A DNA stretch of 64,000 nt from Candidatus Heimdallarchaeota archaeon. GTDB taxonomy: Archaea; Asgardarchaeota; Heimdallarchaeia; Hodarchaeales; Hodarchaeaceae. The notes under the pieces are model-generated. The model did not search any database. It saw only the letters and a program-made list of their open reading frames with translations, and was not told the DNA's origin. The DNA lies in assembly GCA_011364965.1 (NCBI GenBank), contig RDOB01000004.1, positions 424,769 through 488,768 of the forward strand. The letters run 5' to 3'. A program made the position numbers and the translations under genes. How positions within the stretch are numbered: the first letter of the stretch is position 1; the number at the start of each line of letters is the position of its first letter. Positions 1 through 64,000 of this stretch are shown here, one piece after another.

Positions 1-2421
1 CAATCAGGAGTACAACTTATTCGGCAAATCTTTCCTGTAACGCTCAGAAAAAATAACAACAGGTCTGATCCTCCTTATACCGCATTGATGATCCTCGTAC
101 GTGTATATAGGATGTTTCATCTTAAATCCGAGGCATTTTTACCTGTTATCCTACGAGAAGAACGGAAATTGTTTTTACGCCAAAGATCGATGATTTATAC
201 CATGTTGGAAGCCAGCGGTTGTAAAGTAACGTTGATTTCGGGAAAAAAGCTTATAGGAACACATCTACACGGAGACAAGGTAGCAGAAGGTATCTCGGTC
301 TTTAAGGGGAGGAAGGGGTTTCATTCAAAATTAACTGAACCATTTCTTAGGTTAGATCGTGTTCCCACCCGACAGGTAATCGATTATGCTGTACCTACAC
401 TGCCCGTAACCCATCGACTTGGAAGTCGGTTAGATAACCCCTCAATCCCTGTGGGGTTACCACAGGTGAGTACAGGAAAGATCGTAGTCTGTGGGTCCAG
501 TAACACGGAGTTAATAAGTACCTTACAGGAGTTAATTCACTCGATTAGTAAAACCCCCACTATTAAGCGGATCTTTGTGATTGATACAAGAAGTGAACTC
601 AATGGATTCATCTCATATATCCTACAGAATCCACAACTATCCCACATCCCGCAAATGTTTCGTTTGGGAGAGAATGTCCACCTCAACCTATGCGACATCC
701 TCGTACCTCTCTCTCCAAGTGGTGAGACACAAGATAAAGATGCTAGAGCTGCGTGGAAAGCACACGTTATCAGTCAAATCCTCCTTAATTCCTTTCACAC
801 AACAGAATACCTCGCGTCGAGATATGCAGTACCGCTTGAATCGCAAATTCGTAAGGTTGCGGAAACAAACCATCTGTTTTCATTACGGGATGTCGCCCGT
901 AGCTTGAGTGGCGTGAATGACGCGAACCAACAAATTAGTGGTGAGGGCACAAATATGTTATTCTCAGATGTGATGACTATAGAGGCACTTGTGGGGCTCT
1001 TGGAACAGTTTCGGTCGTTTCCAGAGGTGAACTACCAATCATTTAGCGGTCATTATGGAAATCTGATGGTGCAGGAAGGTAGTTTGTCTTTCTTTCAATT
1101 TGGAGCCCAGCCACCCCTCATTCGTCGAGCTACTGTCGGTTTCTTGCTCCATTACCTCTCACAGACTATGCAAGGGGGGTGTGTAGTTCTCACGCATGCA
1201 GATGAGGTGTTTCAAAAACAAACAGGATATAAACGTGATCAGGAAATCGGAACTTCCACCATCCTTGAGACATGGAAGACTATTGCGGCAAATAACGTAT
1301 TAATCCTAGGAAATACGCGCCTGCAGCCCCTTGCGGTGAATATGGACAATTTCGAGGGGGTACGGAATGCAGTGTACCTCAGACTGGTCAACGCACAAGA
1401 CAGGGATATAATCATCAATAAACACGAGCTAACAGGGCAAGATCCACAAATTCAGGCCAAACCATATCTAAAACAACAAACGCTCGGGATCGCGGAAGGT
1501 GAGGGGTTGCTATTTCGGGAAGATGTTCCGCAAACCGTAGGATTCCATTTTAAGCTAGAATCATTACTGCCATTCGATCCTAAACCAATCCCAGTGCGGA
1601 CAACAAAGCAGCGAGGAGCAGAAACACTGGGATTAACTCCTGAGAAGTATGAACTACTCATGCAACTGCTAAAACTAATGATTCATCATCCCTGTAACTC
1701 TGATGAAGCAATGGCACTTATCGAACCTACGAAACACGGAGAGCTAACACTCGATTATTTTACCCCGTTAGAATTATACGAAACACAAATCGATGGGGGA
1801 AATAACTACTGGATTATCACTTCGAAAGGACGAGAGTACTATGCTAAACAAAACGACTTCCTGAATTCTCTACCCCCACCGTTACCCCATGAGAAAGTAT
1901 CACATGTACAGGACGAGTTGAAGCGCTTAGAAGCTATCTATGACCTCAATTCTCCACAAGCTGAGCGACTTGCGATTAATACTAAGGTGAAACTACTAGT
2001 AGGACAATTATTGAGCCTGTACCGCCACCTACGAGTTACATCAACTCCATGGAGTCGTGTGGCGGAATACCATGACTTAATAACGATCAATTCATTAGAC
2101 TGGCAAGATTTTCGTAGTCTGTTTAGTCTAGCTTATAATATGGTTACAAATCTAATGCTGGAAATAGATCAGCTACAGAAACAGCAGTCGGAAGCGGCCC
2201 TAGAAGATCAGCTGCGTCAAACTGTGTTACGAGCGGAATCCCAGAGGACAAATTTAGACAGTTTTTTGCCTCCTGCAACCCTAATGAAACTCCAAGAGCT
2301 ATCAACGGAAATTGGAGTAGCTATTTATCCTGAAACTGGTATAGTTGATCTTACTTATGCACTTAAACTTCAAGGCCGTTCATTATTTGAAGAACTAGCA
2401 ATAAAGAAGGAGAGAGGGTAA
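1..2421 (+). CDS. HerA/VirB4-like P-loop ATPase homologue with degenerate motifs; 5' end outside the window
   Basis: Frame is open from base 1. Motifs follow HerA/VirB4 order but are degenerate: KIVVCGSSNTEL (Walker A position), IFVIDTRSEL (cf. VIDPKGEY), CVVLTHADEVF (Walker B position), VLILGNTR (cf. LATQRP). Confidence 0.55.
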   Translation, partial: QSGVQLIRQIFPVTLRKNNNRSDPPYTALMILVRVYRMFHLKSEAFLPVILREERKLFLRQRSMIYTMLEASGCKVTLISGKKLIGTHLHGDKVAEGISVFKGRKGFHSKLTEPFLRLDRVPTRQVIDYAVPTLPVTHRLGSRLDNPSIPVGLPQVSTGKIVVCGSSNTELISTLQELIHSISKTPTIKRIFVIDTRSELNGFISYILQNPQLSHIPQMFRLGENVHLNLCDILVPLSPSGETQDKDARAAWKAHVISQILLNSFHTTEYLASRYAVPLESQIRKVAETNHLFSLRDVARSLSGVNDANQQISGEGTNMLFSDVMTIEALVGLLEQFRSFPEVNYQSFSGHYGNLMVQEGSLSFFQFGAQPPLIRRATVGFLLHYLSQTMQGGCVVLTHADEVFQKQTGYKRDQEIGTSTILETWKTIAANNVLILGNTRLQPLAVNMDNFEGVRNAVYLRLVNAQDRDIIINKHELTGQDPQIQAKPYLKQQTLGIAEGEGLLFREDVPQTVGFHFKLESLLPFDPKPIPVRTTKQRGAETLGLTPEKYELLMQLLKLMIHHPCNSDEAMALIEPTKHGELTLDYFTPLELYETQIDGGNNYWIITSKGREYYAKQNDFLNSLPPPLPHEKVSHVQDELKRLEAIYDLNSPQAERLAINTKVKLLVGQLLSLYRHLRVTSTPWSRVAEYHDLITINSLDWQDFRSLFSLAYNMVTNLMLEIDQLQKQQSEAALEDQLRQTVLRAESQRTNLDSFLPPATLMKLQELSTEIGVAIYPETGIVDLTYALKLQGRSLFEELAIKKERG

Positions 2422-2581
2422 CGTACTTAATATAAATCATTCAAATTGAAATTAGAGTAATAATTTAGCATTTTGCGTCAGAATATTGAAATGAAGGGTA
2501 CAGGGAATATAGTATAGATGGCAATATTCACTTTAACCTGTCTATATTTTTTCCAGAATATCTTGTTTATATCCCTATGGG

Positions 2582-3982
2582 GTGTTTAAAATCTTTAATC
2601 TTGTAGAAGAAGCATATGAGTCGTTTGATCAGCTTTCATACAACGAGCTTATGCATATACGAGGGCAAAATCGAGTTATATCCCTTTACTCAATGAAAAA
2701 TAGAGTCTTAGAAGAAGCATCACGTAACTTTTCACTGGGATTGGGAACCCGAATATTATCAAATGGAGCTTGGGGGTTTACTAGAACAAATATCATGGAT
2801 TCAGACAATATACGTTCATCCATGGTAATGGCGAAGAAACTTGCACAAACCGCTTCCAATTATCAAAGAACCAAAATCACTCTTTCAGAAACACGTCCCG
2901 TACATGACTCTGTTAAGAGTCAATGCCACAAACCCATAGAAATCGCTTCTCAGGATCAAATTATAAAAACACTCCAAGAAATTTCCACTGGGATATCCAC
3001 TTCTTTAACCGAATTAAAAAATATAAATTTAAGCCTCCTCGGTTTGACAGATAGAAAAATCTTTTTGAGTTCAGAAGGATCAAGGATTCAAGAAGAATTC
3101 TCCAAGGTGCAACTGAAAATTGATCTCCTCCTAAAAAAGCATGATCAATTAATACCGTTTTCAGAAACTTACGGACATACAGGCGGAATGGAGCTTTTTG
3201 ATAAAATTGATACAGATAGTATAGCAGAAAATATAGTAACAGAAGCAAAACCACTATTAGAAGCCAAAGCATGTCCAGCTGGGATCTTTAAAGTGATAAT
3301 TCAGCCTTCTTTATGTGCAACGTTATTACATGAAGCAATTGGGCACCCATTGGAAGCAGATCTCGCTATGGCAGGAGGAGGGTTTAATGAAACTTTAATG
3401 GGAAGAAAGGTCTCTTCAGAGCTAGTAACAATATATGATTCAGGATTAGTGGAGGGGGGTTTGGGCTATTTCAATTATGATGATGAAGGAGTAAAATGTA
3501 GTCCAACCACGTTAATTGAAAATGGAACCCTTGAATCTTATATGCATGATAGGACATCAGCAGCTATTTCAGACGTAGAATCCACAGGAAACTCTCATGC
3601 CTGGGATTATAGCGTACCACCTTTGATACGACAAACCAATATTGGAATGAAGGCGGGGGATTGTACTATGGATGAACTAATTGAAGATATAAACCAAGGC
3701 CTTCTCCTCGAGGGTACTTTTGGAGGGATGGCCAACTCAAATGCCGATTTTACTTTTGGTTTCCAACAGGCATTTCAGATAAGACAAGGGCATATTGATC
3801 AGGTATATTTAGGGGCCAATGTGTCAGGAAACGCCATCGAAGTCTTTCAAACAATAGATGGAATCAGTAACAAAGCGATATTACGACCTGGGGCCTGTGG
3901 GAAGGGGCAGTTCGCGATCCAAGGACGTATCGTGCCTGCGATACGCTGTAATATTATGATCGGAGGTAAAGGAGGTACATAG
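2582..3982 (+). CDS. tldD: TldD/PmbA family metalloprotease, TldD subunit
   Basis: GAWGF N-terminal motif, HEAIGHPLEAD zinc motif, YDDEG, C-terminal CGKGQ. Confidence 0.92.
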   Translation: MFKIFNLVEEAYESFDQLSYNELMHIRGQNRVISLYSMKNRVLEEASRNFSLGLGTRILSNGAWGFTRTNIMDSDNIRSSMVMAKKLAQTASNYQRTKITLSETRPVHDSVKSQCHKPIEIASQDQIIKTLQEISTGISTSLTELKNINLSLLGLTDRKIFLSSEGSRIQEEFSKVQLKIDLLLKKHDQLIPFSETYGHTGGMELFDKIDTDSIAENIVTEAKPLLEAKACPAGIFKVIIQPSLCATLLHEAIGHPLEADLAMAGGGFNETLMGRKVSSELVTIYDSGLVEGGLGYFNYDDEGVKCSPTTLIENGTLESYMHDRTSAAISDVESTGNSHAWDYSVPPLIRQTNIGMKAGDCTMDELIEDINQGLLLEGTFGGMANSNADFTFGFQQAFQIRQGHIDQVYLGANVSGNAIEVFQTIDGISNKAILRPGACGKGQFAIQGRIVPAIRCNIMIGGKGGT

Positions 3983-5386
3983 ATGGCAATTAATCAAACT
4001 TGGGAAATTCTCAAGGAGAACGTTCAGTGGGCGTTAAGACTTATAGAAGAGCATATTGTTGCAGCAGAAGCATTCTACACACTAAAAAACCTCACCCAGA
4101 TTCAAATTAGAAATTCAGAGATAACAGGGAATAATCAAGGTATAGATGGAGGAATCGGATTCCGAACATTAATTGGAGGCAATCGATTAGGATTTACTTC
4201 TACCAACAACTTTTTGAAAAAAGAAGAAGTCCTTAAAGCAGTAGAAAATGCCATCAACCTCGCTCAGATTAGTACTCCCAATGAACATGTCTGTTTTCCA
4301 GAAAAATCCAACCCTAAAATTATTAAGGGCCTATTTGATAATGAATTTGTCACTACTACTATAGATGAAGCTCTAGATATTGCAAAATCAGGATTAATCG
4401 CAACAGAAGCAGTTGATAAACGAGTAAAAGTGAAACGAGGAGAATTGTTTCTCGAATATGGATGGAAAGGAATTCAAAATACTCTAGGAGTAGAGGTGGA
4501 AACCAAAAACAGTCGGGGAGTCTTCTATCTCGGCGCAATTGCACAGGAGCAAGATCAAGTGACTGGATTATGTTCAGAGATAAACCGTACTACCTCCTTG
4601 GATTTTGATGCACAAAAACAGGGAGAGACAGTGGCGAGAAAAGTATTAAACCTTTTGAATCCAAAAACAATTACGAGCTTCACCGGGCCAGTGATTTTTT
4701 CCCCTGAAGTCGTTGCTGATCACATTTTTGCAGTCATAACAGAAGCATTGAAAGGAGACAATGTAATTGCGAACTCCTCAGCTTGGACAGATAGGATAGG
4801 AAGCCCAGTAGCCATAAATAGCCTTACAATTTCTGATAACCCCTTATTACAGGCTAATTTTGCCTCTCAACCATTTGATGATGAAGGAGCAGCAACTACT
4901 CAAACACTCCTAGTCAAGAATGGAGAATTAAAACAATTTTTACAACATTCCAGTAGCGCAAAAGCTTTCAACGATAAAACGACAGGAAATGCATCCCGAT
5001 ACGGTACGGGTTGGGACATTACACGACTGATTGTAGGTTCGGGCTATAAGGTACAACCCATAGTATACCCCCACAATTTAATCATTGAACCAAGCCAATA
5101 TACTTTAACTGACCTTATCGAAGAGGTGAGTCATGGGCTTTTCATTGATTCGGTTGCAGGTTTCCCCCATCCAGGTTCAGGACTGGTGAGTGCACAAATA
5201 TCCAGAGGATTTTTTATTGAAAAAGGAGAACTTACGCAGGCAATAAAGGATACTATGGTTGTAGGAAATGTTTTTGAGTGGTTACAGCATATCTCAGGTG
5301 TCTCGAAAGAAACTAAACAATTTGATTTCTGTCATATGCCTGCCCTCCGTGTTGAGGAGGTAAAAATCGTAGGAAGAGAACAATAA
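3983..5386 (+). CDS. pmbA: TldD/PmbA family protein, PmbA/TldE subunit
   Basis: Abuts tldD; PFDDEG and TGNASR motifs; no HExxH. Confidence 0.9.
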   Translation: MAINQTWEILKENVQWALRLIEEHIVAAEAFYTLKNLTQIQIRNSEITGNNQGIDGGIGFRTLIGGNRLGFTSTNNFLKKEEVLKAVENAINLAQISTPNEHVCFPEKSNPKIIKGLFDNEFVTTTIDEALDIAKSGLIATEAVDKRVKVKRGELFLEYGWKGIQNTLGVEVETKNSRGVFYLGAIAQEQDQVTGLCSEINRTTSLDFDAQKQGETVARKVLNLLNPKTITSFTGPVIFSPEVVADHIFAVITEALKGDNVIANSSAWTDRIGSPVAINSLTISDNPLLQANFASQPFDDEGAATTQTLLVKNGELKQFLQHSSSAKAFNDKTTGNASRYGTGWDITRLIVGSGYKVQPIVYPHNLIIEPSQYTLTDLIEEVSHGLFIDSVAGFPHPGSGLVSAQISRGFFIEKGELTQAIKDTMVVGNVFEWLQHISGVSKETKQFDFCHMPALRVEEVKIVGREQ

Positions 5387-5466
5387 CTGAATTAAAGATG
5401 AAAACTAAAAAAAAATCATTTGTGTCAATAATTTACTTCGAAACATCCTGATTCGAGGGTTTGAAT

Positions 5467-6358
5467 GTGCATATTAAGAAACATACATCTTTTTTTGGTG
5501 TGTTGTTATCCCTTTCGTTTTCTGTCCTCTACCTCAGGACATGGGGGAAAAATAAGTAGTAATAGCACTGTGACTCAGGAAACTACTGGGCCTCCGTACT
5601 ATATAATCTCATACTAGTATTATGTTTATACTGCGTGTTATAAATGGGGGTTTCCAATTATCGATTATTCCAACCTCAGTTGTCCCAAAGTGGTGAATCG
5701 GATTCCCCTTAATACATGGCATTCTTTTAAAAATATTCAGGTTCAGAAATATGGAGTATATATTGGAGATTATCGATATGGGATTTACGGTCTTAGTTAT
5801 GATCCTATCCACCCACTCTGTCTATGGACTTATGACGTAAAACGTGGAAAAATAGGGCCAAAAGCCATTAAACAAACAATTTCTAATCGATTCTTCGTTT
5901 TGAACTTCTAGCAAAAAATTGCGGAGGAAGAAGAAGCTTTAATGTTCTATATTATTCCCCGAGTAAACTCCACGATGTGCGGTCAACCATATAATGTTTA
6001 CTATCCCATTGAGCAGCAATATAACCACTTTACTCTACTGGAAGAGAACATTCTTGCTGTGGGTGATGAGAATAATACACTCATTTTCTTTGAAATCACT
6101 GAAAAACAGCAATTAGAGTACATAACTGCAATCTGTCTCGGCTCTAATGGAACGATAAGAGATCTTTGTCCCCTTACGAATACGAAAGAAATCTACATTG
6201 TGGACGGAGCTAATGGTTTACTGAAATTAGCCATTCAGGTTGAATAATCAACACAATCGGGGCTTTATGGTTTTGAAAGTCGGATCTTAATTCTTGGAGG
6301 GTGTCTCATTATCTTAAACAAAAAACGAAAGCAAGAATTCTACCTTCCTTCTGATTAA
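5467..6358 (+). pseudogene. Decayed secreted beta-propeller (LVIVD-like) surface protein with C-terminal sorting tail
   Basis: Signal-peptide-like start; fragments YIGDYRYGIYGL and IYIVDGANGLLKL. After the in-frame TAA at 6245-6247 the frame continues STQSGLYGFESRILILGGCLIILNKKRK (GFE-TM-basic tail). Confidence 0.55.
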
Positions 6359-6510
6359 GAGGGAGTAAAGGCTCTTCAGCCCTAAAAAAGGGAGCATAAT
6401 CACTAAGAAATTTCCTTCAAAATAAACAGAACTCTCCTCTGGGGAGCAATCGACTTCTCAGATCATATATTATTTAATCAGGAATTCCGAAAAAGGACTG
6501 AGATTCGACT

Positions 6511-7260
6511 ATGGTAAAATTGAAAATGTGGGCCAATCTTTCTACTCCTGTTCAACAAATAGCGTTTTTAATGAGTAGTATATGGGCTATTGCTCCATTA
6601 ATTGCCCGAATTATCGCTATCATGATTACAGGTGCAACTGGATTGGTCTTAGTATCATATTATTTCTGGAACATTGCAGATTTAACACTGGGATTATTTT
6701 TCCGGGCATTCCGACTAAATACATTGGCTTATAGTTTTTTAAATTTTCATTCTGTTCCTTACTTGCAGTTTTTATTTGTAATTTTTGTGCAAATCTCCCG
6801 TTTAGGAGGTATCGTAGGGATCCTGCTGTTTATTGGAGCTGTGATCGAATTAGCACGAAGTAAACAGCGGAAAGAAAGCATAACGACCACAAATATCTAT
6901 AGCATAATCCGTCATCCTCAAAATGTAGCGTTTATCTTGATGGGATTAGGATACCTTTTTCTTCTAGAAGTACGCTTAGGAGATGTCTTCTCATGGTCAA
7001 TTTTTACCTTTATAGTCATTATGGAGGCCCGATGGGAGGAAAAACGGTTACTAAAGCAGTTTCCAACGGAATACACATTATATAAAACAAATACTCCATT
7101 TATGATCCCTTTAGTGCGGTTTCCTGCTTTCCAGAGGGTACACAACCTGTCGTACAAACAAGAATTAGGAATCGGGATACTAATCTATTTGATTCTTTCA
7201 ATTCCAACATTTACTTTTCTAGAATCGTTTTCTATGGGCACATTCGGACTTATCAGCTGA
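6511..7260 (+). CDS. Isoprenylcysteine carboxyl methyltransferase (ICMT/PEMT)-family membrane protein
   Basis: IYSIIRHPQ and EEKRLLKQFPTEYTLYK..TP motifs; multiple TM segments. Confidence 0.8.
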   Translation: MVKLKMWANLSTPVQQIAFLMSSIWAIAPLIARIIAIMITGATGLVLVSYYFWNIADLTLGLFFRAFRLNTLAYSFLNFHSVPYLQFLFVIFVQISRLGGIVGILLFIGAVIELARSKQRKESITTTNIYSIIRHPQNVAFILMGLGYLFLLEVRLGDVFSWSIFTFIVIMEARWEEKRLLKQFPTEYTLYKTNTPFMIPLVRFPAFQRVHNLSYKQELGIGILIYLILSIPTFTFLESFSMGTFGLIS

Positions 7261-7475
7261 AATTCTAAAATGCCAACTCTTATTAGGCTATTGGAGTCAT
7301 TATTTTAGCGTGATATTGAAGGGGGAAAAATCTCTTTTTATTCTTTGAATGCAGAGAAAATATAGGGAGAGGTTTATTGAATTTTAAACAGCTTTCATGA
7401 TTGTTTCTATTTCCCCTTTTAAAAGGTTATAAAGGGGGAATCCCTTAATTGACCACTTAAGGAAGCTAAGGCCAA

Positions 7476-7790
7476 ATGAGGAAACATGAAGAATTAGAAG
7501 AAAAATCAGCCCCATGTATCACGAGAAGTGTCGCTTTTTGTATCGATGGCTGTTTTAATTTTGTACCCTGTTATTTTTTCTGGAAAGATAATCTTAGACA
7601 CGGACAGAGCTTTGGAAAAAGACTCTTCGGACTCCGCGTTGTCAACTTCTCAGATGGAAAACCTATCACCCTCTCAACCTCCTGCATGAGGAACTGCTGC
7701 TTCTGCTGTCCTTGCTTAGCATTAAAAACCAAAAGTAAAAGACGCTTGGGGGATTATTTCGCAGGAACCATTGTTATAAAAGATACTTAA
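7476..7790 (+). CDS. RDD family protein, Cys-rich
   Basis: RSVAFCID, GQSFGKRLFGLRVV, RRLGDYFAGTIVI. Confidence 0.85.
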   Translation: MRKHEELEEKSAPCITRSVAFCIDGCFNFVPCYFFWKDNLRHGQSFGKRLFGLRVVNFSDGKPITLSTSCMRNCCFCCPCLALKTKSKRRLGDYFAGTIVIKDT

Positions 7791-7823
7791 CTTAAATCAC
7801 CCAATCGTGGCTGAATCTAGATT

Positions 7824-8416
7824 ATGAAACGACTAGCCATTCCAATTATCGAGTGTTTTTTGACGATTTTATTCTCACCTAGTAAGTTCAACAGTTTGTA
7901 CTGAACCATTCACTCTTCAGATTATCGGTTGTCATCATTATGCAGGATTAATTCCTCCCAATATCACGTGTACATATGATGCACGGGGATAATGACGAAA
8001 TTATTTTCGAGCTTCAATACAATGAGAAAGAAAGCATTAATATTACCAGCATAGAGATTTGGCAGACGCTACATTTCTATAATTCATATTGGAACGTAAC
8101 AACCAGAAAGACGATTGAAATCCCTGATGTTCCCTTGTCTCAAGGAGACCAGTATTATTTCCTAGCATCAGGGTTATTTATATTCATAGATCAAGGGAAG
8201 ACATTTACACAAGGACCTTTTTATGCGAAAATAATAGTGTCAGATGTTGACTATTGGATAACATTAGAGAGTTTTCCAGATACAATTCAAGAGGTTACTG
8301 AAGCAAACCTTCTGCCAAATACCCAGCTCTCAGAGAGAATCTCTTCAATCCGCATTTCCATATTACTTCCAAGCATTAGTTTCCTTGCGCTTCGGAAGAA
8401 AATCCATAGAAAATGA
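7824..8416 (+). pseudogene. Frameshifted secreted/surface protein; ORF 7976-8416 is the C-terminal part
   Basis: ATG at 7824 opens a signal-peptide-like MKRLAIPII; two frame changes are needed to reach the 146-aa ORF, which ends in a hydrophobic-plus-basic tail. Confidence 0.4.
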
Positions 8417-8532
8417 CCAAAAAGTAAACATATTAAGCTAGAGAGTACAAAGTTGCCACTAGCTTTAACCTTATAATCAAAGAGTCTAAATCAAAACACG
8501 CTTCTAAGACCAAATCCTTACAAGGTGATAGA

Positions 8533-9558
8533 ATGAGTAATGATGATCAGCAATCCTCACGGAAAACACTCCTTGAAAAGATTAGTGTGAGATATGGAGT
8601 ATCTAGCAATGATTTTCACTTTTTAGCGGAAGCTGACAACAATTTCATTTATGAATTCATCTTAGAAGGAAAAGAATATATTTTAAGGGCAGGAACACGC
8701 CATAAAGAGGAGTTAATACAGGCAGAAATAGAATGGATTCTCTTTCTTCACTCTCAGAACATTAAAGTATCAATTCCTGTTCACTCAAAAGTTAAAAAGT
8801 ACCTAGAGCAAGTAGAACACGAAGGAAAAATCTATCAGGTTGTGGCATTTGAAAAAGCTCTTGGAGATCGCGTTGAACTCCGAAATCCAGCTGAATGGAA
8901 CGAACAATTCTGGGAAACCATGGGGAAGGTTATGGCAAACCTCCATCAGGCCTCAGTTTTATATAATAGTCACGAACCTCAATACCGACGCCCCATGTAT
9001 TACGAGGATGAGTATGTGGTAGGTTTGGACGACTATTTAGATTCTGAAGAGGACAAAGCAATATTTCAAATTGCAAACCGTTTGTTAAAACACTTTGAAG
9101 AACTACCTACCAATCCCGATGCATTCGGGGTGATCCACACGGATCTTCACACTGATAACTTCCATAAACACGGAAACAATATGATTATATTTGACTGGGA
9201 CGATTCATACTATTTTTTCTTTATATATGACCTTGCTGCAGCATTTCACGAAACAATCTGGGATAATCCAGTAGAGAAACGACAAGAATTTGCTGATCGA
9301 TTTATACCTGTTTTTTGGAAAGGTTACTCATCAGTTTATCCTCTGGATCGTAAATGGTTAAATTATCTGTCGGAATTTTTCAAATGGCGAGAGTTCATCA
9401 TTTATGTCTGTGTAGTAAAGGATTTGAAAAAAGGGCCGCCTAATAAGCAAACGAAGTTATTTTTAAACAATGTGAAGACTGAATTTCGAGACTTGCTTGT
9501 GAACAATAAGCAAATGGTAGACATTCCTAGTGATTTGGCAAAATGGTTTCCACATTAA
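8533..9558 (+). CDS. APH/choline-kinase-family phosphotransferase (YerI/AmiN-like)
   Basis: IHTDLHTDNF and IFDWDD motifs. Confidence 0.85.
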   Translation: MSNDDQQSSRKTLLEKISVRYGVSSNDFHFLAEADNNFIYEFILEGKEYILRAGTRHKEELIQAEIEWILFLHSQNIKVSIPVHSKVKKYLEQVEHEGKIYQVVAFEKALGDRVELRNPAEWNEQFWETMGKVMANLHQASVLYNSHEPQYRRPMYYEDEYVVGLDDYLDSEEDKAIFQIANRLLKHFEELPTNPDAFGVIHTDLHTDNFHKHGNNMIIFDWDDSYYFFFIYDLAAAFHETIWDNPVEKRQEFADRFIPVFWKGYSSVYPLDRKWLNYLSEFFKWREFIIYVCVVKDLKKGPPNKQTKLFLNNVKTEFRDLLVNNKQMVDIPSDLAKWFPH

Positions 9559-9633
9559 AGGGAAGTATCCTACCCAGAGGAGGTATACGATATTTTGAAT
9601 AAATCCCAATAAAGTAGAAAAGGAGCTCAAACG

Positions 9634-10455
9634 ATGGAAACAAGAAAAGAATACATAAAGGAATTATTTAAAAAGAATAGAAGTATACTTAAAGCCCCTG
9701 ACTGGGCTACTATGCCACCCCCTGAAGATTGGGAATCAGATCAACAGAAGGGAGTGGAAGAACCTCCCGCTCAAAAGGTTTATGCAAAAGATGCCCAAAT
9801 TACAAACCTCATCCCTCATACAGAGTTTAATTCAAAAAATTTTCCTATCAGCTTAATAGAGGCCATTACAAATCGACGCAGTCGTAGAAATTATAGCGAA
9901 AAACCATTAACTCTAAAAGAACTGTCATTTTTACTTTATACAACCCAAGGTGTGCAGAAAATAGGGATTGATGAACGCCACGGACAAAAAAGGGCATTAA
10001 AACGAACTGTACCATCAGGGGGATCGCGGCATCCCTTTGAAACTTACCTAGTCGTACAACGCGTAGAGAACCTATCGCCAGGAATCTATCGTTATCTTGC
10101 TATAGAGGAGAAGCTGTTGTTCGTAAAACCAATTGAGGAAACAACTATTGGAGAGACGTTATCGAGATTTACTAATGATCAAACTTTTTCAGGTAGAAGC
10201 GCAGTTTTCTTTATTTGGACAGTTACACCTTATCGGACGGAATGGCGGTACTCACTGATTTCCTACAGAACCATACCGATCGAAGTGGGGCATATCTGTC
10301 AAAACTTATATCTAGCATGTGAGGCTATTAATGCAGGGATGTGTGCGATTTTGGCATATGATCAAAAAGGGATCGACGACTTAATTGGAGTGGATGGGGA
10401 AGAAGAGTTTGCTACTTACGTAGCTCCGGTAGGAAAGAGGAAAGAAAAAGAATGA
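9634..10455 (+). CDS. SagB/ThcOx-family nitroreductase-like dehydrogenase
   Basis: RRSRRNY, RTVPSGGSRHPFETY, EVGHICQNLYL. Confidence 0.9.
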   Translation: METRKEYIKELFKKNRSILKAPDWATMPPPEDWESDQQKGVEEPPAQKVYAKDAQITNLIPHTEFNSKNFPISLIEAITNRRSRRNYSEKPLTLKELSFLLYTTQGVQKIGIDERHGQKRALKRTVPSGGSRHPFETYLVVQRVENLSPGIYRYLAIEEKLLFVKPIEETTIGETLSRFTNDQTFSGRSAVFFIWTVTPYRTEWRYSLISYRTIPIEVGHICQNLYLACEAINAGMCAILAYDQKGIDDLIGVDGEEEFATYVAPVGKRKEKE

Positions 10456-10938
10456 GTAAAAGATTTTAAACCAGTATGACCAAAAGAATGGAAGAGTCCA
10501 AAAAATGTAGGTCTTCCTTGGAAAGTAAGATGAAGAATATACTCAATATGAATAACAAACTTCTTATAATCATAATATTAGTACTTGTTGGAATATTCAC
10601 TCCTTCCATTATTTTAGTGACAAATAAACCATTTTTACAGTAGGAAAAGTTGAATACTCAACATAAATATTCCTTCAAACAAATAAAAGGGAGTATTTTC
10701 AAAGAATCAATCCCTTTATGCATTGAAAATAACACTGATTTTCACACTCTACATTTTAGTTAAAAATGTACGGTACTGCACATGGGTAAATAGAGATTAT
10801 TATCCTAATTTCTCTTCACCTAATGATCGACAATTATTCGATAGTTATTTTTTATTAATTAAATATTACAGAAAGAAAAGGATCAGAAAGAAATGTTTAA
10901 GACAATCGAATGCTACTTCTTAGATCCCTGAAATATTC

Positions 10939-11985
10939 CTATTCTTGAAATTCTTGAAATGCCTCAAACACGACATATTCATCTAAAGGCTTTCGAGGAG
11001 CGGCCTCAGGCCAAACCTCAGGTTCTCCTAACGGACTGAAACAAATCAAACGGTATTTCTCAGGAATTTGAAGAAAAGTTTTAAGTTGAGATTCAGGGAA
11101 AAAAGTCGTATAAAATCCTGTACCATACCCCAGATTGCGAGCTGCAATCATAAAATACGCAGCTGCAAACATACCATCTTGAAGAGTATACTCAGGATAT
11201 TTCACAGTGGTATCAACTAAAATAACAATATATAGGGGAGCAGAGAAGATTTTATCAAGGGTTTGGGTTAAGGAAGTCTTTAATTCATCAATTTCTGCAG
11301 GAGAAGAAGTTCGGTGTTCCTGATACCTCTGGAGGTACCAGCTAAGCACTTCTGTCTTCAATTTCCTCATAGTTTCTGGATTTTGCATGACAAGGAACTT
11401 CCAAGGTTGTTGGTTCCCTGCACTGGGAGCATACTTCACCGAATCTAGAATTTTCAACAGATGGGCTTTAGGAATAGATTTTGATTTAAATTTACGAATA
11501 GTACGTCTACTTTTGAGAATAGAAAAGAGATATTCTTGATCAGTGGAATAACGGATTGCTTCCACTGGATTGGTACTAAAACGAGTGATAGGGGAGCAGA
11601 TATCAGAAAATACTTTCCATAAGCCATTTTCACGACGGAAAAGTAAAGTAAAATAGGAATCCAAGCCTGTGATTTGTTGAGTGTCTGGATCTTGCTCTCT
11701 ATAATAAAAAAGAGCCATAGTATAACCAAAAGATGGAGATTCAAATATCTTAATTAATTCAGCAGACATTTCCCAATTCCTCGTTTTGAACCATTCATCA
11801 TGGAAATTATAATAATCCTTGAGTGAATCAATGAGAACTCCTCGGGCAGAAATGAAAAAGAAATCTTCCTTATCAGTGACGGTAGTAAATAATCTCTGAA
11901 GATCTGCTTTTTGAACTGCATCTACATAAAGAGAAAAAACTTCTTTTAAAGAAAGAGAAGGATGATTTTCCTGCGGAATAGACAT
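10939..11985 (-). CDS. SnoaL/NTF2-like domain fused to a nitroreductase
   Basis: N-terminal NTF2-like FTLLFRRENGLWKV; C-terminal RRTIRKF, APSAGNQQPWKF. Confidence 0.8.
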   Translation of the reverse strand: MSIPQENHPSLSLKEVFSLYVDAVQKADLQRLFTTVTDKEDFFFISARGVLIDSLKDYYNFHDEWFKTRNWEMSAELIKIFESPSFGYTMALFYYREQDPDTQQITGLDSYFTLLFRRENGLWKVFSDICSPITRFSTNPVEAIRYSTDQEYLFSILKSRRTIRKFKSKSIPKAHLLKILDSVKYAPSAGNQQPWKFLVMQNPETMRKLKTEVLSWYLQRYQEHRTSSPAEIDELKTSLTQTLDKIFSAPLYIVILVDTTVKYPEYTLQDGMFAAAYFMIAARNLGYGTGFYTTFFPESQLKTFLQIPEKYRLICFSPLGEPEVWPEAAPRKPLDEYVVFEAFQEFQE

Positions 11986-12109
11986 AGAATCAACAACCTG
12001 ACCTACAACACTAGTAAGTAAACGTAAAGTCTTAGCAATTATACCTATTTAAGAAACAAGATACTGGTAAAAAAGCTAGTGTTAATTTTATATAATTTAC
12101 TAACTAATA

Positions 12110-13102
12110 ATGAACCGTAATAGGTTATTTTCCAAAAATATAAGTTGTGATTTATCGATGAATCTTAGGAAAAGGATTTTCAGTTATGATAGGGATTTAG
12201 ATTTAGCTAGAGAATTTTTATTAGAAGTTTACGAGGAACTTGGAGATTTAAATTATTTAATACCAACTAAAATAGAAAATCATAAATTTGGGCCTTGTGG
12301 ATCGATCTATACAACAGAAGATGACAAAGATATTTTAATTTGGGAACTAAACGATCACGATGGTGTTAGTAACATTATTGCGGTTTCCCATAGAGGTGGA
12401 GCGGCTAATTACCATTTAGAAATTCTTCCTCAATTCAAATCCCTTGAAAAACAGATCTTCTTAGACTTAGAGGACTATGAGAGATCAATAAGAGGGAATA
12501 GCAAACGAATCATTCATTACACAGTCGAAACTGACACAGATAGATCAAAAGTATTAGAAGAATTAAACTATCACTTAGTTGAATTACATGAATTTAATTA
12601 TAAAATATCACTAGTACATTCGATTTCAAAAGTAGATTTACCCCCAAAATTCAAGATATATAATATTAAAAGTTCAAAAACAGATATTAATAAATTTCAG
12701 AAATGCTTAGGAGCAATATATCCTCATTGCGCAGAATATGCCTCAATAGAAAGGATACAATTCCTTCATAACGCGGAATTTTACCATGAGGACTTAGACC
12801 TTGCAATGGTATCTACTGAAGGAGACTTTATTTCGGTTTGTCAATTCCGATTAGATCCATATACAAGGATAGCTGAATTAGAATTGATTGGAACATTAAA
12901 AGAATATAGAGAACATCATATAGAGGAACATTTAATTAATGAGGGATTACAGAGATTAAGGAAATATAACCCAAGAGAAATATACTCGGTGGAAATAAAC
13001 ATTAATGATGAATATTATAATTCCATACTCCAATCAATAGGATTTATTATCACTGAAAAGCTGTATATGTGGGAGAAACCATTGAATAAATCAATATCGT
13101 AA
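12110..13102 (+). CDS. GNAT-family N-acetyltransferase-like protein (start possibly at 12158)
   Basis: C-terminal ELELIGTLKEYRE and LQSIGF GNAT-like elements. Confidence 0.65.
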   Translation: MNRNRLFSKNISCDLSMNLRKRIFSYDRDLDLAREFLLEVYEELGDLNYLIPTKIENHKFGPCGSIYTTEDDKDILIWELNDHDGVSNIIAVSHRGGAANYHLEILPQFKSLEKQIFLDLEDYERSIRGNSKRIIHYTVETDTDRSKVLEELNYHLVELHEFNYKISLVHSISKVDLPPKFKIYNIKSSKTDINKFQKCLGAIYPHCAEYASIERIQFLHNAEFYHEDLDLAMVSTEGDFISVCQFRLDPYTRIAELELIGTLKEYREHHIEEHLINEGLQRLRKYNPREIYSVEININDEYYNSILQSIGFIITEKLYMWEKPLNKSIS

Positions 13103-13360
13103 ACATTAATGTCCGTTCGTTTTCTTTACATGCTTTTATTCTGAAAAAACTCGTCCACACTAATCCCTAGCTAAAATATGAGTGAAAGACCAGGAAGAAA
13201 ATATACTGGGATCTCTAGCTTCAAAGATAGCTAATTGAAAAAGATTGAGAATATAAAATCACATCTTAGAATATTCTAGGATTGTATGTATCCTAGGCTA
13301 GTGGGATAATTTACTTAGGCAATCCAACAGAAAATTGTTTCTTTGTCTCTGAGTTTGATT

Positions 13361-14647
13361 CTACTGAGTAGATTGGTATTGCATCTTCAATACATTCCAT
13401 AACTGAAAAAACACATAACTTGCTGCTGTACAGAAGAATAGGATCAGAATCCCAGGGATTAGGTAAAATTCAACGACCTTATTCATATGATAGGGACTTT
13501 CAACTTCTCCAGAATTATAATACCCAAGTTTATATTCCAAATCGTCTTCTGATTCCCAAGGAATATCTTTCGAAATATTGTAAGGAAAATAATCATATTC
13601 AAAAAGCAAAACAATAATGAAAATAACTGAAAATGTTATAGCAAGAATTCCAGAATATTTACAGGTTTTAAAACTGCGGAGGAGGTTAGGTAATTCTTGA
13701 TTGTTCGAAACATCTTTCATTTTGAAGAAATGAGTAAAAGAAGGAATACCAATCGCTCCAAATGCAACCATCAACCGTCCTGCATGAACACTCGAAAATC
13801 CAAAGAGAAGACCTAGGCCAAAGATCCCAGTCAAGTAAAATATGTAGTTTTTTGGAGAAAGGTTTCTCCTCATCCAAGTACAGGAGAATAAATAGACAAA
13901 TCCAAACCCAATCGAGATTGCAATTCTGAGGGGAGATAGATAGATTCCCTCCTCGTAAGTCATCAACGCCAACCAATACTTCCCAAGTAAAGGAATAGGA
14001 ATTAAGAAAGATAATATGATATCTTGATAAATCGTTATAAGGAATAAAACTGAAGGGAGAACTAATGCTAGGTAATATCGATTTAATTTGCTTAACACCA
14101 AACCCACAATAGGGATTAATGGGACCATCACTACAGTTTTATGAATTGACCAAGCTAATAATAAAAATATCCCCGCTTTTTTATACTGCTTATTATAAAA
14201 GCTCTGAATTGCTAATAGAGAAACAGCAACGGAAGAGATTTGTCTTAAAGCAATGCCAAAAATACCAAAAAGGAGGAAGAATAACACAACTGTTCCATCT
14301 TTTTCACTTTCCTCCAAATCCTGAATAAAGAGAAAAAGAGAACCATAAGTGATAAGGGCGAGAATTCCCCAGAAAAATCTTGGTTCTCCAATTTGGTTTG
14401 TTAAAAAGTAGATAAATTCTGTGAGAGGTTCAATTAGGGTGAACTCAAATTCAGTTGCATTGTTAATAATCCCTAGATACCTATTAAAGTCAGCACCAAC
14501 TTGCCACGCAAACGCAGTCACTAAGGCACAATAACTTAAGATCCCATATCTCAGATTGTCATTGTTGAATTTTAGGTTAATTAACGCAACAAAAACAGGT
14601 AATAAATAGACGCAAAAAGTGCTAAAGATATCAAAAACCATTCTCAT
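13361..14647 (-). CDS. EpsG/Wzy-like polysaccharide polymerase membrane protein
   Basis: VGADFNRY, EP, LRQISSVA, LAWSIHKT motifs; about 11 TM segments. Confidence 0.7.
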   Translation of the reverse strand: MRMVFDIFSTFCVYLLPVFVALINLKFNNDNLRYGILSYCALVTAFAWQVGADFNRYLGIINNATEFEFTLIEPLTEFIYFLTNQIGEPRFFWGILALITYGSLFLFIQDLEESEKDGTVVLFFLLFGIFGIALRQISSVAVSLLAIQSFYNKQYKKAGIFLLLAWSIHKTVVMVPLIPIVGLVLSKLNRYYLALVLPSVLFLITIYQDIILSFLIPIPLLGKYWLALMTYEEGIYLSPLRIAISIGFGFVYLFSCTWMRRNLSPKNYIFYLTGIFGLGLLFGFSSVHAGRLMVAFGAIGIPSFTHFFKMKDVSNNQELPNLLRSFKTCKYSGILAITFSVIFIIVLLFEYDYFPYNISKDIPWESEDDLEYKLGYYNSGEVESPYHMNKVVEFYLIPGILILFFCTAASYVFFQLWNVLKMQYQSTQ

Positions 14648-14938
14648 AACCTAAATCTGCTGTTAGAAGGTAAAACAAACATAGTCATAGCATATGGATT
14701 TCGATCAGGTATGTTGCAATTTTACCTTGAGTAGTATTGCTTGATTATATATGAATATCACTCCCTGCAATCAATTCAACCTCCCATCGATTATTAAAAA
14801 AGCGTTCCACTTAATAACTGAGGGGAGTCATTTTTTAATTTTAAAGTTTATTTCTATTTTCAGGTTGAAATTTAATAGGAAATACACCGAAAATAGAGTG
14901 CTTTCAAAAGGAGATGAAAAGCTCTGAACTTCTGGGAA

Positions 14939-16057
14939 ATGGTGAATGATTTTCATCAAAAAGTGTACATGCATTACGAGAATGGTAGAGAAGGTCTAGC
15001 AGCAATCGAAACACTACAAAGTATCTTAGGAGAGTATACAGACTATACATACTCCATGCGTCACCCAATAGGGGCTAAATTGCTCAGAGCATCCCCAGAG
15101 GATTATCAGTGGAACATCCAATTTGCCAAGAAAATAACCCTCTTCAGCACAATATATGGAGCGGACAAAGTTCTTGCCCGTTTAGATAAACCTACAGAGG
15201 TGTATCAGGCGCTAACGGAAATAGAAGTTGCTCTAAAATTAAAAATTGCAGGCTTAAATATCTCATTTATAGAACAGTCTCCTACAGAGCAACGACCAGA
15301 TCTAGTAGTAGAAGCTAACTCTCAGGAGTATAATATTCTAGTAATCCCTCTCAATACACCAGAACATGATATCCAACTCAACGACTTCTATTTTGTGATA
15401 ATTAACAACTTGATTAAGGCTCGAAAACCCATCCTCTATGGCGGAGTCATAACCAAAGCCCTAAAAGATGCAGAACTCAAGCTCTTTCTGCAAAAACTAA
15501 AAGAAAAAGTTAATGAGGCATTAGAAAAGGATCAAATCATCATCGTAAATGAAGAGGGGTATGTAACGATTGGGATTGCACCAGAACATCTACAGGAGAG
15601 CCTACCAGAAGAGTATGCCAATGGATTCCGATTTAGTCCGATAACTGCTAGAGTAGTGGAGGAGCGAATTGTCGATATAATTACTAAGAAAAAAACTCAT
15701 TTAGATCTAAAACAATTCAAACAACACCCCAACATTCTGGTGATACATAACCATACAAGTGGGTGGAAGCCAGAAGAGATTTTGAAGAACGCGGGTCCAA
15801 CTATTGACCCCCTCCTAGGTACCTCCACCAATTTAATAGGCCTCATCCTAATCACGCAGCAACGTTGGTGGAGGACTGGAGAAACCCCAAGGAAAGAGAC
15901 TTTAGAGAATAAAATCCTCGTGACACAAGCTCCCGCCATTCAGGAATCGGAAGCAACCCTGATCTGGCCAAATCCGCAAACTAACAAATCAATTCCTGAG
16001 AGAATAATTGAGGCGTTTACCGACTATCAACCACATCTAGAGGAGTTTTTTGCATAG
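14939..16057 (+). CDS. Hypothetical protein, possible degenerate PD-(D/E)XK fold
   Basis: 372-aa ORF with EIEVA...RPDLVVE, but no ExK after it. Confidence 0.5.
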   Translation: MVNDFHQKVYMHYENGREGLAAIETLQSILGEYTDYTYSMRHPIGAKLLRASPEDYQWNIQFAKKITLFSTIYGADKVLARLDKPTEVYQALTEIEVALKLKIAGLNISFIEQSPTEQRPDLVVEANSQEYNILVIPLNTPEHDIQLNDFYFVIINNLIKARKPILYGGVITKALKDAELKLFLQKLKEKVNEALEKDQIIIVNEEGYVTIGIAPEHLQESLPEEYANGFRFSPITARVVEERIVDIITKKKTHLDLKQFKQHPNILVIHNHTSGWKPEEILKNAGPTIDPLLGTSTNLIGLILITQQRWWRTGETPRKETLENKILVTQAPAIQESEATLIWPNPQTNKSIPERIIEAFTDYQPHLEEFFA

Positions 16058-16107
16058 CTATATCTATCCATATAATTCCATGAATGGAAAAAAGAACAGT
16101 AAAAAAA

Positions 16108-16230
16108 GCGTTAGATCAAAAGCCAATTTGTGTAAACATCCATAATGCGATTTCAATAGCTATCTAACAAGGGAACCTCTCAGTTTTCACACTTTTCTTG
16201 AAATAGGAGCCCTCCTTCGGTTTGGTACAT
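16108..16230 (+). repeat. Dispersed intergenic repeat, copy F
   Basis: ttagatcaaaagccaatttg...gctatctaacaaggga...ttttcacac...aataggagccctcc aligns with copies at 57753, 59017 and 39050. Confidence 0.7.
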
Positions 16231-16307
16231 GTATCAAGGGATAATGCCAAGACATTAAGAAGGTTGAAACGTATGGGACGATAAGAAACTCTTCCACCAT
16301 TATCCCG

Positions 16308-17558
16308 TTAGAAATATTTTAGAACCGAATTTGGGAACTTTTTCTTCCATTTCTGGAATTCTAAGCAGCAGGGATATAGAAGTATAAGTCCAAGAATCCA
16401 AACAATCAGAGTAATTTGGACTGAAAAACCTTTTACCAAATTTGTAACCTCAGGAATAGCGGCATATAAGAGCAAATGCGTACAATAAAAATATAAGGCT
16501 GAAGATCCAAAAACTAGGATAGGTTTCACTAATTTCTGAAATCTTAAGTCTTCCTCGAAATAAAAACCAAAAGCTAAAGCGAGACACATGCCCCCAAGTG
16601 TCCAGAGTAAAAATACCATTGAAGGGGGGTATTTGGACATAAAAAAATAATTCTGAAAAGCAAAAGCATTATCAATCAGAACTCCTGTATCTTGCCAGAT
16701 TGGGAAGTAATTAAAGGGAAATCCTTGAGTTGTACGAAGGATGAAGAAGGATAACAGGAACGCTCCCCCAATGGTAAATAACTGTTTTGAAATAGTTCGA
16801 TTTGAAATCGCATCTTGTTTTTGCTTTAATATCCACCGGCCTAAGACTATACCCATACCCATGACGCCTAGCCATGGATCAAGGGGATATAAGCCGTAAG
16901 GCCACACTGGATTATATGTCATGGCATTAAACCAATTTTTAAAAAATTCATTTTGAAAAAATCCCCCCAAATTTCCCATATTAAAAATTGAGAAACTAAT
17001 AGGATGAGCACCTGGATTAAATATGGGGTTCCATATAAATTCAGCAAAAATAGGTGATAAGAGAAGAAGAAGGGAGAAAAAAAGGATCACTTTTGTATTA
17101 AGTTTACGTATAAATGCAAAAAGGATGAAACCAACACCAATGGCTGCAAGAACTCCGAAATATAAAAATCCAGCCTCAAATAGGGGAGCAATTAAGAGCC
17201 ATTCAATCAGGAGAAGAATTACCCCCCGAATAATATAATGTTCTGTGATCTCCTTTTGGGAGAGTCCTTGCTCTAGTCTTCTTGATTCGAAAAATACCAT
17301 TGAAGTACCAGCTAGACATATAAAAGTCGGAGCACACCAATGGGATACAAATCGGATAAAGAATTGTAACAAATCAGGTAAAATAGGAGGACGACTAGCA
17401 TAGTAGAATTCACCAAAGAGTCTTCCTGAATTCCAGTAAGTGGATGCATGATCAAGTGCCATTAAGACCATTGCTAATCCTCGTACAAGATCAATAGCAG
17501 CTATTCGTCCGATTAATTTCTCATATTTCGGAAAGGGAGATTCACCTTCGACTGTCAT
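16308..17558 (-). CDS. DUF1624/HGSNAT-like membrane acyltransferase
   Basis: RIAAIDLVRGLAMVLMALDH, SHWCAPTF, KYPPS. Confidence 0.85.
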   Translation of the reverse strand: MTVEGESPFPKYEKLIGRIAAIDLVRGLAMVLMALDHASTYWNSGRLFGEFYYASRPPILPDLLQFFIRFVSHWCAPTFICLAGTSMVFFESRRLEQGLSQKEITEHYIIRGVILLLIEWLLIAPLFEAGFLYFGVLAAIGVGFILFAFIRKLNTKVILFFSLLLLLSPIFAEFIWNPIFNPGAHPISFSIFNMGNLGGFFQNEFFKNWFNAMTYNPVWPYGLYPLDPWLGVMGMGIVLGRWILKQKQDAISNRTISKQLFTIGGAFLLSFFILRTTQGFPFNYFPIWQDTGVLIDNAFAFQNYFFMSKYPPSMVFLLWTLGGMCLALAFGFYFEEDLRFQKLVKPILVFGSSALYFYCTHLLLYAAIPEVTNLVKGFSVQITLIVWILGLILLYPCCLEFQKWKKKFPNSVLKYF

Positions 17559-17754
17559 CCTACAAAGATCCTATGAATTTTTTCCTCAATGGCTCCTGAT
17601 CTTCCTTTCTAATTCGTGATTGATTTAAATATATTGAATGTGGAAGAGAAAAAAGTGAATCAGGTGGATTAATTTTACTTACAGGAATAGAGGGGAAATT
17701 ACCAGATAAATGTCAAGACAATTGCTTTCATTTTAATTACTTATACCTACTTAT

Positions 17755-18746
17755 TCACTCAATACCAATCACTATTCGTCCTTTAGCATGGCCTGTTTCG
17801 TAATGGCGGTGTGCCTCAGATACTTTACTTAAAGGATAGACTGTATCAATCACTGGTACAATTTTACCCTCCTCAATCCATTGACGAATTTGTTCCATAG
17901 CTGTGGCACTCTCATCTGCTGTTCCTGATTTTAATCTCTTAATCCCTGTAATCATATGGAAAAGAGACCTTGGATTAGTTACGGGATTATTGGAGACAAA
18001 GACTCCCGTTTCTGTAAGAATATTCTTACATTTCGACAGATTAGATGCTCCTATGGTATCAAAAATTATATCATACTTGATTTCCCCCTTAGTGTAATCT
18101 TCCTTCGCATAATCTATAACAAAGTCTGCTCCAATGGATTTTACCATATCCATATTTGTAGGGCCACATACTCCAGTAACTTCCGCACCATATACATTTT
18201 TAGCCATTTGAACGGCAAAAGTTCCAATTCCTCCAGAAGCACCAATAATTAAAACTTTATCCCCTTCTTTCGGGGTCGCTAGATCTCTAAACGCAATTAA
18301 TGCCGGTGTAGAACCACCTGGGACTGCTGCAGCTTCTTGAAAGGTTAAATTTTTAGGTTTCTTTGCAAGAATATCTGAAGGAACACACAAATATTTCGCG
18401 TATGCCCCTCCAGTTTCGGAGAAACCATAAACCTGATCTCCGATTTTCCAATCGGTTATCTCTTCACCCACAGCTACAATTTCTCCAACAAATCCTAAGC
18501 CTGGAACTCTCATCCTTGGTTTTCTAATTCCAGTAAGCCCTATTCGCAAAAAGGAGTAGTAATCTGTCTCATCGGTGAGAAAATTGCTTTAGGAGCTTTA
18601 CCGCTCCTATAAAGTATATCTCCTGTGTTAATTGATGAACCATAGTTACGAATTAAGACTTCCCTATCTTTTGGACGTGGTTGTTCTATTTCTGCTAACT
18701 CAAGGACATTTGGTGACCCAAACTTTCTCTGTACAATTGCTTGCAT
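17755..18746 (-). pseudogene. NAD(P)-dependent MDR/quinone-oxidoreductase-like dehydrogenase split by a frameshift near 18548
   Basis: MQAIVQRKFGSPNVL (ATG 18746) and GASGGIG...GHAKGRIVI are in different frames; adding one T to the T5 run joins them. Confidence 0.8.
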
Positions 18747-18759
18747 CGTATAAGTATCC

Positions 18760-19809
18760 TTAACTAGCTGAAGAATGGTTTCCTTCCTCAAGCAATCCAT
18801 AGAGCTTGATATTCCTGGAAATTGTACTGAAAATATCAACAAGTCCCGCAAGAACTCCTAGTACCGCAAAAAATAGTAAAATGTTTTCCGATAATGGTAA
18901 AACTTCAAGAAGCAAGTGGAGATTTACCAAAACGTACAAACTTAAACCCAAGTCCACCACCCCTCCAATAAGCAGGATAATATTCATGTTGAGATGGAAT
19001 TTCATATCATCTGTTCTTATTTTCGCCAAATTAGTGATTCCAACAATTACTGAGACTATTCCCATGATAACCAATAATGTTTGCAATTCTACCGAAATAC
19101 TGACAAGTTCGGTGCTAAAAGCTGACGGATCGGAACCAACCAATCCAATGATAAATCCCACGATAATTCTGAACAGATTCAATAAATCAATTGGTAATAT
19201 AATGATAATTAAACCAAAAAAGATACCTAATATCCCACTAAGTACAAATTCATCAGGTTTATAATACTGCGATTTAGGGTCTTCTTCCTTATCAGCTTTT
19301 TTATCCTCATCCAGCACCAGATCCTTCGGGAAATAACCTTCATCAGATAAACCAACGAAGATGGCTATTACCACCAGTATGAATGTAATTATAACAGGAT
19401 AAGAGGTTGTTAGCGTATTAGCTACAGCCTGTTGAAGATTGTTAGGTTCAACAATAACTATTTGAACAATCATAATCAAACCGAATAAAATAGCAATAAG
19501 ATACAAATTCACTTTCATATAAATGGACCATAATTCCTCCGAAATGAAATATTTGGGATTTCCCCGCTTTTTATAATTTCTTGCGATCTCTTTAGGATTC
19601 CCGAGGCGAGTGATCGCTTCTTGAACGCTGGCTGTATTGGGTTCTTCTGATCCAGCAATTTCTTGAGCGCTATCCCAGATATGGGAGCTAATTTCTAGCA
19701 TAATATCGTCTAATTTTTCCTCATTGCTTTTGAGCCAATCTGGTAAATGTTTCTTAATTTCCTTGAGGAAATTCTCTACTAGTTTTTCGTTTTCTAATGT
19801 CATTTTCAA
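18760..19809 (-). CDS. HAAS-domain membrane protein
   Basis: N-terminal FLKEIKKHLP..EISSHI..LGNPKEIA followed by several TM segments; directly downstream of PadR. Confidence 0.75.
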   Translation of the reverse strand: MKMTLENEKLVENFLKEIKKHLPDWLKSNEEKLDDIMLEISSHIWDSAQEIAGSEEPNTASVQEAITRLGNPKEIARNYKKRGNPKYFISEELWSIYMKVNLYLIAILFGLIMIVQIVIVEPNNLQQAVANTLTTSYPVIITFILVVIAIFVGLSDEGYFPKDLVLDEDKKADKEEDPKSQYYKPDEFVLSGILGIFFGLIIIILPIDLLNLFRIIVGFIIGLVGSDPSAFSTELVSISVELQTLLVIMGIVSVIVGITNLAKIRTDDMKFHLNMNIILLIGGVVDLGLSLYVLVNLHLLLEVLPLSENILLFFAVLGVLAGLVDIFSTISRNIKLYGLLEEGNHSSAS

Positions 19810-19820
19810 TTCTCCTAATG

Positions 19821-20357
19821 TTAAGTACTTAGCTTAAATCCACAAATTTCACAGTATTGAGCATCTTTCTCCGAATACTCAATTCTAGTCTTACAGTTCT
19901 GGCAAAAAATATATTTTTCATCATTCAAGATGATTTGGAAATCAGTTATCGCTGAGATTGCTTCAAGTAGTTTGAGGAAAAACCCCTCTAAATGGGACAA
20001 CACTCTTGCACCTTCCTCTGTAAGATAGTAATATTTTCTAGGGCGATCTCCCTCAATATGTTTATATGATTGAACTAAAGAAAGCTCACTATTTTTTGAT
20101 TGCCATTTCTCAAGATTTCTCAATAGTGGATAGAGAGTGCCTTCTTTAATAATCAACATATCATTTGTTAACTCCTTGAGATCTTTGAGGAGTTGATATC
20201 CATACACCCCAGTTTTTCCATGTTTTTTAACTACCTTAAGAATACAGATCTTACCTATTCCGCGTAATAGATCACTTTCAAAGTTTTCCAAAAATTTACG
20301 ATGAGCTTCAGACTCTATTACGGTAGATAAGTCGTTACCTTTGATGTTATTAATCAA
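19821..20357 (-). CDS. PadR-family regulator with C-terminal zinc ribbon
   Basis: YGYQL, EGTLYPLLRNLE, RPRKYYYLTEEG; CQNC..CEICG; AGGTGA RBS 6 nt before the TTG. Confidence 0.9.
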   Translation of the reverse strand: MINNIKGNDLSTVIESEAHRKFLENFESDLLRGIGKICILKVVKKHGKTGVYGYQLLKDLKELTNDMLIIKEGTLYPLLRNLEKWQSKNSELSLVQSYKHIEGDRPRKYYYLTEEGARVLSHLEGFFLKLLEAISAITDFQIILNDEKYIFCQNCKTRIEYSEKDAQYCEICGFKLST

Positions 20358-20368
20358 AATGTATCACC

Positions 20369-20420
20369 TACAATACTGTATTTACAATTATACTGTATCT
20401 GATACAATACTATATTACAT
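20369..20420. promoter_or_regulatory. Candidate PadR operator cluster
   Basis: Perfect palindrome TGTATC-T-GATACA (20394-20406) and repeated TACAAT..ACTGTA boxes immediately upstream of padR. Confidence 0.5.
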
Positions 20421-20455
20421 ATTTATACTTTTGCATTTCGTCATTAAGTGCTTTT

Positions 20456-20570
20456 CTAACGAAGCACCCCTCGGATTCTAAACCAGATGTTGTGAACACC
20501 TATTCTGTGGCTTCTCTATCTAACGAGGGTTGCTACAAAAAAATCTCGGTTTCCCCACTATTCGGAAAGG
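20456..20570 (+). repeat. Dispersed intergenic repeat, copy G
   Basis: ctaacgaa...tgtgaacacctattctgtggcttctctatctaacgaggg...aaaaatctcggtttccc matches the family. Confidence 0.6.
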
Positions 20571-20718
20571 ATCTACCTTAATATTCACCTGTCGGTTAAT
20601 CTGAAAAATTTCAAGTTAAGAAAACAATTAATGATGCTAAAAAAAGAATATTTTAAAGAAAATAATGATAAATGATAGAAAAACCACAAATCCTGACATT
20701 TGGTTAACGTTCTGTCAG

Positions 20719-21669
20719 TCAACAGTGGTTCTGAGGTTTTCTTTGAATATACCTCAAGAAGAGGTTATGAAGATGTTGCAAACCATGAGATTCAAGAGTA
20801 ACCATTGTTAAAAGGACAAAAGCACTTCCAATAAGAATCCAAGCAGAATAAGTTATTCTTAAAAAGACTATTTCATAAGAAAAGGGCACGAGGATCTGTA
20901 AGAGTAAATAGAATGCAGTATTAACTGCTCCCATTTTAGATAAGGCATATTGGTACAATCCAAATGTGATAATTGATCCAAAAATCCCTAGAAAGAGGAA
21001 AATAGGAAGAACATTTAATATGATGTCAGTCGGAGGTGGGGCTAAAAAAAAGGATAATACAAAGAGAGGGAGAAATGTATAGATAAGACTTGCATAGAGA
21101 AAACTGAGATAATCAAAGGTACCAGTCTGTAATCGCATATCAGTCATAAATTTATCAGTTAATACTATATTTAATCCCCAAGAAACAGCTGCAACCAACA
21201 AGTATAATGTGCCAATACTGGTGATATTTGAAAAATTATTCCAGTCACCATTATATGAAATAAAAAACATTCCCACTAATGCTAAAAATGCAAGGAAGAT
21301 TATTTCTTTAGAAAGGTTGCTGTGCTTAAGTTTCCAAGTCATAAAAGGCACCATCATAACATAACTGGTAGATAACAGAGTAGCTAACCCCGCAGTGGTT
21401 AAATTTTGGCCAATGGTGGATGATAAATACCCCATAGATATCAAAAATCCAATAACCATAATAGTAGGAGTTTTTAAATAAAGAAGTCCATTTCTATGTT
21501 GTATTTTAGGAATAAACACGCTCATGACTAAAACAGCAATACCAAAACGCATGGTCATGATGAATAATGGGGTACAAGAATCTAAGGCTACACCCACGAA
21601 AATGGGTGCAACCCCCCAAAGAAAGGAACTAGTAAGCATGGCTAATTGAGCACGAGTCATAAATGGCAT
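20719..21669 (-). CDS. DMT/EamA-family transporter
   Basis: LWG, PLFIMTMRF, two EamA halves, about 10 TM segments. Confidence 0.85.
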   Translation of the reverse strand: MPFMTRAQLAMLTSSFLWGVAPIFVGVALDSCTPLFIMTMRFGIAVLVMSVFIPKIQHRNGLLYLKTPTIMVIGFLISMGYLSSTIGQNLTTAGLATLLSTSYVMMVPFMTWKLKHSNLSKEIIFLAFLALVGMFFISYNGDWNNFSNITSIGTLYLLVAAVSWGLNIVLTDKFMTDMRLQTGTFDYLSFLYASLIYTFLPLFVLSFFLAPPPTDIILNVLPIFLFLGIFGSIITFGLYQYALSKMGAVNTAFYLLLQILVPFSYEIVFLRITYSAWILIGSAFVLLTMVTLESHGLQHLHNLFLRYIQRKPQNHC

Positions 21670-21975
21670 AATAATAACAAAGGAAAAAAAGTATTAGTAT
21701 TTATACCAATGCTTCTGCCAATCTCAAGCTTGAACATGGTTAACTTATTTGCTAATACACTAAAACGAAAACTCTTATTCAAGAAGATCCTTACTGCGAT
21801 CAGAGTTTTTAAAAAAAAGATAGGACGAGCTAATTGGTTAGCAACAAAGACAACTGAATACCTAGTTAATCGAAACAATTCGTACCTTAAAGAAAGGTAA
21901 TTCTGGGTTAAACTGGCAATATAGAGAAAATAATTTTATTAAAACAGAAGTATAATGAAATATAATGTGATCAGA

Positions 21976-22107
21976 ATGGATGAAAATGACATATTACTCG
22001 CTGGATTTAAAGGAAATCTTCTTGAAGGAATTTTGGCCGTAATTGGTGCTTTCATTCTTGAATTTGTAATGAATTCATCAGTTACTTATCACCAGAGAAA
22101 TCAATAA
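21976..22107 (+). CDS. Putative 43-aa single-TM small protein
   Basis: GTGAT RBS-like motif before the ATG; MDENDILLAGFKGNLLEGILAVIGAFILEFVMNSSVTYHQRNQ. Confidence 0.3.
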   Translation: MDENDILLAGFKGNLLEGILAVIGAFILEFVMNSSVTYHQRNQ

Positions 22108-22140
22108 TATTTAATTATATTTCGGATGAGAGAAAGAGGA

Positions 22141-22215
22141 ACAGGGACTTATTTTAAATGTGGAATCAGCAATATGTGTCATAATTACCTCGTCAGATGT
22201 GAAACTAGAACTTAT
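22141..22215 (-). repeat. Degenerate inverted copy of the dispersed repeat
   Basis: Reverse complement reads ttcta...atctgacgagg...ttccacattt..aataagtccct. Confidence 0.4.
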
Positions 22216-22269
22216 GCATTTTCCCTATGGTTACCCCTCCTGTGGAGAGATAATATCTTTATACACTAT

Positions 22270-22671
22270 TCAGGGAAACAAGGGAACTAAATAGAATTGA
22301 TAGACGGCCTGCGCGAGGATCGCACAAATTATTGCAATGCTAAAACTGGACAGGGTTCCAATAAGGTAATACTCAGCAAAATCCTGTTTTTCAAGTTGTT
22401 TAAATCGAGCCATGGATTTGGCAGCTAAAACAAAAGAAATAGCACTATACTGATTTAGCAGGCCGAGTGTGAGGATGATGGTTCGTTCTAAAATCCCAAC
22501 AATAATCCCTGCTCCATGTATTCCCTCAGTTGGAGTTACAGATTCTGATTTTTTGTTGGTTCGTAAAACCTTCAAAATTAAACCTACGACTAATATACCC
22601 CCCCCAACCACAATTAGATAAACTCCCAGTAAATAAATTGCCACTATTTCTATTGGTACCATACGGTTCAC
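22270..22671 (-). CDS. DUF3307/SatE-like membrane protein (short form)
   Basis: GIIVGILER...AAKSMARFKQL...AEYYLIGTLSSF. Confidence 0.75.
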   Translation of the reverse strand: MNRMVPIEIVAIYLLGVYLIVVGGGILVVGLILKVLRTNKKSESVTPTEGIHGAGIIVGILERTIILTLGLLNQYSAISFVLAAKSMARFKQLEKQDFAEYYLIGTLSSFSIAIICAILAQAVYQFYLVPLFP

Positions 22672-23001
22672 ACTGTTGGATGTTTAATAGGGATATACAA
22701 GATGATTCAAGGTATGAATCCCCATTGAAGCAGACTCCCATTGTGCACTTTTAAGAATATTGTAAACGGCCTGTTTAGTAATGAATTTTTCAGCTGTCGA
22801 TTTGAGCAGTTCCCCAATTTTTTCATAGGTAAGACCCTGACGTCTATGCTGGATCACTTCCCTCTGTCTTTCAGTTCAGCTAGACTTGATGGTTTCAAGC
22901 AAAATCCAACTAGTATTGACAAGAAGATCAAATTGAGTCGAAGTGGATTGTACCAAAAGAACATAATTATTCTCTTTAGCATATTGTGTAAGGTTTATAT
23001 T

Positions 23002-23133
23002 AGTCAATTAAATTCGATTGACTTGGCGAGAAATTTCTAATAAAATGACATTTCCAGTTTAAAAAATTATTTACAGTCAAGAAATATGATATTATATATA
23101 CAATACGAACAAGTCAATATTTAAATATTTACT
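23002..23133. promoter_or_regulatory. Two 22-bp palindromic operators AGTCAAT-N8-ATT(G/T)ACT between the DUF3307 gene and satD
   Basis: AGTCAATtaaattcgATTGACT (23002-23023) and AGTCAATatttaaatATTTACT (23112-23133); half-site at 23075. Confidence 0.6.
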
Positions 23134-23189
23134 AACGAAAAAAATATAAAAGATGCTTCTTTCAAAAGAATCAGTGGATGTGAGAATTA

Positions 23190-24161
23190 GTGTATATTAT
23201 CATGACAGGCGATATCGTGAAATCAAGGAAAATTAAAAATCGAGTTGACGCACAACATCAATTGAAAAAGACTCTACAAACAATTAATCAAGAATACAAA
23301 TTGCAATTAGAAGCCCCGTTTGTAATTGTTTGGGGAGATTCGTTTCAAGGGGCAATTAAATCATTCAAATACACCTATGAAATATTAGAATCGATTTCTG
23401 AGCTTTTTCCGTATAAATTTCGATGTGGAATCGGAATCGGGGATATTTCAACCAGTTTTTCTACTAATGTATTAGAAATCGATGGTGAAGCGTTATTTAA
23501 TTCAAGATTTTCTTTAAAAGTGGCTACAGTATATAAGCTTGATTTCTGGATTCATTCTCCGAATATGGCATTCAATAAAACCTTGAACACGTTATTCTTA
23601 TTACTGTATACATTAACTAAACAATGGACGAATACTCAACGAGAAGTAATTGATCAACGAAAAAAGCAATTAACATATCAAGAGATCGGAGAACTACGAG
23701 GTGTTTCTAAGCAGGCGATTAATAATATTTTACGAAGCGCGAAGTGGCCTCAAATAGAATTGGCAAAACGATTACTTAGGTCAATAGATATCAATGATTT
23801 CAAAGATTCTAAGACAAATCTAGAAGAATTAATCTCTACCTCTTCCTTAGATTGGGACGAAACAAAAGAAATGAATGGTTTTGAATTTCATAATTGGTTA
23901 AGCGAAAAATTCGATATTCTCATGCTATCGACAACTCGTGATGGTGGATTAGATGGTATTCTTAGTACGGGTATTCCATGCCAAGTAAAGAAGGGGCATG
24001 TGGGACCGAAATCAGTTAGAGATTTTGCGTCTGTATTAAATGATTTAGAATCAAAAAAGGGGATTATTTTTGGAAAATCATTTTCAGAGGAGGCTAGAAA
24101 ATATTCTGTTTTTAAATTAAAGGATCAAGGTATAGAGATCAAGCTAATTGAATTTCAATAA
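23190..24161 (+). CDS. satD: SatD-family protein (cyclase-like domain + HTH) fused to a C-terminal Mrr-like endonuclease domain
   Basis: MTGDIVKSR, WGDSFQG, CGIGIG, DGEA; HTH TYQEIGELRGVSKQAIN; C-terminal DGGLDG..CQVKK..VRDF..FSEEA. Confidence 0.8.
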   Translation: MYIIMTGDIVKSRKIKNRVDAQHQLKKTLQTINQEYKLQLEAPFVIVWGDSFQGAIKSFKYTYEILESISELFPYKFRCGIGIGDISTSFSTNVLEIDGEALFNSRFSLKVATVYKLDFWIHSPNMAFNKTLNTLFLLLYTLTKQWTNTQREVIDQRKKQLTYQEIGELRGVSKQAINNILRSAKWPQIELAKRLLRSIDINDFKDSKTNLEELISTSSLDWDETKEMNGFEFHNWLSEKFDILMLSTTRDGGLDGILSTGIPCQVKKGHVGPKSVRDFASVLNDLESKKGIIFGKSFSEEARKYSVFKLKDQGIEIKLIEFQ

Positions 24162-24417
24162 TGAGTAGTTTTGATAGATAAATCAACTGAATAAAGTTAA
24201 CGTCTTACCATATAATTAGGTGAGAAGTTCGAGGATTAATACATCTAAAAAGGAGGGAGAAAAATAGAGAAGGAAAGAAGAAGAATTATAATACCTAATA
24301 GGTAGAAAAATCCCATTAATGGCTGAAAGAACCCCAACCAGCGTAAATAATTGTTTATCCCGATTTCTATCTGAGGTAAATTTTGCACCAAGTTGTTAAG
24401 AAATTCTTGAACAAGGA

Positions 24418-24996
24418 TTAAAAATGAATAATGAATTCACAGGTCTTAGCTCCTGAAATAATGGATTGAACCAATTCGATATCGACCGATTGGTAAAGCG
24501 CAGTTTCAAACAATTGTTTATACCAGCCAATAGAGCAATAACAATAGGTCTTGGTTAAAAATTTCTCCTCTGTCTGTTTAACCTGGCCACAGTAACATTT
24601 GTTGTAGCCACCAGTAATCGTATGCGCATCTTTAAGGAGTAATCGGCCACCCCCTATTCCATTCTTGTTCAATTTCTCAAGAAATTCAGGAATGTTGTTA
24701 GATTCTCCCATGAGAGTTTTAACTCGTTTTCGAGTAGTTGTCCCACAACACATTCGTCCACACGATTCCATGATTTTTTGGCCATTCTCGGCTCCAAGTT
24801 CGATTTCCAATCGTTTAATAGCGCCTTTAATCCAGCTAGCTTTGATACGATTATTAGAGGTCGAGGTATATACGTGGGCATCTTTCATAATGCGAAATAC
24901 AACAGTGTTAGACGTTTCTTGTTGCAGGATTTTCGCGAAGCGACCAATTCTGCCTGTTTTAGGGAGTTGACTGAATTCTTGGGTTTTTGGGGACAT
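24418..24996 (-). CDS. DUF6144-like Cys-rich protein (V4R/4VR-like)
   Basis: CGRMC, CYC, YCYCSIGW, SIISGAKTCEF. Confidence 0.65.
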   Translation of the reverse strand: MSPKTQEFSQLPKTGRIGRFAKILQQETSNTVVFRIMKDAHVYTSTSNNRIKASWIKGAIKRLEIELGAENGQKIMESCGRMCCGTTTRKRVKTLMGESNNIPEFLEKLNKNGIGGGRLLLKDAHTITGGYNKCYCGQVKQTEEKFLTKTYCYCSIGWYKQLFETALYQSVDIELVQSIISGAKTCEFIIHF

Positions 24997-25512
24997 CAGA
25001 TGATCACTTACAAACCGGTTTCAATTACCACAGCACTAATACATTTCAGTTCTATATAATATTTTCTTGAAGTTCTGGATTCGAATTTTTTTTCCTAAAT
25101 GGGGAAATGATAAGCTTATAGAAAAGAAAAAACCAGACTGAGAGAATAATAGGATTTAGGGAGCATTGCCAATCGTTAAGGAGTAAATGAGGAAGATCCT
25201 GAGAATATTCTGGTACCCAAATCCCAGCGATATAAGGGATTGCAGAGATAAAGAAGACTGATCAAGCAAAGAAAAGCAAGGGGATGACGATAAATGCTCC
25301 AACATCCCAGTAGGATGAACGCGCATAGTAGAATAAGAGATCATTAACATAAAATTAGCCATTTAAAGTATACTAGGCAATTAATAGTTTTAAGTTATGA
25401 AAAAACCGTAAATTCAGCTATAATATTTCACACGGGGTCTTCTCTTAATTCTGTTCAAAATTAATAATTAAGGAGAACATCATCAATATAAATCCTCTCT
25501 GGATTGAGACTC

Positions 25513-27018
25513 TCATTTTTGGGAAAAACGATACCCACAGGTAATACAAAAGCTGGAATTCTCGATTCGATTGGTTCCACAAGTTGGACAAAACCTAATA
25601 GGAGAAATAATCTCTTCCTTCATAGCTACAGTAGGAGTTTCAACTTCTATTTCAGGTCTCATTTGTGATTCAGTTCTCAATTGTTGCCTGCAATTCGGAC
25701 ATGATGAAGAATGTTTAGAAAGGATTTGAGAACAGCGGGGACACCGGGAATAACTCCACTGGACAGTGGATTTTCTAAAACGAAGCTCAATGACAAGATA
25801 GTATAAAATAAATCCCCCCATAACGAAACCTACAAAAAAAGTTACAGACGAATATTGCATGCTTTCTTTGACTATAGAATTTAATCCTTTATCCATCAGG
25901 AACGAAATAAATGTCGCAAATACAAGCGATAGCCCTAGAAGGAAGGTAAGAAGAATAGAATTGGGTTGTCGGGGTAAAATTTTTTGAAAGTGAATTCTCT
26001 CTGTCACTAAAGCGATTAAAAATAGACAGAGATAACTGTATAGAAGGATTAGAAAGATATGGTTTTCAGAACTTGATTCGAAAAAACCAAGGATCAATAC
26101 TGGGAGTAAGATAAACCCAAAACAAGCAATAGTTGCCCAAATCAGAAAATTTGAATATGAAAAAGGAGTAGAAATATTAAAATTACAATTAGGGCACCAG
26201 TTTTGTGTAATGAGAAGTTTCTTTGAACAGTGAGGGCACCAGATCTCTTCGTGAATAGGGTTCAAGCGCCATAAGCGTTTAGAAAGCGCTATATGAGGTT
26301 TCACCCATGTGATCATTAATAAAAATACTAATAACTTCTGGAAGAAGGATCTTTCGTTAGAGAGGACTTTAGTATACTTTTGAAGAATCTTAACATATTC
26401 ATTGGTTAGATTAAACGCAAAATTGTCTGCGTTGTGTATTTGCCTCATCTCGTTTATTCCATTACGAGCGATGAGAATATAGTTAATAAAAAGCCAAACG
26501 AGCAATGGAAATTGAAGATCAAATTGACCCCCTCTAAGAGGCGCGAATAAACTAATTACTAAAATTAGGAATAAAATATCTAAAATTATAAGAACTAGGA
26601 AAGATCGATAAAAGGACATTTTTCGGAGAGTTATCCTTTTAAGATGTTTAACTAGTAAGATTTTGTAAATAAGAAATCCCAGCATCCCTTTTCGATCAAC
26701 AGAGGAAAAAGGTTCAGAGAAAAAGCGAGAGGAGATTAATAAGGTAGATTTCTCAAACTTGTTGTTTATCATTGAGGCTTTATCAAGAAAAATCATTTGA
26801 GGAATAGAGGAAGAATAAATTTTGATATCTAGATCTGCTAGTTCTTTTTGTTGAAGGAGCTCCTGAAGGTTCGCAAGAGAGAGGACCTCACTGGGTTCGA
26901 TTATTTCATATTGTATTCGATATAAACGTGCATTTAGGTAGAAATTCACAAACCACATAACAATAGTTGTAATAGCGTATCCTTCAAGAAAAATAATGAA
27001 GTAGTCGATCAGACTCAT
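25513..27018 (-). CDS. Membrane protein with degenerate M48-like region and three double zinc ribbons
   Basis: TM segments; ADNFA and HIALSKRL (M48-like, no HExxH); CPHC/CPNC, CPRC/CPNC, CPTC/CITC. Confidence 0.6.
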   Translation of the reverse strand: MSLIDYFIIFLEGYAITTIVMWFVNFYLNARLYRIQYEIIEPSEVLSLANLQELLQQKELADLDIKIYSSSIPQMIFLDKASMINNKFEKSTLLISSRFFSEPFSSVDRKGMLGFLIYKILLVKHLKRITLRKMSFYRSFLVLIILDILFLILVISLFAPLRGGQFDLQFPLLVWLFINYILIARNGINEMRQIHNADNFAFNLTNEYVKILQKYTKVLSNERSFFQKLLVFLLMITWVKPHIALSKRLWRLNPIHEEIWCPHCSKKLLITQNWCPNCNFNISTPFSYSNFLIWATIACFGFILLPVLILGFFESSSENHIFLILLYSYLCLFLIALVTERIHFQKILPRQPNSILLTFLLGLSLVFATFISFLMDKGLNSIVKESMQYSSVTFFVGFVMGGFILYYLVIELRFRKSTVQWSYSRCPRCSQILSKHSSSCPNCRQQLRTESQMRPEIEVETPTVAMKEEIISPIRFCPTCGTNRIENSSFCITCGYRFSQK

Positions 27019-27088
27019 ATTTTACCCCTGAAGTTCACAAACTGCGTCAAGCTTTATAAACTCTTAGAGAGAAAAAGAAAATCCATTA

Positions 27089-27180
27089 TACTGCTTCTAT
27101 AAATATGAACCATTTTTTTCTATTTTCAACAGCTCTTTCTTAATACGTTTCCCTAGCAAACAGACATTAGATCAAGCAAG
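27089..27180 (+). repeat. Partial copies of the dispersed repeat (H)
   Basis: tactgcttctataaatat and cagacattagatcaagc match two conserved blocks. Confidence 0.45.
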
Positions 27181-27540
27181 AACTGCTGTAATGGAGTATT
27201 AAGAAATACATTTTAAACATATTTTCCTTCATAATTGGCGTTTTTAAGCCATAAAAACTGGAAAAAAGCTGAAAACAAAGATAAAACTTCTTTATGAATA
27301 TTTAGGTAGTAGTTCAAAACGCGCATCATTATGACGCTCACGGGTAGCTAAGGCATTTTTTTGTAAAGACAAGAAGAATTTCCTGAGAGCGCGGGAGATC
27401 AGTTTCAGCATTGAATTCAAAATAATCAAAACTGGTGTCAGGTTCTCCAATAAGGACAATTTTCAAGAGATTTTCATTCTCAGAAGCCTGTTCAAAACAC
27501 TACTTCAGCAGCTTTATTGAAAAATAATTTACTTTCAATT

Positions 27541-27677
27541 ATTATTGCTTTAATATATTTCATTCCTTTTGCTATTGGATAAAAATGGAAGAAAAGGAAT
27601 TAATCAAACGATTCGGAGAAGAACATCGAAAATATATTAAAAAAACCCATGTTTTTTCCCATATCGTAAAAATATAA
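27541..27677 (+). pseudogene. C-terminal remnant of an ICMT-family protein
   Basis: WIKMEEKELIKRFGEEHRKYIKKT resembles the ICMT C-terminus; no upstream ORF. Confidence 0.55.
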
Positions 27678-27753
27678 GAAATTCATGGGATTTCCATTTT
27701 CTAGAGGAGAAAATTGAAAAAACTGTATCTCTGAAAGGCAATAAAAAGAGTTT

Positions 27754-28755
27754 TTAATCATATGGAGTGTGATCATAAGGAAAGGGAATGAGGGGTTTAT
27801 TATCTAGAATATTTTCGATTTCTTCCAAATCTTCTTGAGATAAAGAGAACTGTACGGACTGTGTATTTTCAATGATTTGAGAAGAGGTTGATGCACCTGT
27901 AATCGCAGATGTAATTTGAGGTTGCCGAAGAATCCAAGCTAGAGATAATTGGGATTGATACATCTTAAGTTCTGAAGCTAGGGTTGATAATCTAACTAAT
28001 TTTGATCGAAGATTATTTTTTTCAAGTATTTCTTGAAATCTTTTAGCTCTTTCTTCAGTTTGACCTCCCCGACTAGTAGAAGGGATATTTTTATTATATT
28101 TTCCTGTTAAAATCCCATAATAAAGTGGTGACCAAACCACAATACCCATTTCATAACGTTTGCAAATATCTATTACCTCGTTTTCGATATATCTGTCAAT
28201 CATATTATATCGAGGTTGTTCAACACTTGGCAAAGCCAAATTATGTTCCTTTGCGACACATATTATCCTTTCAAGCTCAGCAGCCGTAAAAATCGATGTC
28301 CCCCAATAATGAATCTTCCCTTGTGTAATCAGATCATCCATAGTACGAACAGTTTCCAAAAGATTAGTCCTTAAATCATATGAATGGCAAAAGTAAATAT
28401 CCAGATAATCTAGAGAAAACCGAGTCAAAGAATTCTCGATTGATTCTTTTATATGTTTTCGGCCTAATCCACGATTATTAACATTTTTACTCATTTCCCA
28501 ATAAACCTTAGAACTAATGACCAAATCTTTTCGTGAAACTACCTCGTCCTTAAGGAAGCTTCCAATAATCTCCTCTGCTTTTCCAGTAGCATATATATCT
28601 GCGCAATCAAAGAAATTGATTCCATTCTCGACAGCTGTTATCATACATTTCTTCGAAGCCTCTTCATCTATACTTTCTCCATAAGTCATCCAAGAGCCCA
28701 AAGCAATTTCACTTAAAAATAATCCTGTACTACCCATGCGTCTATATTTCATCAT
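27754..28755 (-). CDS. Aldo/keto reductase (Kv-beta/Tas-like)
   Basis: GINFFDCADIY, SSKV, LDYLDIYFCH, WSPL, QLSLAW. Confidence 0.92.
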   Translation of the reverse strand: MMKYRRMGSTGLFLSEIALGSWMTYGESIDEEASKKCMITAVENGINFFDCADIYATGKAEEIIGSFLKDEVVSRKDLVISSKVYWEMSKNVNNRGLGRKHIKESIENSLTRFSLDYLDIYFCHSYDLRTNLLETVRTMDDLITQGKIHYWGTSIFTAAELERIICVAKEHNLALPSVEQPRYNMIDRYIENEVIDICKRYEMGIVVWSPLYYGILTGKYNKNIPSTSRGGQTEERAKRFQEILEKNNLRSKLVRLSTLASELKMYQSQLSLAWILRQPQITSAITGASTSSQIIENTQSVQFSLSQEDLEEIENILDNKPLIPFPYDHTPYD

Positions 28756-28914
28756 TACTCTTCCTAAAACATAAATTGATAAATTAAATTAAATTTAACA
28801 ATTATGGTTAATGGTTCGCAATGCTAGTATTTATAATTTACCTCACTGGTAATTGATCAACCTTCATATACAAAAATTTAAATAAGCAGAGTTATAGTTT
28901 ATAATGAACAGTAA

Positions 28915-29574
28915 ATGCATCAAGAACCAGATCAGACACAGGATTTCATCACATATGAACCTGAGATAGTTAAATATCTCACGGAAGATCAGATAAAGTT
29001 AGTAAATGAGTACGATAGAATTATCAAAGCATTAAAGAATAAATACTTGACTGTTAAAGAAATTCACGAACTTTATTTTAATTTCGACTTAAAAAAGTAT
29101 AGATACAGTTTGAAAACCATCTATAAACATCTTGATAAGCTAGATAAACATGGACTTGTTAAAATCGCAGGTTATAGAGCGGTCAAAGGAAAAAGAGTGT
29201 CTGAAAAGATCTATACTCGAACAGCTCATTTATTTTATCCAATGTTTATTACCAAACCATCCAAAGAAGAGGAGGAAAAGCACTGGCATAATGCAAATGG
29301 AATTTATCATATATTATCTTATTTAATGAAGAAACAAAATATACCTTCAGGTCAAAAGGAACAATTTTTCGATTTCTATGGCCATTTTCAAAAAATAAAA
29401 TTTAATATCCTCCTTGAGATCTTGGAATCCCTAACAAGTAATATGGAGATTGCTGCTTTCCTTAGTTCCATCAGTGTAGATGAAGTAAATGATGTTAATG
29501 ATATTATTACAATTTTAGCTTACTTCATTCGGTTCCCTGAGATGTTAGAGCAATTAAAAGGCATTTTTATTTGA
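28915..29574 (+). CDS. Winged-helix (ArsR-like) transcriptional regulator
   Basis: LTVKEI..KTIYKHLDKLDKHGLV..EKIYTRTA; divergent from the aldo/keto reductase. Confidence 0.7.
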   Translation: MHQEPDQTQDFITYEPEIVKYLTEDQIKLVNEYDRIIKALKNKYLTVKEIHELYFNFDLKKYRYSLKTIYKHLDKLDKHGLVKIAGYRAVKGKRVSEKIYTRTAHLFYPMFITKPSKEEEEKHWHNANGIYHILSYLMKKQNIPSGQKEQFFDFYGHFQKIKFNILLEILESLTSNMEIAAFLSSISVDEVNDVNDIITILAYFIRFPEMLEQLKGIFI

Positions 29575-29809
29575 AAAATTTACCCTATTTACTTCTCAAA
29601 ACCCTTTAATAAAGGAATATCAAGCTTTTTCTTTGAATAAAATGTTAGTTTAAAACTTCAATATAAATCGATACTCCCAAATTCCTATCTTAATACTAAG
29701 GTCCTAATCAATATAAATTATTGCCAATTTTTTTTTTCACCTTTGAAAAATCTTTTTTTCAAAAAAAAATATAAGAAATGAAATTTCTAATCTATTTGGT
29801 GATAAAAAT

Positions 29810-30364
29810 ATGTCCATTCCCTCGGAAAGTGTGATTATTAAGGCCATTTCACATGATATTAGACGAGAGATTTTAAGAATGGTTAATATCGAACCACGAA
29901 AATTTACTGATCTTTTAAACTTTTTTGATATTTCAACAGGAAAATTAAATTATCATCTAAACCAGATTCAGGGTTTTATAATGAAAAATGAAGAGACGTC
30001 ACTCTATGGAATTTCTTCGTTGGGTTTGAAAGCTCTTGAAATACTGGATATGATTAATCAAGATATTCAAGATACAGATCAGTCATTATTGAAAAAAGCT
30101 TTTATCTCTCAAAAAGAAGCAAGTAGTCCGTTAGCTCTTCAAGGAATAAACATTAGTATTGGAATGATCTGTTTTTTTATTATAATTCATATTTTATTAT
30201 CAATTATTGTCATCACTGATCCAAAGACTCCATTTATTGTTCCTTTTTTATTGGCAGCAATATTAATTGGAGAAGTATTAATTTTAATATGGCTTTTTAG
30301 GATAAAAAAATCAATCCCAACCTTCTTAAACCGTTTTTTTAAACATTTGAATGAAAATCAATAA
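29810..30364 (+). CDS. Membrane-anchored winged-helix regulator
   Basis: KAISHDIRREIL..STGKLNYHLNQI followed by two C-terminal TM segments. Confidence 0.75.
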   Translation: MSIPSESVIIKAISHDIRREILRMVNIEPRKFTDLLNFFDISTGKLNYHLNQIQGFIMKNEETSLYGISSLGLKALEILDMINQDIQDTDQSLLKKAFISQKEASSPLALQGINISIGMICFFIIIHILLSIIVITDPKTPFIVPFLLAAILIGEVLILIWLFRIKKSIPTFLNRFFKHLNENQ

Positions 30365-30399
30365 TAATTTAGATTATTGAGATAAGTGAGAACACTAAT

Positions 30400-31158
30400 A
30401 TGCAAAAAATTCGCTTTAGAAAGAGAAAAATCTCAATAGAAAGTTATTTCTCTTTATTACTCATTTTCTTTATGTTATTGCCTATCGTACCTCTTATAGC
30501 GTTTATTAATATGTTTGCTCATGAGGGTGGTCATGGCTTGGTAATAGTACCAGCTATCATCATTAATCAGGAAATTCCAGGTGTTCCCACGGAAGGAATG
30601 CAAGAAAATCCATTTAAAAAATTTCCAATGGGTATATTCTCATTGATTCTAGCGTTTCCTTTGGGCATTATAGCAAATGGAGTTTTATTATATCTTGCTA
30701 TTAAAAATATATTATTAATTAGGAATTATGAATCAATAAAAGAATTAATCCAGTTCTCAATTCTATTATCATTCTCGATTCTTAATTTCAGCGCCATATT
30801 AACCAATTTTTTCGGATCTGATTTTGCATTCCTTGTTAAAGATATTTTACAGGTTCCTATTGAGGAACAGTGGTTTAAATATACGTTACGTATCATTTCA
30901 TATTTAGTTTTTCCAATCCTCTTAACAATCCTCCAAGATTTGGAGCTCGAAAAAATACTAATTATTATTGTTGCTACATATTTATCGAATCAGATTACAG
31001 TTGAGCTAATTGTCCCTTTGGTCACACCACTGTTAATGGTTAACTTTTGGTGGCTGTTTATCATTGGATTGCCAGTATTAATTATTGTAATGTTGTTTCT
31101 AATTAAGAATCTTGAATTATTACAAGATAGGAGGAGTGAGGATTTGGGAATGACATGA
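30400..31158 (+). CDS. Membrane protein with HExxH, M50-like metallopeptidase candidate
   Basis: AHEGGHG at the end of the first TM region; downstream NFFGSDF. Confidence 0.55.
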   Translation: MQKIRFRKRKISIESYFSLLLIFFMLLPIVPLIAFINMFAHEGGHGLVIVPAIIINQEIPGVPTEGMQENPFKKFPMGIFSLILAFPLGIIANGVLLYLAIKNILLIRNYESIKELIQFSILLSFSILNFSAILTNFFGSDFAFLVKDILQVPIEEQWFKYTLRIISYLVFPILLTILQDLELEKILIIIVATYLSNQITVELIVPLVTPLLMVNFWWLFIIGLPVLIIVMLFLIKNLELLQDRRSEDLGMT

Positions 31159-31276
31159 TTACAGGAGACTTCAATTATGATAATTTCGTGTATCAAGTTA
31201 TAAAAAGGTTACAAATTTGACATAAGAAATTATATAGATTTTTATTCATGAAATATAAAGCAGAAGTTGATAAAAC

Positions 31277-32047
31277 ATGACAATAATCCAAGTAAATGAT
31301 ATTAATATGTATTACGAGATGATTGGAGAAGGTTCCCCTCTATTATTTATTGGAGGTTTAGGATCAAGTTGTCGTAACTGGGATTATCAAATGCAAGCGT
31401 TTTCAAACAATTTCAAGGTTATTACCTTTGATTTACGAGGACACGGAGAAACGGATAAGCCTGAAGGACCTTATACAATATCTTTATTTACAAAAGATGT
31501 CGCAGAATTAATTAAATTCTTAAAATCTTATCCTGTCCATGTTGTAGGCCTTTCCATGGGTGCTATAATAGGATTTAAACTAGCAATTGATTATCCTCAA
31601 CTTATTAAAACACTTACAGTGGTAAATATGGGTACTTCGTTTGAAAAAAAATGGTATTATTTATTTTTAATAGGTCTAAAGCTATTAGGTGTTAAAAAAT
31701 TTGCTAAAGTTGTAGGACCAAAACTATTTATAAAAACAGAACACAAAGAAATAGCACAAAAATGGATGGAAAGATTTTCGAAGAATGATAAGAAAATCTT
31801 GCTATATTCATTAAAAGCATTGAAGAATTGGGATATTACTAACCAACTTCCCAGAATTCAATGTCCAACTCTAGTGATTAGTTCTGATAGAGATCAAACA
31901 CCTTTAAAATCGAAAAAAAGATGTGTTGCCTTGATACCAGACGCAAAACTCATTATTATAGAAGATGCTGGTCATGTATTACCAATGGAAAAACCAGAGA
32001 AATTTAATGAGATTCTTGATGAATTTATATCAAATAAAAAATTCTAA
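31277..32047 (+). CDS. Alpha/beta hydrolase (enol-lactonase-like)
   Basis: DLRGHG, GLSMG nucleophile motif, AGH. Confidence 0.9.
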   Translation: MTIIQVNDINMYYEMIGEGSPLLFIGGLGSSCRNWDYQMQAFSNNFKVITFDLRGHGETDKPEGPYTISLFTKDVAELIKFLKSYPVHVVGLSMGAIIGFKLAIDYPQLIKTLTVVNMGTSFEKKWYYLFLIGLKLLGVKKFAKVVGPKLFIKTEHKEIAQKWMERFSKNDKKILLYSLKALKNWDITNQLPRIQCPTLVISSDRDQTPLKSKKRCVALIPDAKLIIIEDAGHVLPMEKPEKFNEILDEFISNKKF

Positions 32048-32412
32048 ATAAGTAGATTCTTTCATATCCATTTTGCATTAAATAGGTTATGAATTTCGTC
32101 ACAAATTTTCTATCTTCCCTTATTTAGATGAACTGGAGTAATGAATGTAAAGTCAACCTTGGCCTCATCTGATAGATCATTTTTTAGAAAAGGCTTTTTT
32201 CTTTTAATAATGGAATTGTAGTGAAATTCTTCTTTTTTTCCTAGTTTCATTTTTTCTGAGAAAGTCCAGAAAATTAAAGGAAGATAAGTTTACCCAATGC
32301 ACTCCAATAGAAACTAACCTCCAAATTTTGTGAAAGTTTATAAAAGAAGATGAGTCTATAGGATTTACTTAAGATTTTTAGGAAGGAAAACTTAAAGTGA
32401 GGAAATGGGAAG

Positions 32413-35400
32413 ATGAACAATATAAGAGGTATGAAAAGATGGTTTCTATTACTAATTCTCGTAATATCATTTGTTAACATTTTCCAGCTTTATTGCAATA
32501 ATTCTCAGGTGGAATTTAGAAGTAGTAATAATCCTACTAAATTGGTGTTTAATGAAAAAACTAATGATTTACACGAGGAAGCTTTACAGGAATATCCAAA
32601 TCAAGCTTTAAATATGATATATCCAAATGAAGGGTGGAAGTGGGAAGGTATTATATCTCATATTTCCATAGTCAAAGAGATACTAATAGAAGACATTGAT
32701 AACGATGGATCTAATGAACTCATCTTAGTTGGAATCAGTCAAACTTGGTATTCGCATCTATGGATTCTCAAATGGGATTGGTATGAAGAAAAGTTAGAGT
32801 TAGAATATGAATGTCAATTAGAAGAATATCCGTTGGGAGGGGATAGTAGATTAGCTCGATTTGCTCTAGATTTCATAGATATAGACTCGGATGGTCAAAA
32901 AGAGGTAATTATATGTACATCCCACCAAATTTGTATAATAACAAAGCAACAGCAAGATTATTCGTTAAGTGTTTTCGATTCCTTGCCAAATGGAATGTTG
33001 ATCCCCGGAAACAATATGCGAGCCTATGCCTCTGGAGATTTCGATGGAGATGGAAAATACGAGATAATCGTATGCGGAACAAGTACTGATCCAATTCGGA
33101 CTCTCCATTGGGATGGGGAGAAATTTGCGAAAGATAATTCCCCAATTACCTTACAAAGTCCTATAAATCCTTGGGGTGAGCCTGATGGAGTTAATCAGTT
33201 TTTTTATGGTGATGTAACCCATGATAACAGGCCTGAATTAGTTGTTTACCATGAATGGACACATATTCTTCATTTTTACCAGTGGAGCGGAACTCAATAT
33301 ATTCTAACGTACAACCATAGTGAACCAATAAATATTAACGCTGTGGTGGGGAAAGATTGCTTTTCAATTGCAGATATTAATCTAGATGGACAAAATGATC
33401 TTATTTTCACAGATAAAAGTATGACCTGGAAAGATAACGCGCTTCAGACAATATGGGAAGGGAATTACTTAGAGGGAACTATTGCAGGAGATGCAAATAA
33501 TAATTATACAACAGATTTCGTCAGTGTGGTTGGAGAAAATCTTTATTGTTATGAAATGACTTACCAAATCTTTGCTAATGGAACAGAAAGTGCATCGTTT
33601 GAAGTTTATTCTAATCCCATTGTAACTAGAACAATCACACGCCATGCAATAGGGGATGTCCTTAATAATGGGTTAAATCAGATAGTTGTGTGTACAACTG
33701 ACGGGTGGATTGGAATATATCTGATTATGAGAACTTACAATGCAAACGATAAATCCTATTTGGATATATCGTCACTAATATTCCATGAGGATGTAGATAA
33801 TGATGGAATACCTGATTTAATTGAACTTACATCTGCCTCTGAAGCCAGAGTGAACATTCGTCATTGGAATGGCTCTGATTTCCTGACATATTATACTTTC
33901 AAACTGGATGATTCCAATATTGCATCAGCAAACCTGATTGCTGGAGATATTACTAATGACGGTAAAACGGAGATATTAGTTTATAGTAAAGATCCTAATT
34001 ATAATAAGAGCTGGTTATTGAAATGGAACCCAAATTTAGAAGAATTTAATTTCTTATTCAATTCAACTAGCAATTGGCTAGCTGCTACAGTTGGAGAACT
34101 AAACCATGACGGTCTAAATGAGCTATGTTGGGTGGAGGAAGACCGATTGGTCATAGGAAATTGGGATGGAGCTACAATATCAGAAGTATACTCGTTAGAT
34201 CTTTTAACTAGCTCTTATGTTTATGATAAAACAGCACATCTCTGCATCGGAGATTATGATAATGATGGTGTTTCGGAACTCATTTGCGGATCCAGAGCCA
34301 ATGAATTTAGAAGTTATTCAATTCAGATAATTGGATGGGATGGAGGCAAATTTGATATCGAGTACGCGCATAATCGATGGACTGCCGCCCAAATCCTAGT
34401 TGCTGACTTTAATTTAGATGGTGCCCAAGAAGTAGGGATGTTTATCCTCACAGATTGGAATGATGAACCTGAAAAGCCAGGATATCATATTATGAAGTGG
34501 AATGCAAGTGAATCTGAATTTAACATTAAACAAACGCTGGCAATTTCCTCCCAAGGGGGAATAACACCTACTTGGTATAACGATTTTGATAATGATGTAC
34601 AACCTGAATTACTATTCTTAGACTTTATCAATACAACACTTTCAATATATGAGCTCTCTAATGATGTATTAATGCTTTCTCCCCTTCAGTCGGTTATTAT
34701 CTCGCATTATGCAACCCTTGCTATTTCCGATTTTGACCTAGATGGTTTGAATGAAGTCTTTATCTATGATATGAATCCTGTAGGACAAATAAAACAGACC
34801 CTCTACAACGACCTTTCCCCCCCCAAGATCTATTCCCCCTCCACCTTATCTATGTACACGTTAAGCTCCCTCACTCTCGAATTTAAAATAAAAGATTGGC
34901 CAGTCTTTAATCAAACATTAGCAGAAGTGAAGGTCTACTTGAACGAAACACTAAAATCAACACTGTTTACAGGAGAATTCAATTATAGTATTGAAACTGG
35001 TTTATATATTTCAGGAACGGTTATTGAATTAAAAATAGAGGCAAAAGATATCTATGAAAATACCCAAATAAAAAAATTCTACATTATTATCGATAAAACG
35101 AAACCTAATATGCTTACTCTAGATATCACTGACTTCAACGAATGCAACACAGAATTACTCTTAACAGGGAATGTTATGGATAATGCTGGGATTGAAAAAG
35201 TCGAATTCTATCTGAATGGGACTCTCATAGGAGCTACTTCAGAAGAAAATCATACCTTTAACTACTTATGGAACTTTCCAGCTTTCTATGCAGATGGGTC
35301 TTATAATATCACAGCTTTGGCATATGACTTTGTCGGTTTAACCATTCAAGTCAGTCATTGGATTATTTTGGATCGGACAGTTCCCATAATTAATTTACAA

Positions 35401-35730
35401 GAACCAGAAAATGGAGCTGAACTTACCTCAAAGTTCAAAATAGTAGGTACAATTATAGATGTATCATCCAGTGTCACGTATGAAATCTATCTCAATGAGA
35501 TCCTAACATTCCATGGAATAGGGGCTTCATTCAGTATATACATGGATCCTACAACACTCCCCTCAGGAAATTATAGCCTCACAGTTCTCGCAATAGACAA
35601 AGCTGGAAATCAGGGCCAGGAAACAATCTGGTTTAATTTCAATTATGTGAATATCACGTCTGGATTTGAGCTATTCCTGTGTTCAGTGCCAATCGCGCTT
35701 CTCATCGTCTTTAAAAAACGGAATAGTTGA
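32413..35730 (+). CDS. Secreted FG-GAP/VCBS-repeat beta-propeller protein with Ig-like domains and C-terminal sorting tail
   Basis: Signal peptide; more than 10 DxDxDGxxE repeats; VEFYLNG, YNITALAYD, AIDKAGN Ig-like motifs; ends SGFE-TM-KKR. Confidence 0.85.
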   Translation: MNNIRGMKRWFLLLILVISFVNIFQLYCNNSQVEFRSSNNPTKLVFNEKTNDLHEEALQEYPNQALNMIYPNEGWKWEGIISHISIVKEILIEDIDNDGSNELILVGISQTWYSHLWILKWDWYEEKLELEYECQLEEYPLGGDSRLARFALDFIDIDSDGQKEVIICTSHQICIITKQQQDYSLSVFDSLPNGMLIPGNNMRAYASGDFDGDGKYEIIVCGTSTDPIRTLHWDGEKFAKDNSPITLQSPINPWGEPDGVNQFFYGDVTHDNRPELVVYHEWTHILHFYQWSGTQYILTYNHSEPININAVVGKDCFSIADINLDGQNDLIFTDKSMTWKDNALQTIWEGNYLEGTIAGDANNNYTTDFVSVVGENLYCYEMTYQIFANGTESASFEVYSNPIVTRTITRHAIGDVLNNGLNQIVVCTTDGWIGIYLIMRTYNANDKSYLDISSLIFHEDVDNDGIPDLIELTSASEARVNIRHWNGSDFLTYYTFKLDDSNIASANLIAGDITNDGKTEILVYSKDPNYNKSWLLKWNPNLEEFNFLFNSTSNWLAATVGELNHDGLNELCWVEEDRLVIGNWDGATISEVYSLDLLTSSYVYDKTAHLCIGDYDNDGVSELICGSRANEFRSYSIQIIGWDGGKFDIEYAHNRWTAAQILVADFNLDGAQEVGMFILTDWNDEPEKPGYHIMKWNASESEFNIKQTLAISSQGGITPTWYNDFDNDVQPELLFLDFINTTLSIYELSNDVLMLSPLQSVIISHYATLAISDFDLDGLNEVFIYDMNPVGQIKQTLYNDLSPPKIYSPSTLSMYTLSSLTLEFKIKDWPVFNQTLAEVKVYLNETLKSTLFTGEFNYSIETGLYISGTVIELKIEAKDIYENTQIKKFYIIIDKTKPNMLTLDITDFNECNTELLLTGNVMDNAGIEKVEFYLNGTLIGATSEENHTFNYLWNFPAFYADGSYNITALAYDFVGLTIQVSHWIILDRTVPIINLQEPENGAELTSKFKIVGTIIDVSSSVTYEIYLNEILTFHGIGASFSIYMDPTTLPSGNYSLTVLAIDKAGNQGQETIWFNFNYVNITSGFELFLCSVPIALLIVFKKRNS

Positions 35731-36169
35731 GTTAATCTTGTAATCTCTTTGTTAAGAGAGTTTGAAAGCTTCAATCACTCAACACTCCCACCTCTTATAG
35801 CTCTCTCTAATTTAAACCAATTTTGAAATATATTCAATTAACTAATCCCATTTTTAATTTGCTGTATATATATCATACCTCAGAGTAAGAGCTCAAAACA
35901 AACTCCATTATACGAATATGGAATATCATCAGATGATGGATTCCATATGAATACTAGATTGTGAAAGTTTGATGCAAACTGCTCTTCTAGCGTGGGTTTT
36001 TGGCTCATAAAGGTATTCATTGTACTCTTTAGTTTCAATATGATCAAACCAGCTAAGATAATTAGAAAACGAATTTTTTGAATAACTATCTACTAAATGG
36101 ACGATGAGTACAGGATGAACCCCTAATTCGATAGCTACTTGAAAATCACCTTGAGTAGGAAGGGGGTCA

Positions 36170-36275
36170 TAGGTATCAGACCAAGGATTAATTTTGTAAT
36201 ACAAAGAGTAAACTGGAACACCGCTTCTATCGCTATCTTCCGAGGGAGTTTTTTGAAAAAACTCAATTTCCACAC
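36170..36275 (+). repeat. Dispersed intergenic repeat, copy A
   Basis: tatcagaccaagg...aacaccgcttctatcgctatcttccgagggagttttttgaaaaaactcaatttccac; perfect palindrome at 36246-36264. Confidence 0.8.
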
Positions 36276-36320
36276 AATTCGATTGAAAAATCACAAGATT
36301 CAAAACAAAAGAAAAATAGA

Positions 36321-36795
36321 AATGGAAATAAAAACGGAGGAATATATTTTAGTCCAAATAAAAGAAAGAATGGATGTTATTCAATTATGCATGGAATGTA
36401 TCGAGCTAGGTGTCTGGTTACTCCAGAGACTAGAAAAAACGCAAAATACTCCTGAATTCACTAATATTCTCGAGTTCATTCGAGCAGTGACTCAACAATC
36501 AGACCTCTGGAGAACAGAACTCAAAATCTGGGAGTGGATCACAAGCAAATGGCATCAAACAGAGGAGTTTAATGCGTTTGTAAAGGTCATTCGGGAAAAA
36601 TATGACCAATTATCCCTGCAGGTAGCCAGCGAAGTCTTATTCCGAGAACCACGCATACACTTCCAGCAGCTCTATATTGACTCAAAAATCCGCAAGATAC
36701 CCTTACCTGACAAATACCTTGACATGCTCAATCTCCAATCCGTGAAAGACTGCTTTACGGAGAACGGGGAAGAATTCAGAATTAGAATTGGTTAA
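36321..36795 (+). CDS. Hypothetical helical protein (likely start MEIK)
   Basis: C-terminal part of ORF 36139-36795; the upstream portion overlaps repeat copy A. Confidence 0.5.
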
Positions 36796-36835
36796 GGGTG
36801 TTTAAAGCATGATTTCTATTGCTGATTGCAAAGGA

Positions 36836-37363
36836 TTAAAAAAGCTTCCTACCCCTAAGCGCTTTTTGAGTAATATCCTCAAAAATTTTCATTAATTTGG
36901 GTCTTTCCATATGTCCTATAATATAATAGTCTACCTTAAGTTCATTTGCTAGCTTAATGGCATTAAATTGATTACAATCATCCTTTTTTCGCGTTTGAAC
37001 TCCAACGATCGCTATAGGGTAGGATAAATCGCCAGAAATCTCGCGAAACCTCTGAATCCATGTGGAAATCGCGTCAAAATCGGATTGATTGGCACATTCA
37101 TATATAACAAGACACCCAGACGAATTAAGGATGGTTTGATACCAAACTTTTTCGTTAGAGATCGTTTCTGGACTAATAGCGGGGATCATGATCTTGATTT
37201 TCATCTTTTCTAAATAATCATACTGTCTGGACTGAAAAACAGGCGGAAGAATGCCTAAAGGGGTATCACCACTAACTCCTCCAATCGCTCTACTGATATA
37301 CAGATTCAGCTTAGGGTTGCTTCCAAGAAGACAGATCTTCAATACGAATTTTTTCTTTGACAA
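36836..37363 (-). CDS. Rab/Ras-like small GTPase-fold protein with degenerate G motifs
   Basis: FVLKICLLG, GCLVIYE, FDAISTWI, PIAIVG, IFEDITQK; G1, G3 and G4 consensus lost. Confidence 0.7.
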   Translation of the reverse strand: MSKKKFVLKICLLGSNPKLNLYISRAIGGVSGDTPLGILPPVFQSRQYDYLEKMKIKIMIPAISPETISNEKVWYQTILNSSGCLVIYECANQSDFDAISTWIQRFREISGDLSYPIAIVGVQTRKKDDCNQFNAIKLANELKVDYYIIGHMERPKLMKIFEDITQKALRGRKLF

Positions 37364-37931
37364 CCTCTTCGTTTCCTTTTGTAATTCGCTTTTATATGAA
37401 CGTTTTAATACTTTAATCGCGATTTCATATTAGCTTTATATATAAATAAAGAATTGATCCTGAAGAAGATTCTATCTTCAGTTCTATTCCTTTGTAAGCC
37501 TTTGTAATGCATTTCTTTTCCAAAAGGAGGTTCCTATTATAGCTATTCCACTCATAATGACCCCACCAAGGAAAAATATTCTACCTACAAGGATAAATAT
37601 GATAAACCAAATGAAACCATAAATTATTTCTTGGAGTAATAAACAAGTTTATATGAAAATTCTTTAGTGATATTAGCCTTATTCTCTCCATGCCGGACAA
37701 AATACACTGTTCCCATGCTTAAGTCTCCTGTGACCCACCTTTATCTTACTTAAATAATATTGATATCTTTTTTTTGTTTCCAAATAATATTAATTACTTT
37801 TGTGTTCGATCATTGCTCCTTACTTCCGTAATGAAGAAGAAATCCTTAATAAGAGTACCACCATTACACATCTAATCCAATACTAGAGATAAAGAAAGGT
37901 TTTCTGTTGGGATTCAAATGAGCTGAAGTCT

Positions 37932-38951
37932 TTGCCAAATTATTTTTGGACGCGAAAACGATTTGGGAGATGGCGTTATGACATTATTGTCATTTTTATC
38001 ACTGCATTGTTTAATTTTGGCAGTATTACTCCAATTATACTGTGGGGGATAGATGTATTACGACCTAATCAACCCCCTGAAGCTCATATAATGGATGCAA
38101 TTGTTGCATTCATCGGATCAACGTTTATGCTACTTTTAACAGAATATTTATGCAATATTAGTTACACTATGCTGAAAAATATAATCAATCGTGAAATAGT
38201 GAGAGGGAAACCTAAAGAGGAACGCGAGGCGGAAGCAATTAATTTCATTTGGAATTCAAAGATTTATTATTTGTGTATTTTACTCATTATAGCACAACTG
38301 GGATTTGGAGTGATAGGGGTTGCTTTAGGAGCAACTACTATACTTGATGGGATTTTTGGATCACCAGTGATGGTTTTATCTTCTATAATATATGTTGAAT
38401 TCTTTTGGATTGCATTTGCCCCAACAATGTTAATTTTTTATCTTCCTCGCCTCCCAATTCAATTAAATGTATTTGAAAGCGATTCTGCTGGTGGATTAGG
38501 AGCCATCGCGAATTATTTATTGAAAGGGTCATTAATACTAACAGCTTTTGGAACCTTTGCCTTATATTGGGTTATTTCTACGTCTGCGATTGTGTTTGAA
38601 ATTGGAGTAATGATGCTTGCAGTGATCCTTGCTATTCCATTAATATATTTCATCGTACCGACTATTGGGCTACGTTCAATAATGATAAAAGAAAAGTATC
38701 GTGTTTTGGATGCTATAAACTATCAAATAGGGGAGGTTTATCTCAAACTACATGCAAATGACCAAATCTCCCAAGAAACCTTTATTCAGGTACAAGGTCT
38801 AAGCACTCTTAGACAACAAGTTATGTCAATGCACGAATGGCCATTCAGCTTTACAGGATTGAGGAATTTATTAACATCGTTTCTAATTCCAATAGGAGTT
38901 TTTCTCCTAAACAATCTTGATTCTTTACAAACTATTATTAGTGGCAGCTGA
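37932..38951 (+). CDS. Hypothetical multi-pass membrane protein
   Basis: About 7 TM segments; D.AGGLG and EWPF motifs. Confidence 0.6.
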   Translation: MPNYFWTRKRFGRWRYDIIVIFITALFNFGSITPIILWGIDVLRPNQPPEAHIMDAIVAFIGSTFMLLLTEYLCNISYTMLKNIINREIVRGKPKEEREAEAINFIWNSKIYYLCILLIIAQLGFGVIGVALGATTILDGIFGSPVMVLSSIIYVEFFWIAFAPTMLIFYLPRLPIQLNVFESDSAGGLGAIANYLLKGSLILTAFGTFALYWVISTSAIVFEIGVMMLAVILAIPLIYFIVPTIGLRSIMIKEKYRVLDAINYQIGEVYLKLHANDQISQETFIQVQGLSTLRQQVMSMHEWPFSFTGLRNLLTSFLIPIGVFLLNNLDSLQTIISGS

Positions 38952-39049
38952 AAAAATAGGCGAATTTCAAATTGCTATTTGGAAAATCAAAATGTAAGGT
39001 TCATTCAATATCCTCTGTAATTCCGTAAAAAAAAGTACTGAAGAATCCT

Positions 39050-39185
39050 CAACAAACGTATAGACATCAGATCCAATTTGTATGAACATCTTTCCTGCTG
39101 CTTTTATTGCTCTCTATCGAGGGAAGTTGGTAAAAAACTCACTTTCCACATGCGTCTGCAAATAGTAGTTATTCTGTGAACAGGT
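39050..39185 (+). repeat. Dispersed intergenic repeat, copy B
   Basis: caacaaacgtatagacatcagatccaatttgtatgaacatctttcctgctgcttttattgc...cgagggaag...aaactcactttccaca...aatagtag. Confidence 0.8.
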
Positions 39186-39255
39186 TTTAGAGTATTTCTA
39201 TACTTCCACAAGGGTGGTGGCAGATATACTTAATATAACTTTGTAATTTCTATAA

Positions 39256-40053
39256 TTATGCTTTTGGGATGAGAGGATGTCCACAGCTAGAGCAATATTG
39301 GACAAGCGTGAGGTTTGAAGCAGAACAATCCGAACAGAACGTAGCATATTGCTGCAACGGAGCATTCCCAATGATCTTCCCATCCCGCATTTCAAGAGCA
39401 ATATCTCCTATTCTTGCTACGACAGGATTATGAGTGACTAAAAGGATTGTCTTACCAAATTCGATTTTTAGCTGCTTAAATAAATCAATAATTATCTGTG
39501 TATTTTCCGAATCTAGCTCCCCTGTAGGTTCATCAGCCAAGATGATCTCTGCGTCATTAGCGAGCGCAACTAGAACTGCAATTCGCTGCCGTTCTCCCCC
39601 TGAGAGGGCGTGAGGAGCATGGGTAGCGCGGCTATTCATACCCATGCGTGTGAGCAATTCAGTGACTCTTCGTTTTCGTTGTTCTCGAGCCATGCCTAGA
39701 ATTTTCAAAGGTAACTCAATATTTTCCTCAGCAGTTAAAATAGGACTCAAATTCTCGAACTGGAACACAAATCCAACTTTCTCTCGTCGATACTTCGCCA
39801 ATTCCTTTTCATTCAATCCATTAAGAGAAAGACAACAGCTAATGATAGTTCCATCTGTCGGAGAATCAATCCCACCAATGAGGTGCAGCAAAGTCGATTT
39901 CCCACTCCCAGAGACCCCCATGATAGATACAATTTGGTTGGACTTAACAGTAAGATTTACTTCGTTTAACGCGTGAATCTCAGAAGTGCCATGCTCAAAG
40001 ACTTTCTTAAGGTTATGTGTTTGCACAATTGTCTCTTGGGTCATTTTAATCAC
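39256..40053 (-). CDS. LolD/MacB-type ABC ATPase with C-terminal zinc ribbon
   Basis: GVSGSGKST, LSGGERQR, ADEPTG, VTH; CSDC..CSSC. Confidence 0.93.
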   Translation of the reverse strand: MIKMTQETIVQTHNLKKVFEHGTSEIHALNEVNLTVKSNQIVSIMGVSGSGKSTLLHLIGGIDSPTDGTIISCCLSLNGLNEKELAKYRREKVGFVFQFENLSPILTAEENIELPLKILGMAREQRKRRVTELLTRMGMNSRATHAPHALSGGERQRIAVLVALANDAEIILADEPTGELDSENTQIIIDLFKQLKIEFGKTILLVTHNPVVARIGDIALEMRDGKIIGNAPLQQYATFCSDCSASNLTLVQYCSSCGHPLIPKA

Positions 40054-43006
40054 GTAATTGTAAGAAAGAAAGGAAAAATTTCTTCCTAATCAAATATGAG
40101 AACGTTATTATAATTGTAAAGTGAGAGAGGATTAATAAGGTTAAAAACAATAGGATTTTTGGCCAAGGAATTAGAAGTTTCACGGGAATTGGGGGATAAG
40201 GAGTAATAAAAAAGTCCATATAGATAGAGGAGGATAAAATACCAATCAATATTCCGAAAAAAGCCCCTAATAAGTCAATAGAAAGGAATTCCAAATGAAA
40301 AATCCATCTTAGATCTGCAGTTGTCATTCCTCGAGAAAAATAAATACCTACTTCATTCTTTCGATCCTTATAGCTTTGGAAGAACAATACTCCCAGACCT
40401 GAAGTTACAAGGAGGAAAGTCATAAAAAAGAAAGTATCCATAATTGTGATGATACTCCCTGAAGGAGTCATACGAAATTTCTGTTTTAGATCATCAAGAA
40501 ATTTAATATCTGAATCCCAGAAGGAATTCTGAAATGCTTCAAAAACAGTCACACGTTCAGCATAACTAGCAGTTGGAGTGATTTTAATGAGCCATGTGAT
40601 TATTGGTTCTGTTGTAAAAAAATGAGAGGAAAAATTCACATAAGAGAGGAGGAAATCCCTCGAGCAGATCAGTGGGAGAGGAGGGTTGAAGTTCGGTTGG
40701 GCAAAGCCAGGAATAAGATAAAAAAAATCCACCACAGTGAAATTCAGGAGAACTTGGCTCCTAGAAGGGGTGTACAAATCAATCTTAGTGGGGACTATTG
40801 TACCCACTTGATTGTCTGCATATTCTCCCTCTCCAAGTTCCCAGTGTTTAAAGCTAATTGGGGCTAAAGCAGAGGAGTTATGAATGCTGAGTTTCAAGAA
40901 AGCCTCTCTTGAAAGACTATCGGGCATAAAATTCTCTTCAAAATATGTAACTGCCGTAAATGACTCAGGATCAATTGCCAGTATACCACTAGGAAGAATA
41001 GAGGCATAAATAGTGCTATTCAAGGGAATATAGATGGATGCGCTAATCCAGATCATCTGAGTGACACTCTCAACATAGGAAGACAGATTCAAGAGGTCCT
41101 CTGCAGAATAACTCCACAGCTTTCCAAGGTCTCCTGAAATACTGATATCTGCCCCTATATCGCGCTTAATTTCACGCAAGGACACACTATATGCTGATTG
41201 AGAAAGAATTAACGGGGTGATAGCCATAGAAACAGCCAACGCTGTGAGAAAGGCAATATTAGAGAAACGACTACCTCTTCTCAGATAATTCATAGAAACA
41301 ATACTCCTCAAGCTAGTTTTCACCCCTTTACCCATGAGAGAGAGATATCGAACGATGAGATCTCTTCGGCCCGTTAAAAGTCGGACGAAAAACAATGAAA
41401 AAACTAGAGGGAGAAATGGCAAGAGAGGAGACACAAGTTTATCAAAAAGTACCGCTAAATCCTGAATGAAGGTAATTGAATCGAATATGTCGAGAATTTC
41501 TCTCGCTATCCATAAAGAGAAGAGAATAAGAGTAAAGTAAAGAATTCGCCTTAAATCTTTTTTTGTGGCAGAAATCCACGATTCAGAAGAATTCATGGGT
41601 TTGTGAAGGAGACTGATAGGAACTTTTGCATTGATATTTCTAGAGGCAAAGAGATTCAGAATATTTCCAAGAATAACTCCTGTTAGCAAGGTTTCCCAGA
41701 TTAAGGAATCACCTTCAGAAATCAATGGAGTTAACCAATCATTGAGAGTCTGTTGATCGGGGATGATGGAATACAAAACAATTATAATAATGAAGGAGAG
41801 CACAAGTGAAATCAACGCTGCAGCTAATCCAATTAATGACCCCTCTACTACTAGCCAAGATCTAATTTGCATTTTAGAAATACCACGAAATACCCAGATG
41901 CCAATGAAGCGTTTATTATTCTCAAATCGGAGAACCTGACTGGCAAGCGCTATTAACAAAGCGAAAAGAATAATCGGAAGCATGAGTAAGGTTAATGAAT
42001 TATGAAGTTGAACTAAATCTTCTGTGAGAAGAGTTAATTCCTCTAAAAGGGGATTTTGGATAGAAAAAGTGACATCAGTTGGGAGAGCTGCTTCCAAAAA
42101 AGCACTAAGGTCTGCTTCAAGGGCTTTCAACAGCCTAGGTTCTCGGAACCTGTTGAATGACTCAATAATAGCTTCCCTCCTTAAAAATATTGAAAATCCA
42201 ACATCTTGAAACAGTATATCGCGATTCCCACCCCCAAGCTTCTCAGAGAGATCAGAATAGGTATCCATATTGACAATTAAGAGTGTCTGGATAGAATTTT
42301 GCCTTGAAGTGGCTGGACATAGTAAATCTTTCGCAATATTACTCTCACTTGAGAAAGAAAATATTTCAGTTACACGAAGGGGAGAAGAGAGGTTGGAAAT
42401 AAAGTCAAATTCAATAGATCCATTATACTCGAAGTAATGGATGTAGAACGTGTCATTGATGGAAACCTGCAGTTTTCTAGCCAGAAAAGAAGAAAGATAA
42501 ACCTCATTTAAATTCAATGACGCGTTACCAAGTGCGAAGGGGTGAATACTCGACGAATCAACGAATGAACGAAAGTTTTCTTTATGGATACCCATTCCAT
42601 ATTCGTCGAAAATAGCAAAATTCGCATAGAGACACGAGGCGTTTTTTGCTAAAGCAAATTGGGAAACCTTTTCATCCTCTCCAAAATAAATAGGTCTGAA
42701 CCCTCGCTTGACAAAAGTCCGCTCAATAAGCAGAAAATCCTCTAACTGCTTAGTAAGAGAACGAAGATTGAAATCATCGATAGATTGGGGAAAGTGAAGA
42801 GTTAAACGGAGGTCAGAAGCGTCTTGCGATATATCCGCAATCATAATAGCATCTTGTAAATATTTTACACCAAAAGTAACACTAAGAGATGCAGTGAGAG
42901 TAAAAACTAGCGTAAAAAGAAAAATGAACGAATTCACTCGCTCTCGACGAAATCGCTGGAAAGCAAGAGGAAATCCCCAAATATATGATGTGAATGAAGC
43001 CATCAA
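40046..43006 (-). CDS. FtsX/MacB-like ABC permease (two repeats)
   Basis: Two permease halves (FRGIS, DRKNEVGIYFSRGM, IGADI); overlaps the ATPase start. Confidence 0.85.
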   Translation of the reverse strand: MMASFTSYIWGFPLAFQRFRRERVNSFIFLFTLVFTLTASLSVTFGVKYLQDAIMIADISQDASDLRLTLHFPQSIDDFNLRSLTKQLEDFLLIERTFVKRGFRPIYFGEDEKVSQFALAKNASCLYANFAIFDEYGMGIHKENFRSFVDSSSIHPFALGNASLNLNEVYLSSFLARKLQVSINDTFYIHYFEYNGSIEFDFISNLSSPLRVTEIFSFSSESNIAKDLLCPATSRQNSIQTLLIVNMDTYSDLSEKLGGGNRDILFQDVGFSIFLRREAIIESFNRFREPRLLKALEADLSAFLEAALPTDVTFSIQNPLLEELTLLTEDLVQLHNSLTLLMLPIILFALLIALASQVLRFENNKRFIGIWVFRGISKMQIRSWLVVEGSLIGLAAALISLVLSFIIIIVLYSIIPDQQTLNDWLTPLISEGDSLIWETLLTGVILGNILNLFASRNINAKVPISLLHKPMNSSESWISATKKDLRRILYFTLILFSLWIAREILDIFDSITFIQDLAVLFDKLVSPLLPFLPLVFSLFFVRLLTGRRDLIVRYLSLMGKGVKTSLRSIVSMNYLRRGSRFSNIAFLTALAVSMAITPLILSQSAYSVSLREIKRDIGADISISGDLGKLWSYSAEDLLNLSSYVESVTQMIWISASIYIPLNSTIYASILPSGILAIDPESFTAVTYFEENFMPDSLSREAFLKLSIHNSSALAPISFKHWELGEGEYADNQVGTIVPTKIDLYTPSRSQVLLNFTVVDFFYLIPGFAQPNFNPPLPLICSRDFLLSYVNFSSHFFTTEPIITWLIKITPTASYAERVTVFEAFQNSFWDSDIKFLDDLKQKFRMTPSGSIITIMDTFFFMTFLLVTSGLGVLFFQSYKDRKNEVGIYFSRGMTTADLRWIFHLEFLSIDLLGAFFGILIGILSSSIYMDFFITPYPPIPVKLLIPWPKILLFLTLLILSHFTIIITFSYLIRKKFFLSFLQLRD

Positions 43007-43131
43007 ACGATCACTTGGAAGCTAAAGGTTTAATAAATTTTGGTACAGTTCTTGAATGAAAAGAATTCTCCAAAAAAAAAGAAACAGGGGATTAAAGCGT
43101 TCAAACATCAAACCAAGGACCAAACATTCAA

Positions 43132-43524
43132 CTAGACCCCATCTGAATCCGGCGGTCGAGGGACATTCTCAAGTTCCCGAATTAACCTCCTCCTTCGCCC
43201 TGCCACCGAGCTGTGGTACGCACAATAGAAAAAAAGGCCCGCATTTATCAAACAGCCAAACCCAATGAGAACAAATCCAAAAAAGAGCAAGGGTAACTTG
43301 GGATACTCATATGAAAAATCAATAGCTCCTACGCCAATCATAGCTATAGCAACACCGCTCAGAAAGAATAAAAAACTAGGAATCGTTTGCGCCCAGCACT
43401 TGTACGAACAGTAGTAACGTTCATCATATGAAATCTTTTTCCAGAATGTTTGGCGAAATTTACGGTCACAGTAACTGCAGACGAGGAGTTCTTTCTTTTG
43501 AGTAGGTGTTTCCAGATTACACAC
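43132..43524 (-). CDS. TRASH/MYM-like zinc-finger membrane protein
   Basis: CSYC...YCSYKC followed by two TM segments. Confidence 0.55.
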   Translation of the reverse strand: MCNLETPTQKKELLVCSYCDRKFRQTFWKKISYDERYYCSYKCWAQTIPSFLFFLSGVAIAMIGVGAIDFSYEYPKLPLLFFGFVLIGFGCLINAGLFFYCAYHSSVAGRRRRLIRELENVPRPPDSDGV

Positions 43525-43616
43525 CTCCAGATTCCTAGGACTGCATTAATCTCAGTCAAACTCAAAAAAACTAAAAGGAATCAGTATTAATCCTTTTCTA
43601 TTTACACGGAATTTCT

Positions 43617-44620
43617 TGATCAGTAAGGATTATAGAACATTATATATTTATTTCCATATTTTTCTCATCTCTATTTTATATTTTAGATAGTAATTTAAAC
43701 TCCATGCAAAGTTTTAAGTGATTTAGTTGAATATCTCAATTGCAAATTTTTGCGTTATTATAGAATCTTCCGAATACTCACTAAATTAGTATATTAAGTT
43801 CATTTCGAAGAACTACACAGAATGTATATTTTATAAGGAATGAAATTCCATAAGACTTCTTGACTTGTTAGTAACGTTTCAGGTGGGATAGATTTGCTAA
43901 AAAATGAAGAAGGGAATCACCAAGGTTTCTATTTAATTCAATTCAAGAAAGCACTGTATTGGATGGTAATTGTCTTAAGCGGGTATCTCTTGTATTACCT
44001 GAGTTGGGCGTTCTGGATCGCAATTAATGCTATCATTAGCTCTGGATTTCAATTTGAAGCTATTATCATAAGTCTAGCTTGGATTCCAGCGTTGGCCTTG
44101 GGATGGGCTATAGTCTCAGCTGGGATGACCTACCTCTTTCCAACGACCTTTCGGTTAATTCCGACCCTAGCTTGGATGTTGGGATGGATTGGAGGTGTAG
44201 GGGTGTTATACAAAAAAAAAACCACACCTGATGCTAAGCTTACATTAGGAACACTGCTATTCTTTCTTGGTGCTATTGTAGTGCTTGTCTTTGGAAAAGA
44301 GATCTTTAGCTTCTATACTTCGACTCTGATGCTTTTACATCTGGATCCTCTTATTTATCTTGGGACAGTGGATAGGATAGGGTTTTACTGGCTTCTACCT
44401 CTCTGGCTTCTGAGCTGGAGTTTTTTCTGGTTGAAGCGGATTCCCCAAATCAGATTAGAGGATAAAATCCTCTATAACTCTACGCTACTTTGGGTGGTAT
44501 GGTTTATTATTCTCAACCTCTTTCTGTGGATGTATGCCCCGATTACTATCTAGAATTCAAAACAAAATAATTATTTGATGTTGTTGTATGACATTATTTT
44601 TTCAGCTTGTTTTTTACGTA
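43617..44620 (+). repeat. About 1-kb duplicated unit (gene plus about 270 bp upstream), copy 1; copy 2 at about 57994-59000
   Basis: Upstream DNA aligns (ctattttatattttaga; aatcttcc.aatactca.taaatt; gacttcttga.tt.ttagtaacgttt.aggtgggatagatttgct). Confidence 0.8.
43894..44553 (+). CDS. Hypothetical membrane protein, paralog of 58267-58935
   Basis: Near-identical N-terminus MLKNEE..QGFYLIQFKKALYW and YWLLPLWLLSWSFFWLK. Confidence 0.7.
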   Translation: MLKNEEGNHQGFYLIQFKKALYWMVIVLSGYLLYYLSWAFWIAINAIISSGFQFEAIIISLAWIPALALGWAIVSAGMTYLFPTTFRLIPTLAWMLGWIGGVGVLYKKKTTPDAKLTLGTLLFFLGAIVVLVFGKEIFSFYTSTLMLLHLDPLIYLGTVDRIGFYWLLPLWLLSWSFFWLKRIPQIRLEDKILYNSTLLWVVWFIILNLFLWMYAPITI

Positions 44621-45091
44621 AAAGGGAGTCATTCCTATCGTATTTCTTCTATTCTTAAGTAAAAAGCTTATACATATCTTTTCTGAAGGTCTCAAGATGG
44701 TTTTAATTAAATCTAAAACTAAGAGGGTTTAAAATGAATAAAGGATTCAATTTTATAAAAACCAATAGTTCATTTACGAAGAAAAAAAACTAATAGTTTA
44801 TCTAAAGCTAAAACCTTTAGATTAAGCCAGATACTGATCATATTTATGAATTTGATCAAGATTTAGATTCCTCTATATGAACTCTTGAATCTTAGATCAT
44901 ATAATGACAGTTACAGAGATTTATTCCTGCTAACTTTGTTATTTCTACAGATGCAGATTTAGTGACAAATCTCTTCTAAAGAAAATTTGTCCTGAAAGAA
45001 GTCCTTAAGAAGTTCTAAAACTCCTTTATGAAAATTCTTAAAGTTACCTTCATTATCAAAGAAAAAAGTCAGGGACTGCTAGGTAAACCAA

Positions 45092-46477
45092 TTGGATGGC
45101 CATAATGAGATGAATAAGAACGTAAATGAACTCAATTCGAATTCAAAGATTCACAGCTTTTTTGGACACTTTTTTTATTCCCTTGGTGCTATTCCATCAG
45201 CTCTTCCTTATAATGTAGTTGGTTCTTATCTTGCTTTCTTTTATGAAACGAAACAAGGATTGTCAATAGAGCTCTTCGGACTTTTAATGGTACTCTATGG
45301 CTTATGGAATGCGATAAATGACCCTCTAATAGGCTTTTTAATGGATCGGAAAAAAACCCGATATGGCCGCCGAGTTCCGTGGATTGTGACAGGGGGGATA
45401 CCTTTGGCAGTGGGATTTGCTCTTCTATGGTGGGTACCTTGGGATAATTCCATTTTTATCTTTCTACATGCTTTAATAATGTTATTTTTATTTGATCTAG
45501 GATTTACATTTGCAATTTCAGCTTGGGTTGCTCTATATACGGAAATGTATCAAAGTGAGCAGGAAAGAGCTTCGGTTGTGGCTTTAAAAGATACAATCGC
45601 GTTTTCATCATCGATGATTGGCGTAATTTTACCACCAATAATTGCAGCAAATCTAGGGTGGGAAGCAGTAGGGATAATATTTGGATTAATTACGTTAATT
45701 ACAATGTATCTGTCTCTCTTAGGGACAAAAGAACGTACTGAATATCAAATTGATGATCCATTACCACTTCTGACTTCAATCAAGTCTACCTTAAAGAATA
45801 AACCCTTTATCTGGATTTCATTGACCTATGCTATGATCGATTTTAGCTTTGGTATAACAATGCTCGTTTTTCCCCTCTATGCGCGATTTACCCTCCATTT
45901 AGAAGAAGAAATGATAAGTTTGGCCATGGTTGGGATTGTTATTGGGATTTTTGTAAGTATCCTGTTCTGGCAAAGAATGTATTCCAGAAGTGGACCAAAG
46001 GAGGGATTAATGCTCGCAATAGCTATTTTTGCAATTGGAATTCTTCCATTTTTCCTTGTTAGTGATATTACTCAGATGATTATTATTTCTTTAATACCTG
46101 GATTTGGAGTGGGAGGCATGTTAATGACAGAACCTGCTATTTCAGCAGCTATTGATTTTGATGAGATTTCTACAGGAAAAAGACAAGAAGGAGCATATTC
46201 AGGCATCTTAACGTTCATTGCGCGTTTGAGTATTGTGTTAACTAGCATTGTATTAGTTATAGTTCAACTTCTTACAGGATTTAAAACTGGAAGTGAAATT
46301 CAACCAGAAACTGCACAGGTCGGATTATCATTGTTAGTCTCAATAATTCCCAGTGTAGGGGCCTTCATTGGATTAATTTTCATTTTCTTATACCCCTTAA
46401 ACTTCAAACGTTTTAAAGAGCAGCAAATGAAATTAAAGGAACTACATGAAAAAAGAAAAGACACTTTAGGATTCTAA
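45092..46477 (+). CDS. GPH-family (MFS) glycoside-cation symporter
   Basis: WNAINDPLIG, TRYGRRVPW, DFDEISTGKRQEGAY. Confidence 0.9.
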   Translation: MDGHNEMNKNVNELNSNSKIHSFFGHFFYSLGAIPSALPYNVVGSYLAFFYETKQGLSIELFGLLMVLYGLWNAINDPLIGFLMDRKKTRYGRRVPWIVTGGIPLAVGFALLWWVPWDNSIFIFLHALIMLFLFDLGFTFAISAWVALYTEMYQSEQERASVVALKDTIAFSSSMIGVILPPIIAANLGWEAVGIIFGLITLITMYLSLLGTKERTEYQIDDPLPLLTSIKSTLKNKPFIWISLTYAMIDFSFGITMLVFPLYARFTLHLEEEMISLAMVGIVIGIFVSILFWQRMYSRSGPKEGLMLAIAIFAIGILPFFLVSDITQMIIISLIPGFGVGGMLMTEPAISAAIDFDEISTGKRQEGAYSGILTFIARLSIVLTSIVLVIVQLLTGFKTGSEIQPETAQVGLSLLVSIIPSVGAFIGLIFIFLYPLNFKRFKEQQMKLKELHEKRKDTLGF

Positions 46478-46508
46478 TTCTTAATCTCCAAGATATCTAG
46501 GTGAAAAA

Positions 46509-49325
46509 ATGAATCTAAAACCTGCAAAAAACGTATTTATCGTTCCTCATACTCATTGGGATCGTGAGTGGTATCTTCCATTCCAACAATTTCGGTACAA
46601 ATTAGTACAATTAGTGGATATTCTATTAACGATCTTGGATAGCGAAGAATCCTTTAGATTTACCTTTGATGGTCAAACTAGCATCCTAGAAGATTACTTG
46701 GAAATCCGACCTGAAAATGAATCCCGATTATTAGGATATATTAGAGAGAAAAAAATCGCTGTAGGACCATGGTATGTCCTTCCTGATGTTTGGTTAGCGA
46801 ATCAAGAAAGTTTAATCCGTAACTTGGAGTACAGTCAGGATTTAGCTAATAGATATGGTATAAAACAAATGAAAATTGGCTATTTACCTGATACTTTTGG
46901 CTTTACTAGAGGAATTCCTCAAATAATTGGAGATTTAACCGATTTCAGAGCAATAGTTGTATGGCGAGGGGTTCCACCAGAAATAAAGACTGTTCCCTTT
47001 TTATGGCGGAGTAGTCCAGCTTCCGAGAAACCTGTATTCACAAATTATCTCCCATTTGGATATGGTAATGCTGCATTACTTCCAGAGAGTACAGAAGAAT
47101 TAGAAACGGAATTAAAATCTTTGGTAAGTCAATTAGAACCTTTCTCACCAATACCAATCTATCTCTTACTACATGGGACGGATCATCAAGTTCCCTCACT
47201 TAAGCTAAGTAAGACACTCCCTCAAATAAAAGTACCAAACATGGCCTTTCAAATATCACTGCTTGAAGATTATATAGAATCGCTTCTTAAGTTGATTAAA
47301 GAAGTAGACTTCCCTCCCCCAGAATATAGTGGGGAATTACGATCTGCAGCTCGGGCGCATATTTTAGTAGATACCTATTCAGCGAGAATGTGGATTAAAT
47401 TATGGAATCAGAAGGTTGAAGACCTTTTAACTCATTATGCCGAACCTTTATGTTGCTATAGTTGGCTTTACTTCCATAAAGAGTACCCTTCCTCATTTTT
47501 AACAGAGGCATGGAAACACCATTTGCAAAATCAAGCACATGATTCAATTTGTGGGTGTTCTATTGATCAGACTCATGAAGAAATGAAAGCTCGCTATTCT
47601 TGGACTCAAACCATTGCAGAAACCATAATAGAAGATGAGCTACAATCCCTGGAGGCACAAGCACAGACAACAGATCACGACTCGATTATTGTATATAATC
47701 CTACAAATTGCTCTGATCTTCCACTCCTTGTAGAATTTACTATTTCTGGGGAAAATAAATATCATAGTGTTATCTCTTCAAAAGGAGAGGTCTATAAGTT
47801 ACAACCTTTTCAAGATTCAAGGGAAAAACTTTGGGAAATGACTGTTGGATCGTTAAAATTACGGGCATTGATGCGACTGCTTCCTGGAAGAAAAATAATG
47901 ACCTTTTATATCAATGAGGTCTCCATTTTCGATAATAGCACCAATCCGAAGATATGTGAAGCTCAGTTGATTGTTGGAGACAAACCACTTGGAGAGTTTG
48001 ATCTAGATCAAATGAAGAAGAGCATCAATTCCCGAATCCAAAGTGGCAAATACACGCATTTTCACATGATCGTTACAAAAGAGATGAAGATGAATTATAT
48101 TGCTCTTATCCCGCTCCAAGCCTGGAGCTTTTCGCAATTAAAACTTATGGAAGAGGGTAATATTCCTGACAATAGACCCAGAACACAAATTTCTAAGGAT
48201 TGGGTCATACATCCCTCCTATGAAGTAAGGTTTCAGAAGGATGGATCATTTAATTTATTTGAAAAAGAATTAAACCTTCAATTCAGAAACTTACACTTCT
48301 TTGAGGATTGGGGCGATCGGGGAGATGAATATACCTTTGGGAGAATCGGCCCCGAATCTGTCAAAATATTCGATATTAAAAGGGAAGTGACACTCAAAGG
48401 ACCACTTGTGTATGAGATTCAACAATCTATGACTCTCAAGCTCTTTCAAGAGGTTGATGATGCACGGGAAAAACGAATCGGATCAGTTAAAATTCCGGTG
48501 ACGACTAAATTTAAATTTTATAGTAATATCAATCGAATAGATATCCAAACAACATTGATCAATACAGCCAAAGATCATCGCCTTAGAATTTGCTTTCTTT
48601 TGCCTTTTAAGACCCAGTACACACATACTTCAACTCATTTTGGAATTATTAAACGTTTTGCAGGCCCGATTGGAGATGATAGTTATTTAGAAAGGCCCTC
48701 AGGGATTCAATCCCAAAAACGATTTATTAGGGTTAATGATCCGTCAAGTGAAGCTGCGTTCACTTTAATGAATTGGGGCATTCCAGAAGTAGAATTACGG
48801 GATGAATCGGTGTTAGCGATGACATTAATTCGCTCCATCGGTTGGTTGGCCCAATCAAACTTTCCTGAAAGACCTGAATTAGCTGGACCCGCTATAGCTA
48901 CCCCGAATGCCCAAGAATTAAATAGAGAATATAGATTTTTATATAGTATTCGAACTCATACCAAAAAAGAACCACTTTTCAAAACTGCAGACCATTCTGA
49001 AGCTTTTTCATTATTACCTAAAGCACTATATTTAGCAAAGAAAATTTTACCTGCTAAATTAGTTGAACCGATGTTTAAAATCTCTGATGCTAGAATAAGG
49101 GTCTCTTCGATGCGAATACGGAACAAGAATATCCTTTTAACGTTATTTAATCTTGATGAAGCTGAAGTTACGGTTACAATCGAATATGAAAAGAAGATTA
49201 CACGCCTAAGTCAAATCCTTATAGATAGCTCATTAAAAGGAGCCCCCCGTAATGGAGAGCTGATATCGAACTTAACGTTTCACCCTCATGAGATTAAACT
49301 ACTCTCACTTGGATTGAAAGAATAA
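46509..49325 (+). CDS. GH38 alpha-mannosidase/mannosylglycerate-hydrolase-like enzyme
   Basis: HTHWDREWY, FDGQ, PDTFG nucleophile, HDSICGCSID, DHRLR. Confidence 0.92.
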   Translation: MNLKPAKNVFIVPHTHWDREWYLPFQQFRYKLVQLVDILLTILDSEESFRFTFDGQTSILEDYLEIRPENESRLLGYIREKKIAVGPWYVLPDVWLANQESLIRNLEYSQDLANRYGIKQMKIGYLPDTFGFTRGIPQIIGDLTDFRAIVVWRGVPPEIKTVPFLWRSSPASEKPVFTNYLPFGYGNAALLPESTEELETELKSLVSQLEPFSPIPIYLLLHGTDHQVPSLKLSKTLPQIKVPNMAFQISLLEDYIESLLKLIKEVDFPPPEYSGELRSAARAHILVDTYSARMWIKLWNQKVEDLLTHYAEPLCCYSWLYFHKEYPSSFLTEAWKHHLQNQAHDSICGCSIDQTHEEMKARYSWTQTIAETIIEDELQSLEAQAQTTDHDSIIVYNPTNCSDLPLLVEFTISGENKYHSVISSKGEVYKLQPFQDSREKLWEMTVGSLKLRALMRLLPGRKIMTFYINEVSIFDNSTNPKICEAQLIVGDKPLGEFDLDQMKKSINSRIQSGKYTHFHMIVTKEMKMNYIALIPLQAWSFSQLKLMEEGNIPDNRPRTQISKDWVIHPSYEVRFQKDGSFNLFEKELNLQFRNLHFFEDWGDRGDEYTFGRIGPESVKIFDIKREVTLKGPLVYEIQQSMTLKLFQEVDDAREKRIGSVKIPVTTKFKFYSNINRIDIQTTLINTAKDHRLRICFLLPFKTQYTHTSTHFGIIKRFAGPIGDDSYLERPSGIQSQKRFIRVNDPSSEAAFTLMNWGIPEVELRDESVLAMTLIRSIGWLAQSNFPERPELAGPAIATPNAQELNREYRFLYSIRTHTKKEPLFKTADHSEAFSLLPKALYLAKKILPAKLVEPMFKISDARIRVSSMRIRNKNILLTLFNLDEAEVTVTIEYEKKITRLSQILIDSSLKGAPRNGELISNLTFHPHEIKLLSLGLKE

Positions 49326-49687
49326 TTGGTTCCAACTATAACATGGATTCTCCCAATCACTTCGCACAGAAGGAGAGCTACAGGTGGTGGCAAGCACCGA
49401 TTTTGGAGGAAAACCTAAGAAAGGATGACACGTTTATTATCAAAGGCATACATTCCCTGAACAAACCCCATCTATCCAGGTCTGGGGATTTTTTTCTTTT
49501 TATCCAATAAATAAAGGTGAAATTTGTGTACTTATTAGCTTTTTATATCTAAATCCAAATTAAAAAATAATTTCACTTAATAAAGAAAATTAAACCAATA
49601 ATTACCTGAAGTAACAAAAAATGAAATGTGCCAATTCGTGGTTAATAACTAAATAGGATAGATACTCTCAACGTACGGAGGAGATTA

Positions 49688-50554
49688 TTATACATTTAAC
49701 GCCATATAATATGTATAGAATGCTTGTTTGAGGTCATCGAGATATTTATCTAGCCATTTTTTCCAGCTTTGCGCCTTTTTTCCTTCTTCATCACATCTAA
49801 CATAAGCAAGTTGAACTAACTTAAGATCATTCAGACAGATGTCTTCCATACTTTCATTATTTCTTACAACTTCAAGAGTAGCTACTTTTACAGAATTTAT
49901 AAATACCAATTGTTGTTGAATAAACTCCTTGGGATTTTTTATTATCGGTCCATGACCTGGCACAATCACATCGATATCCATGTTCAAAATGTTCTCAAAA
50001 GCAACAATATACTCTTCAGGATTTCCCGTCTTTTTTGACATATTATCAAATGATTTATTCTGATAAAATGTAAGAAATGGAATGCTGAAATTAAAGCGAT
50101 GAAAGATTAGGTCTCCTGAAAATAAGGTTCTGTCATCGGGGAAATATGCTCCACTTGATCCGATCGTATGACCACCAAACCAATGAAATTCAACTGTACT
50201 AAGACCGTCTTCAATAGTGGTTGATTTTTGAAATGAATTAATTATAAAATCAGTTGAACTTAGTTTTTTTGGCATATTTTGGATACAATTTTTACTTGCT
50301 ACAAGTGGGACATCTTTAAAGGCTTGTAATCCATTTCTATGATCACTATGAGTATGAGTCAGAAATAGATATTTCACTGGAAGATTAAATGTCTCTTCTA
50401 ACTGCTTTCTAAACTGCCTGCTCAAGTCTAATGAACTAGTCGCATCTATTGCTATCACAAAAGTTTGTAATGCTATTCCCCCAAAATTACCAGATCGCTT
50501 TATACCCGAGGTACAAGCTATTGTACGAGAAGTAACAGCTTCTAATTCTATCAT
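49688..50554 (-). CDS. MBL-fold metallo-hydrolase (cyclase-like)
   Basis: THTHSDH, GGHT, SGDL, VPGHG. Confidence 0.88.
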   Translation of the reverse strand: MIELEAVTSRTIACTSGIKRSGNFGGIALQTFVIAIDATSSLDLSRQFRKQLEETFNLPVKYLFLTHTHSDHRNGLQAFKDVPLVASKNCIQNMPKKLSSTDFIINSFQKSTTIEDGLSTVEFHWFGGHTIGSSGAYFPDDRTLFSGDLIFHRFNFSIPFLTFYQNKSFDNMSKKTGNPEEYIVAFENILNMDIDVIVPGHGPIIKNPKEFIQQQLVFINSVKVATLEVVRNNESMEDICLNDLKLVQLAYVRCDEEGKKAQSWKKWLDKYLDDLKQAFYTYYMALNV

Positions 50555-51335
50555 ATGAACACCTGATTATTTTATGTAATATAAAATGAATTTGAAGGAT
50601 TATTCTATTATAAACTCCTGTACGGGATAATTCTATATTTTTGATAGCGATATTACGATATTATAATACTTTAAACAAAGTACCTGTAAATTAAGCAAAT
50701 ATAATTAAAGGTATTAGTAGTACAGTATCACTGATTCTTACAATATAGTCAATCTAATATTATTATTTAAAAGGATTTCCAAAGAGGTCATTGTTTAGAA
50801 TTTTAGAGTATTTACATTAGCAAAGATGTTTTTACAAACACGAGAAGAAAAATCAGTTAAATCGAGAAATTTTTTTCAGAATAATTATTTCTTAATTACT
50901 ATTCAGTTAAAAATAACGCATTTTATAGAGCTTTTGTAATTATCACAAAAAAATTTTAAGTAAAAAAACGTGGTAGACAAGACTTGGATCAAATTAATTT
51001 ACATGGATACAGAAACTGATATTTTCTTCAAAGGTTATACTTGAATGGAAGAATAGGAAGGCATATGACCGACTCAGAGGAAGATGAACGAGGATAACTT
51101 ATACGCACCCAAATTTCACCTAGCTTTTACGAAATCTCTGAAAATAAGGAGAGAAAAGAAATATTACAGTCAATTAATGTCCTATCTAAGCTACTTTCAT
51201 AGTCCCGAATGATATTCTGAGAAAGCTCATCCAAATCGAAGTTCCACACCTTACCTCATCTGTGGATTTCGCTGCTTGAGGTTCGTTAGCTAGTCAGAAA
51301 AATCGAACTCGCTGTTTGTAGAATTTCTTTTGAAG

Positions 51336-52277
51336 TTATTTGTTTAGTTGTAACAAAGAGTAGCTTATAGCTGGGTGACTTTGAATATTCGGATGAAGAA
51401 GTCCAGTTTCATTTAGTAATCTTGGATCAAAGGTTTTGTTATTATAAAAGCGCTTTAAACACTCTATTTCAGATTCAGTTATTTTTAATTGGATGGATCT
51501 TATGAATTCAATTGCTAAATTTTTCCAAGTATCAAACATTTTATCGTTCTGTTGATTCTTTCGGGGAAGTACTTGGCGTAAATGTTCATCAAGTCTGATA
51601 TTCGATAAATGAGAGTCAGGATCTACTTTTGGTAAGTAGAAACGACTATCTGTAAGGTTTTTCAGTATCAAACACTTCCTAAAGACGTGTTGGTTAAATT
51701 TGGCTGTGCTAATTGCTGCTACATCAAACAAATCTCTAGCAGATTTTCGACCTAAGAGGGTTCCACACTTTGAACTAAAAAGTTCCTCTCTTTGTGGTAA
51801 TTGAATTTCTGACTCGTCTCCAGTCTTAGGATGGCGAAAAACACAGTTTATATCTTCAGTTAAGAATGGAATTCTATTCATATATCCTATTTCGACTTTG
51901 AAACTAGAACTTCGGACGGATCCGTATTTCACATCAAAACGAGTGAGAGGATAACTGGCATTTATCTTAATATCAGTTTTATTATATCCTAATCGCACCA
52001 GGACTTCTTTGACAATAGAATCGATTTGATCTCGTTCTATTCCCCAATCATTTGTACTATCCATTATTCTGAAATCAAAATCAAGATCTACTGATAAGCG
52101 TCTATATTGGCCTAATTCGATTAAATTAAGAGCTGTACCCCCTACAAGACGAAGGTATTTCTGAATATAAGGAATATCATACAATCGGTCAAGTACATCG
52201 GAAATTCGATAGACTTTTTCAACAGTTCCAAAATTATACTCCTTTTCGATCGTTACTGACGATAATCCATTTGTCAA
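51336..52277 (-). CDS. abiEii: AbiEii-family nucleotidyltransferase toxin (type IV TA)
   Basis: VEKV, LVGGTALN, RLSVDLDF, KVEI, K...RKSARDLFD. Confidence 0.9.
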   Translation of the reverse strand: MTNGLSSVTIEKEYNFGTVEKVYRISDVLDRLYDIPYIQKYLRLVGGTALNLIELGQYRRLSVDLDFDFRIMDSTNDWGIERDQIDSIVKEVLVRLGYNKTDIKINASYPLTRFDVKYGSVRSSSFKVEIGYMNRIPFLTEDINCVFRHPKTGDESEIQLPQREELFSSKCGTLLGRKSARDLFDVAAISTAKFNQHVFRKCLILKNLTDSRFYLPKVDPDSHLSNIRLDEHLRQVLPRKNQQNDKMFDTWKNLAIEFIRSIQLKITESEIECLKRFYNNKTFDPRLLNETGLLHPNIQSHPAISYSLLQLNK

Positions 52278-52356
52278 GAATGCATCCTTTCCTAATTCAT
52301 AATCTATTCAATTACTATCCAGTTATCGAGTTTGTAAAATCATTAAATATTTCTTT

Positions 52357-53196
52357 TTAGACTCCTCGTAAGTTATTTTCAATAAAATCTTTAGATACAA
52401 GTAGCTTCCAGCGTGAAATAGAAGTAGTCTTTTCTTGTTGAAAAGATCTATCAATGTAAAGCCAACTATTCGATAACCGTTCTTCTAGTGCTCTGAAAAC
52501 CTTGTCAGGAAGATGCTCATAATAAACTGATTTGTACGTTGGATGATTCCGAAGGATTTCTAATACAAATCCTACTTTTCTAATCAGAATCTGTTTTGGT
52601 TCTAACAACCACAAAACTTCTAGTAATTTGTCAAAATCTAATCCACTTAAGTTTTCTAGGCTTTTCAGGGCTTCCTCCCACCCTCCTGCATACCTCACCC
52701 GATCAAGACTGTCGATAAAAGTTCGTTCTTTGGATGTCACTTTCACTTGACTTTTTTCTGTTGCTTTCCTAAATACAATTCCTACACTTGGATGTTTTAA
52801 AGCTACTGACCGAAAAACAGCATTTCCTACCGTGAATGGCCTAAAAAAAGATTCACTACCCAAATATACATCATTAAATTCGTTATATGCTACACCATAA
52901 TATTCTAAAGCTGTATGATAACAGATTACCTCTTTTCCATTATGAAATTTACTTGCTACTAAAAATTTGTTTAAATTCTGATCTAGATTGTCTTGAAATG
53001 GCAATAATGCATGATAAAGTCCTCTGTAAATTCTTAATAGTTTTTTCTGTTCAACTAATGGCCCCACGTGAGCCTGATGAATGACTTTCCTAGATAAGGA
53101 CGGGTTATTCAGTCGATAAAATTCTACAATCTCATTAAAAGTGATTACTTGTTCTTTTAGGGCTTTTTCATACAATAAACTACGTTCTGATTTCAT
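52357..53196 (-). CDS. abiEi: AbiEi-family antitoxin (likely start MKSERS)
   Basis: RIYRGLY, ICYHTALEYYG, VTSKERTFIDSL, RKVGFVLE. Confidence 0.85.
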   Translation of the reverse strand: MKSERSLLYEKALKEQVITFNEIVEFYRLNNPSLSRKVIHQAHVGPLVEQKKLLRIYRGLYHALLPFQDNLDQNLNKFLVASKFHNGKEVICYHTALEYYGVAYNEFNDVYLGSESFFRPFTVGNAVFRSVALKHPSVGIVFRKATEKSQVKVTSKERTFIDSLDRVRYAGGWEEALKSLENLSGLDFDKLLEVLWLLEPKQILIRKVGFVLEILRNHPTYKSVYYEHLPDKVFRALEERLSNSWLYIDRSFQQEKTTSISRWKLLVSKDFIENNLRGV

Positions 53197-53222
53197 TTGC
53201 AATATCATCCTAATAGGATTTC

Positions 53223-53358
53223 TTGCATTGTTCTTATACTTATCCACCCTTATAAGTAGGATAACTCGAGTAGAATGCAAAAATTCCTAGTTCAAGTAAT
53301 TTGATTTTTTCTCATATTTATCCACCGTTTTAGGTATGATTATTCAAGTAAAATGCAA
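53223..53358. promoter_or_regulatory. Candidate AbiEi operator repeats
   Basis: Two 44-bp imperfect direct repeats (53237-53280, 53315-53358; ttatccacc...gta.aatgcaa) and an inverted pair TTGCATT..TTATCC / GGATAA..AATGCAA. Confidence 0.6.
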
Positions 53359-53527
53359 CTGAGTAGTCTACGGCGCACGAGTATATAATATTTTGCTTGA
53401 TGGATATTTACATTCGAAATTCATTATTTTAATTCATTAAATAAAAAATAACAGTAGGTAAAAATATTTATTTTTATAAAAATCCATTTGGAGGAGCTTT
53501 ACAGAGTATAGCTTTATAATTATTAAA

Positions 53528-53719
53528 CTATCTAAGGAAAAAATTGGTTATCAAGGGATTTTTCTTACTAATTCCTATATACCGAATAACTTCGTCCTTC
53601 TTTTGTCTTTCTTTTTATTTTTCGATGAAAACTTGTATCGAAGCAGATTCTTCCTGAGAAATGCCTTCGCAAACACACAATTCACTTGATAATCCGCAAG
53701 TACGACATTTTTCACCCAT
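53528..53719 (-). pseudogene. sui1: Relic of archaeal translation initiation factor SUI1/aIF1 (N-terminal part)
   Basis: MGEKCRTCGLSSELCVCEGISQEESASIQVFIEK*KERQKKDEVIRYIGI matches the archaeal SUI1 N-terminus (CxxCGL..ELCVCE.I); internal stop. Confidence 0.7.
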
Positions 53720-53869
53720 TTTGGAATTTTAACCTCTCAAGTTTGTGTCTCATTAAGATGTGAATTGATAGATCTGAACTTTTTCTAGTGTTGGATTTAA
53801 TACAATTATTTTTGCATATTAACATCGTAGAAAGCAGGTTTAGAAATAAAAATATTAAATATTGACAGA

Positions 53870-54559
53870 TTAATAAATAAAAGGAATTATTCGCTTTGTC
53901 CGCTTCATATAATTACGATATTCATCCCCAAAAGTATCAATCAATAATTTTTCTTCTAACTGTATTCTTTGATTTAACCATAACACGAGAACTAACAAAA
54001 TAATCATCGAACAAATCATACTAGAAAAGGAAAGTGCATACCCAAGGAAAAGAAATGCTGATCCAGTATAAATAGGATGTCGAATAATGTGATATGGTCC
54101 TTTGGTAACTAATTTATGGTCTTTTTCAATCCCTATTACAATTGAGCTCTCTCTTCCAAGAATAATCCGACTTGTACACATTGTACTCCCCCCAATTATA
54201 ATCATTAGGATACCAAGCGCCCAGAATGCTCGAATTAACTCTGGAGAGAGTATCTTCAGTTGAATTAAGGAATATTCAAGATAAGGAACTGAAGCGATAA
54301 AGGGAATCATAAAAAGAAGAAGGAACATTGAGAGAGCTTTATAGAGCTCTATTTTTGCTTTTTTCTCTTTTTGGCCGTAAACAAGGAATGGTTGAGCAGC
54401 TTTGTCAACAGCAAGAAAGATATTAAATAATATTAGAGGAATCGAGAAATTTGATGTATAAACTTCAGGAAAGAACAAAATAAATACTACATTGATGAAA
54501 GCAAGAACTGCAACCACGGTAAATATTTTTAGTAAAACGAAGGTTACCTTATTTGGCAT
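53870..54559 (-). CDS. ICMT-family membrane methyltransferase
   Basis: HKLVTKGPYHIIRHPIY, RIQLEEKLL..FGDEYRNYMKRTKRIIPFIY. Confidence 0.9.
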   Translation of the reverse strand: MPNKVTFVLLKIFTVVAVLAFINVVFILFFPEVYTSNFSIPLILFNIFLAVDKAAQPFLVYGQKEKKAKIELYKALSMFLLLFMIPFIASVPYLEYSLIQLKILSPELIRAFWALGILMIIIGGSTMCTSRIILGRESSIVIGIEKDHKLVTKGPYHIIRHPIYTGSAFLFLGYALSFSSMICSMIILLVLVLWLNQRIQLEEKLLIDTFGDEYRNYMKRTKRIIPFIY

Positions 54560-54881
54560 AATTTTTCGTCATCTCAATGATAATAATATTAATAATAAGA
54601 AGAAGTCTTATTTTCATTTTTAATAAGGCTTTTTATTGCATATACTATTCTTAATTAGTTCACAAAAGAAAACTTCAAATGATTCTAAGAGGATTGAATA
54701 ATTCAAAAAAGAAAACTTCTAAGCAAAAGTAAACTCTTACTTGTAACAATAAATTGGAGTATTATAATGCTATATCACATATATTAGGATTTACTTAGTT
54801 AAAATTTCTAATTGCTTTTTTTTTAAGGATTCTTGATATAATAGAAAAATTGAATAGAACAAATAATCATTAGTAAACCAA

Positions 54882-56126
54882 TCAAAAATCATCTCTTGGG
54901 AGATTATTCAAAGGTGGAAATACATGATTAGGAAAAGTTGAATTAGAATAGTTTTGGATCTTACCTTGTTTAACTAAAGTATTAAAATTAAAATAACCAG
55001 AAACTAATTGGGTAAAGGAGCCAATATCTGACTTAAAATCAAGATCAACTTCACTAGTAACATCATGGGTAAGTAGAGATGCCTTTCCATTTTCAACAGT
55101 CAAAGTAAAGATTTTGTTGTTCCAATCACAATAGTCATCCATAATTTGAAAGGTCATGGTACCATTAATTTGGGGATATTCAATCAATTTTAAGACTTCT
55201 TCAACATTGATGATTCGCACCATCATACCAGGATATGTTTTTCTTTCTAATGTATAGAGATTAGTAATATAGTGCTCAATATCATCAGAAATTTCTCGAC
55301 ACTGAACATATTTGCGTTGAGAGTCATGATCCTTTAAGAATTTAAATATGGCAATTTTGGCATCTTCAGTCAACCAAAAATATTCTATAAGATTCATTCT
55401 ATTTGTCCTATCATTGTCGACTGTTGGCAGTTCAAGATCCTCATCCTCAAAACTTGGTTTCTTAAACTTGATTCCTACATACCCCACTGGACTAGCATTT
55501 TTATCGTAAAATACAAATTTAAATCCCTTCCATTGAAACCAACTACCAACGGTCTCTTTTTTCTTCCACATATCGTCATTTCTTACAAAAATTAAATTAA
55601 AATCTTGACTAGCTTTATCATATACTCTTCGGATGTCTTTGAAATCATCAACCAATTTAATAGTTATATTATTTTCCTTCTGATCTGTTACTGGTAATTT
55701 AATTTCAGAAAGTGGAAAGAATAGCATTTTTAAGTCTGAACAATTTGTATAGCCAAACTGTTCATAATAAGAATAACTAAATGGGTAAAGGACAGAGAGA
55801 TATTGAGAATCATCATTCATTGTTTTAAAAAATACCCGAAAGAGAGTCTTTATTAACCCAGAACGTCTATATTGAGGAAAGGTTGCCACCGCAATAACCG
55901 CAGCAGCTTGGAGATTTTTCCCCCGAAATCTTAAGGTCCAATTCAATTTGGTCATCGAGGAGCATAGTTCATGATTATTAAAGGCTCCAATTGTCATTGG
56001 AAGATATTCTTCTTTTCCTTCAATTTTTAAATCATTAAAATTATTTATATGCGGATCAAAAGCATAACGCCAGAGTTTAGATACTTGTTCCAAATCCAAT
56101 TCAGTGAGTCGTCTTATTTGAATCAT
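54882..56126 (-). CDS. Eis-like GNAT acetyltransferase with C-terminal SCP2-like domain
   Basis: VATFPQYRRSG, SVLYPFSYSYYEQFGY, MVRIINV, terminal DDF. Confidence 0.88.
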   Translation of the reverse strand: MIQIRRLTELDLEQVSKLWRYAFDPHINNFNDLKIEGKEEYLPMTIGAFNNHELCSSMTKLNWTLRFRGKNLQAAAVIAVATFPQYRRSGLIKTLFRVFFKTMNDDSQYLSVLYPFSYSYYEQFGYTNCSDLKMLFFPLSEIKLPVTDQKENNITIKLVDDFKDIRRVYDKASQDFNLIFVRNDDMWKKKETVGSWFQWKGFKFVFYDKNASPVGYVGIKFKKPSFEDEDLELPTVDNDRTNRMNLIEYFWLTEDAKIAIFKFLKDHDSQRKYVQCREISDDIEHYITNLYTLERKTYPGMMVRIINVEEVLKLIEYPQINGTMTFQIMDDYCDWNNKIFTLTVENGKASLLTHDVTSEVDLDFKSDIGSFTQLVSGYFNFNTLVKQGKIQNYSNSTFPNHVFPPLNNLPRDDF

Positions 56127-56176
56127 CTTAGTCAGTCTATTAATTTTCAGGTCCTTTTTTATAATTACAGACTATG

Positions 56177-56290
56177 ACTAAATTTGTCAGACAACTGCTA
56201 AAAAGGTTAGCTGTTCTGAACAGGATGAGTCACGCATCCGCTATCCGGAAAGACCCCTTTCTTCAAAGAAAGAGGGTCTCGAGGGATTAC
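56177..56290 (-). ncRNA. Probable TnpB omegaRNA/reRNA scaffold overlapping the tnpB 3' end (boundaries approximate)
   Basis: Expected position for TnpB loci; hairpins GGATG-CGTGACT-CATCC and CTGTTC-A-GAACAG. Confidence 0.45.
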
Positions 56291-57472
56291 TTTTGTCGAA
56301 GCTAGGTGGTGCTGATAGTTCTGGATCAGGTTTCGAGCTGCATTCAGGTCAGCGTTAAGGCGAAGTAAGCAGACCTTGCACTGATACAATCCCCGGCTTT
56401 GGCGATTCGCTTTCCGTACTACCCCACACTGACTGCATCGCTGAGACGTATACGCCTCAGGAAGCTGCACGACGTGTATCCCCGCTTGAGCGGCTTTATA
56501 CTCTAGCATCTGCAGGAAGTTCAGGAAGGGGATCTGAACGAAGTTCTGGTTGCTCCGTTTTCCGAGCTCACACCCCTGTTTCCAATGAGGGTTATACCCG
56601 ACCACAAGGGTGTCAATCTGCTGCGCTTGGCAATGCTTAATGAGCTTTCGAGACGATTGGTGCAAGATATTTGTTATTTGGTTACTTCGACGGCGGAACA
56701 ACCGTAACAGCCGATGGGTCGGTTCTGATTGCTTCTGGTGCGCTGCGTGAGCGCGGTACTTTGCGAGTTGTTTGTTAAACCATTGATTAATTGTTTTGAT
56801 AACCCCGCCTTTGATGAGAAACCCATCTGACGTAGCTACGAGGTTATTCACGCCCAGATCTACCCCCAGGAGTCGAGGAGGAGGAAAAGCTGAGGCTAGT
56901 GTTGCAGGGGTGATTGGGACTTCATAAATCAGCTCCAACACATACCGGTCGTAGAACGGTAGGAAACGGGCACTGAGGTGGGTTTGGGGCGTAAAGGGGA
57001 ACTTTCCCAGCGGAATAGCAGGGAATCCCCGCTTAAGCATGTTTTGAGGGAAGAGGAGCTGTGAACCCCGGACGCGTACCCGGGGGTGGGGGAAGGTGAG
57101 GTGGTACCGCCCATTCTTTGGCTTATACCCCGGAAAGCGGGGCTTAGCCTGGAACTGCGTAGGATCGATCCGCCAGGCCTTCTTCGCCTGAAAATAGCTC
57201 CGCCATGTCTGTTCGACCTGGCGTAAGACTTGCTGGGGAATGTAGCTATCGGTGAGCTCTTTGAGCGCCAAATAGGCCGGGTGGGTTTTGATCTGTCGAT
57301 ACAGGGCGATATACTGCAACCACTGTTTTGTAGCAAAATACTCCTGACGCACGAGGTAAAGGGCCATATTATACAGGTTTTTCGCCCGAATGCAGAGGTT
57401 TTCGAAGTAAGGCGTAGGTGTTAGCTGGATTCGATAGGCCCGCTGCTGGTGCGGGGTGCGTCTTCCTCTCAT
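56207..57472 (-). CDS. tnpB: RNA-guided endonuclease TnpB
   Basis: KNLYN, GVDLGVNNL (RuvC I), VGYN..WKQ and EAYTSQRC, CxxC zinc finger, NADLNAARN (RuvC III). Confidence 0.95.
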   Translation of the reverse strand: MRGRRTPHQQRAYRIQLTPTPYFENLCIRAKNLYNMALYLVRQEYFATKQWLQYIALYRQIKTHPAYLALKELTDSYIPQQVLRQVEQTWRSYFQAKKAWRIDPTQFQAKPRFPGYKPKNGRYHLTFPHPRVRVRGSQLLFPQNMLKRGFPAIPLGKFPFTPQTHLSARFLPFYDRYVLELIYEVPITPATLASAFPPPRLLGVDLGVNNLVATSDGFLIKGGVIKTINQWFNKQLAKYRAHAAHQKQSEPTHRLLRLFRRRSNQITNILHQSSRKLIKHCQAQQIDTLVVGYNPHWKQGCELGKRSNQNFVQIPFLNFLQMLEYKAAQAGIHVVQLPEAYTSQRCSQCGVVRKANRQSRGLYQCKVCLLRLNADLNAARNLIQNYQHHLASTKVIPRDPLSLKKGVFPDSGCVTHPVQNS

Positions 57473-57752
57473 CCTAGGCTTCTTGGGAGCAGAGAAGTTT
57501 AAAAGGATAGGCGAGAGAGGTTACCGAAAATGCCGGAAATGGGTGAAGATGGGGAGTGGATTGTTGTTCTTTCCCTAGTTGGTTCTCCGTTCTTCTGCAG
57601 CTGTCAGACAAAACAGACTATGGTAAGAATGCGAATCACGATAAATAAAACTTGCATTTCGGAAGCGAAGAATCAGGAGAGACAATCTGATCATTATTAT
57701 CGTCTTCAATCCCCTGAAGTTTTCATTATTAGTATTCAGGATAAAAACTTAC

Positions 57753-57910
57753 CAAACTTGTAAATGAATAATATAATTTGTCCAACGAAGATTACTGCTT
57801 CTATTGCTATCAGTCGAGGGAGTTTCTTCAAGAAATCAATTTCCACCCTATTGTCCAATAGTAGCCCTCCTGCAGTTAGGAACAGGAATACCTAGAAGTA
57901 CGAAAGGGGC
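57753..57910 (+). repeat. Dispersed intergenic repeat, copy C
   Basis: actgcttctattgctatcagtcgagggagtttcttcaagaaatcaatttccaccctattgtccaatagtagccctcctgcagt. Confidence 0.85.
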
Positions 57911-58266
57911 GTTTTTAGGGGTTGAATTTTTCCCTCTACCCTGTTAACACGTCTAGGAAGGTCCAACACGTCCAATGGAGAAAGTTTGATATATGATCAG
58001 TTAGAGATCCCGATCATTATTTAATTTATTCGCACCGAGAATACTATTTTATATTTTAGAAATTAAAAAGATCATAATTCAGAGATGTAAGTGAATAATT
58101 TGCATATTGTTAATGCAGATCTAATAGTTAACTTTGAATCTTCCAAATACTCATTAAATTAATATTTAAGGTTCTTTTCCAAGAATTACACAGATAAAAT
58201 ATTTTATAAGAAATGAAATCCCATTAGACTTCTTGATTTTTTAGTAACGTTTTAGGTGGGATAGAT

Positions 58267-58935
58267 TTGCTGAAAAATGAAGAAGATAATCGCCAAGGTT
58301 TCTATTTAATTCAATTCAAGAAAGCACTGTATTGGATTGTAATTGTCTTAAGCGGGTATTTATTGTACTATCTCAGCTTGGGACTCTGGACAGTAATTCA
58401 TTATATTGCTAATTCTGGATTTCAACTTGAGTCTATTATTACAAGTCTAGTTTGGTTCCCTGCAGTAATCTTTGGGTGGGTAATGGTCTCAACTGTGATG
58501 GTATATTTCTCCCCTATTTACTTTCCAGTAATTCCGACCTTAGTATGGGAAGTAGGATGGCTAGGAGGTTTAGGGGCAATTTATTACAAAAAGAAAAACC
58601 CTCCTGATGCAAAATTGGCCGTTGGGACTCTTCTATTATTCCTAAGCGCCATTTTTTTCCTGAACTTTGGGAAAGAGATCTTTAGTTTCTATACTTCATT
58701 CCTGATGACTTGGGACTTGGATCCGATTTTTTATCCTGCGATCTTCGATTATTTAGGGTACTACTGGCTTCTGCCTCTCTGGCTTCTGAGCTGGAGCTTT
58801 TTCTGGCTGAAAAAAATTACCCAATTTCGCTCAGAGGATAAATCTCTCTTTCTTCTCTGGATTGCATGGCTTATTCTTCTTCAGTTCTTTCTGTGGATGT
58901 ATACTATACCGTATTTAAACCCAAGTAGCTGGTAG
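58267..58935 (+). CDS. Hypothetical membrane protein, paralog of 43894-44553
   Basis: High similarity to the 43894 copy; about 6 TM segments. Confidence 0.7.
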   Translation: MLKNEEDNRQGFYLIQFKKALYWIVIVLSGYLLYYLSLGLWTVIHYIANSGFQLESIITSLVWFPAVIFGWVMVSTVMVYFSPIYFPVIPTLVWEVGWLGGLGAIYYKKKNPPDAKLAVGTLLLFLSAIFFLNFGKEIFSFYTSFLMTWDLDPIFYPAIFDYLGYYWLLPLWLLSWSFFWLKKITQFRSEDKSLFLLWIAWLILLQFFLWMYTIPYLNPSSW

Positions 58936-59016
58936 AGTTCAACCTCATACGATTATTGATGGTTTTGTGCCATAGCACACTTAAAGTATTTTTACATGAA
59001 AGAAAACCATAATATC

Positions 59017-59136
59017 CATCAGATCACGCGTTAATCTCTTTGAATATCTGTCCTTCTGCTTCTATCGTTATCTCCCAAGGGATTTTCTTCAAGAAATCAA
59101 TTTCCACCCTCTTTGCTGAAGAGTAGCCCTCCTGCT
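59017..59136 (+). repeat. Dispersed intergenic repeat, copy D
   Basis: catcagatcacgcg...ctgcttctatcgttatctcccaagggattttcttcaagaaatcaatttccaccctctttgctgaagagtagccctcctgc. Confidence 0.85.
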
Positions 59137-59369
59137 ATTTAAAAAATTTAGGGAGTTTTACTTTAATTTGAATATTAATAATCAAAAAGATTAAGAATTC
59201 AGCTAAAAAAAAATACCAGCGTTCTATTCTGGTTAGCAATAGACTCCTTTCTTCTACCATTTCGGTTAATTGGCTGGAATGAACTACTATCATCAAGAAA
59301 ATAAAGTCGACCTAGCTAAAGAAGAGATTTAGGAAATCGTGAGATCAAGCATTATACGAGGATCAATAA

Positions 59370-59705
59370 ATGAAGGAAAAAAGTGATTTACAACTCATTT
59401 TTGATTACCAACAAAAATTTGACAGAAAACTTGGCTGGAACACCTATGAAAACCTCACTAATGAACAAGAAATAATCAATTATTTACAGCTCACTGTCTT
59501 AAAATTTACGGAAGAAGTCGGAGAAATTGCCCAAGAAGTAAGAAAAATATTGAGGGACAAGAAATCATTTGATCCTGAAGCCTTTAAACACGAATTAATA
59601 GATATATTCGTTTACTTAATTCAAGCATCAATAGCACTGAAAATGGATCTGGCAGAGGAATACTACAAAAAAATGGAAATAAATAAACAAAGATTTCTAA
59701 GGTGA
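59370..59705 (+). CDS. MazG-like all-alpha NTP pyrophosphohydrolase
   Basis: EEVGEIAQEVRK and HELIDIFVYL. Confidence 0.85.
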   Translation: MKEKSDLQLIFDYQQKFDRKLGWNTYENLTNEQEIINYLQLTVLKFTEEVGEIAQEVRKILRDKKSFDPEAFKHELIDIFVYLIQASIALKMDLAEEYYKKMEINKQRFLR

Positions 59706-60120
59706 TTACAGTTGAGTATGGCAATTTTTCCTTATTAAGCTTACTAAGCTTAGATTCTACTTCATATAAGTGTATCCCTTTTACAAGGAACCATAGTTTT
59801 TTTCGAGAATTTATCTGTCGTTAAAAAATGATTAGAGTGAAAGAATTGAGTTTTTTTAAATTTAAGGAATGACCATCGCTATCGAATTCAAAGCTAAAGT
59901 CTATACCACGATTTTTCTCCAGTATCAAGATATTTTGTTAAAAAATCAAAGCTTAGTTGGTTTGGTATTGGTGAGTTATTTGCTCCCGATCTTTCCACTT
60001 CCTCCCCCCTAACAAAATATGCTGGAGAGATTAAAGAACCACAATAAGAGATGGTTTATGTGAAACTGAGCAAAATGATTTTACTTTTACTTTTTTTAAC
60101 TTTCTATCTAGTTATTTCAA

Positions 60121-60212
60121 CAAACTTGTAAAATACCATAAATACTTCCCAACGAATGTACAGACCTCAGATCAAGCGCCAATTCGCATGAACAGATCTC
60201 CTGCAGCTTTTA
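60121..60212 (+). repeat. Dispersed repeat, 5'-half copy
   Basis: caaacttgtaaa..ccaacgaatgtacagacctcagatcaagcgccaattcgcatgaacagatctcctgcagcttt aligns with B and with the region upstream of C. Confidence 0.75.
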
Positions 60213-60241
60213 AAAGAAAAACTTTAGCATTGAGAAAATAC

Positions 60242-61003
60242 TTAGGAATCAGAGAAACCAAGGGGATGAGCCTCGCAATAATGGATTAACTTCCCTGTAC
60301 GCCTTGTAACATAAGATTGGATTGATACTTCTCCGTCCTCTACCCAAGTCGGGGATAAATCCCATATCCAGTGGGACTGATTCATACAACTACGAGACGC
60401 CAGGTGAGCAAGCTCAGCGAGACCCAGCTGAAGTAAAAAAGTTTTGAGCTGGAGAACCTCTTTATAACGAAGATTCACTTGTAGATGTTTCGTCTCAGAC
60501 TCAATGGTCAGGGGCAACAGGAAAGAAGAAGAGGACGTACGAACCTTTTCTAGGAATTTAGCGTCCACAAAAAAGCCAGTGGCAGAATATAAGGGGAAGA
60601 GGATTTCCAACCCATCTTTTCGGTGGATCATCCACTTCTTAGTGAGAAGAAGTTGGTTTCTGTGTTTAGGAAAAAAAAAGCGCCGTATGAAAAAGCCAAC
60701 CACAAGCTCAGAAAACAAGAACGCAATAAGTAAGGAAGTGGTGAACTCAGCAATGAGCTCCAGAATAAAGTAGCAGCTCATCAAGGCAACAGATAGCAGT
60801 ATTATTTCGGACACAAAATAGGATTTCACCCAGGTAGGAAATTCAACTTGAGACACAAATTCCCCGTGGGTGAATTTAGAATTTAATTTGGCAGAGGAAA
60901 CGAAATAGGTTCGGTAAAGAGCACTAAGAGATTCTCCACGAAAAAGGAAGAAATACCAGATAATGAAAAAGATAATGGGAAATATAATAACTTCAGAAAC
61001 CAC
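60242..61003 (-). CDS. Hypothetical membrane protein
   Basis: 253-aa ORF with 3 TM segments; GGTGGA RBS-like motif upstream. Confidence 0.55.
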   Translation of the reverse strand: MVSEVIIFPIIFFIIWYFFLFRGESLSALYRTYFVSSAKLNSKFTHGEFVSQVEFPTWVKSYFVSEIILLSVALMSCYFILELIAEFTTSLLIAFLFSELVVGFFIRRFFFPKHRNQLLLTKKWMIHRKDGLEILFPLYSATGFFVDAKFLEKVRTSSSSFLLPLTIESETKHLQVNLRYKEVLQLKTFLLQLGLAELAHLASRSCMNQSHWIWDLSPTWVEDGEVSIQSYVTRRTGKLIHYCEAHPLGFSDS

Positions 61004-61149
61004 TCAAATCCACCGACTCGGAAACTAGACAGCAAGTTGAATTAATAATATTCCTGTAGCAGTTAGTATTAAATGTTTACACCCCAAGCCCAAACCACGA
61101 TTGCTAGCTTACGAAAAAGAAATGATAGAAATCAAACAAAAATTAGCCT

Positions 61150-61470
61150 CAACCACCGTACAGGCATCAGACAAAGAGCCCACTCAACTAAATTACTACC
61201 TCTCTGAAACACTGCTTCTATAACTACCTGACGAAAGATATTTTTCAAAAACTCAATTTCCACATTTTTTTCAAAGAGTAGCCCTCCTGCAGTGAGGGAC
61301 AGAAAGCGAATAAGAAAACTAGAACGAAAGTTATCACATTTTCAAGTTAATTCTTAAATCTCCTTCCCCAATGCTCTCAACTAACGAATTGAGATTAGAT
61401 CCAGCGTCAACTTAACTAAATATCTATCCTGAACACCTTGGCATCCTCTGTTATCATCGAAAATATGATA
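61150..61470 (+). repeat. Dispersed repeat copy E (61150-61330) followed by a tandem 5'-half copy (61381-61470)
   Basis: gtacaggcatcagac...actgcttctataactacctgacga...tcaatttccac...agagtagccctcctgcagt; then ctaacgaa..ttagatccagcgtcaa..tatctatcctgaacacc. Confidence 0.8.
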
Positions 61471-61528
61471 AATTAAATCATACTTTTAAACCACCATCCC
61501 TAGAATATATCACTGAGGGTGAAATCTG

Positions 61529-62206
61529 ATGGATATGAAGCACAAGCTAGATATGATGAATTTATTTCTCCATGTAGCTCAAGTGGTGAACACGGAGTAT
61601 AATCAAGAAAAGATCCTGCATATCATCCCTCAATTAGAATCCAGTGAAACACATGGAATTTTCTCCGAAGGTTGGGAGGTATCATTCCAAAAAACCACTG
61701 AAGAAGTGACTAAAGCACTCATACTTAGGTCTCTACACAAAAAAAGAGTATTTATTTTCCCTGTTAAAAATAAAATCTTAAACATAACCGTTGTTGGGGA
61801 AGGAGGATTCAAAAAAGGAAAGGATAAAGGTTACCAAATATTAAAAAATAAAATCCAGGAATTCTGTGAAAAAGAGAACATCCGATTTGTTTATTCCAGT
61901 GATTACGGAGGATTCTTAGGTGCTGAATATAGTATAGGGGAAATCTACCTAGATATTCCTCCTAAAGGTTCTAAGGGTAAAACGCTCAAAAAAAAACTAA
62001 ATACACCAATTAAGGGGGTGAGAGGGATAATTTTAAGGGACGTTCCCATAGTTAAATATTCAACGAAGCCTCAACTGGAGAATAAAAGATTTTCTCCGAA
62101 AACTACTCCTCAGAGGCCTTATGGAAAGAAAGTTTGTCCCAAATGTGGGATTGTATATGAACCTAGTGCAACCTTTTGTCCAGATTGCCTCATAAAATTA
62201 GACTAG
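61529..62206 (+). CDS. Hypothetical protein with C-terminal zinc ribbon
   Basis: GGGTGA RBS; CPKCG..FCPDC. Confidence 0.6.
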   Translation: MDMKHKLDMMNLFLHVAQVVNTEYNQEKILHIIPQLESSETHGIFSEGWEVSFQKTTEEVTKALILRSLHKKRVFIFPVKNKILNITVVGEGGFKKGKDKGYQILKNKIQEFCEKENIRFVYSSDYGGFLGAEYSIGEIYLDIPPKGSKGKTLKKKLNTPIKGVRGIILRDVPIVKYSTKPQLENKRFSPKTTPQRPYGKKVCPKCGIVYEPSATFCPDCLIKLD

Positions 62207-62263
62207 CACATCCGAGGGGATGTACCTTATGCAAATCCCCTCCTAACCTCATATGAGAATATT

Positions 62264-63976
62264 TTACGATTTAAACTGAATCAACCCCAGTACTAGGCCT
62301 TTCACATGATTTGGAAAAAGCTTATTCATCTTAGCAATAGTTTCCAAGGCGGATTTTTTATCGAGCATAATTTCACTTAATACTTTGATCAGATAATCCT
62401 CATATGCGGGGGGATAATCTGGATCGGATAAAGCCTCATTCATGGCTTTTAATGCCTCCTCATACTTATGAAGCATAGTAAAAAGAGTATTAGCTTGGTT
62501 TAAATTGTCAATAGTGCGACCCTGAAACCTATACTCTTTTCCAGCAACATTGGTGATGCCAAATTTAGGGATAGGGGGAGCGTTCGGCTTTGTGTAGTAG
62601 TTAATCATATACTCTTTTCCACGCTTGGCAATATGCTCTGGAATTAATTGAACGATCATAAAATTACGACTCTTAAAGAAAAAGTTCACTGCCCCCATAA
62701 ATTCAACGTGAGGATCAGGAGGTTTATCCGAAGGCCAGAAATCCTTAATGAGGCTTTCATATCTCATTTTTACCTCCTTGAGGAAATTTTTCTGCGAAAT
62801 GGGCTTACTCATCAATCGCTTCCACTTCTGAGAAGTTAGGGTAAGAAAGACACGAGCTTCTCCACGGAGCGGATTTGCTTTCTTAGGATCAATTTGAGAA
62901 GCCTGTCTTAACGCGTTGAGAGCTTTATCATGTTCTTGCTTCTTTCCATAAGCATAACTGAGCCCTATATACGCGTCAACAGAATTCGAGTGATTTTGGA
63001 TAACAGAATCAAAACACAGGATGGCTGAATCAATAAGCATAGAATTTAAGAATTTTGAACCCAGGTCATTCAGTGTCTCGGGATCATTTGTGTGTTTTTG
63101 GATTAAAACATGAACATGCTTTTCCACTTCCTCTTCCCGACCTAATTTTTTCAAAAGAGCAAGCAAATTTGCCCAAGCTAAAAAATAATTAGCTTGTAAA
63201 TCTATAGATCTCTTCAGTGTACTTTCTGCCTCACGAAAACGCCCCATCTGGATTAAACAATCCCCTAGATTCATCCAACCCTGAGCAGAGGTCTCATCTA
63301 TCTCCAGAACTTTGCGATAGCTCTTTTCTGCTTCTTCAAACCTCTCAGTGAATCGATAGATTAACCCAAAATTCATCCAGGTTTGCAAATCACCCGGATT
63401 AAGGTCGAGTGCTTTTTGCGCGTAAGTTTCTGCGTCAGTGAATCTGGCCATTTGGATGTACAAATTACTTAAGGAAACCAACGGGGAGAATAAGGTTGGA
63501 TCTAATTTATGGGCTTGCTTATATCCGTTTTCCGCTCCAAGGAAGTTTTGGGTCTGAAAATAAACCTCACCTAACCGAAGCCACGCTTTCGCTTCAATCG
63601 AAGGTTGGGGGATTTCCAAACGTTGAAGCTTGTCTATACTCGCTTTTGTTAACACCTCCGCCTCGGAATATTGCTTTAAAGAAATCTGTATATTTACAAG
63701 GTTTCCAATAGCGTCAAAATCGTTTGGATCGCGTTTTAATACCTCTTCAAAAGCCTTTCTCGCCTCTTCAAATTGCTGAGCATAAAGTAATGCAATTCCG
63801 AGTTGATTCCAAGCAATAATCGATTCAGTATCTGTAGCTAAAATTTGCCGATAAATCTTGATAGCAGGGAGAAAATTACCCCGCAAGACATAAAACTCGC
63901 CAAGCAGGAACCAAAACGAAGAACTATCAGAATCTCCCGATAGTATACGCTTTAGAAGGTCATCAATCTGAGACAA
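62264..63976 (-). CDS. Tetratricopeptide-repeat protein
   Basis: About 10 TPR units (AWNQLG..A..AFEEVLKRDP; WMNLG..). Confidence 0.9.
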   Translation of the reverse strand: MSQIDDLLKRILSGDSDSSSFWFLLGEFYVLRGNFLPAIKIYRQILATDTESIIAWNQLGIALLYAQQFEEARKAFEEVLKRDPNDFDAIGNLVNIQISLKQYSEAEVLTKASIDKLQRLEIPQPSIEAKAWLRLGEVYFQTQNFLGAENGYKQAHKLDPTLFSPLVSLSNLYIQMARFTDAETYAQKALDLNPGDLQTWMNFGLIYRFTERFEEAEKSYRKVLEIDETSAQGWMNLGDCLIQMGRFREAESTLKRSIDLQANYFLAWANLLALLKKLGREEEVEKHVHVLIQKHTNDPETLNDLGSKFLNSMLIDSAILCFDSVIQNHSNSVDAYIGLSYAYGKKQEHDKALNALRQASQIDPKKANPLRGEARVFLTLTSQKWKRLMSKPISQKNFLKEVKMRYESLIKDFWPSDKPPDPHVEFMGAVNFFFKSRNFMIVQLIPEHIAKRGKEYMINYYTKPNAPPIPKFGITNVAGKEYRFQGRTIDNLNQANTLFTMLHKYEEALKAMNEALSDPDYPPAYEDYLIKVLSEIMLDKKSALETIAKMNKLFPNHVKGLVLGLIQFKS

Positions 63977-64000
63977 TTGATTTTGCTCAAAATAAATCGC

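Follow-up and report, generated by a model that had tools for sequence, protein, structure and literature searches.

Copies of the 23S rRNA 3′ end and trailer lie between accessory gene blocks in a Hodarchaeales-type Asgard archaeon

Gene blocks and co-oriented repeats at the locus

The window (the whole 64,000-nt stretch of DNA analysed here) derives from the 2.97-Mb draft metagenome-assembled genome of a Candidatus Heimdallarchaeota archaeon (G000; the sister genomes include G001, G003, G005, G008 and G010, and C-numbers denote contigs). It covers part of an array in which at least 26 repeat units, all in one orientation, lie between operon-like blocks of accessory genes. The array comprises at least 25 such blocks (1-6 kb, up to 19 kb), extends over ~100 kb and accounts for ~3% of the assembly. 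According to the cassette map, the intervals between units hold 0-13 ORFs. Among the cargo, Pfam scans identified acyltransferase, ADH, PadR, EamA, SatD/Mrr, aldo-keto reductase, FG-GAP surface protein, Ras-like GTPase, ABC/FtsX, MFS, GH38, an AbiE pair and GNAT, with at least eight diverged Ras-like GTPase genes in the array. Recent tandem duplication was rejected as the source of the array, as the in-array paralogs are only 22-67% identical.

Among the ~80 array ORFs, Pfam scans detected no integrase, resolvase or homing endonuclease, and none of the ORFs has a PF00589 domain. Two tyrosine recombinase genes (PF00589) occur in the assembly, on C9 and C1, unlinked to the array; one is Xer-like and the other lies beside tRNA genes. 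No serine recombinase and no IntI were found in the assembly, which is 87% complete. The original prediction proposed a check for a tyrosine or serine recombinase or a transposase close to the repeats. The array has no such recombinase. A gene encoding TnpB sits in a GC-rich patch (GC 0.468) adjoining the truncated unit 5. This gene is a secondary insertion, not the recombinase of the array.

All nine main copies of the repeat were recovered with nhmmer (E 1e-31 to 1e-7; Table 1), and the alignment of copies reproduced the consensus blocks first described. The copies span 16107-16229, 20459-20579, 36169-36281, 39047-39184, 57778-57884, 59013-59138, 60147-60212, 61147-61301 and 61376-61449. Searched genome-wide, the 2.97-Mb assembly yielded 26 copies, 22 of them at C12:440.9-525.0 kb and four, co-oriented, on the 11-kb contig C8. 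The units are extremely clustered: the nhmmer profile found no convincing copy outside the C12 array and C8. The strand bias first described is confirmed and complete (22/22 units on the same strand of C12, P ~5e-7 by chance, and 4/4 on C8), and the copies have an intergenic location independent of gene direction (flanking ORFs: 30 plus, 39 minus).

The limits of the array required revision. Its right limit, placed at 61470, was too narrow: the array continues 36 kb past the window to the end of C12 and onto C8, and both contigs end near units. On the left, a profile search of the window found no relics before 16.1 kb. The weak pieces proposed at 6371-6465 and 8473-8507, as well as an inverted one at 22141, scored no better than the reversed-sequence control and are noise. 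The piece proposed at about 27089-27180 was borderline. Together with two further borderline pieces, at 43095 and 47661, it has the orientation of the family, and all three could be decayed relics.

Table 1. Repeat units, possible relics and other features of the array, in window coordinates
Feature	Start	End	Strand	Description
Unit 1	16100	16230	-	Most distal detectable copy; tail and trailer, degenerate; nhmmer E 2.5e-26; 67% identity to consensus
Cassettes between units	16231	61141		1-13 ORFs per cassette, mostly co-oriented within it; Pfam scans and cassette map
Unit 2	20459	20579	-	Degenerate; nhmmer E 4.6e-18; 57% identity to consensus
Possible decayed relic, borderline	27076	27178	-	Two short pieces; nhmmer E 0.07-0.8 vs best reversed-control E 0.45-1.1
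Unit 3	36169	36282	-	Degenerate, without 23S tail; nhmmer E 3.3e-19, profile positions 15-118
Unit 4	39031	39184	-	Nearly full length; nhmmer E 1.4e-30; 70% identity to consensus
Possible decayed relic, borderline	43095	43177	-	nhmmer E 0.04-0.22
Possible decayed relic, borderline	47661	47713	-	nhmmer E 0.005 (genus profile), 1.5 (species profile)
TnpB (IS605 OrfB / Cas12f-like TNB) gene	56207	57472	-	PF07282 4.3e-21, PF01385 1.3e-16
Unit 5	57778	57885	-	23S tail and proximal trailer, without distal trailer; nhmmer E 4.4e-25, profile positions 43-149
Unit 6	59013	59139	-	nhmmer E 6.2e-30
Unit 7	60131	60212	-	Half unit, distal trailer only; processing-stem box present, tail absent; nhmmer E 4.8e-13, profile positions 2-67
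Unit 8	61142	61303	-	Full length, tail CTGTCCCTCACTGCAGGAGGGCTA through trailer; spacing to unit 9, 75 nt; nhmmer E 1.1e-31
Unit 9	61373	61449	-	Half unit, distal trailer only; nhmmer E 9.9e-08, profile positions 3-66

The repeat units match the 23S rRNA 3′ end and its trailer

The key to the structure is an rRNA origin, which had been missed. On the basis of alignment, each repeat is an orphan 23S rRNA 3′ end, in which the last ~28-39 nt of mature 23S rRNA are followed by the whole 3′ trailer (minus strand). The trailer part measures ~125-150 nt; within it lie the pre-23S processing stem's 3′ strand and a short terminal hairpin. Unit size is 110-155 nt, with some copies of 440 nt, and all units that have the tail region share the tail CTGTyCCTnACyGCAGGAGGGCTA.

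The sole LSU rRNA match in the assembly (C12:515019-515329, minus strand, 222 bits, model positions 2721-2973 of 2987) is a 310-nt 23S 3′ fragment that continues without a break into the unit c514907. The fragment, in which the sarcin-ricin motif is present, could be aligned to the uninterrupted 23S of G005. As cmscan of the same stretch (locus L007) gave no match, vs 222 bits in the genome profile search, its 23S identity was settled by alignment. The full 23S of G001:C57 was left out as a reference because it is too unlike the genus fragments. rRNA searches found no native 23S gene, 5S or 16S in the G000 assembly (87% complete).

In G001, AACAGCGTACAGACATCAGATC sits in the 5′ leader ~110 nt upstream of the 23S 5′ end, and the conserved trailer box, GATCTGATGTCTGTACGyTGTT, is its exact reverse complement. 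This exact complementarity to the 23S leader of a sister species identifies the box as the 3′ strand of the stem at which pre-23S is processed. The ends of the units also recur. Orphan 310-nt fragments in six genomes start within a few nucleotides of one 23S position (native ...CTATTGG / ACGTGTTGGA, the slash marking the position), the short units all start 28-39 nt from the 23S 3′ end, and all units finish at the same terminal hairpin. In full units this hairpin has a T-rich flank, and it differs between species.

Unit types with and without two hairpins coexist and are interspersed along the array. Pairing in the hairpins is kept in 80.6% of cells vs 39-53% in slid controls. Two compensatory base pairs suggest selection on the units; covariation is confined to these two pairs, which could be inherited subfamily markers. 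A long-range GAGGG/CCCTC pairing was rejected, as it is not conserved in sister species.

Orphan units might persist because they serve a purpose themselves, for example as RNAs that modulate rRNA processing by pairing with the 23S leader, or as terminators or insulators between gene blocks; the array would then not primarily be a record of insertions. We consider this improbable. The processing-stem strand and the T-flanked hairpin carried by all full units speak for such a function, as does the retained pairing, but there is a clear decay gradient with many half or truncated copies, covariation is limited to the two pairs that may be inherited markers, and the gene blocks point both ways relative to the units.

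Comparison of the units with known recombination sites

The original prediction offered three classes for the repeat: recombination sites of a gene-cassette system comparable to attC or pdif, a structured ncRNA family, or an old non-autonomous mobile element. The boundary role implied by the first was upheld, as the units are co-oriented, belong to one accessory region and separate species-specific operon-like blocks. The attC/pdif analogy itself failed. attC sites are imperfect palindromes (R''-L'' ... L'-R') whose single strands form hairpins by folding from end to end, and an Xer/dif-type (pdif-like) site is a 28-nt sequence in which a 6-nt spacer separates two inverted 11-nt arms. The units have neither an end-to-end hairpin nor an 11-6-11 core, and no recombinase is nearby. 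RNAalifold found no consensus pairing in the 20-copy alignment and only 3-6 scattered pairs in trimmed good copies on either strand. Attempts to fold the units like attC gave no end-to-end stem on either strand, and RYYYAAC/GTTRRRY matches at the unit ends were not borne out. A dif-like site with a CGTTGG spacer was likewise rejected: there were no inverted arms beyond chance, and CGTTGG is the loop side of the species-specific terminal hairpin. The similarity of the CGTTGG unit ends to the sites of an array on C11 is weak. A free-standing ncRNA family was also discarded, as an Rfam scan of the window gave no match at E up to 1 and the sequence is that of a 23S tail plus trailer.

A recombinase encoded elsewhere could still recognise a site within the unit, inserting and excising circular one-unit cassettes as happens at attC. 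The shared start of the 310-nt fragments, the uniform starts of the short units, the terminal hairpin at which all units finish, the interspersed hairpin types (as though units travel with their cassettes) and the compensatory pairs all speak for this. Against it, no recombinase was found in or beside the ~100-kb array or on the sister contigs examined, the two tyrosine recombinases of the assembly are an Xer-like one and one beside tRNA genes with no serine recombinase besides, no inverted-repeat core was detected, and the CGTTGG likeness to the sites of another array is accounted for by the terminal hairpin. We regard integron-like capture as possible but doubtful.

Distribution of the units and their cargo in sister genomes

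The trailer box was found in 16/22 genomes of the genus, whereas a backwards control gave 0-1 matches per genome. Every contig with several copies of the box has them co-oriented, for example 14 on G008:C8, and 15 sister genomes, each assembled independently, show the same layout, as does the metagenome contig L028. In G005, a unit lies directly behind the native 23S gene: the native 23S tail and trailer are at 2061-2255, and a second copy with 89-94% identity follows 3.75 kb downstream. Three ORFs separate the native 23S end from this orphan copy, and no integrase is among the ORFs of this 23S-proximal cassette. As the native 23S of G000 is unassembled, its array is taken to adjoin 23S on the model of G005 only.

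The cargo differs between species of the genus. For a 19-kb segment of the array, none of 21 sister genomes gave a gene-length match; the flanking 16 kb, in contrast, is represented there by orthologs at 64-76%. The gene at 85-2421 was considered as a conserved distal border and rejected, because its ortholog in G003 sits between two units. The sister genome G010 is a gapped scaffold and not a closed genome. A species-specific metagenome scan returned 0 matches, and a genus-level scan found three related contigs, none from the species of G000.

These observations bear on the proposed mobile element. MITE and IS-derived elements have terminal inverted repeats and a target-site duplication, and their copies are dispersed in both orientations. 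The repeat is short, multicopy and intergenic, as expected of a MITE-like non-autonomous transposable element, and the draft state of the metagenome-assembled genome, with both C12 and C8 ending near units, would be compatible with an assembly artefact. However, the units have no terminal inverted repeats or target duplications, occur at a single locus in a single orientation and are continuous in sequence with 23S rRNA; their divergence is too great for collapsed or chimeric repeats, and their layout recurs in the 15 sister assemblies and in L028. Either origin is thus very improbable.

Decay and relationships of the units

Identity to the consensus climbs from 57-70% at the distal end of the array to 78-90% at the proximal end, the inferred 23S side. 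Units differ from one another by 9-50%, with indels; the insertion events are therefore old ones, and any present-day activity is hypothetical. In the well-preserved units, array order is not reflected in sequence distance (Mantel r 0.14, p 0.12). Because of this, and because the hairpin types are interspersed, one-by-one displacement of a single evolving native copy does not fit fully. All 20 G000 units form one clade, and on this ground the import of units with cassettes from other species was rejected.

Origin of the array

The array probably arose by serial insertion, in which gene modules lacking an integrase entered the 23S 3′ end one after another and left co-oriented copies of tail and trailer behind. 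Every such event would add one copy of tail and trailer, and earlier copies would be displaced outward from the 23S gene and then decay. As each insertion leaves a further copy, the rRNA gene would retain an intact end and processing stem. We infer this accretion history from the arrangement and state of the units, and the joining would be carried out by an enzyme acting in trans or by host homologous recombination.

The latter could in principle act without any recombinase. Crossover between two units would release circles of cargo plus one unit, and these would re-insert in Campbell fashion at any unit or at the native 23S end, so that the unit would serve as portable homology only. Such a route would account for the missing recombinase and for units that, at 110-155 nt, far exceed the length of a core site, and co-orientation would follow automatically. 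It would also explain why all G000 units are of their own sequence type, as expected if exchange requires within-species homology. However, at 9-50% divergence and with indels, present units are a poor substrate for homologous recombination, and start points that recur across species would require shared descent of the fragments plus gene conversion. We hold this route, too, to be possible though unlikely.

Under serial insertion at the 23S end, a broader role can be suggested tentatively. Hodarchaeales-type Asgard archaea might possess a genus-wide platform for gene capture in which the 23S end and trailer are a reusable attachment site, served by a recombinase encoded elsewhere or by host homologous recombination, and which has built ~100-kb species-specific arrays that include many small GTPase genes.

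Relation to known systems

The array is best read as resembling, in the way it works, an integron or the accretion of islands at tRNA genes, while being a member of neither family. Integrons are marked by an IntI tyrosine recombinase at the head of the array or elsewhere in the genome and by mostly single-ORF cassettes in one orientation. With integrons, including sedentary chromosomal integrons and CALINs, our array shares its length, its small gene cassettes, its co-oriented genome-specific repeats and its diverse, species-specific cargo, and with CALINs, known also from archaea (Ghaly et al., 2022; PMC9668308), it shares the lack of an adjacent integrase. Unlike integron sites, the units here have no R''-L''/L'-R' hairpin and derive from an rRNA gene, the cassettes are often multi-gene and face either way, and the assembly has no IntI.

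In islands accreted at tRNA or tmRNA genes, the direct repeats are likewise displaced 3′ ends of a structural RNA gene, co-oriented and downstream of it, with foreign or accessory DNA in between, and the outer copies are older and more decayed. Such islands each carry, or recently carried, an integrase of their own. Here, in contrast, the target is the end of the 23S rRNA gene with its processing trailer, the repeated segment extends as far as the processing stem's foot, and the ~100 kb contain at least 26 units that bound integrase-free blocks of 1-6 kb (up to 19 kb).

In the related lineage Ca. Heimdallarchaeum, the 8-kb mobile element HeimM2 (Wu et al., 2022; PMC8813620) separates the only 16S gene from tRNA-Arg. 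It is thus inserted exactly at an rRNA gene end, but it is a single element at 16S with a homing-endonuclease-like gene, and no repeated rRNA tails or array were described. No gene of that type was found here. A bacterial parallel is HVR2 of SAR11 (Pelagibacter), which flanks rRNA genes (bioRxiv 10.64898/2026.04.03.716430; Wilhelm et al., 2007, as cited there). HVR2 is a genus-wide hypervariable region at a fixed position by unlinked rRNA genes; it carries species-specific genes and shows an age gradient. Its conserved anchors are said to be tRNA genes, and the text consulted reports no orphan rRNA-tail repeats. In the literature searched, we found no description of a system like the present one or of integration at the end of 23S.

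Eukaryotes have no closer known relatives than the Asgard archaea, whose large accessory gene content has found little explanation. In the present genome, a single ~100-kb locus consists of gene blocks joined at copies of an rRNA end, in a layout that recurs across the genus with cargo that varies by species. If it is an active capture site, genes are gained there in a way that escapes the standard finders of integrons, islands and transposons, as integrase, attC and inverted repeats are all absent. The array may have nothing to do with rRNA function, save that each insertion must preserve it. Asgard genomes are known for many small GTPase genes, and the at least eight diverged Ras-like GTPase genes give the array a bearing on the expansion of those families. 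Orphan rRNA tails of this kind can also mislead rRNA annotation and break assemblies.

A co-oriented repeat confined to two contigs

The original prediction placed a repeat at nine positions in the window. All nine were borne out by direct reading, by a repeat-finding program and by MAFFT alignment, and the proposed consensus blocks were recovered as well. Three of the weaker pieces (at 6371, 8473 and, inverted, 22141) were unsupported against a reversed-sequence control, and the piece at 27.1 kb is a borderline relic, as are stretches at 43.1 and 47.7 kb that were detected in a sensitive scan with the same control. Neither Rfam nor tRNA scanning gave a match in the window. We ran the suggested genome-wide search with an iterated nhmmer profile over the whole 2.97-Mb assembly (G000) and found the copies confined to two contigs, with one strand per contig: 22 on C12 (440,875-525,024; the window is C12:424,769-488,768), always on the plus strand, and four on C8, a contig of 11 kb, always on the minus strand. 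No convincing copy was found elsewhere in the assembly (best other match E 0.004). The copies (“units”) are 0.2-18.7 kb apart (median 2.5 kb), and the genes between two units form a cassette, or interval, of the array.

The unit is a 23S rRNA tail with its trailer

Read on the minus strand, the majority of units start within the 23S rRNA gene and hold its last ~28-39 nt (CTGTyCCTnACyGCAGGAGGGCTA), the mature 3′ end being positioned from the Rfam model with an accuracy of a few nt. A trailer of ~125 nt follows, then the box GATCTGATGTCTGTACGyTGTT and a short terminal hairpin. The native 23S gene is missing from the G000 assembly, in which the sole LSU rRNA match is a 3′ fragment of 310 nt (C12:515,019-515,329, minus strand; model positions 2721-2973 of 2987, 222 bits). 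This fragment has the sarcin-ricin motif, can be aligned over its length to the uninterrupted 23S of G005, a sister genome, and continues unbroken into unit c514907. In another sister genome, G001, the 23S 5′ leader carries AACAGCGTACAGACATCAGATC ~110 nt upstream of the gene. The trailer box is exactly reverse-complementary to this sequence and therefore forms the 3′ side of the stem at which pre-23S is processed. The unit is exactly the part of the pre-rRNA 3′ of the unit’s start point. At the locus of the fragment (C12:513519-516829), cmscan gave no rRNA match, yet the same stretch scored 222 bits for LSU_rRNA_archaea in the genome-wide search, a discrepancy that matters when hunting orphan rRNA fragments.

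Long units begin ~310 nt from the 23S end. There is one in G000 and there are nine in G001, G002, G003, G008, G012 and G013, all starting within a few nt of one position (in the native gene, between ...CTATTGG and ACGTGTTGGA). Among partial G000 copies, five consist of distal trailer only and one of tail and proximal trailer only. In G000, as in other species, some units have two internal hairpins and others lack them. Pairing in these hairpins is kept in 80.6% of cells, versus 39-53% with slid partners, and there are two compensatory pairs, each split 5:5. This is modest evidence, consistent with descent from functional trailers. Possibly, orphan units have a function of their own, for instance by pairing with the leader of 23S.

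Related arrays across the genus

The processing-stem box was detected in 16 of 22 genus genomes (backwards control, 0-1 matches), and on all multi-copy contigs the copies are co-oriented, for example the 14 on G008:C8. Diverged homologous arrays occur on G021:C93, G002:C9, G013:C70 and one metagenome contig; a metagenome scan for this species gave no matches. Downstream of the native tail and trailer of 23S in G005 are three ORFs, of which one is Schlafen/AlbA_2 and two are unknown, and beyond them an orphan tail-and-trailer copy (89-94% identity) begins at the short-unit position. In the 21 sister genomes, a 19-kb array segment has only short domain-level matches; for the 16 kb on the left side of the array, matches are gene-length (64-76%).

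In G008 (G008:C9 1-6000), the 16S gene is directly upstream of 23S and the stem box is upstream of 16S, unlike in G001 and G016, where the box is just upstream of 23S. The complete 23S gene of G001:C57 differs strongly from other 23S pieces of the genus and may be mis-binned.

Cargo and mobility genes

Pfam scans of ~80 ORFs over the array on C12 and C8 revealed mixed accessory functions and many unknowns, including PadR regulators, ABC/FtsX and other transporters, an AbiE toxin-antitoxin pair, Fic, a chloramphenicol-phosphotransferase-like kinase, a subtilase and a GH38 mannosidase. The Ras-family GTPases share 22-55% mutual identity, and the array may be an expansion site of these Asgard-typical proteins. 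Three paralogs of a protein without Pfam match (62-67% amino acid identity) are in three separate cassettes, and two of the paralogs also share ~220 nt of conserved upstream DNA. Genes are mostly co-oriented inside one interval and intervals point either way; as predicted, unit direction is independent of neighbouring genes.

Located features of the array (window coordinates unless a contig or an extracted locus, L001 or L002, is named)
Feature	Position	Strand	Remark
Ras-like small GTPases, at least eight	36836-37363; C12, window-equivalent 65515, 76395, 81364, 82821, 83807, 89399; C8 10246-10926		
AbiEii/AbiEi pair	51336-53280	-	defence/toxin-type
Fic-domain protein	L001 11316-11750	-	defence/toxin-type
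SatD-like protein	23190-24161	+	defence/toxin-type; weak C-terminal Mrr-type nuclease match (Mrr_cat E 1.9e-4)
Unknown ~220-aa protein, three paralogs	43894-44553; 58267-58935; L002 7860-8537		
TnpB (IS605 OrfB / Cas12f-like)	56207-57472	-	sole mobility gene

The TnpB patch (GC 0.47 versus 0.35 for the genome) directly adjoins unit 5, which lacks the distal trailer, and appears to have entered the array later. None of the ~80 array ORFs was identified as an integrase, resolvase or homing endonuclease, and the suggested test for proximity of units to a tyrosine or serine recombinase was negative. The assembly has no serine recombinase and two tyrosine recombinases, one on C9 and the other at the beginning of C1, next to tRNA genes. 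The latter (C1:548-1051, at the contig edge, ~5.5 kb from tRNA-Leu/tRNA-Val at C1:6582-7446) resembles an ordinary integrative element of the tRNA-associated kind. LAGLIDADG matches in the assembly occur only inside ORFs >1200 aa and are presumably inteins.

Probable accretion at the 23S gene 3′ end

Identity to the unit consensus rises from 57-70% (16-39 kb of the window) to 73-78% (57-71 kb) and 78-90% near the C12 contig end, which we infer to be the 23S-proximal side. Distance and array rank are correlated when all units are taken (Mantel r 0.24, p 0.01) but not when the set is limited to preserved units (r 0.14, p 0.12), and units of the closest pairs are not adjacent in the array. All 20 G000 units analyzed form one clade, and the nearest neighbour of every unit is also from G000 (mean identity 61% within G000 versus 47% to others); therefore, the units derive from the lineage’s own trailer and not from other sampled species. 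Recent duplication was rejected as the source of the array, as paralogous cargo genes are only 22-67% identical.

The best-supported reading of the array is accretion. Gene modules would have been inserted serially where the 23S gene ends, and every insertion would have added one tail-and-trailer copy, so that the gene retained an end and a processing stem. Copies from earlier insertions would have been displaced outward and then decayed. Two ways of joining the DNA carry about equal weight. Start points that recur across species and an end point common to units argue for a site-specific enzyme acting in trans. The lack of any recombinase found, the long units and the species-specific unit sequence point to homologous recombination of the Campbell type, in which the unit would serve as portable homology.

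The proposed accretion at the 23S end resembles island accretion at tRNA/tmRNA genes, but the array is without the island-borne integrase that defines it. The array also works like an integron cassette array, but has no attC fold, IntI or uniform gene orientation. Archaeal integrons are defined by canonical attC and IntI (Ghaly et al., 2022; PMC9668308). No account of integration at the 3′ end of 23S emerged from literature searches. In Heimdallarchaeum, a single element is located at the 16S gene end, in a paper that describes no rRNA-tail arrays (Wu et al., 2022; PMC8813620). A positional analogue exists in SAR11, in which a hypervariable region adjoins the rRNA genes, with no rRNA-tail repeats reported. 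No link to the 23S units could be demonstrated for a separate set of co-oriented intergenic sites at ~599-629 kb of G000 contig C11, in which CGTTGGT is followed by ATTACAyAyGAACCTC or TATACGACAT.
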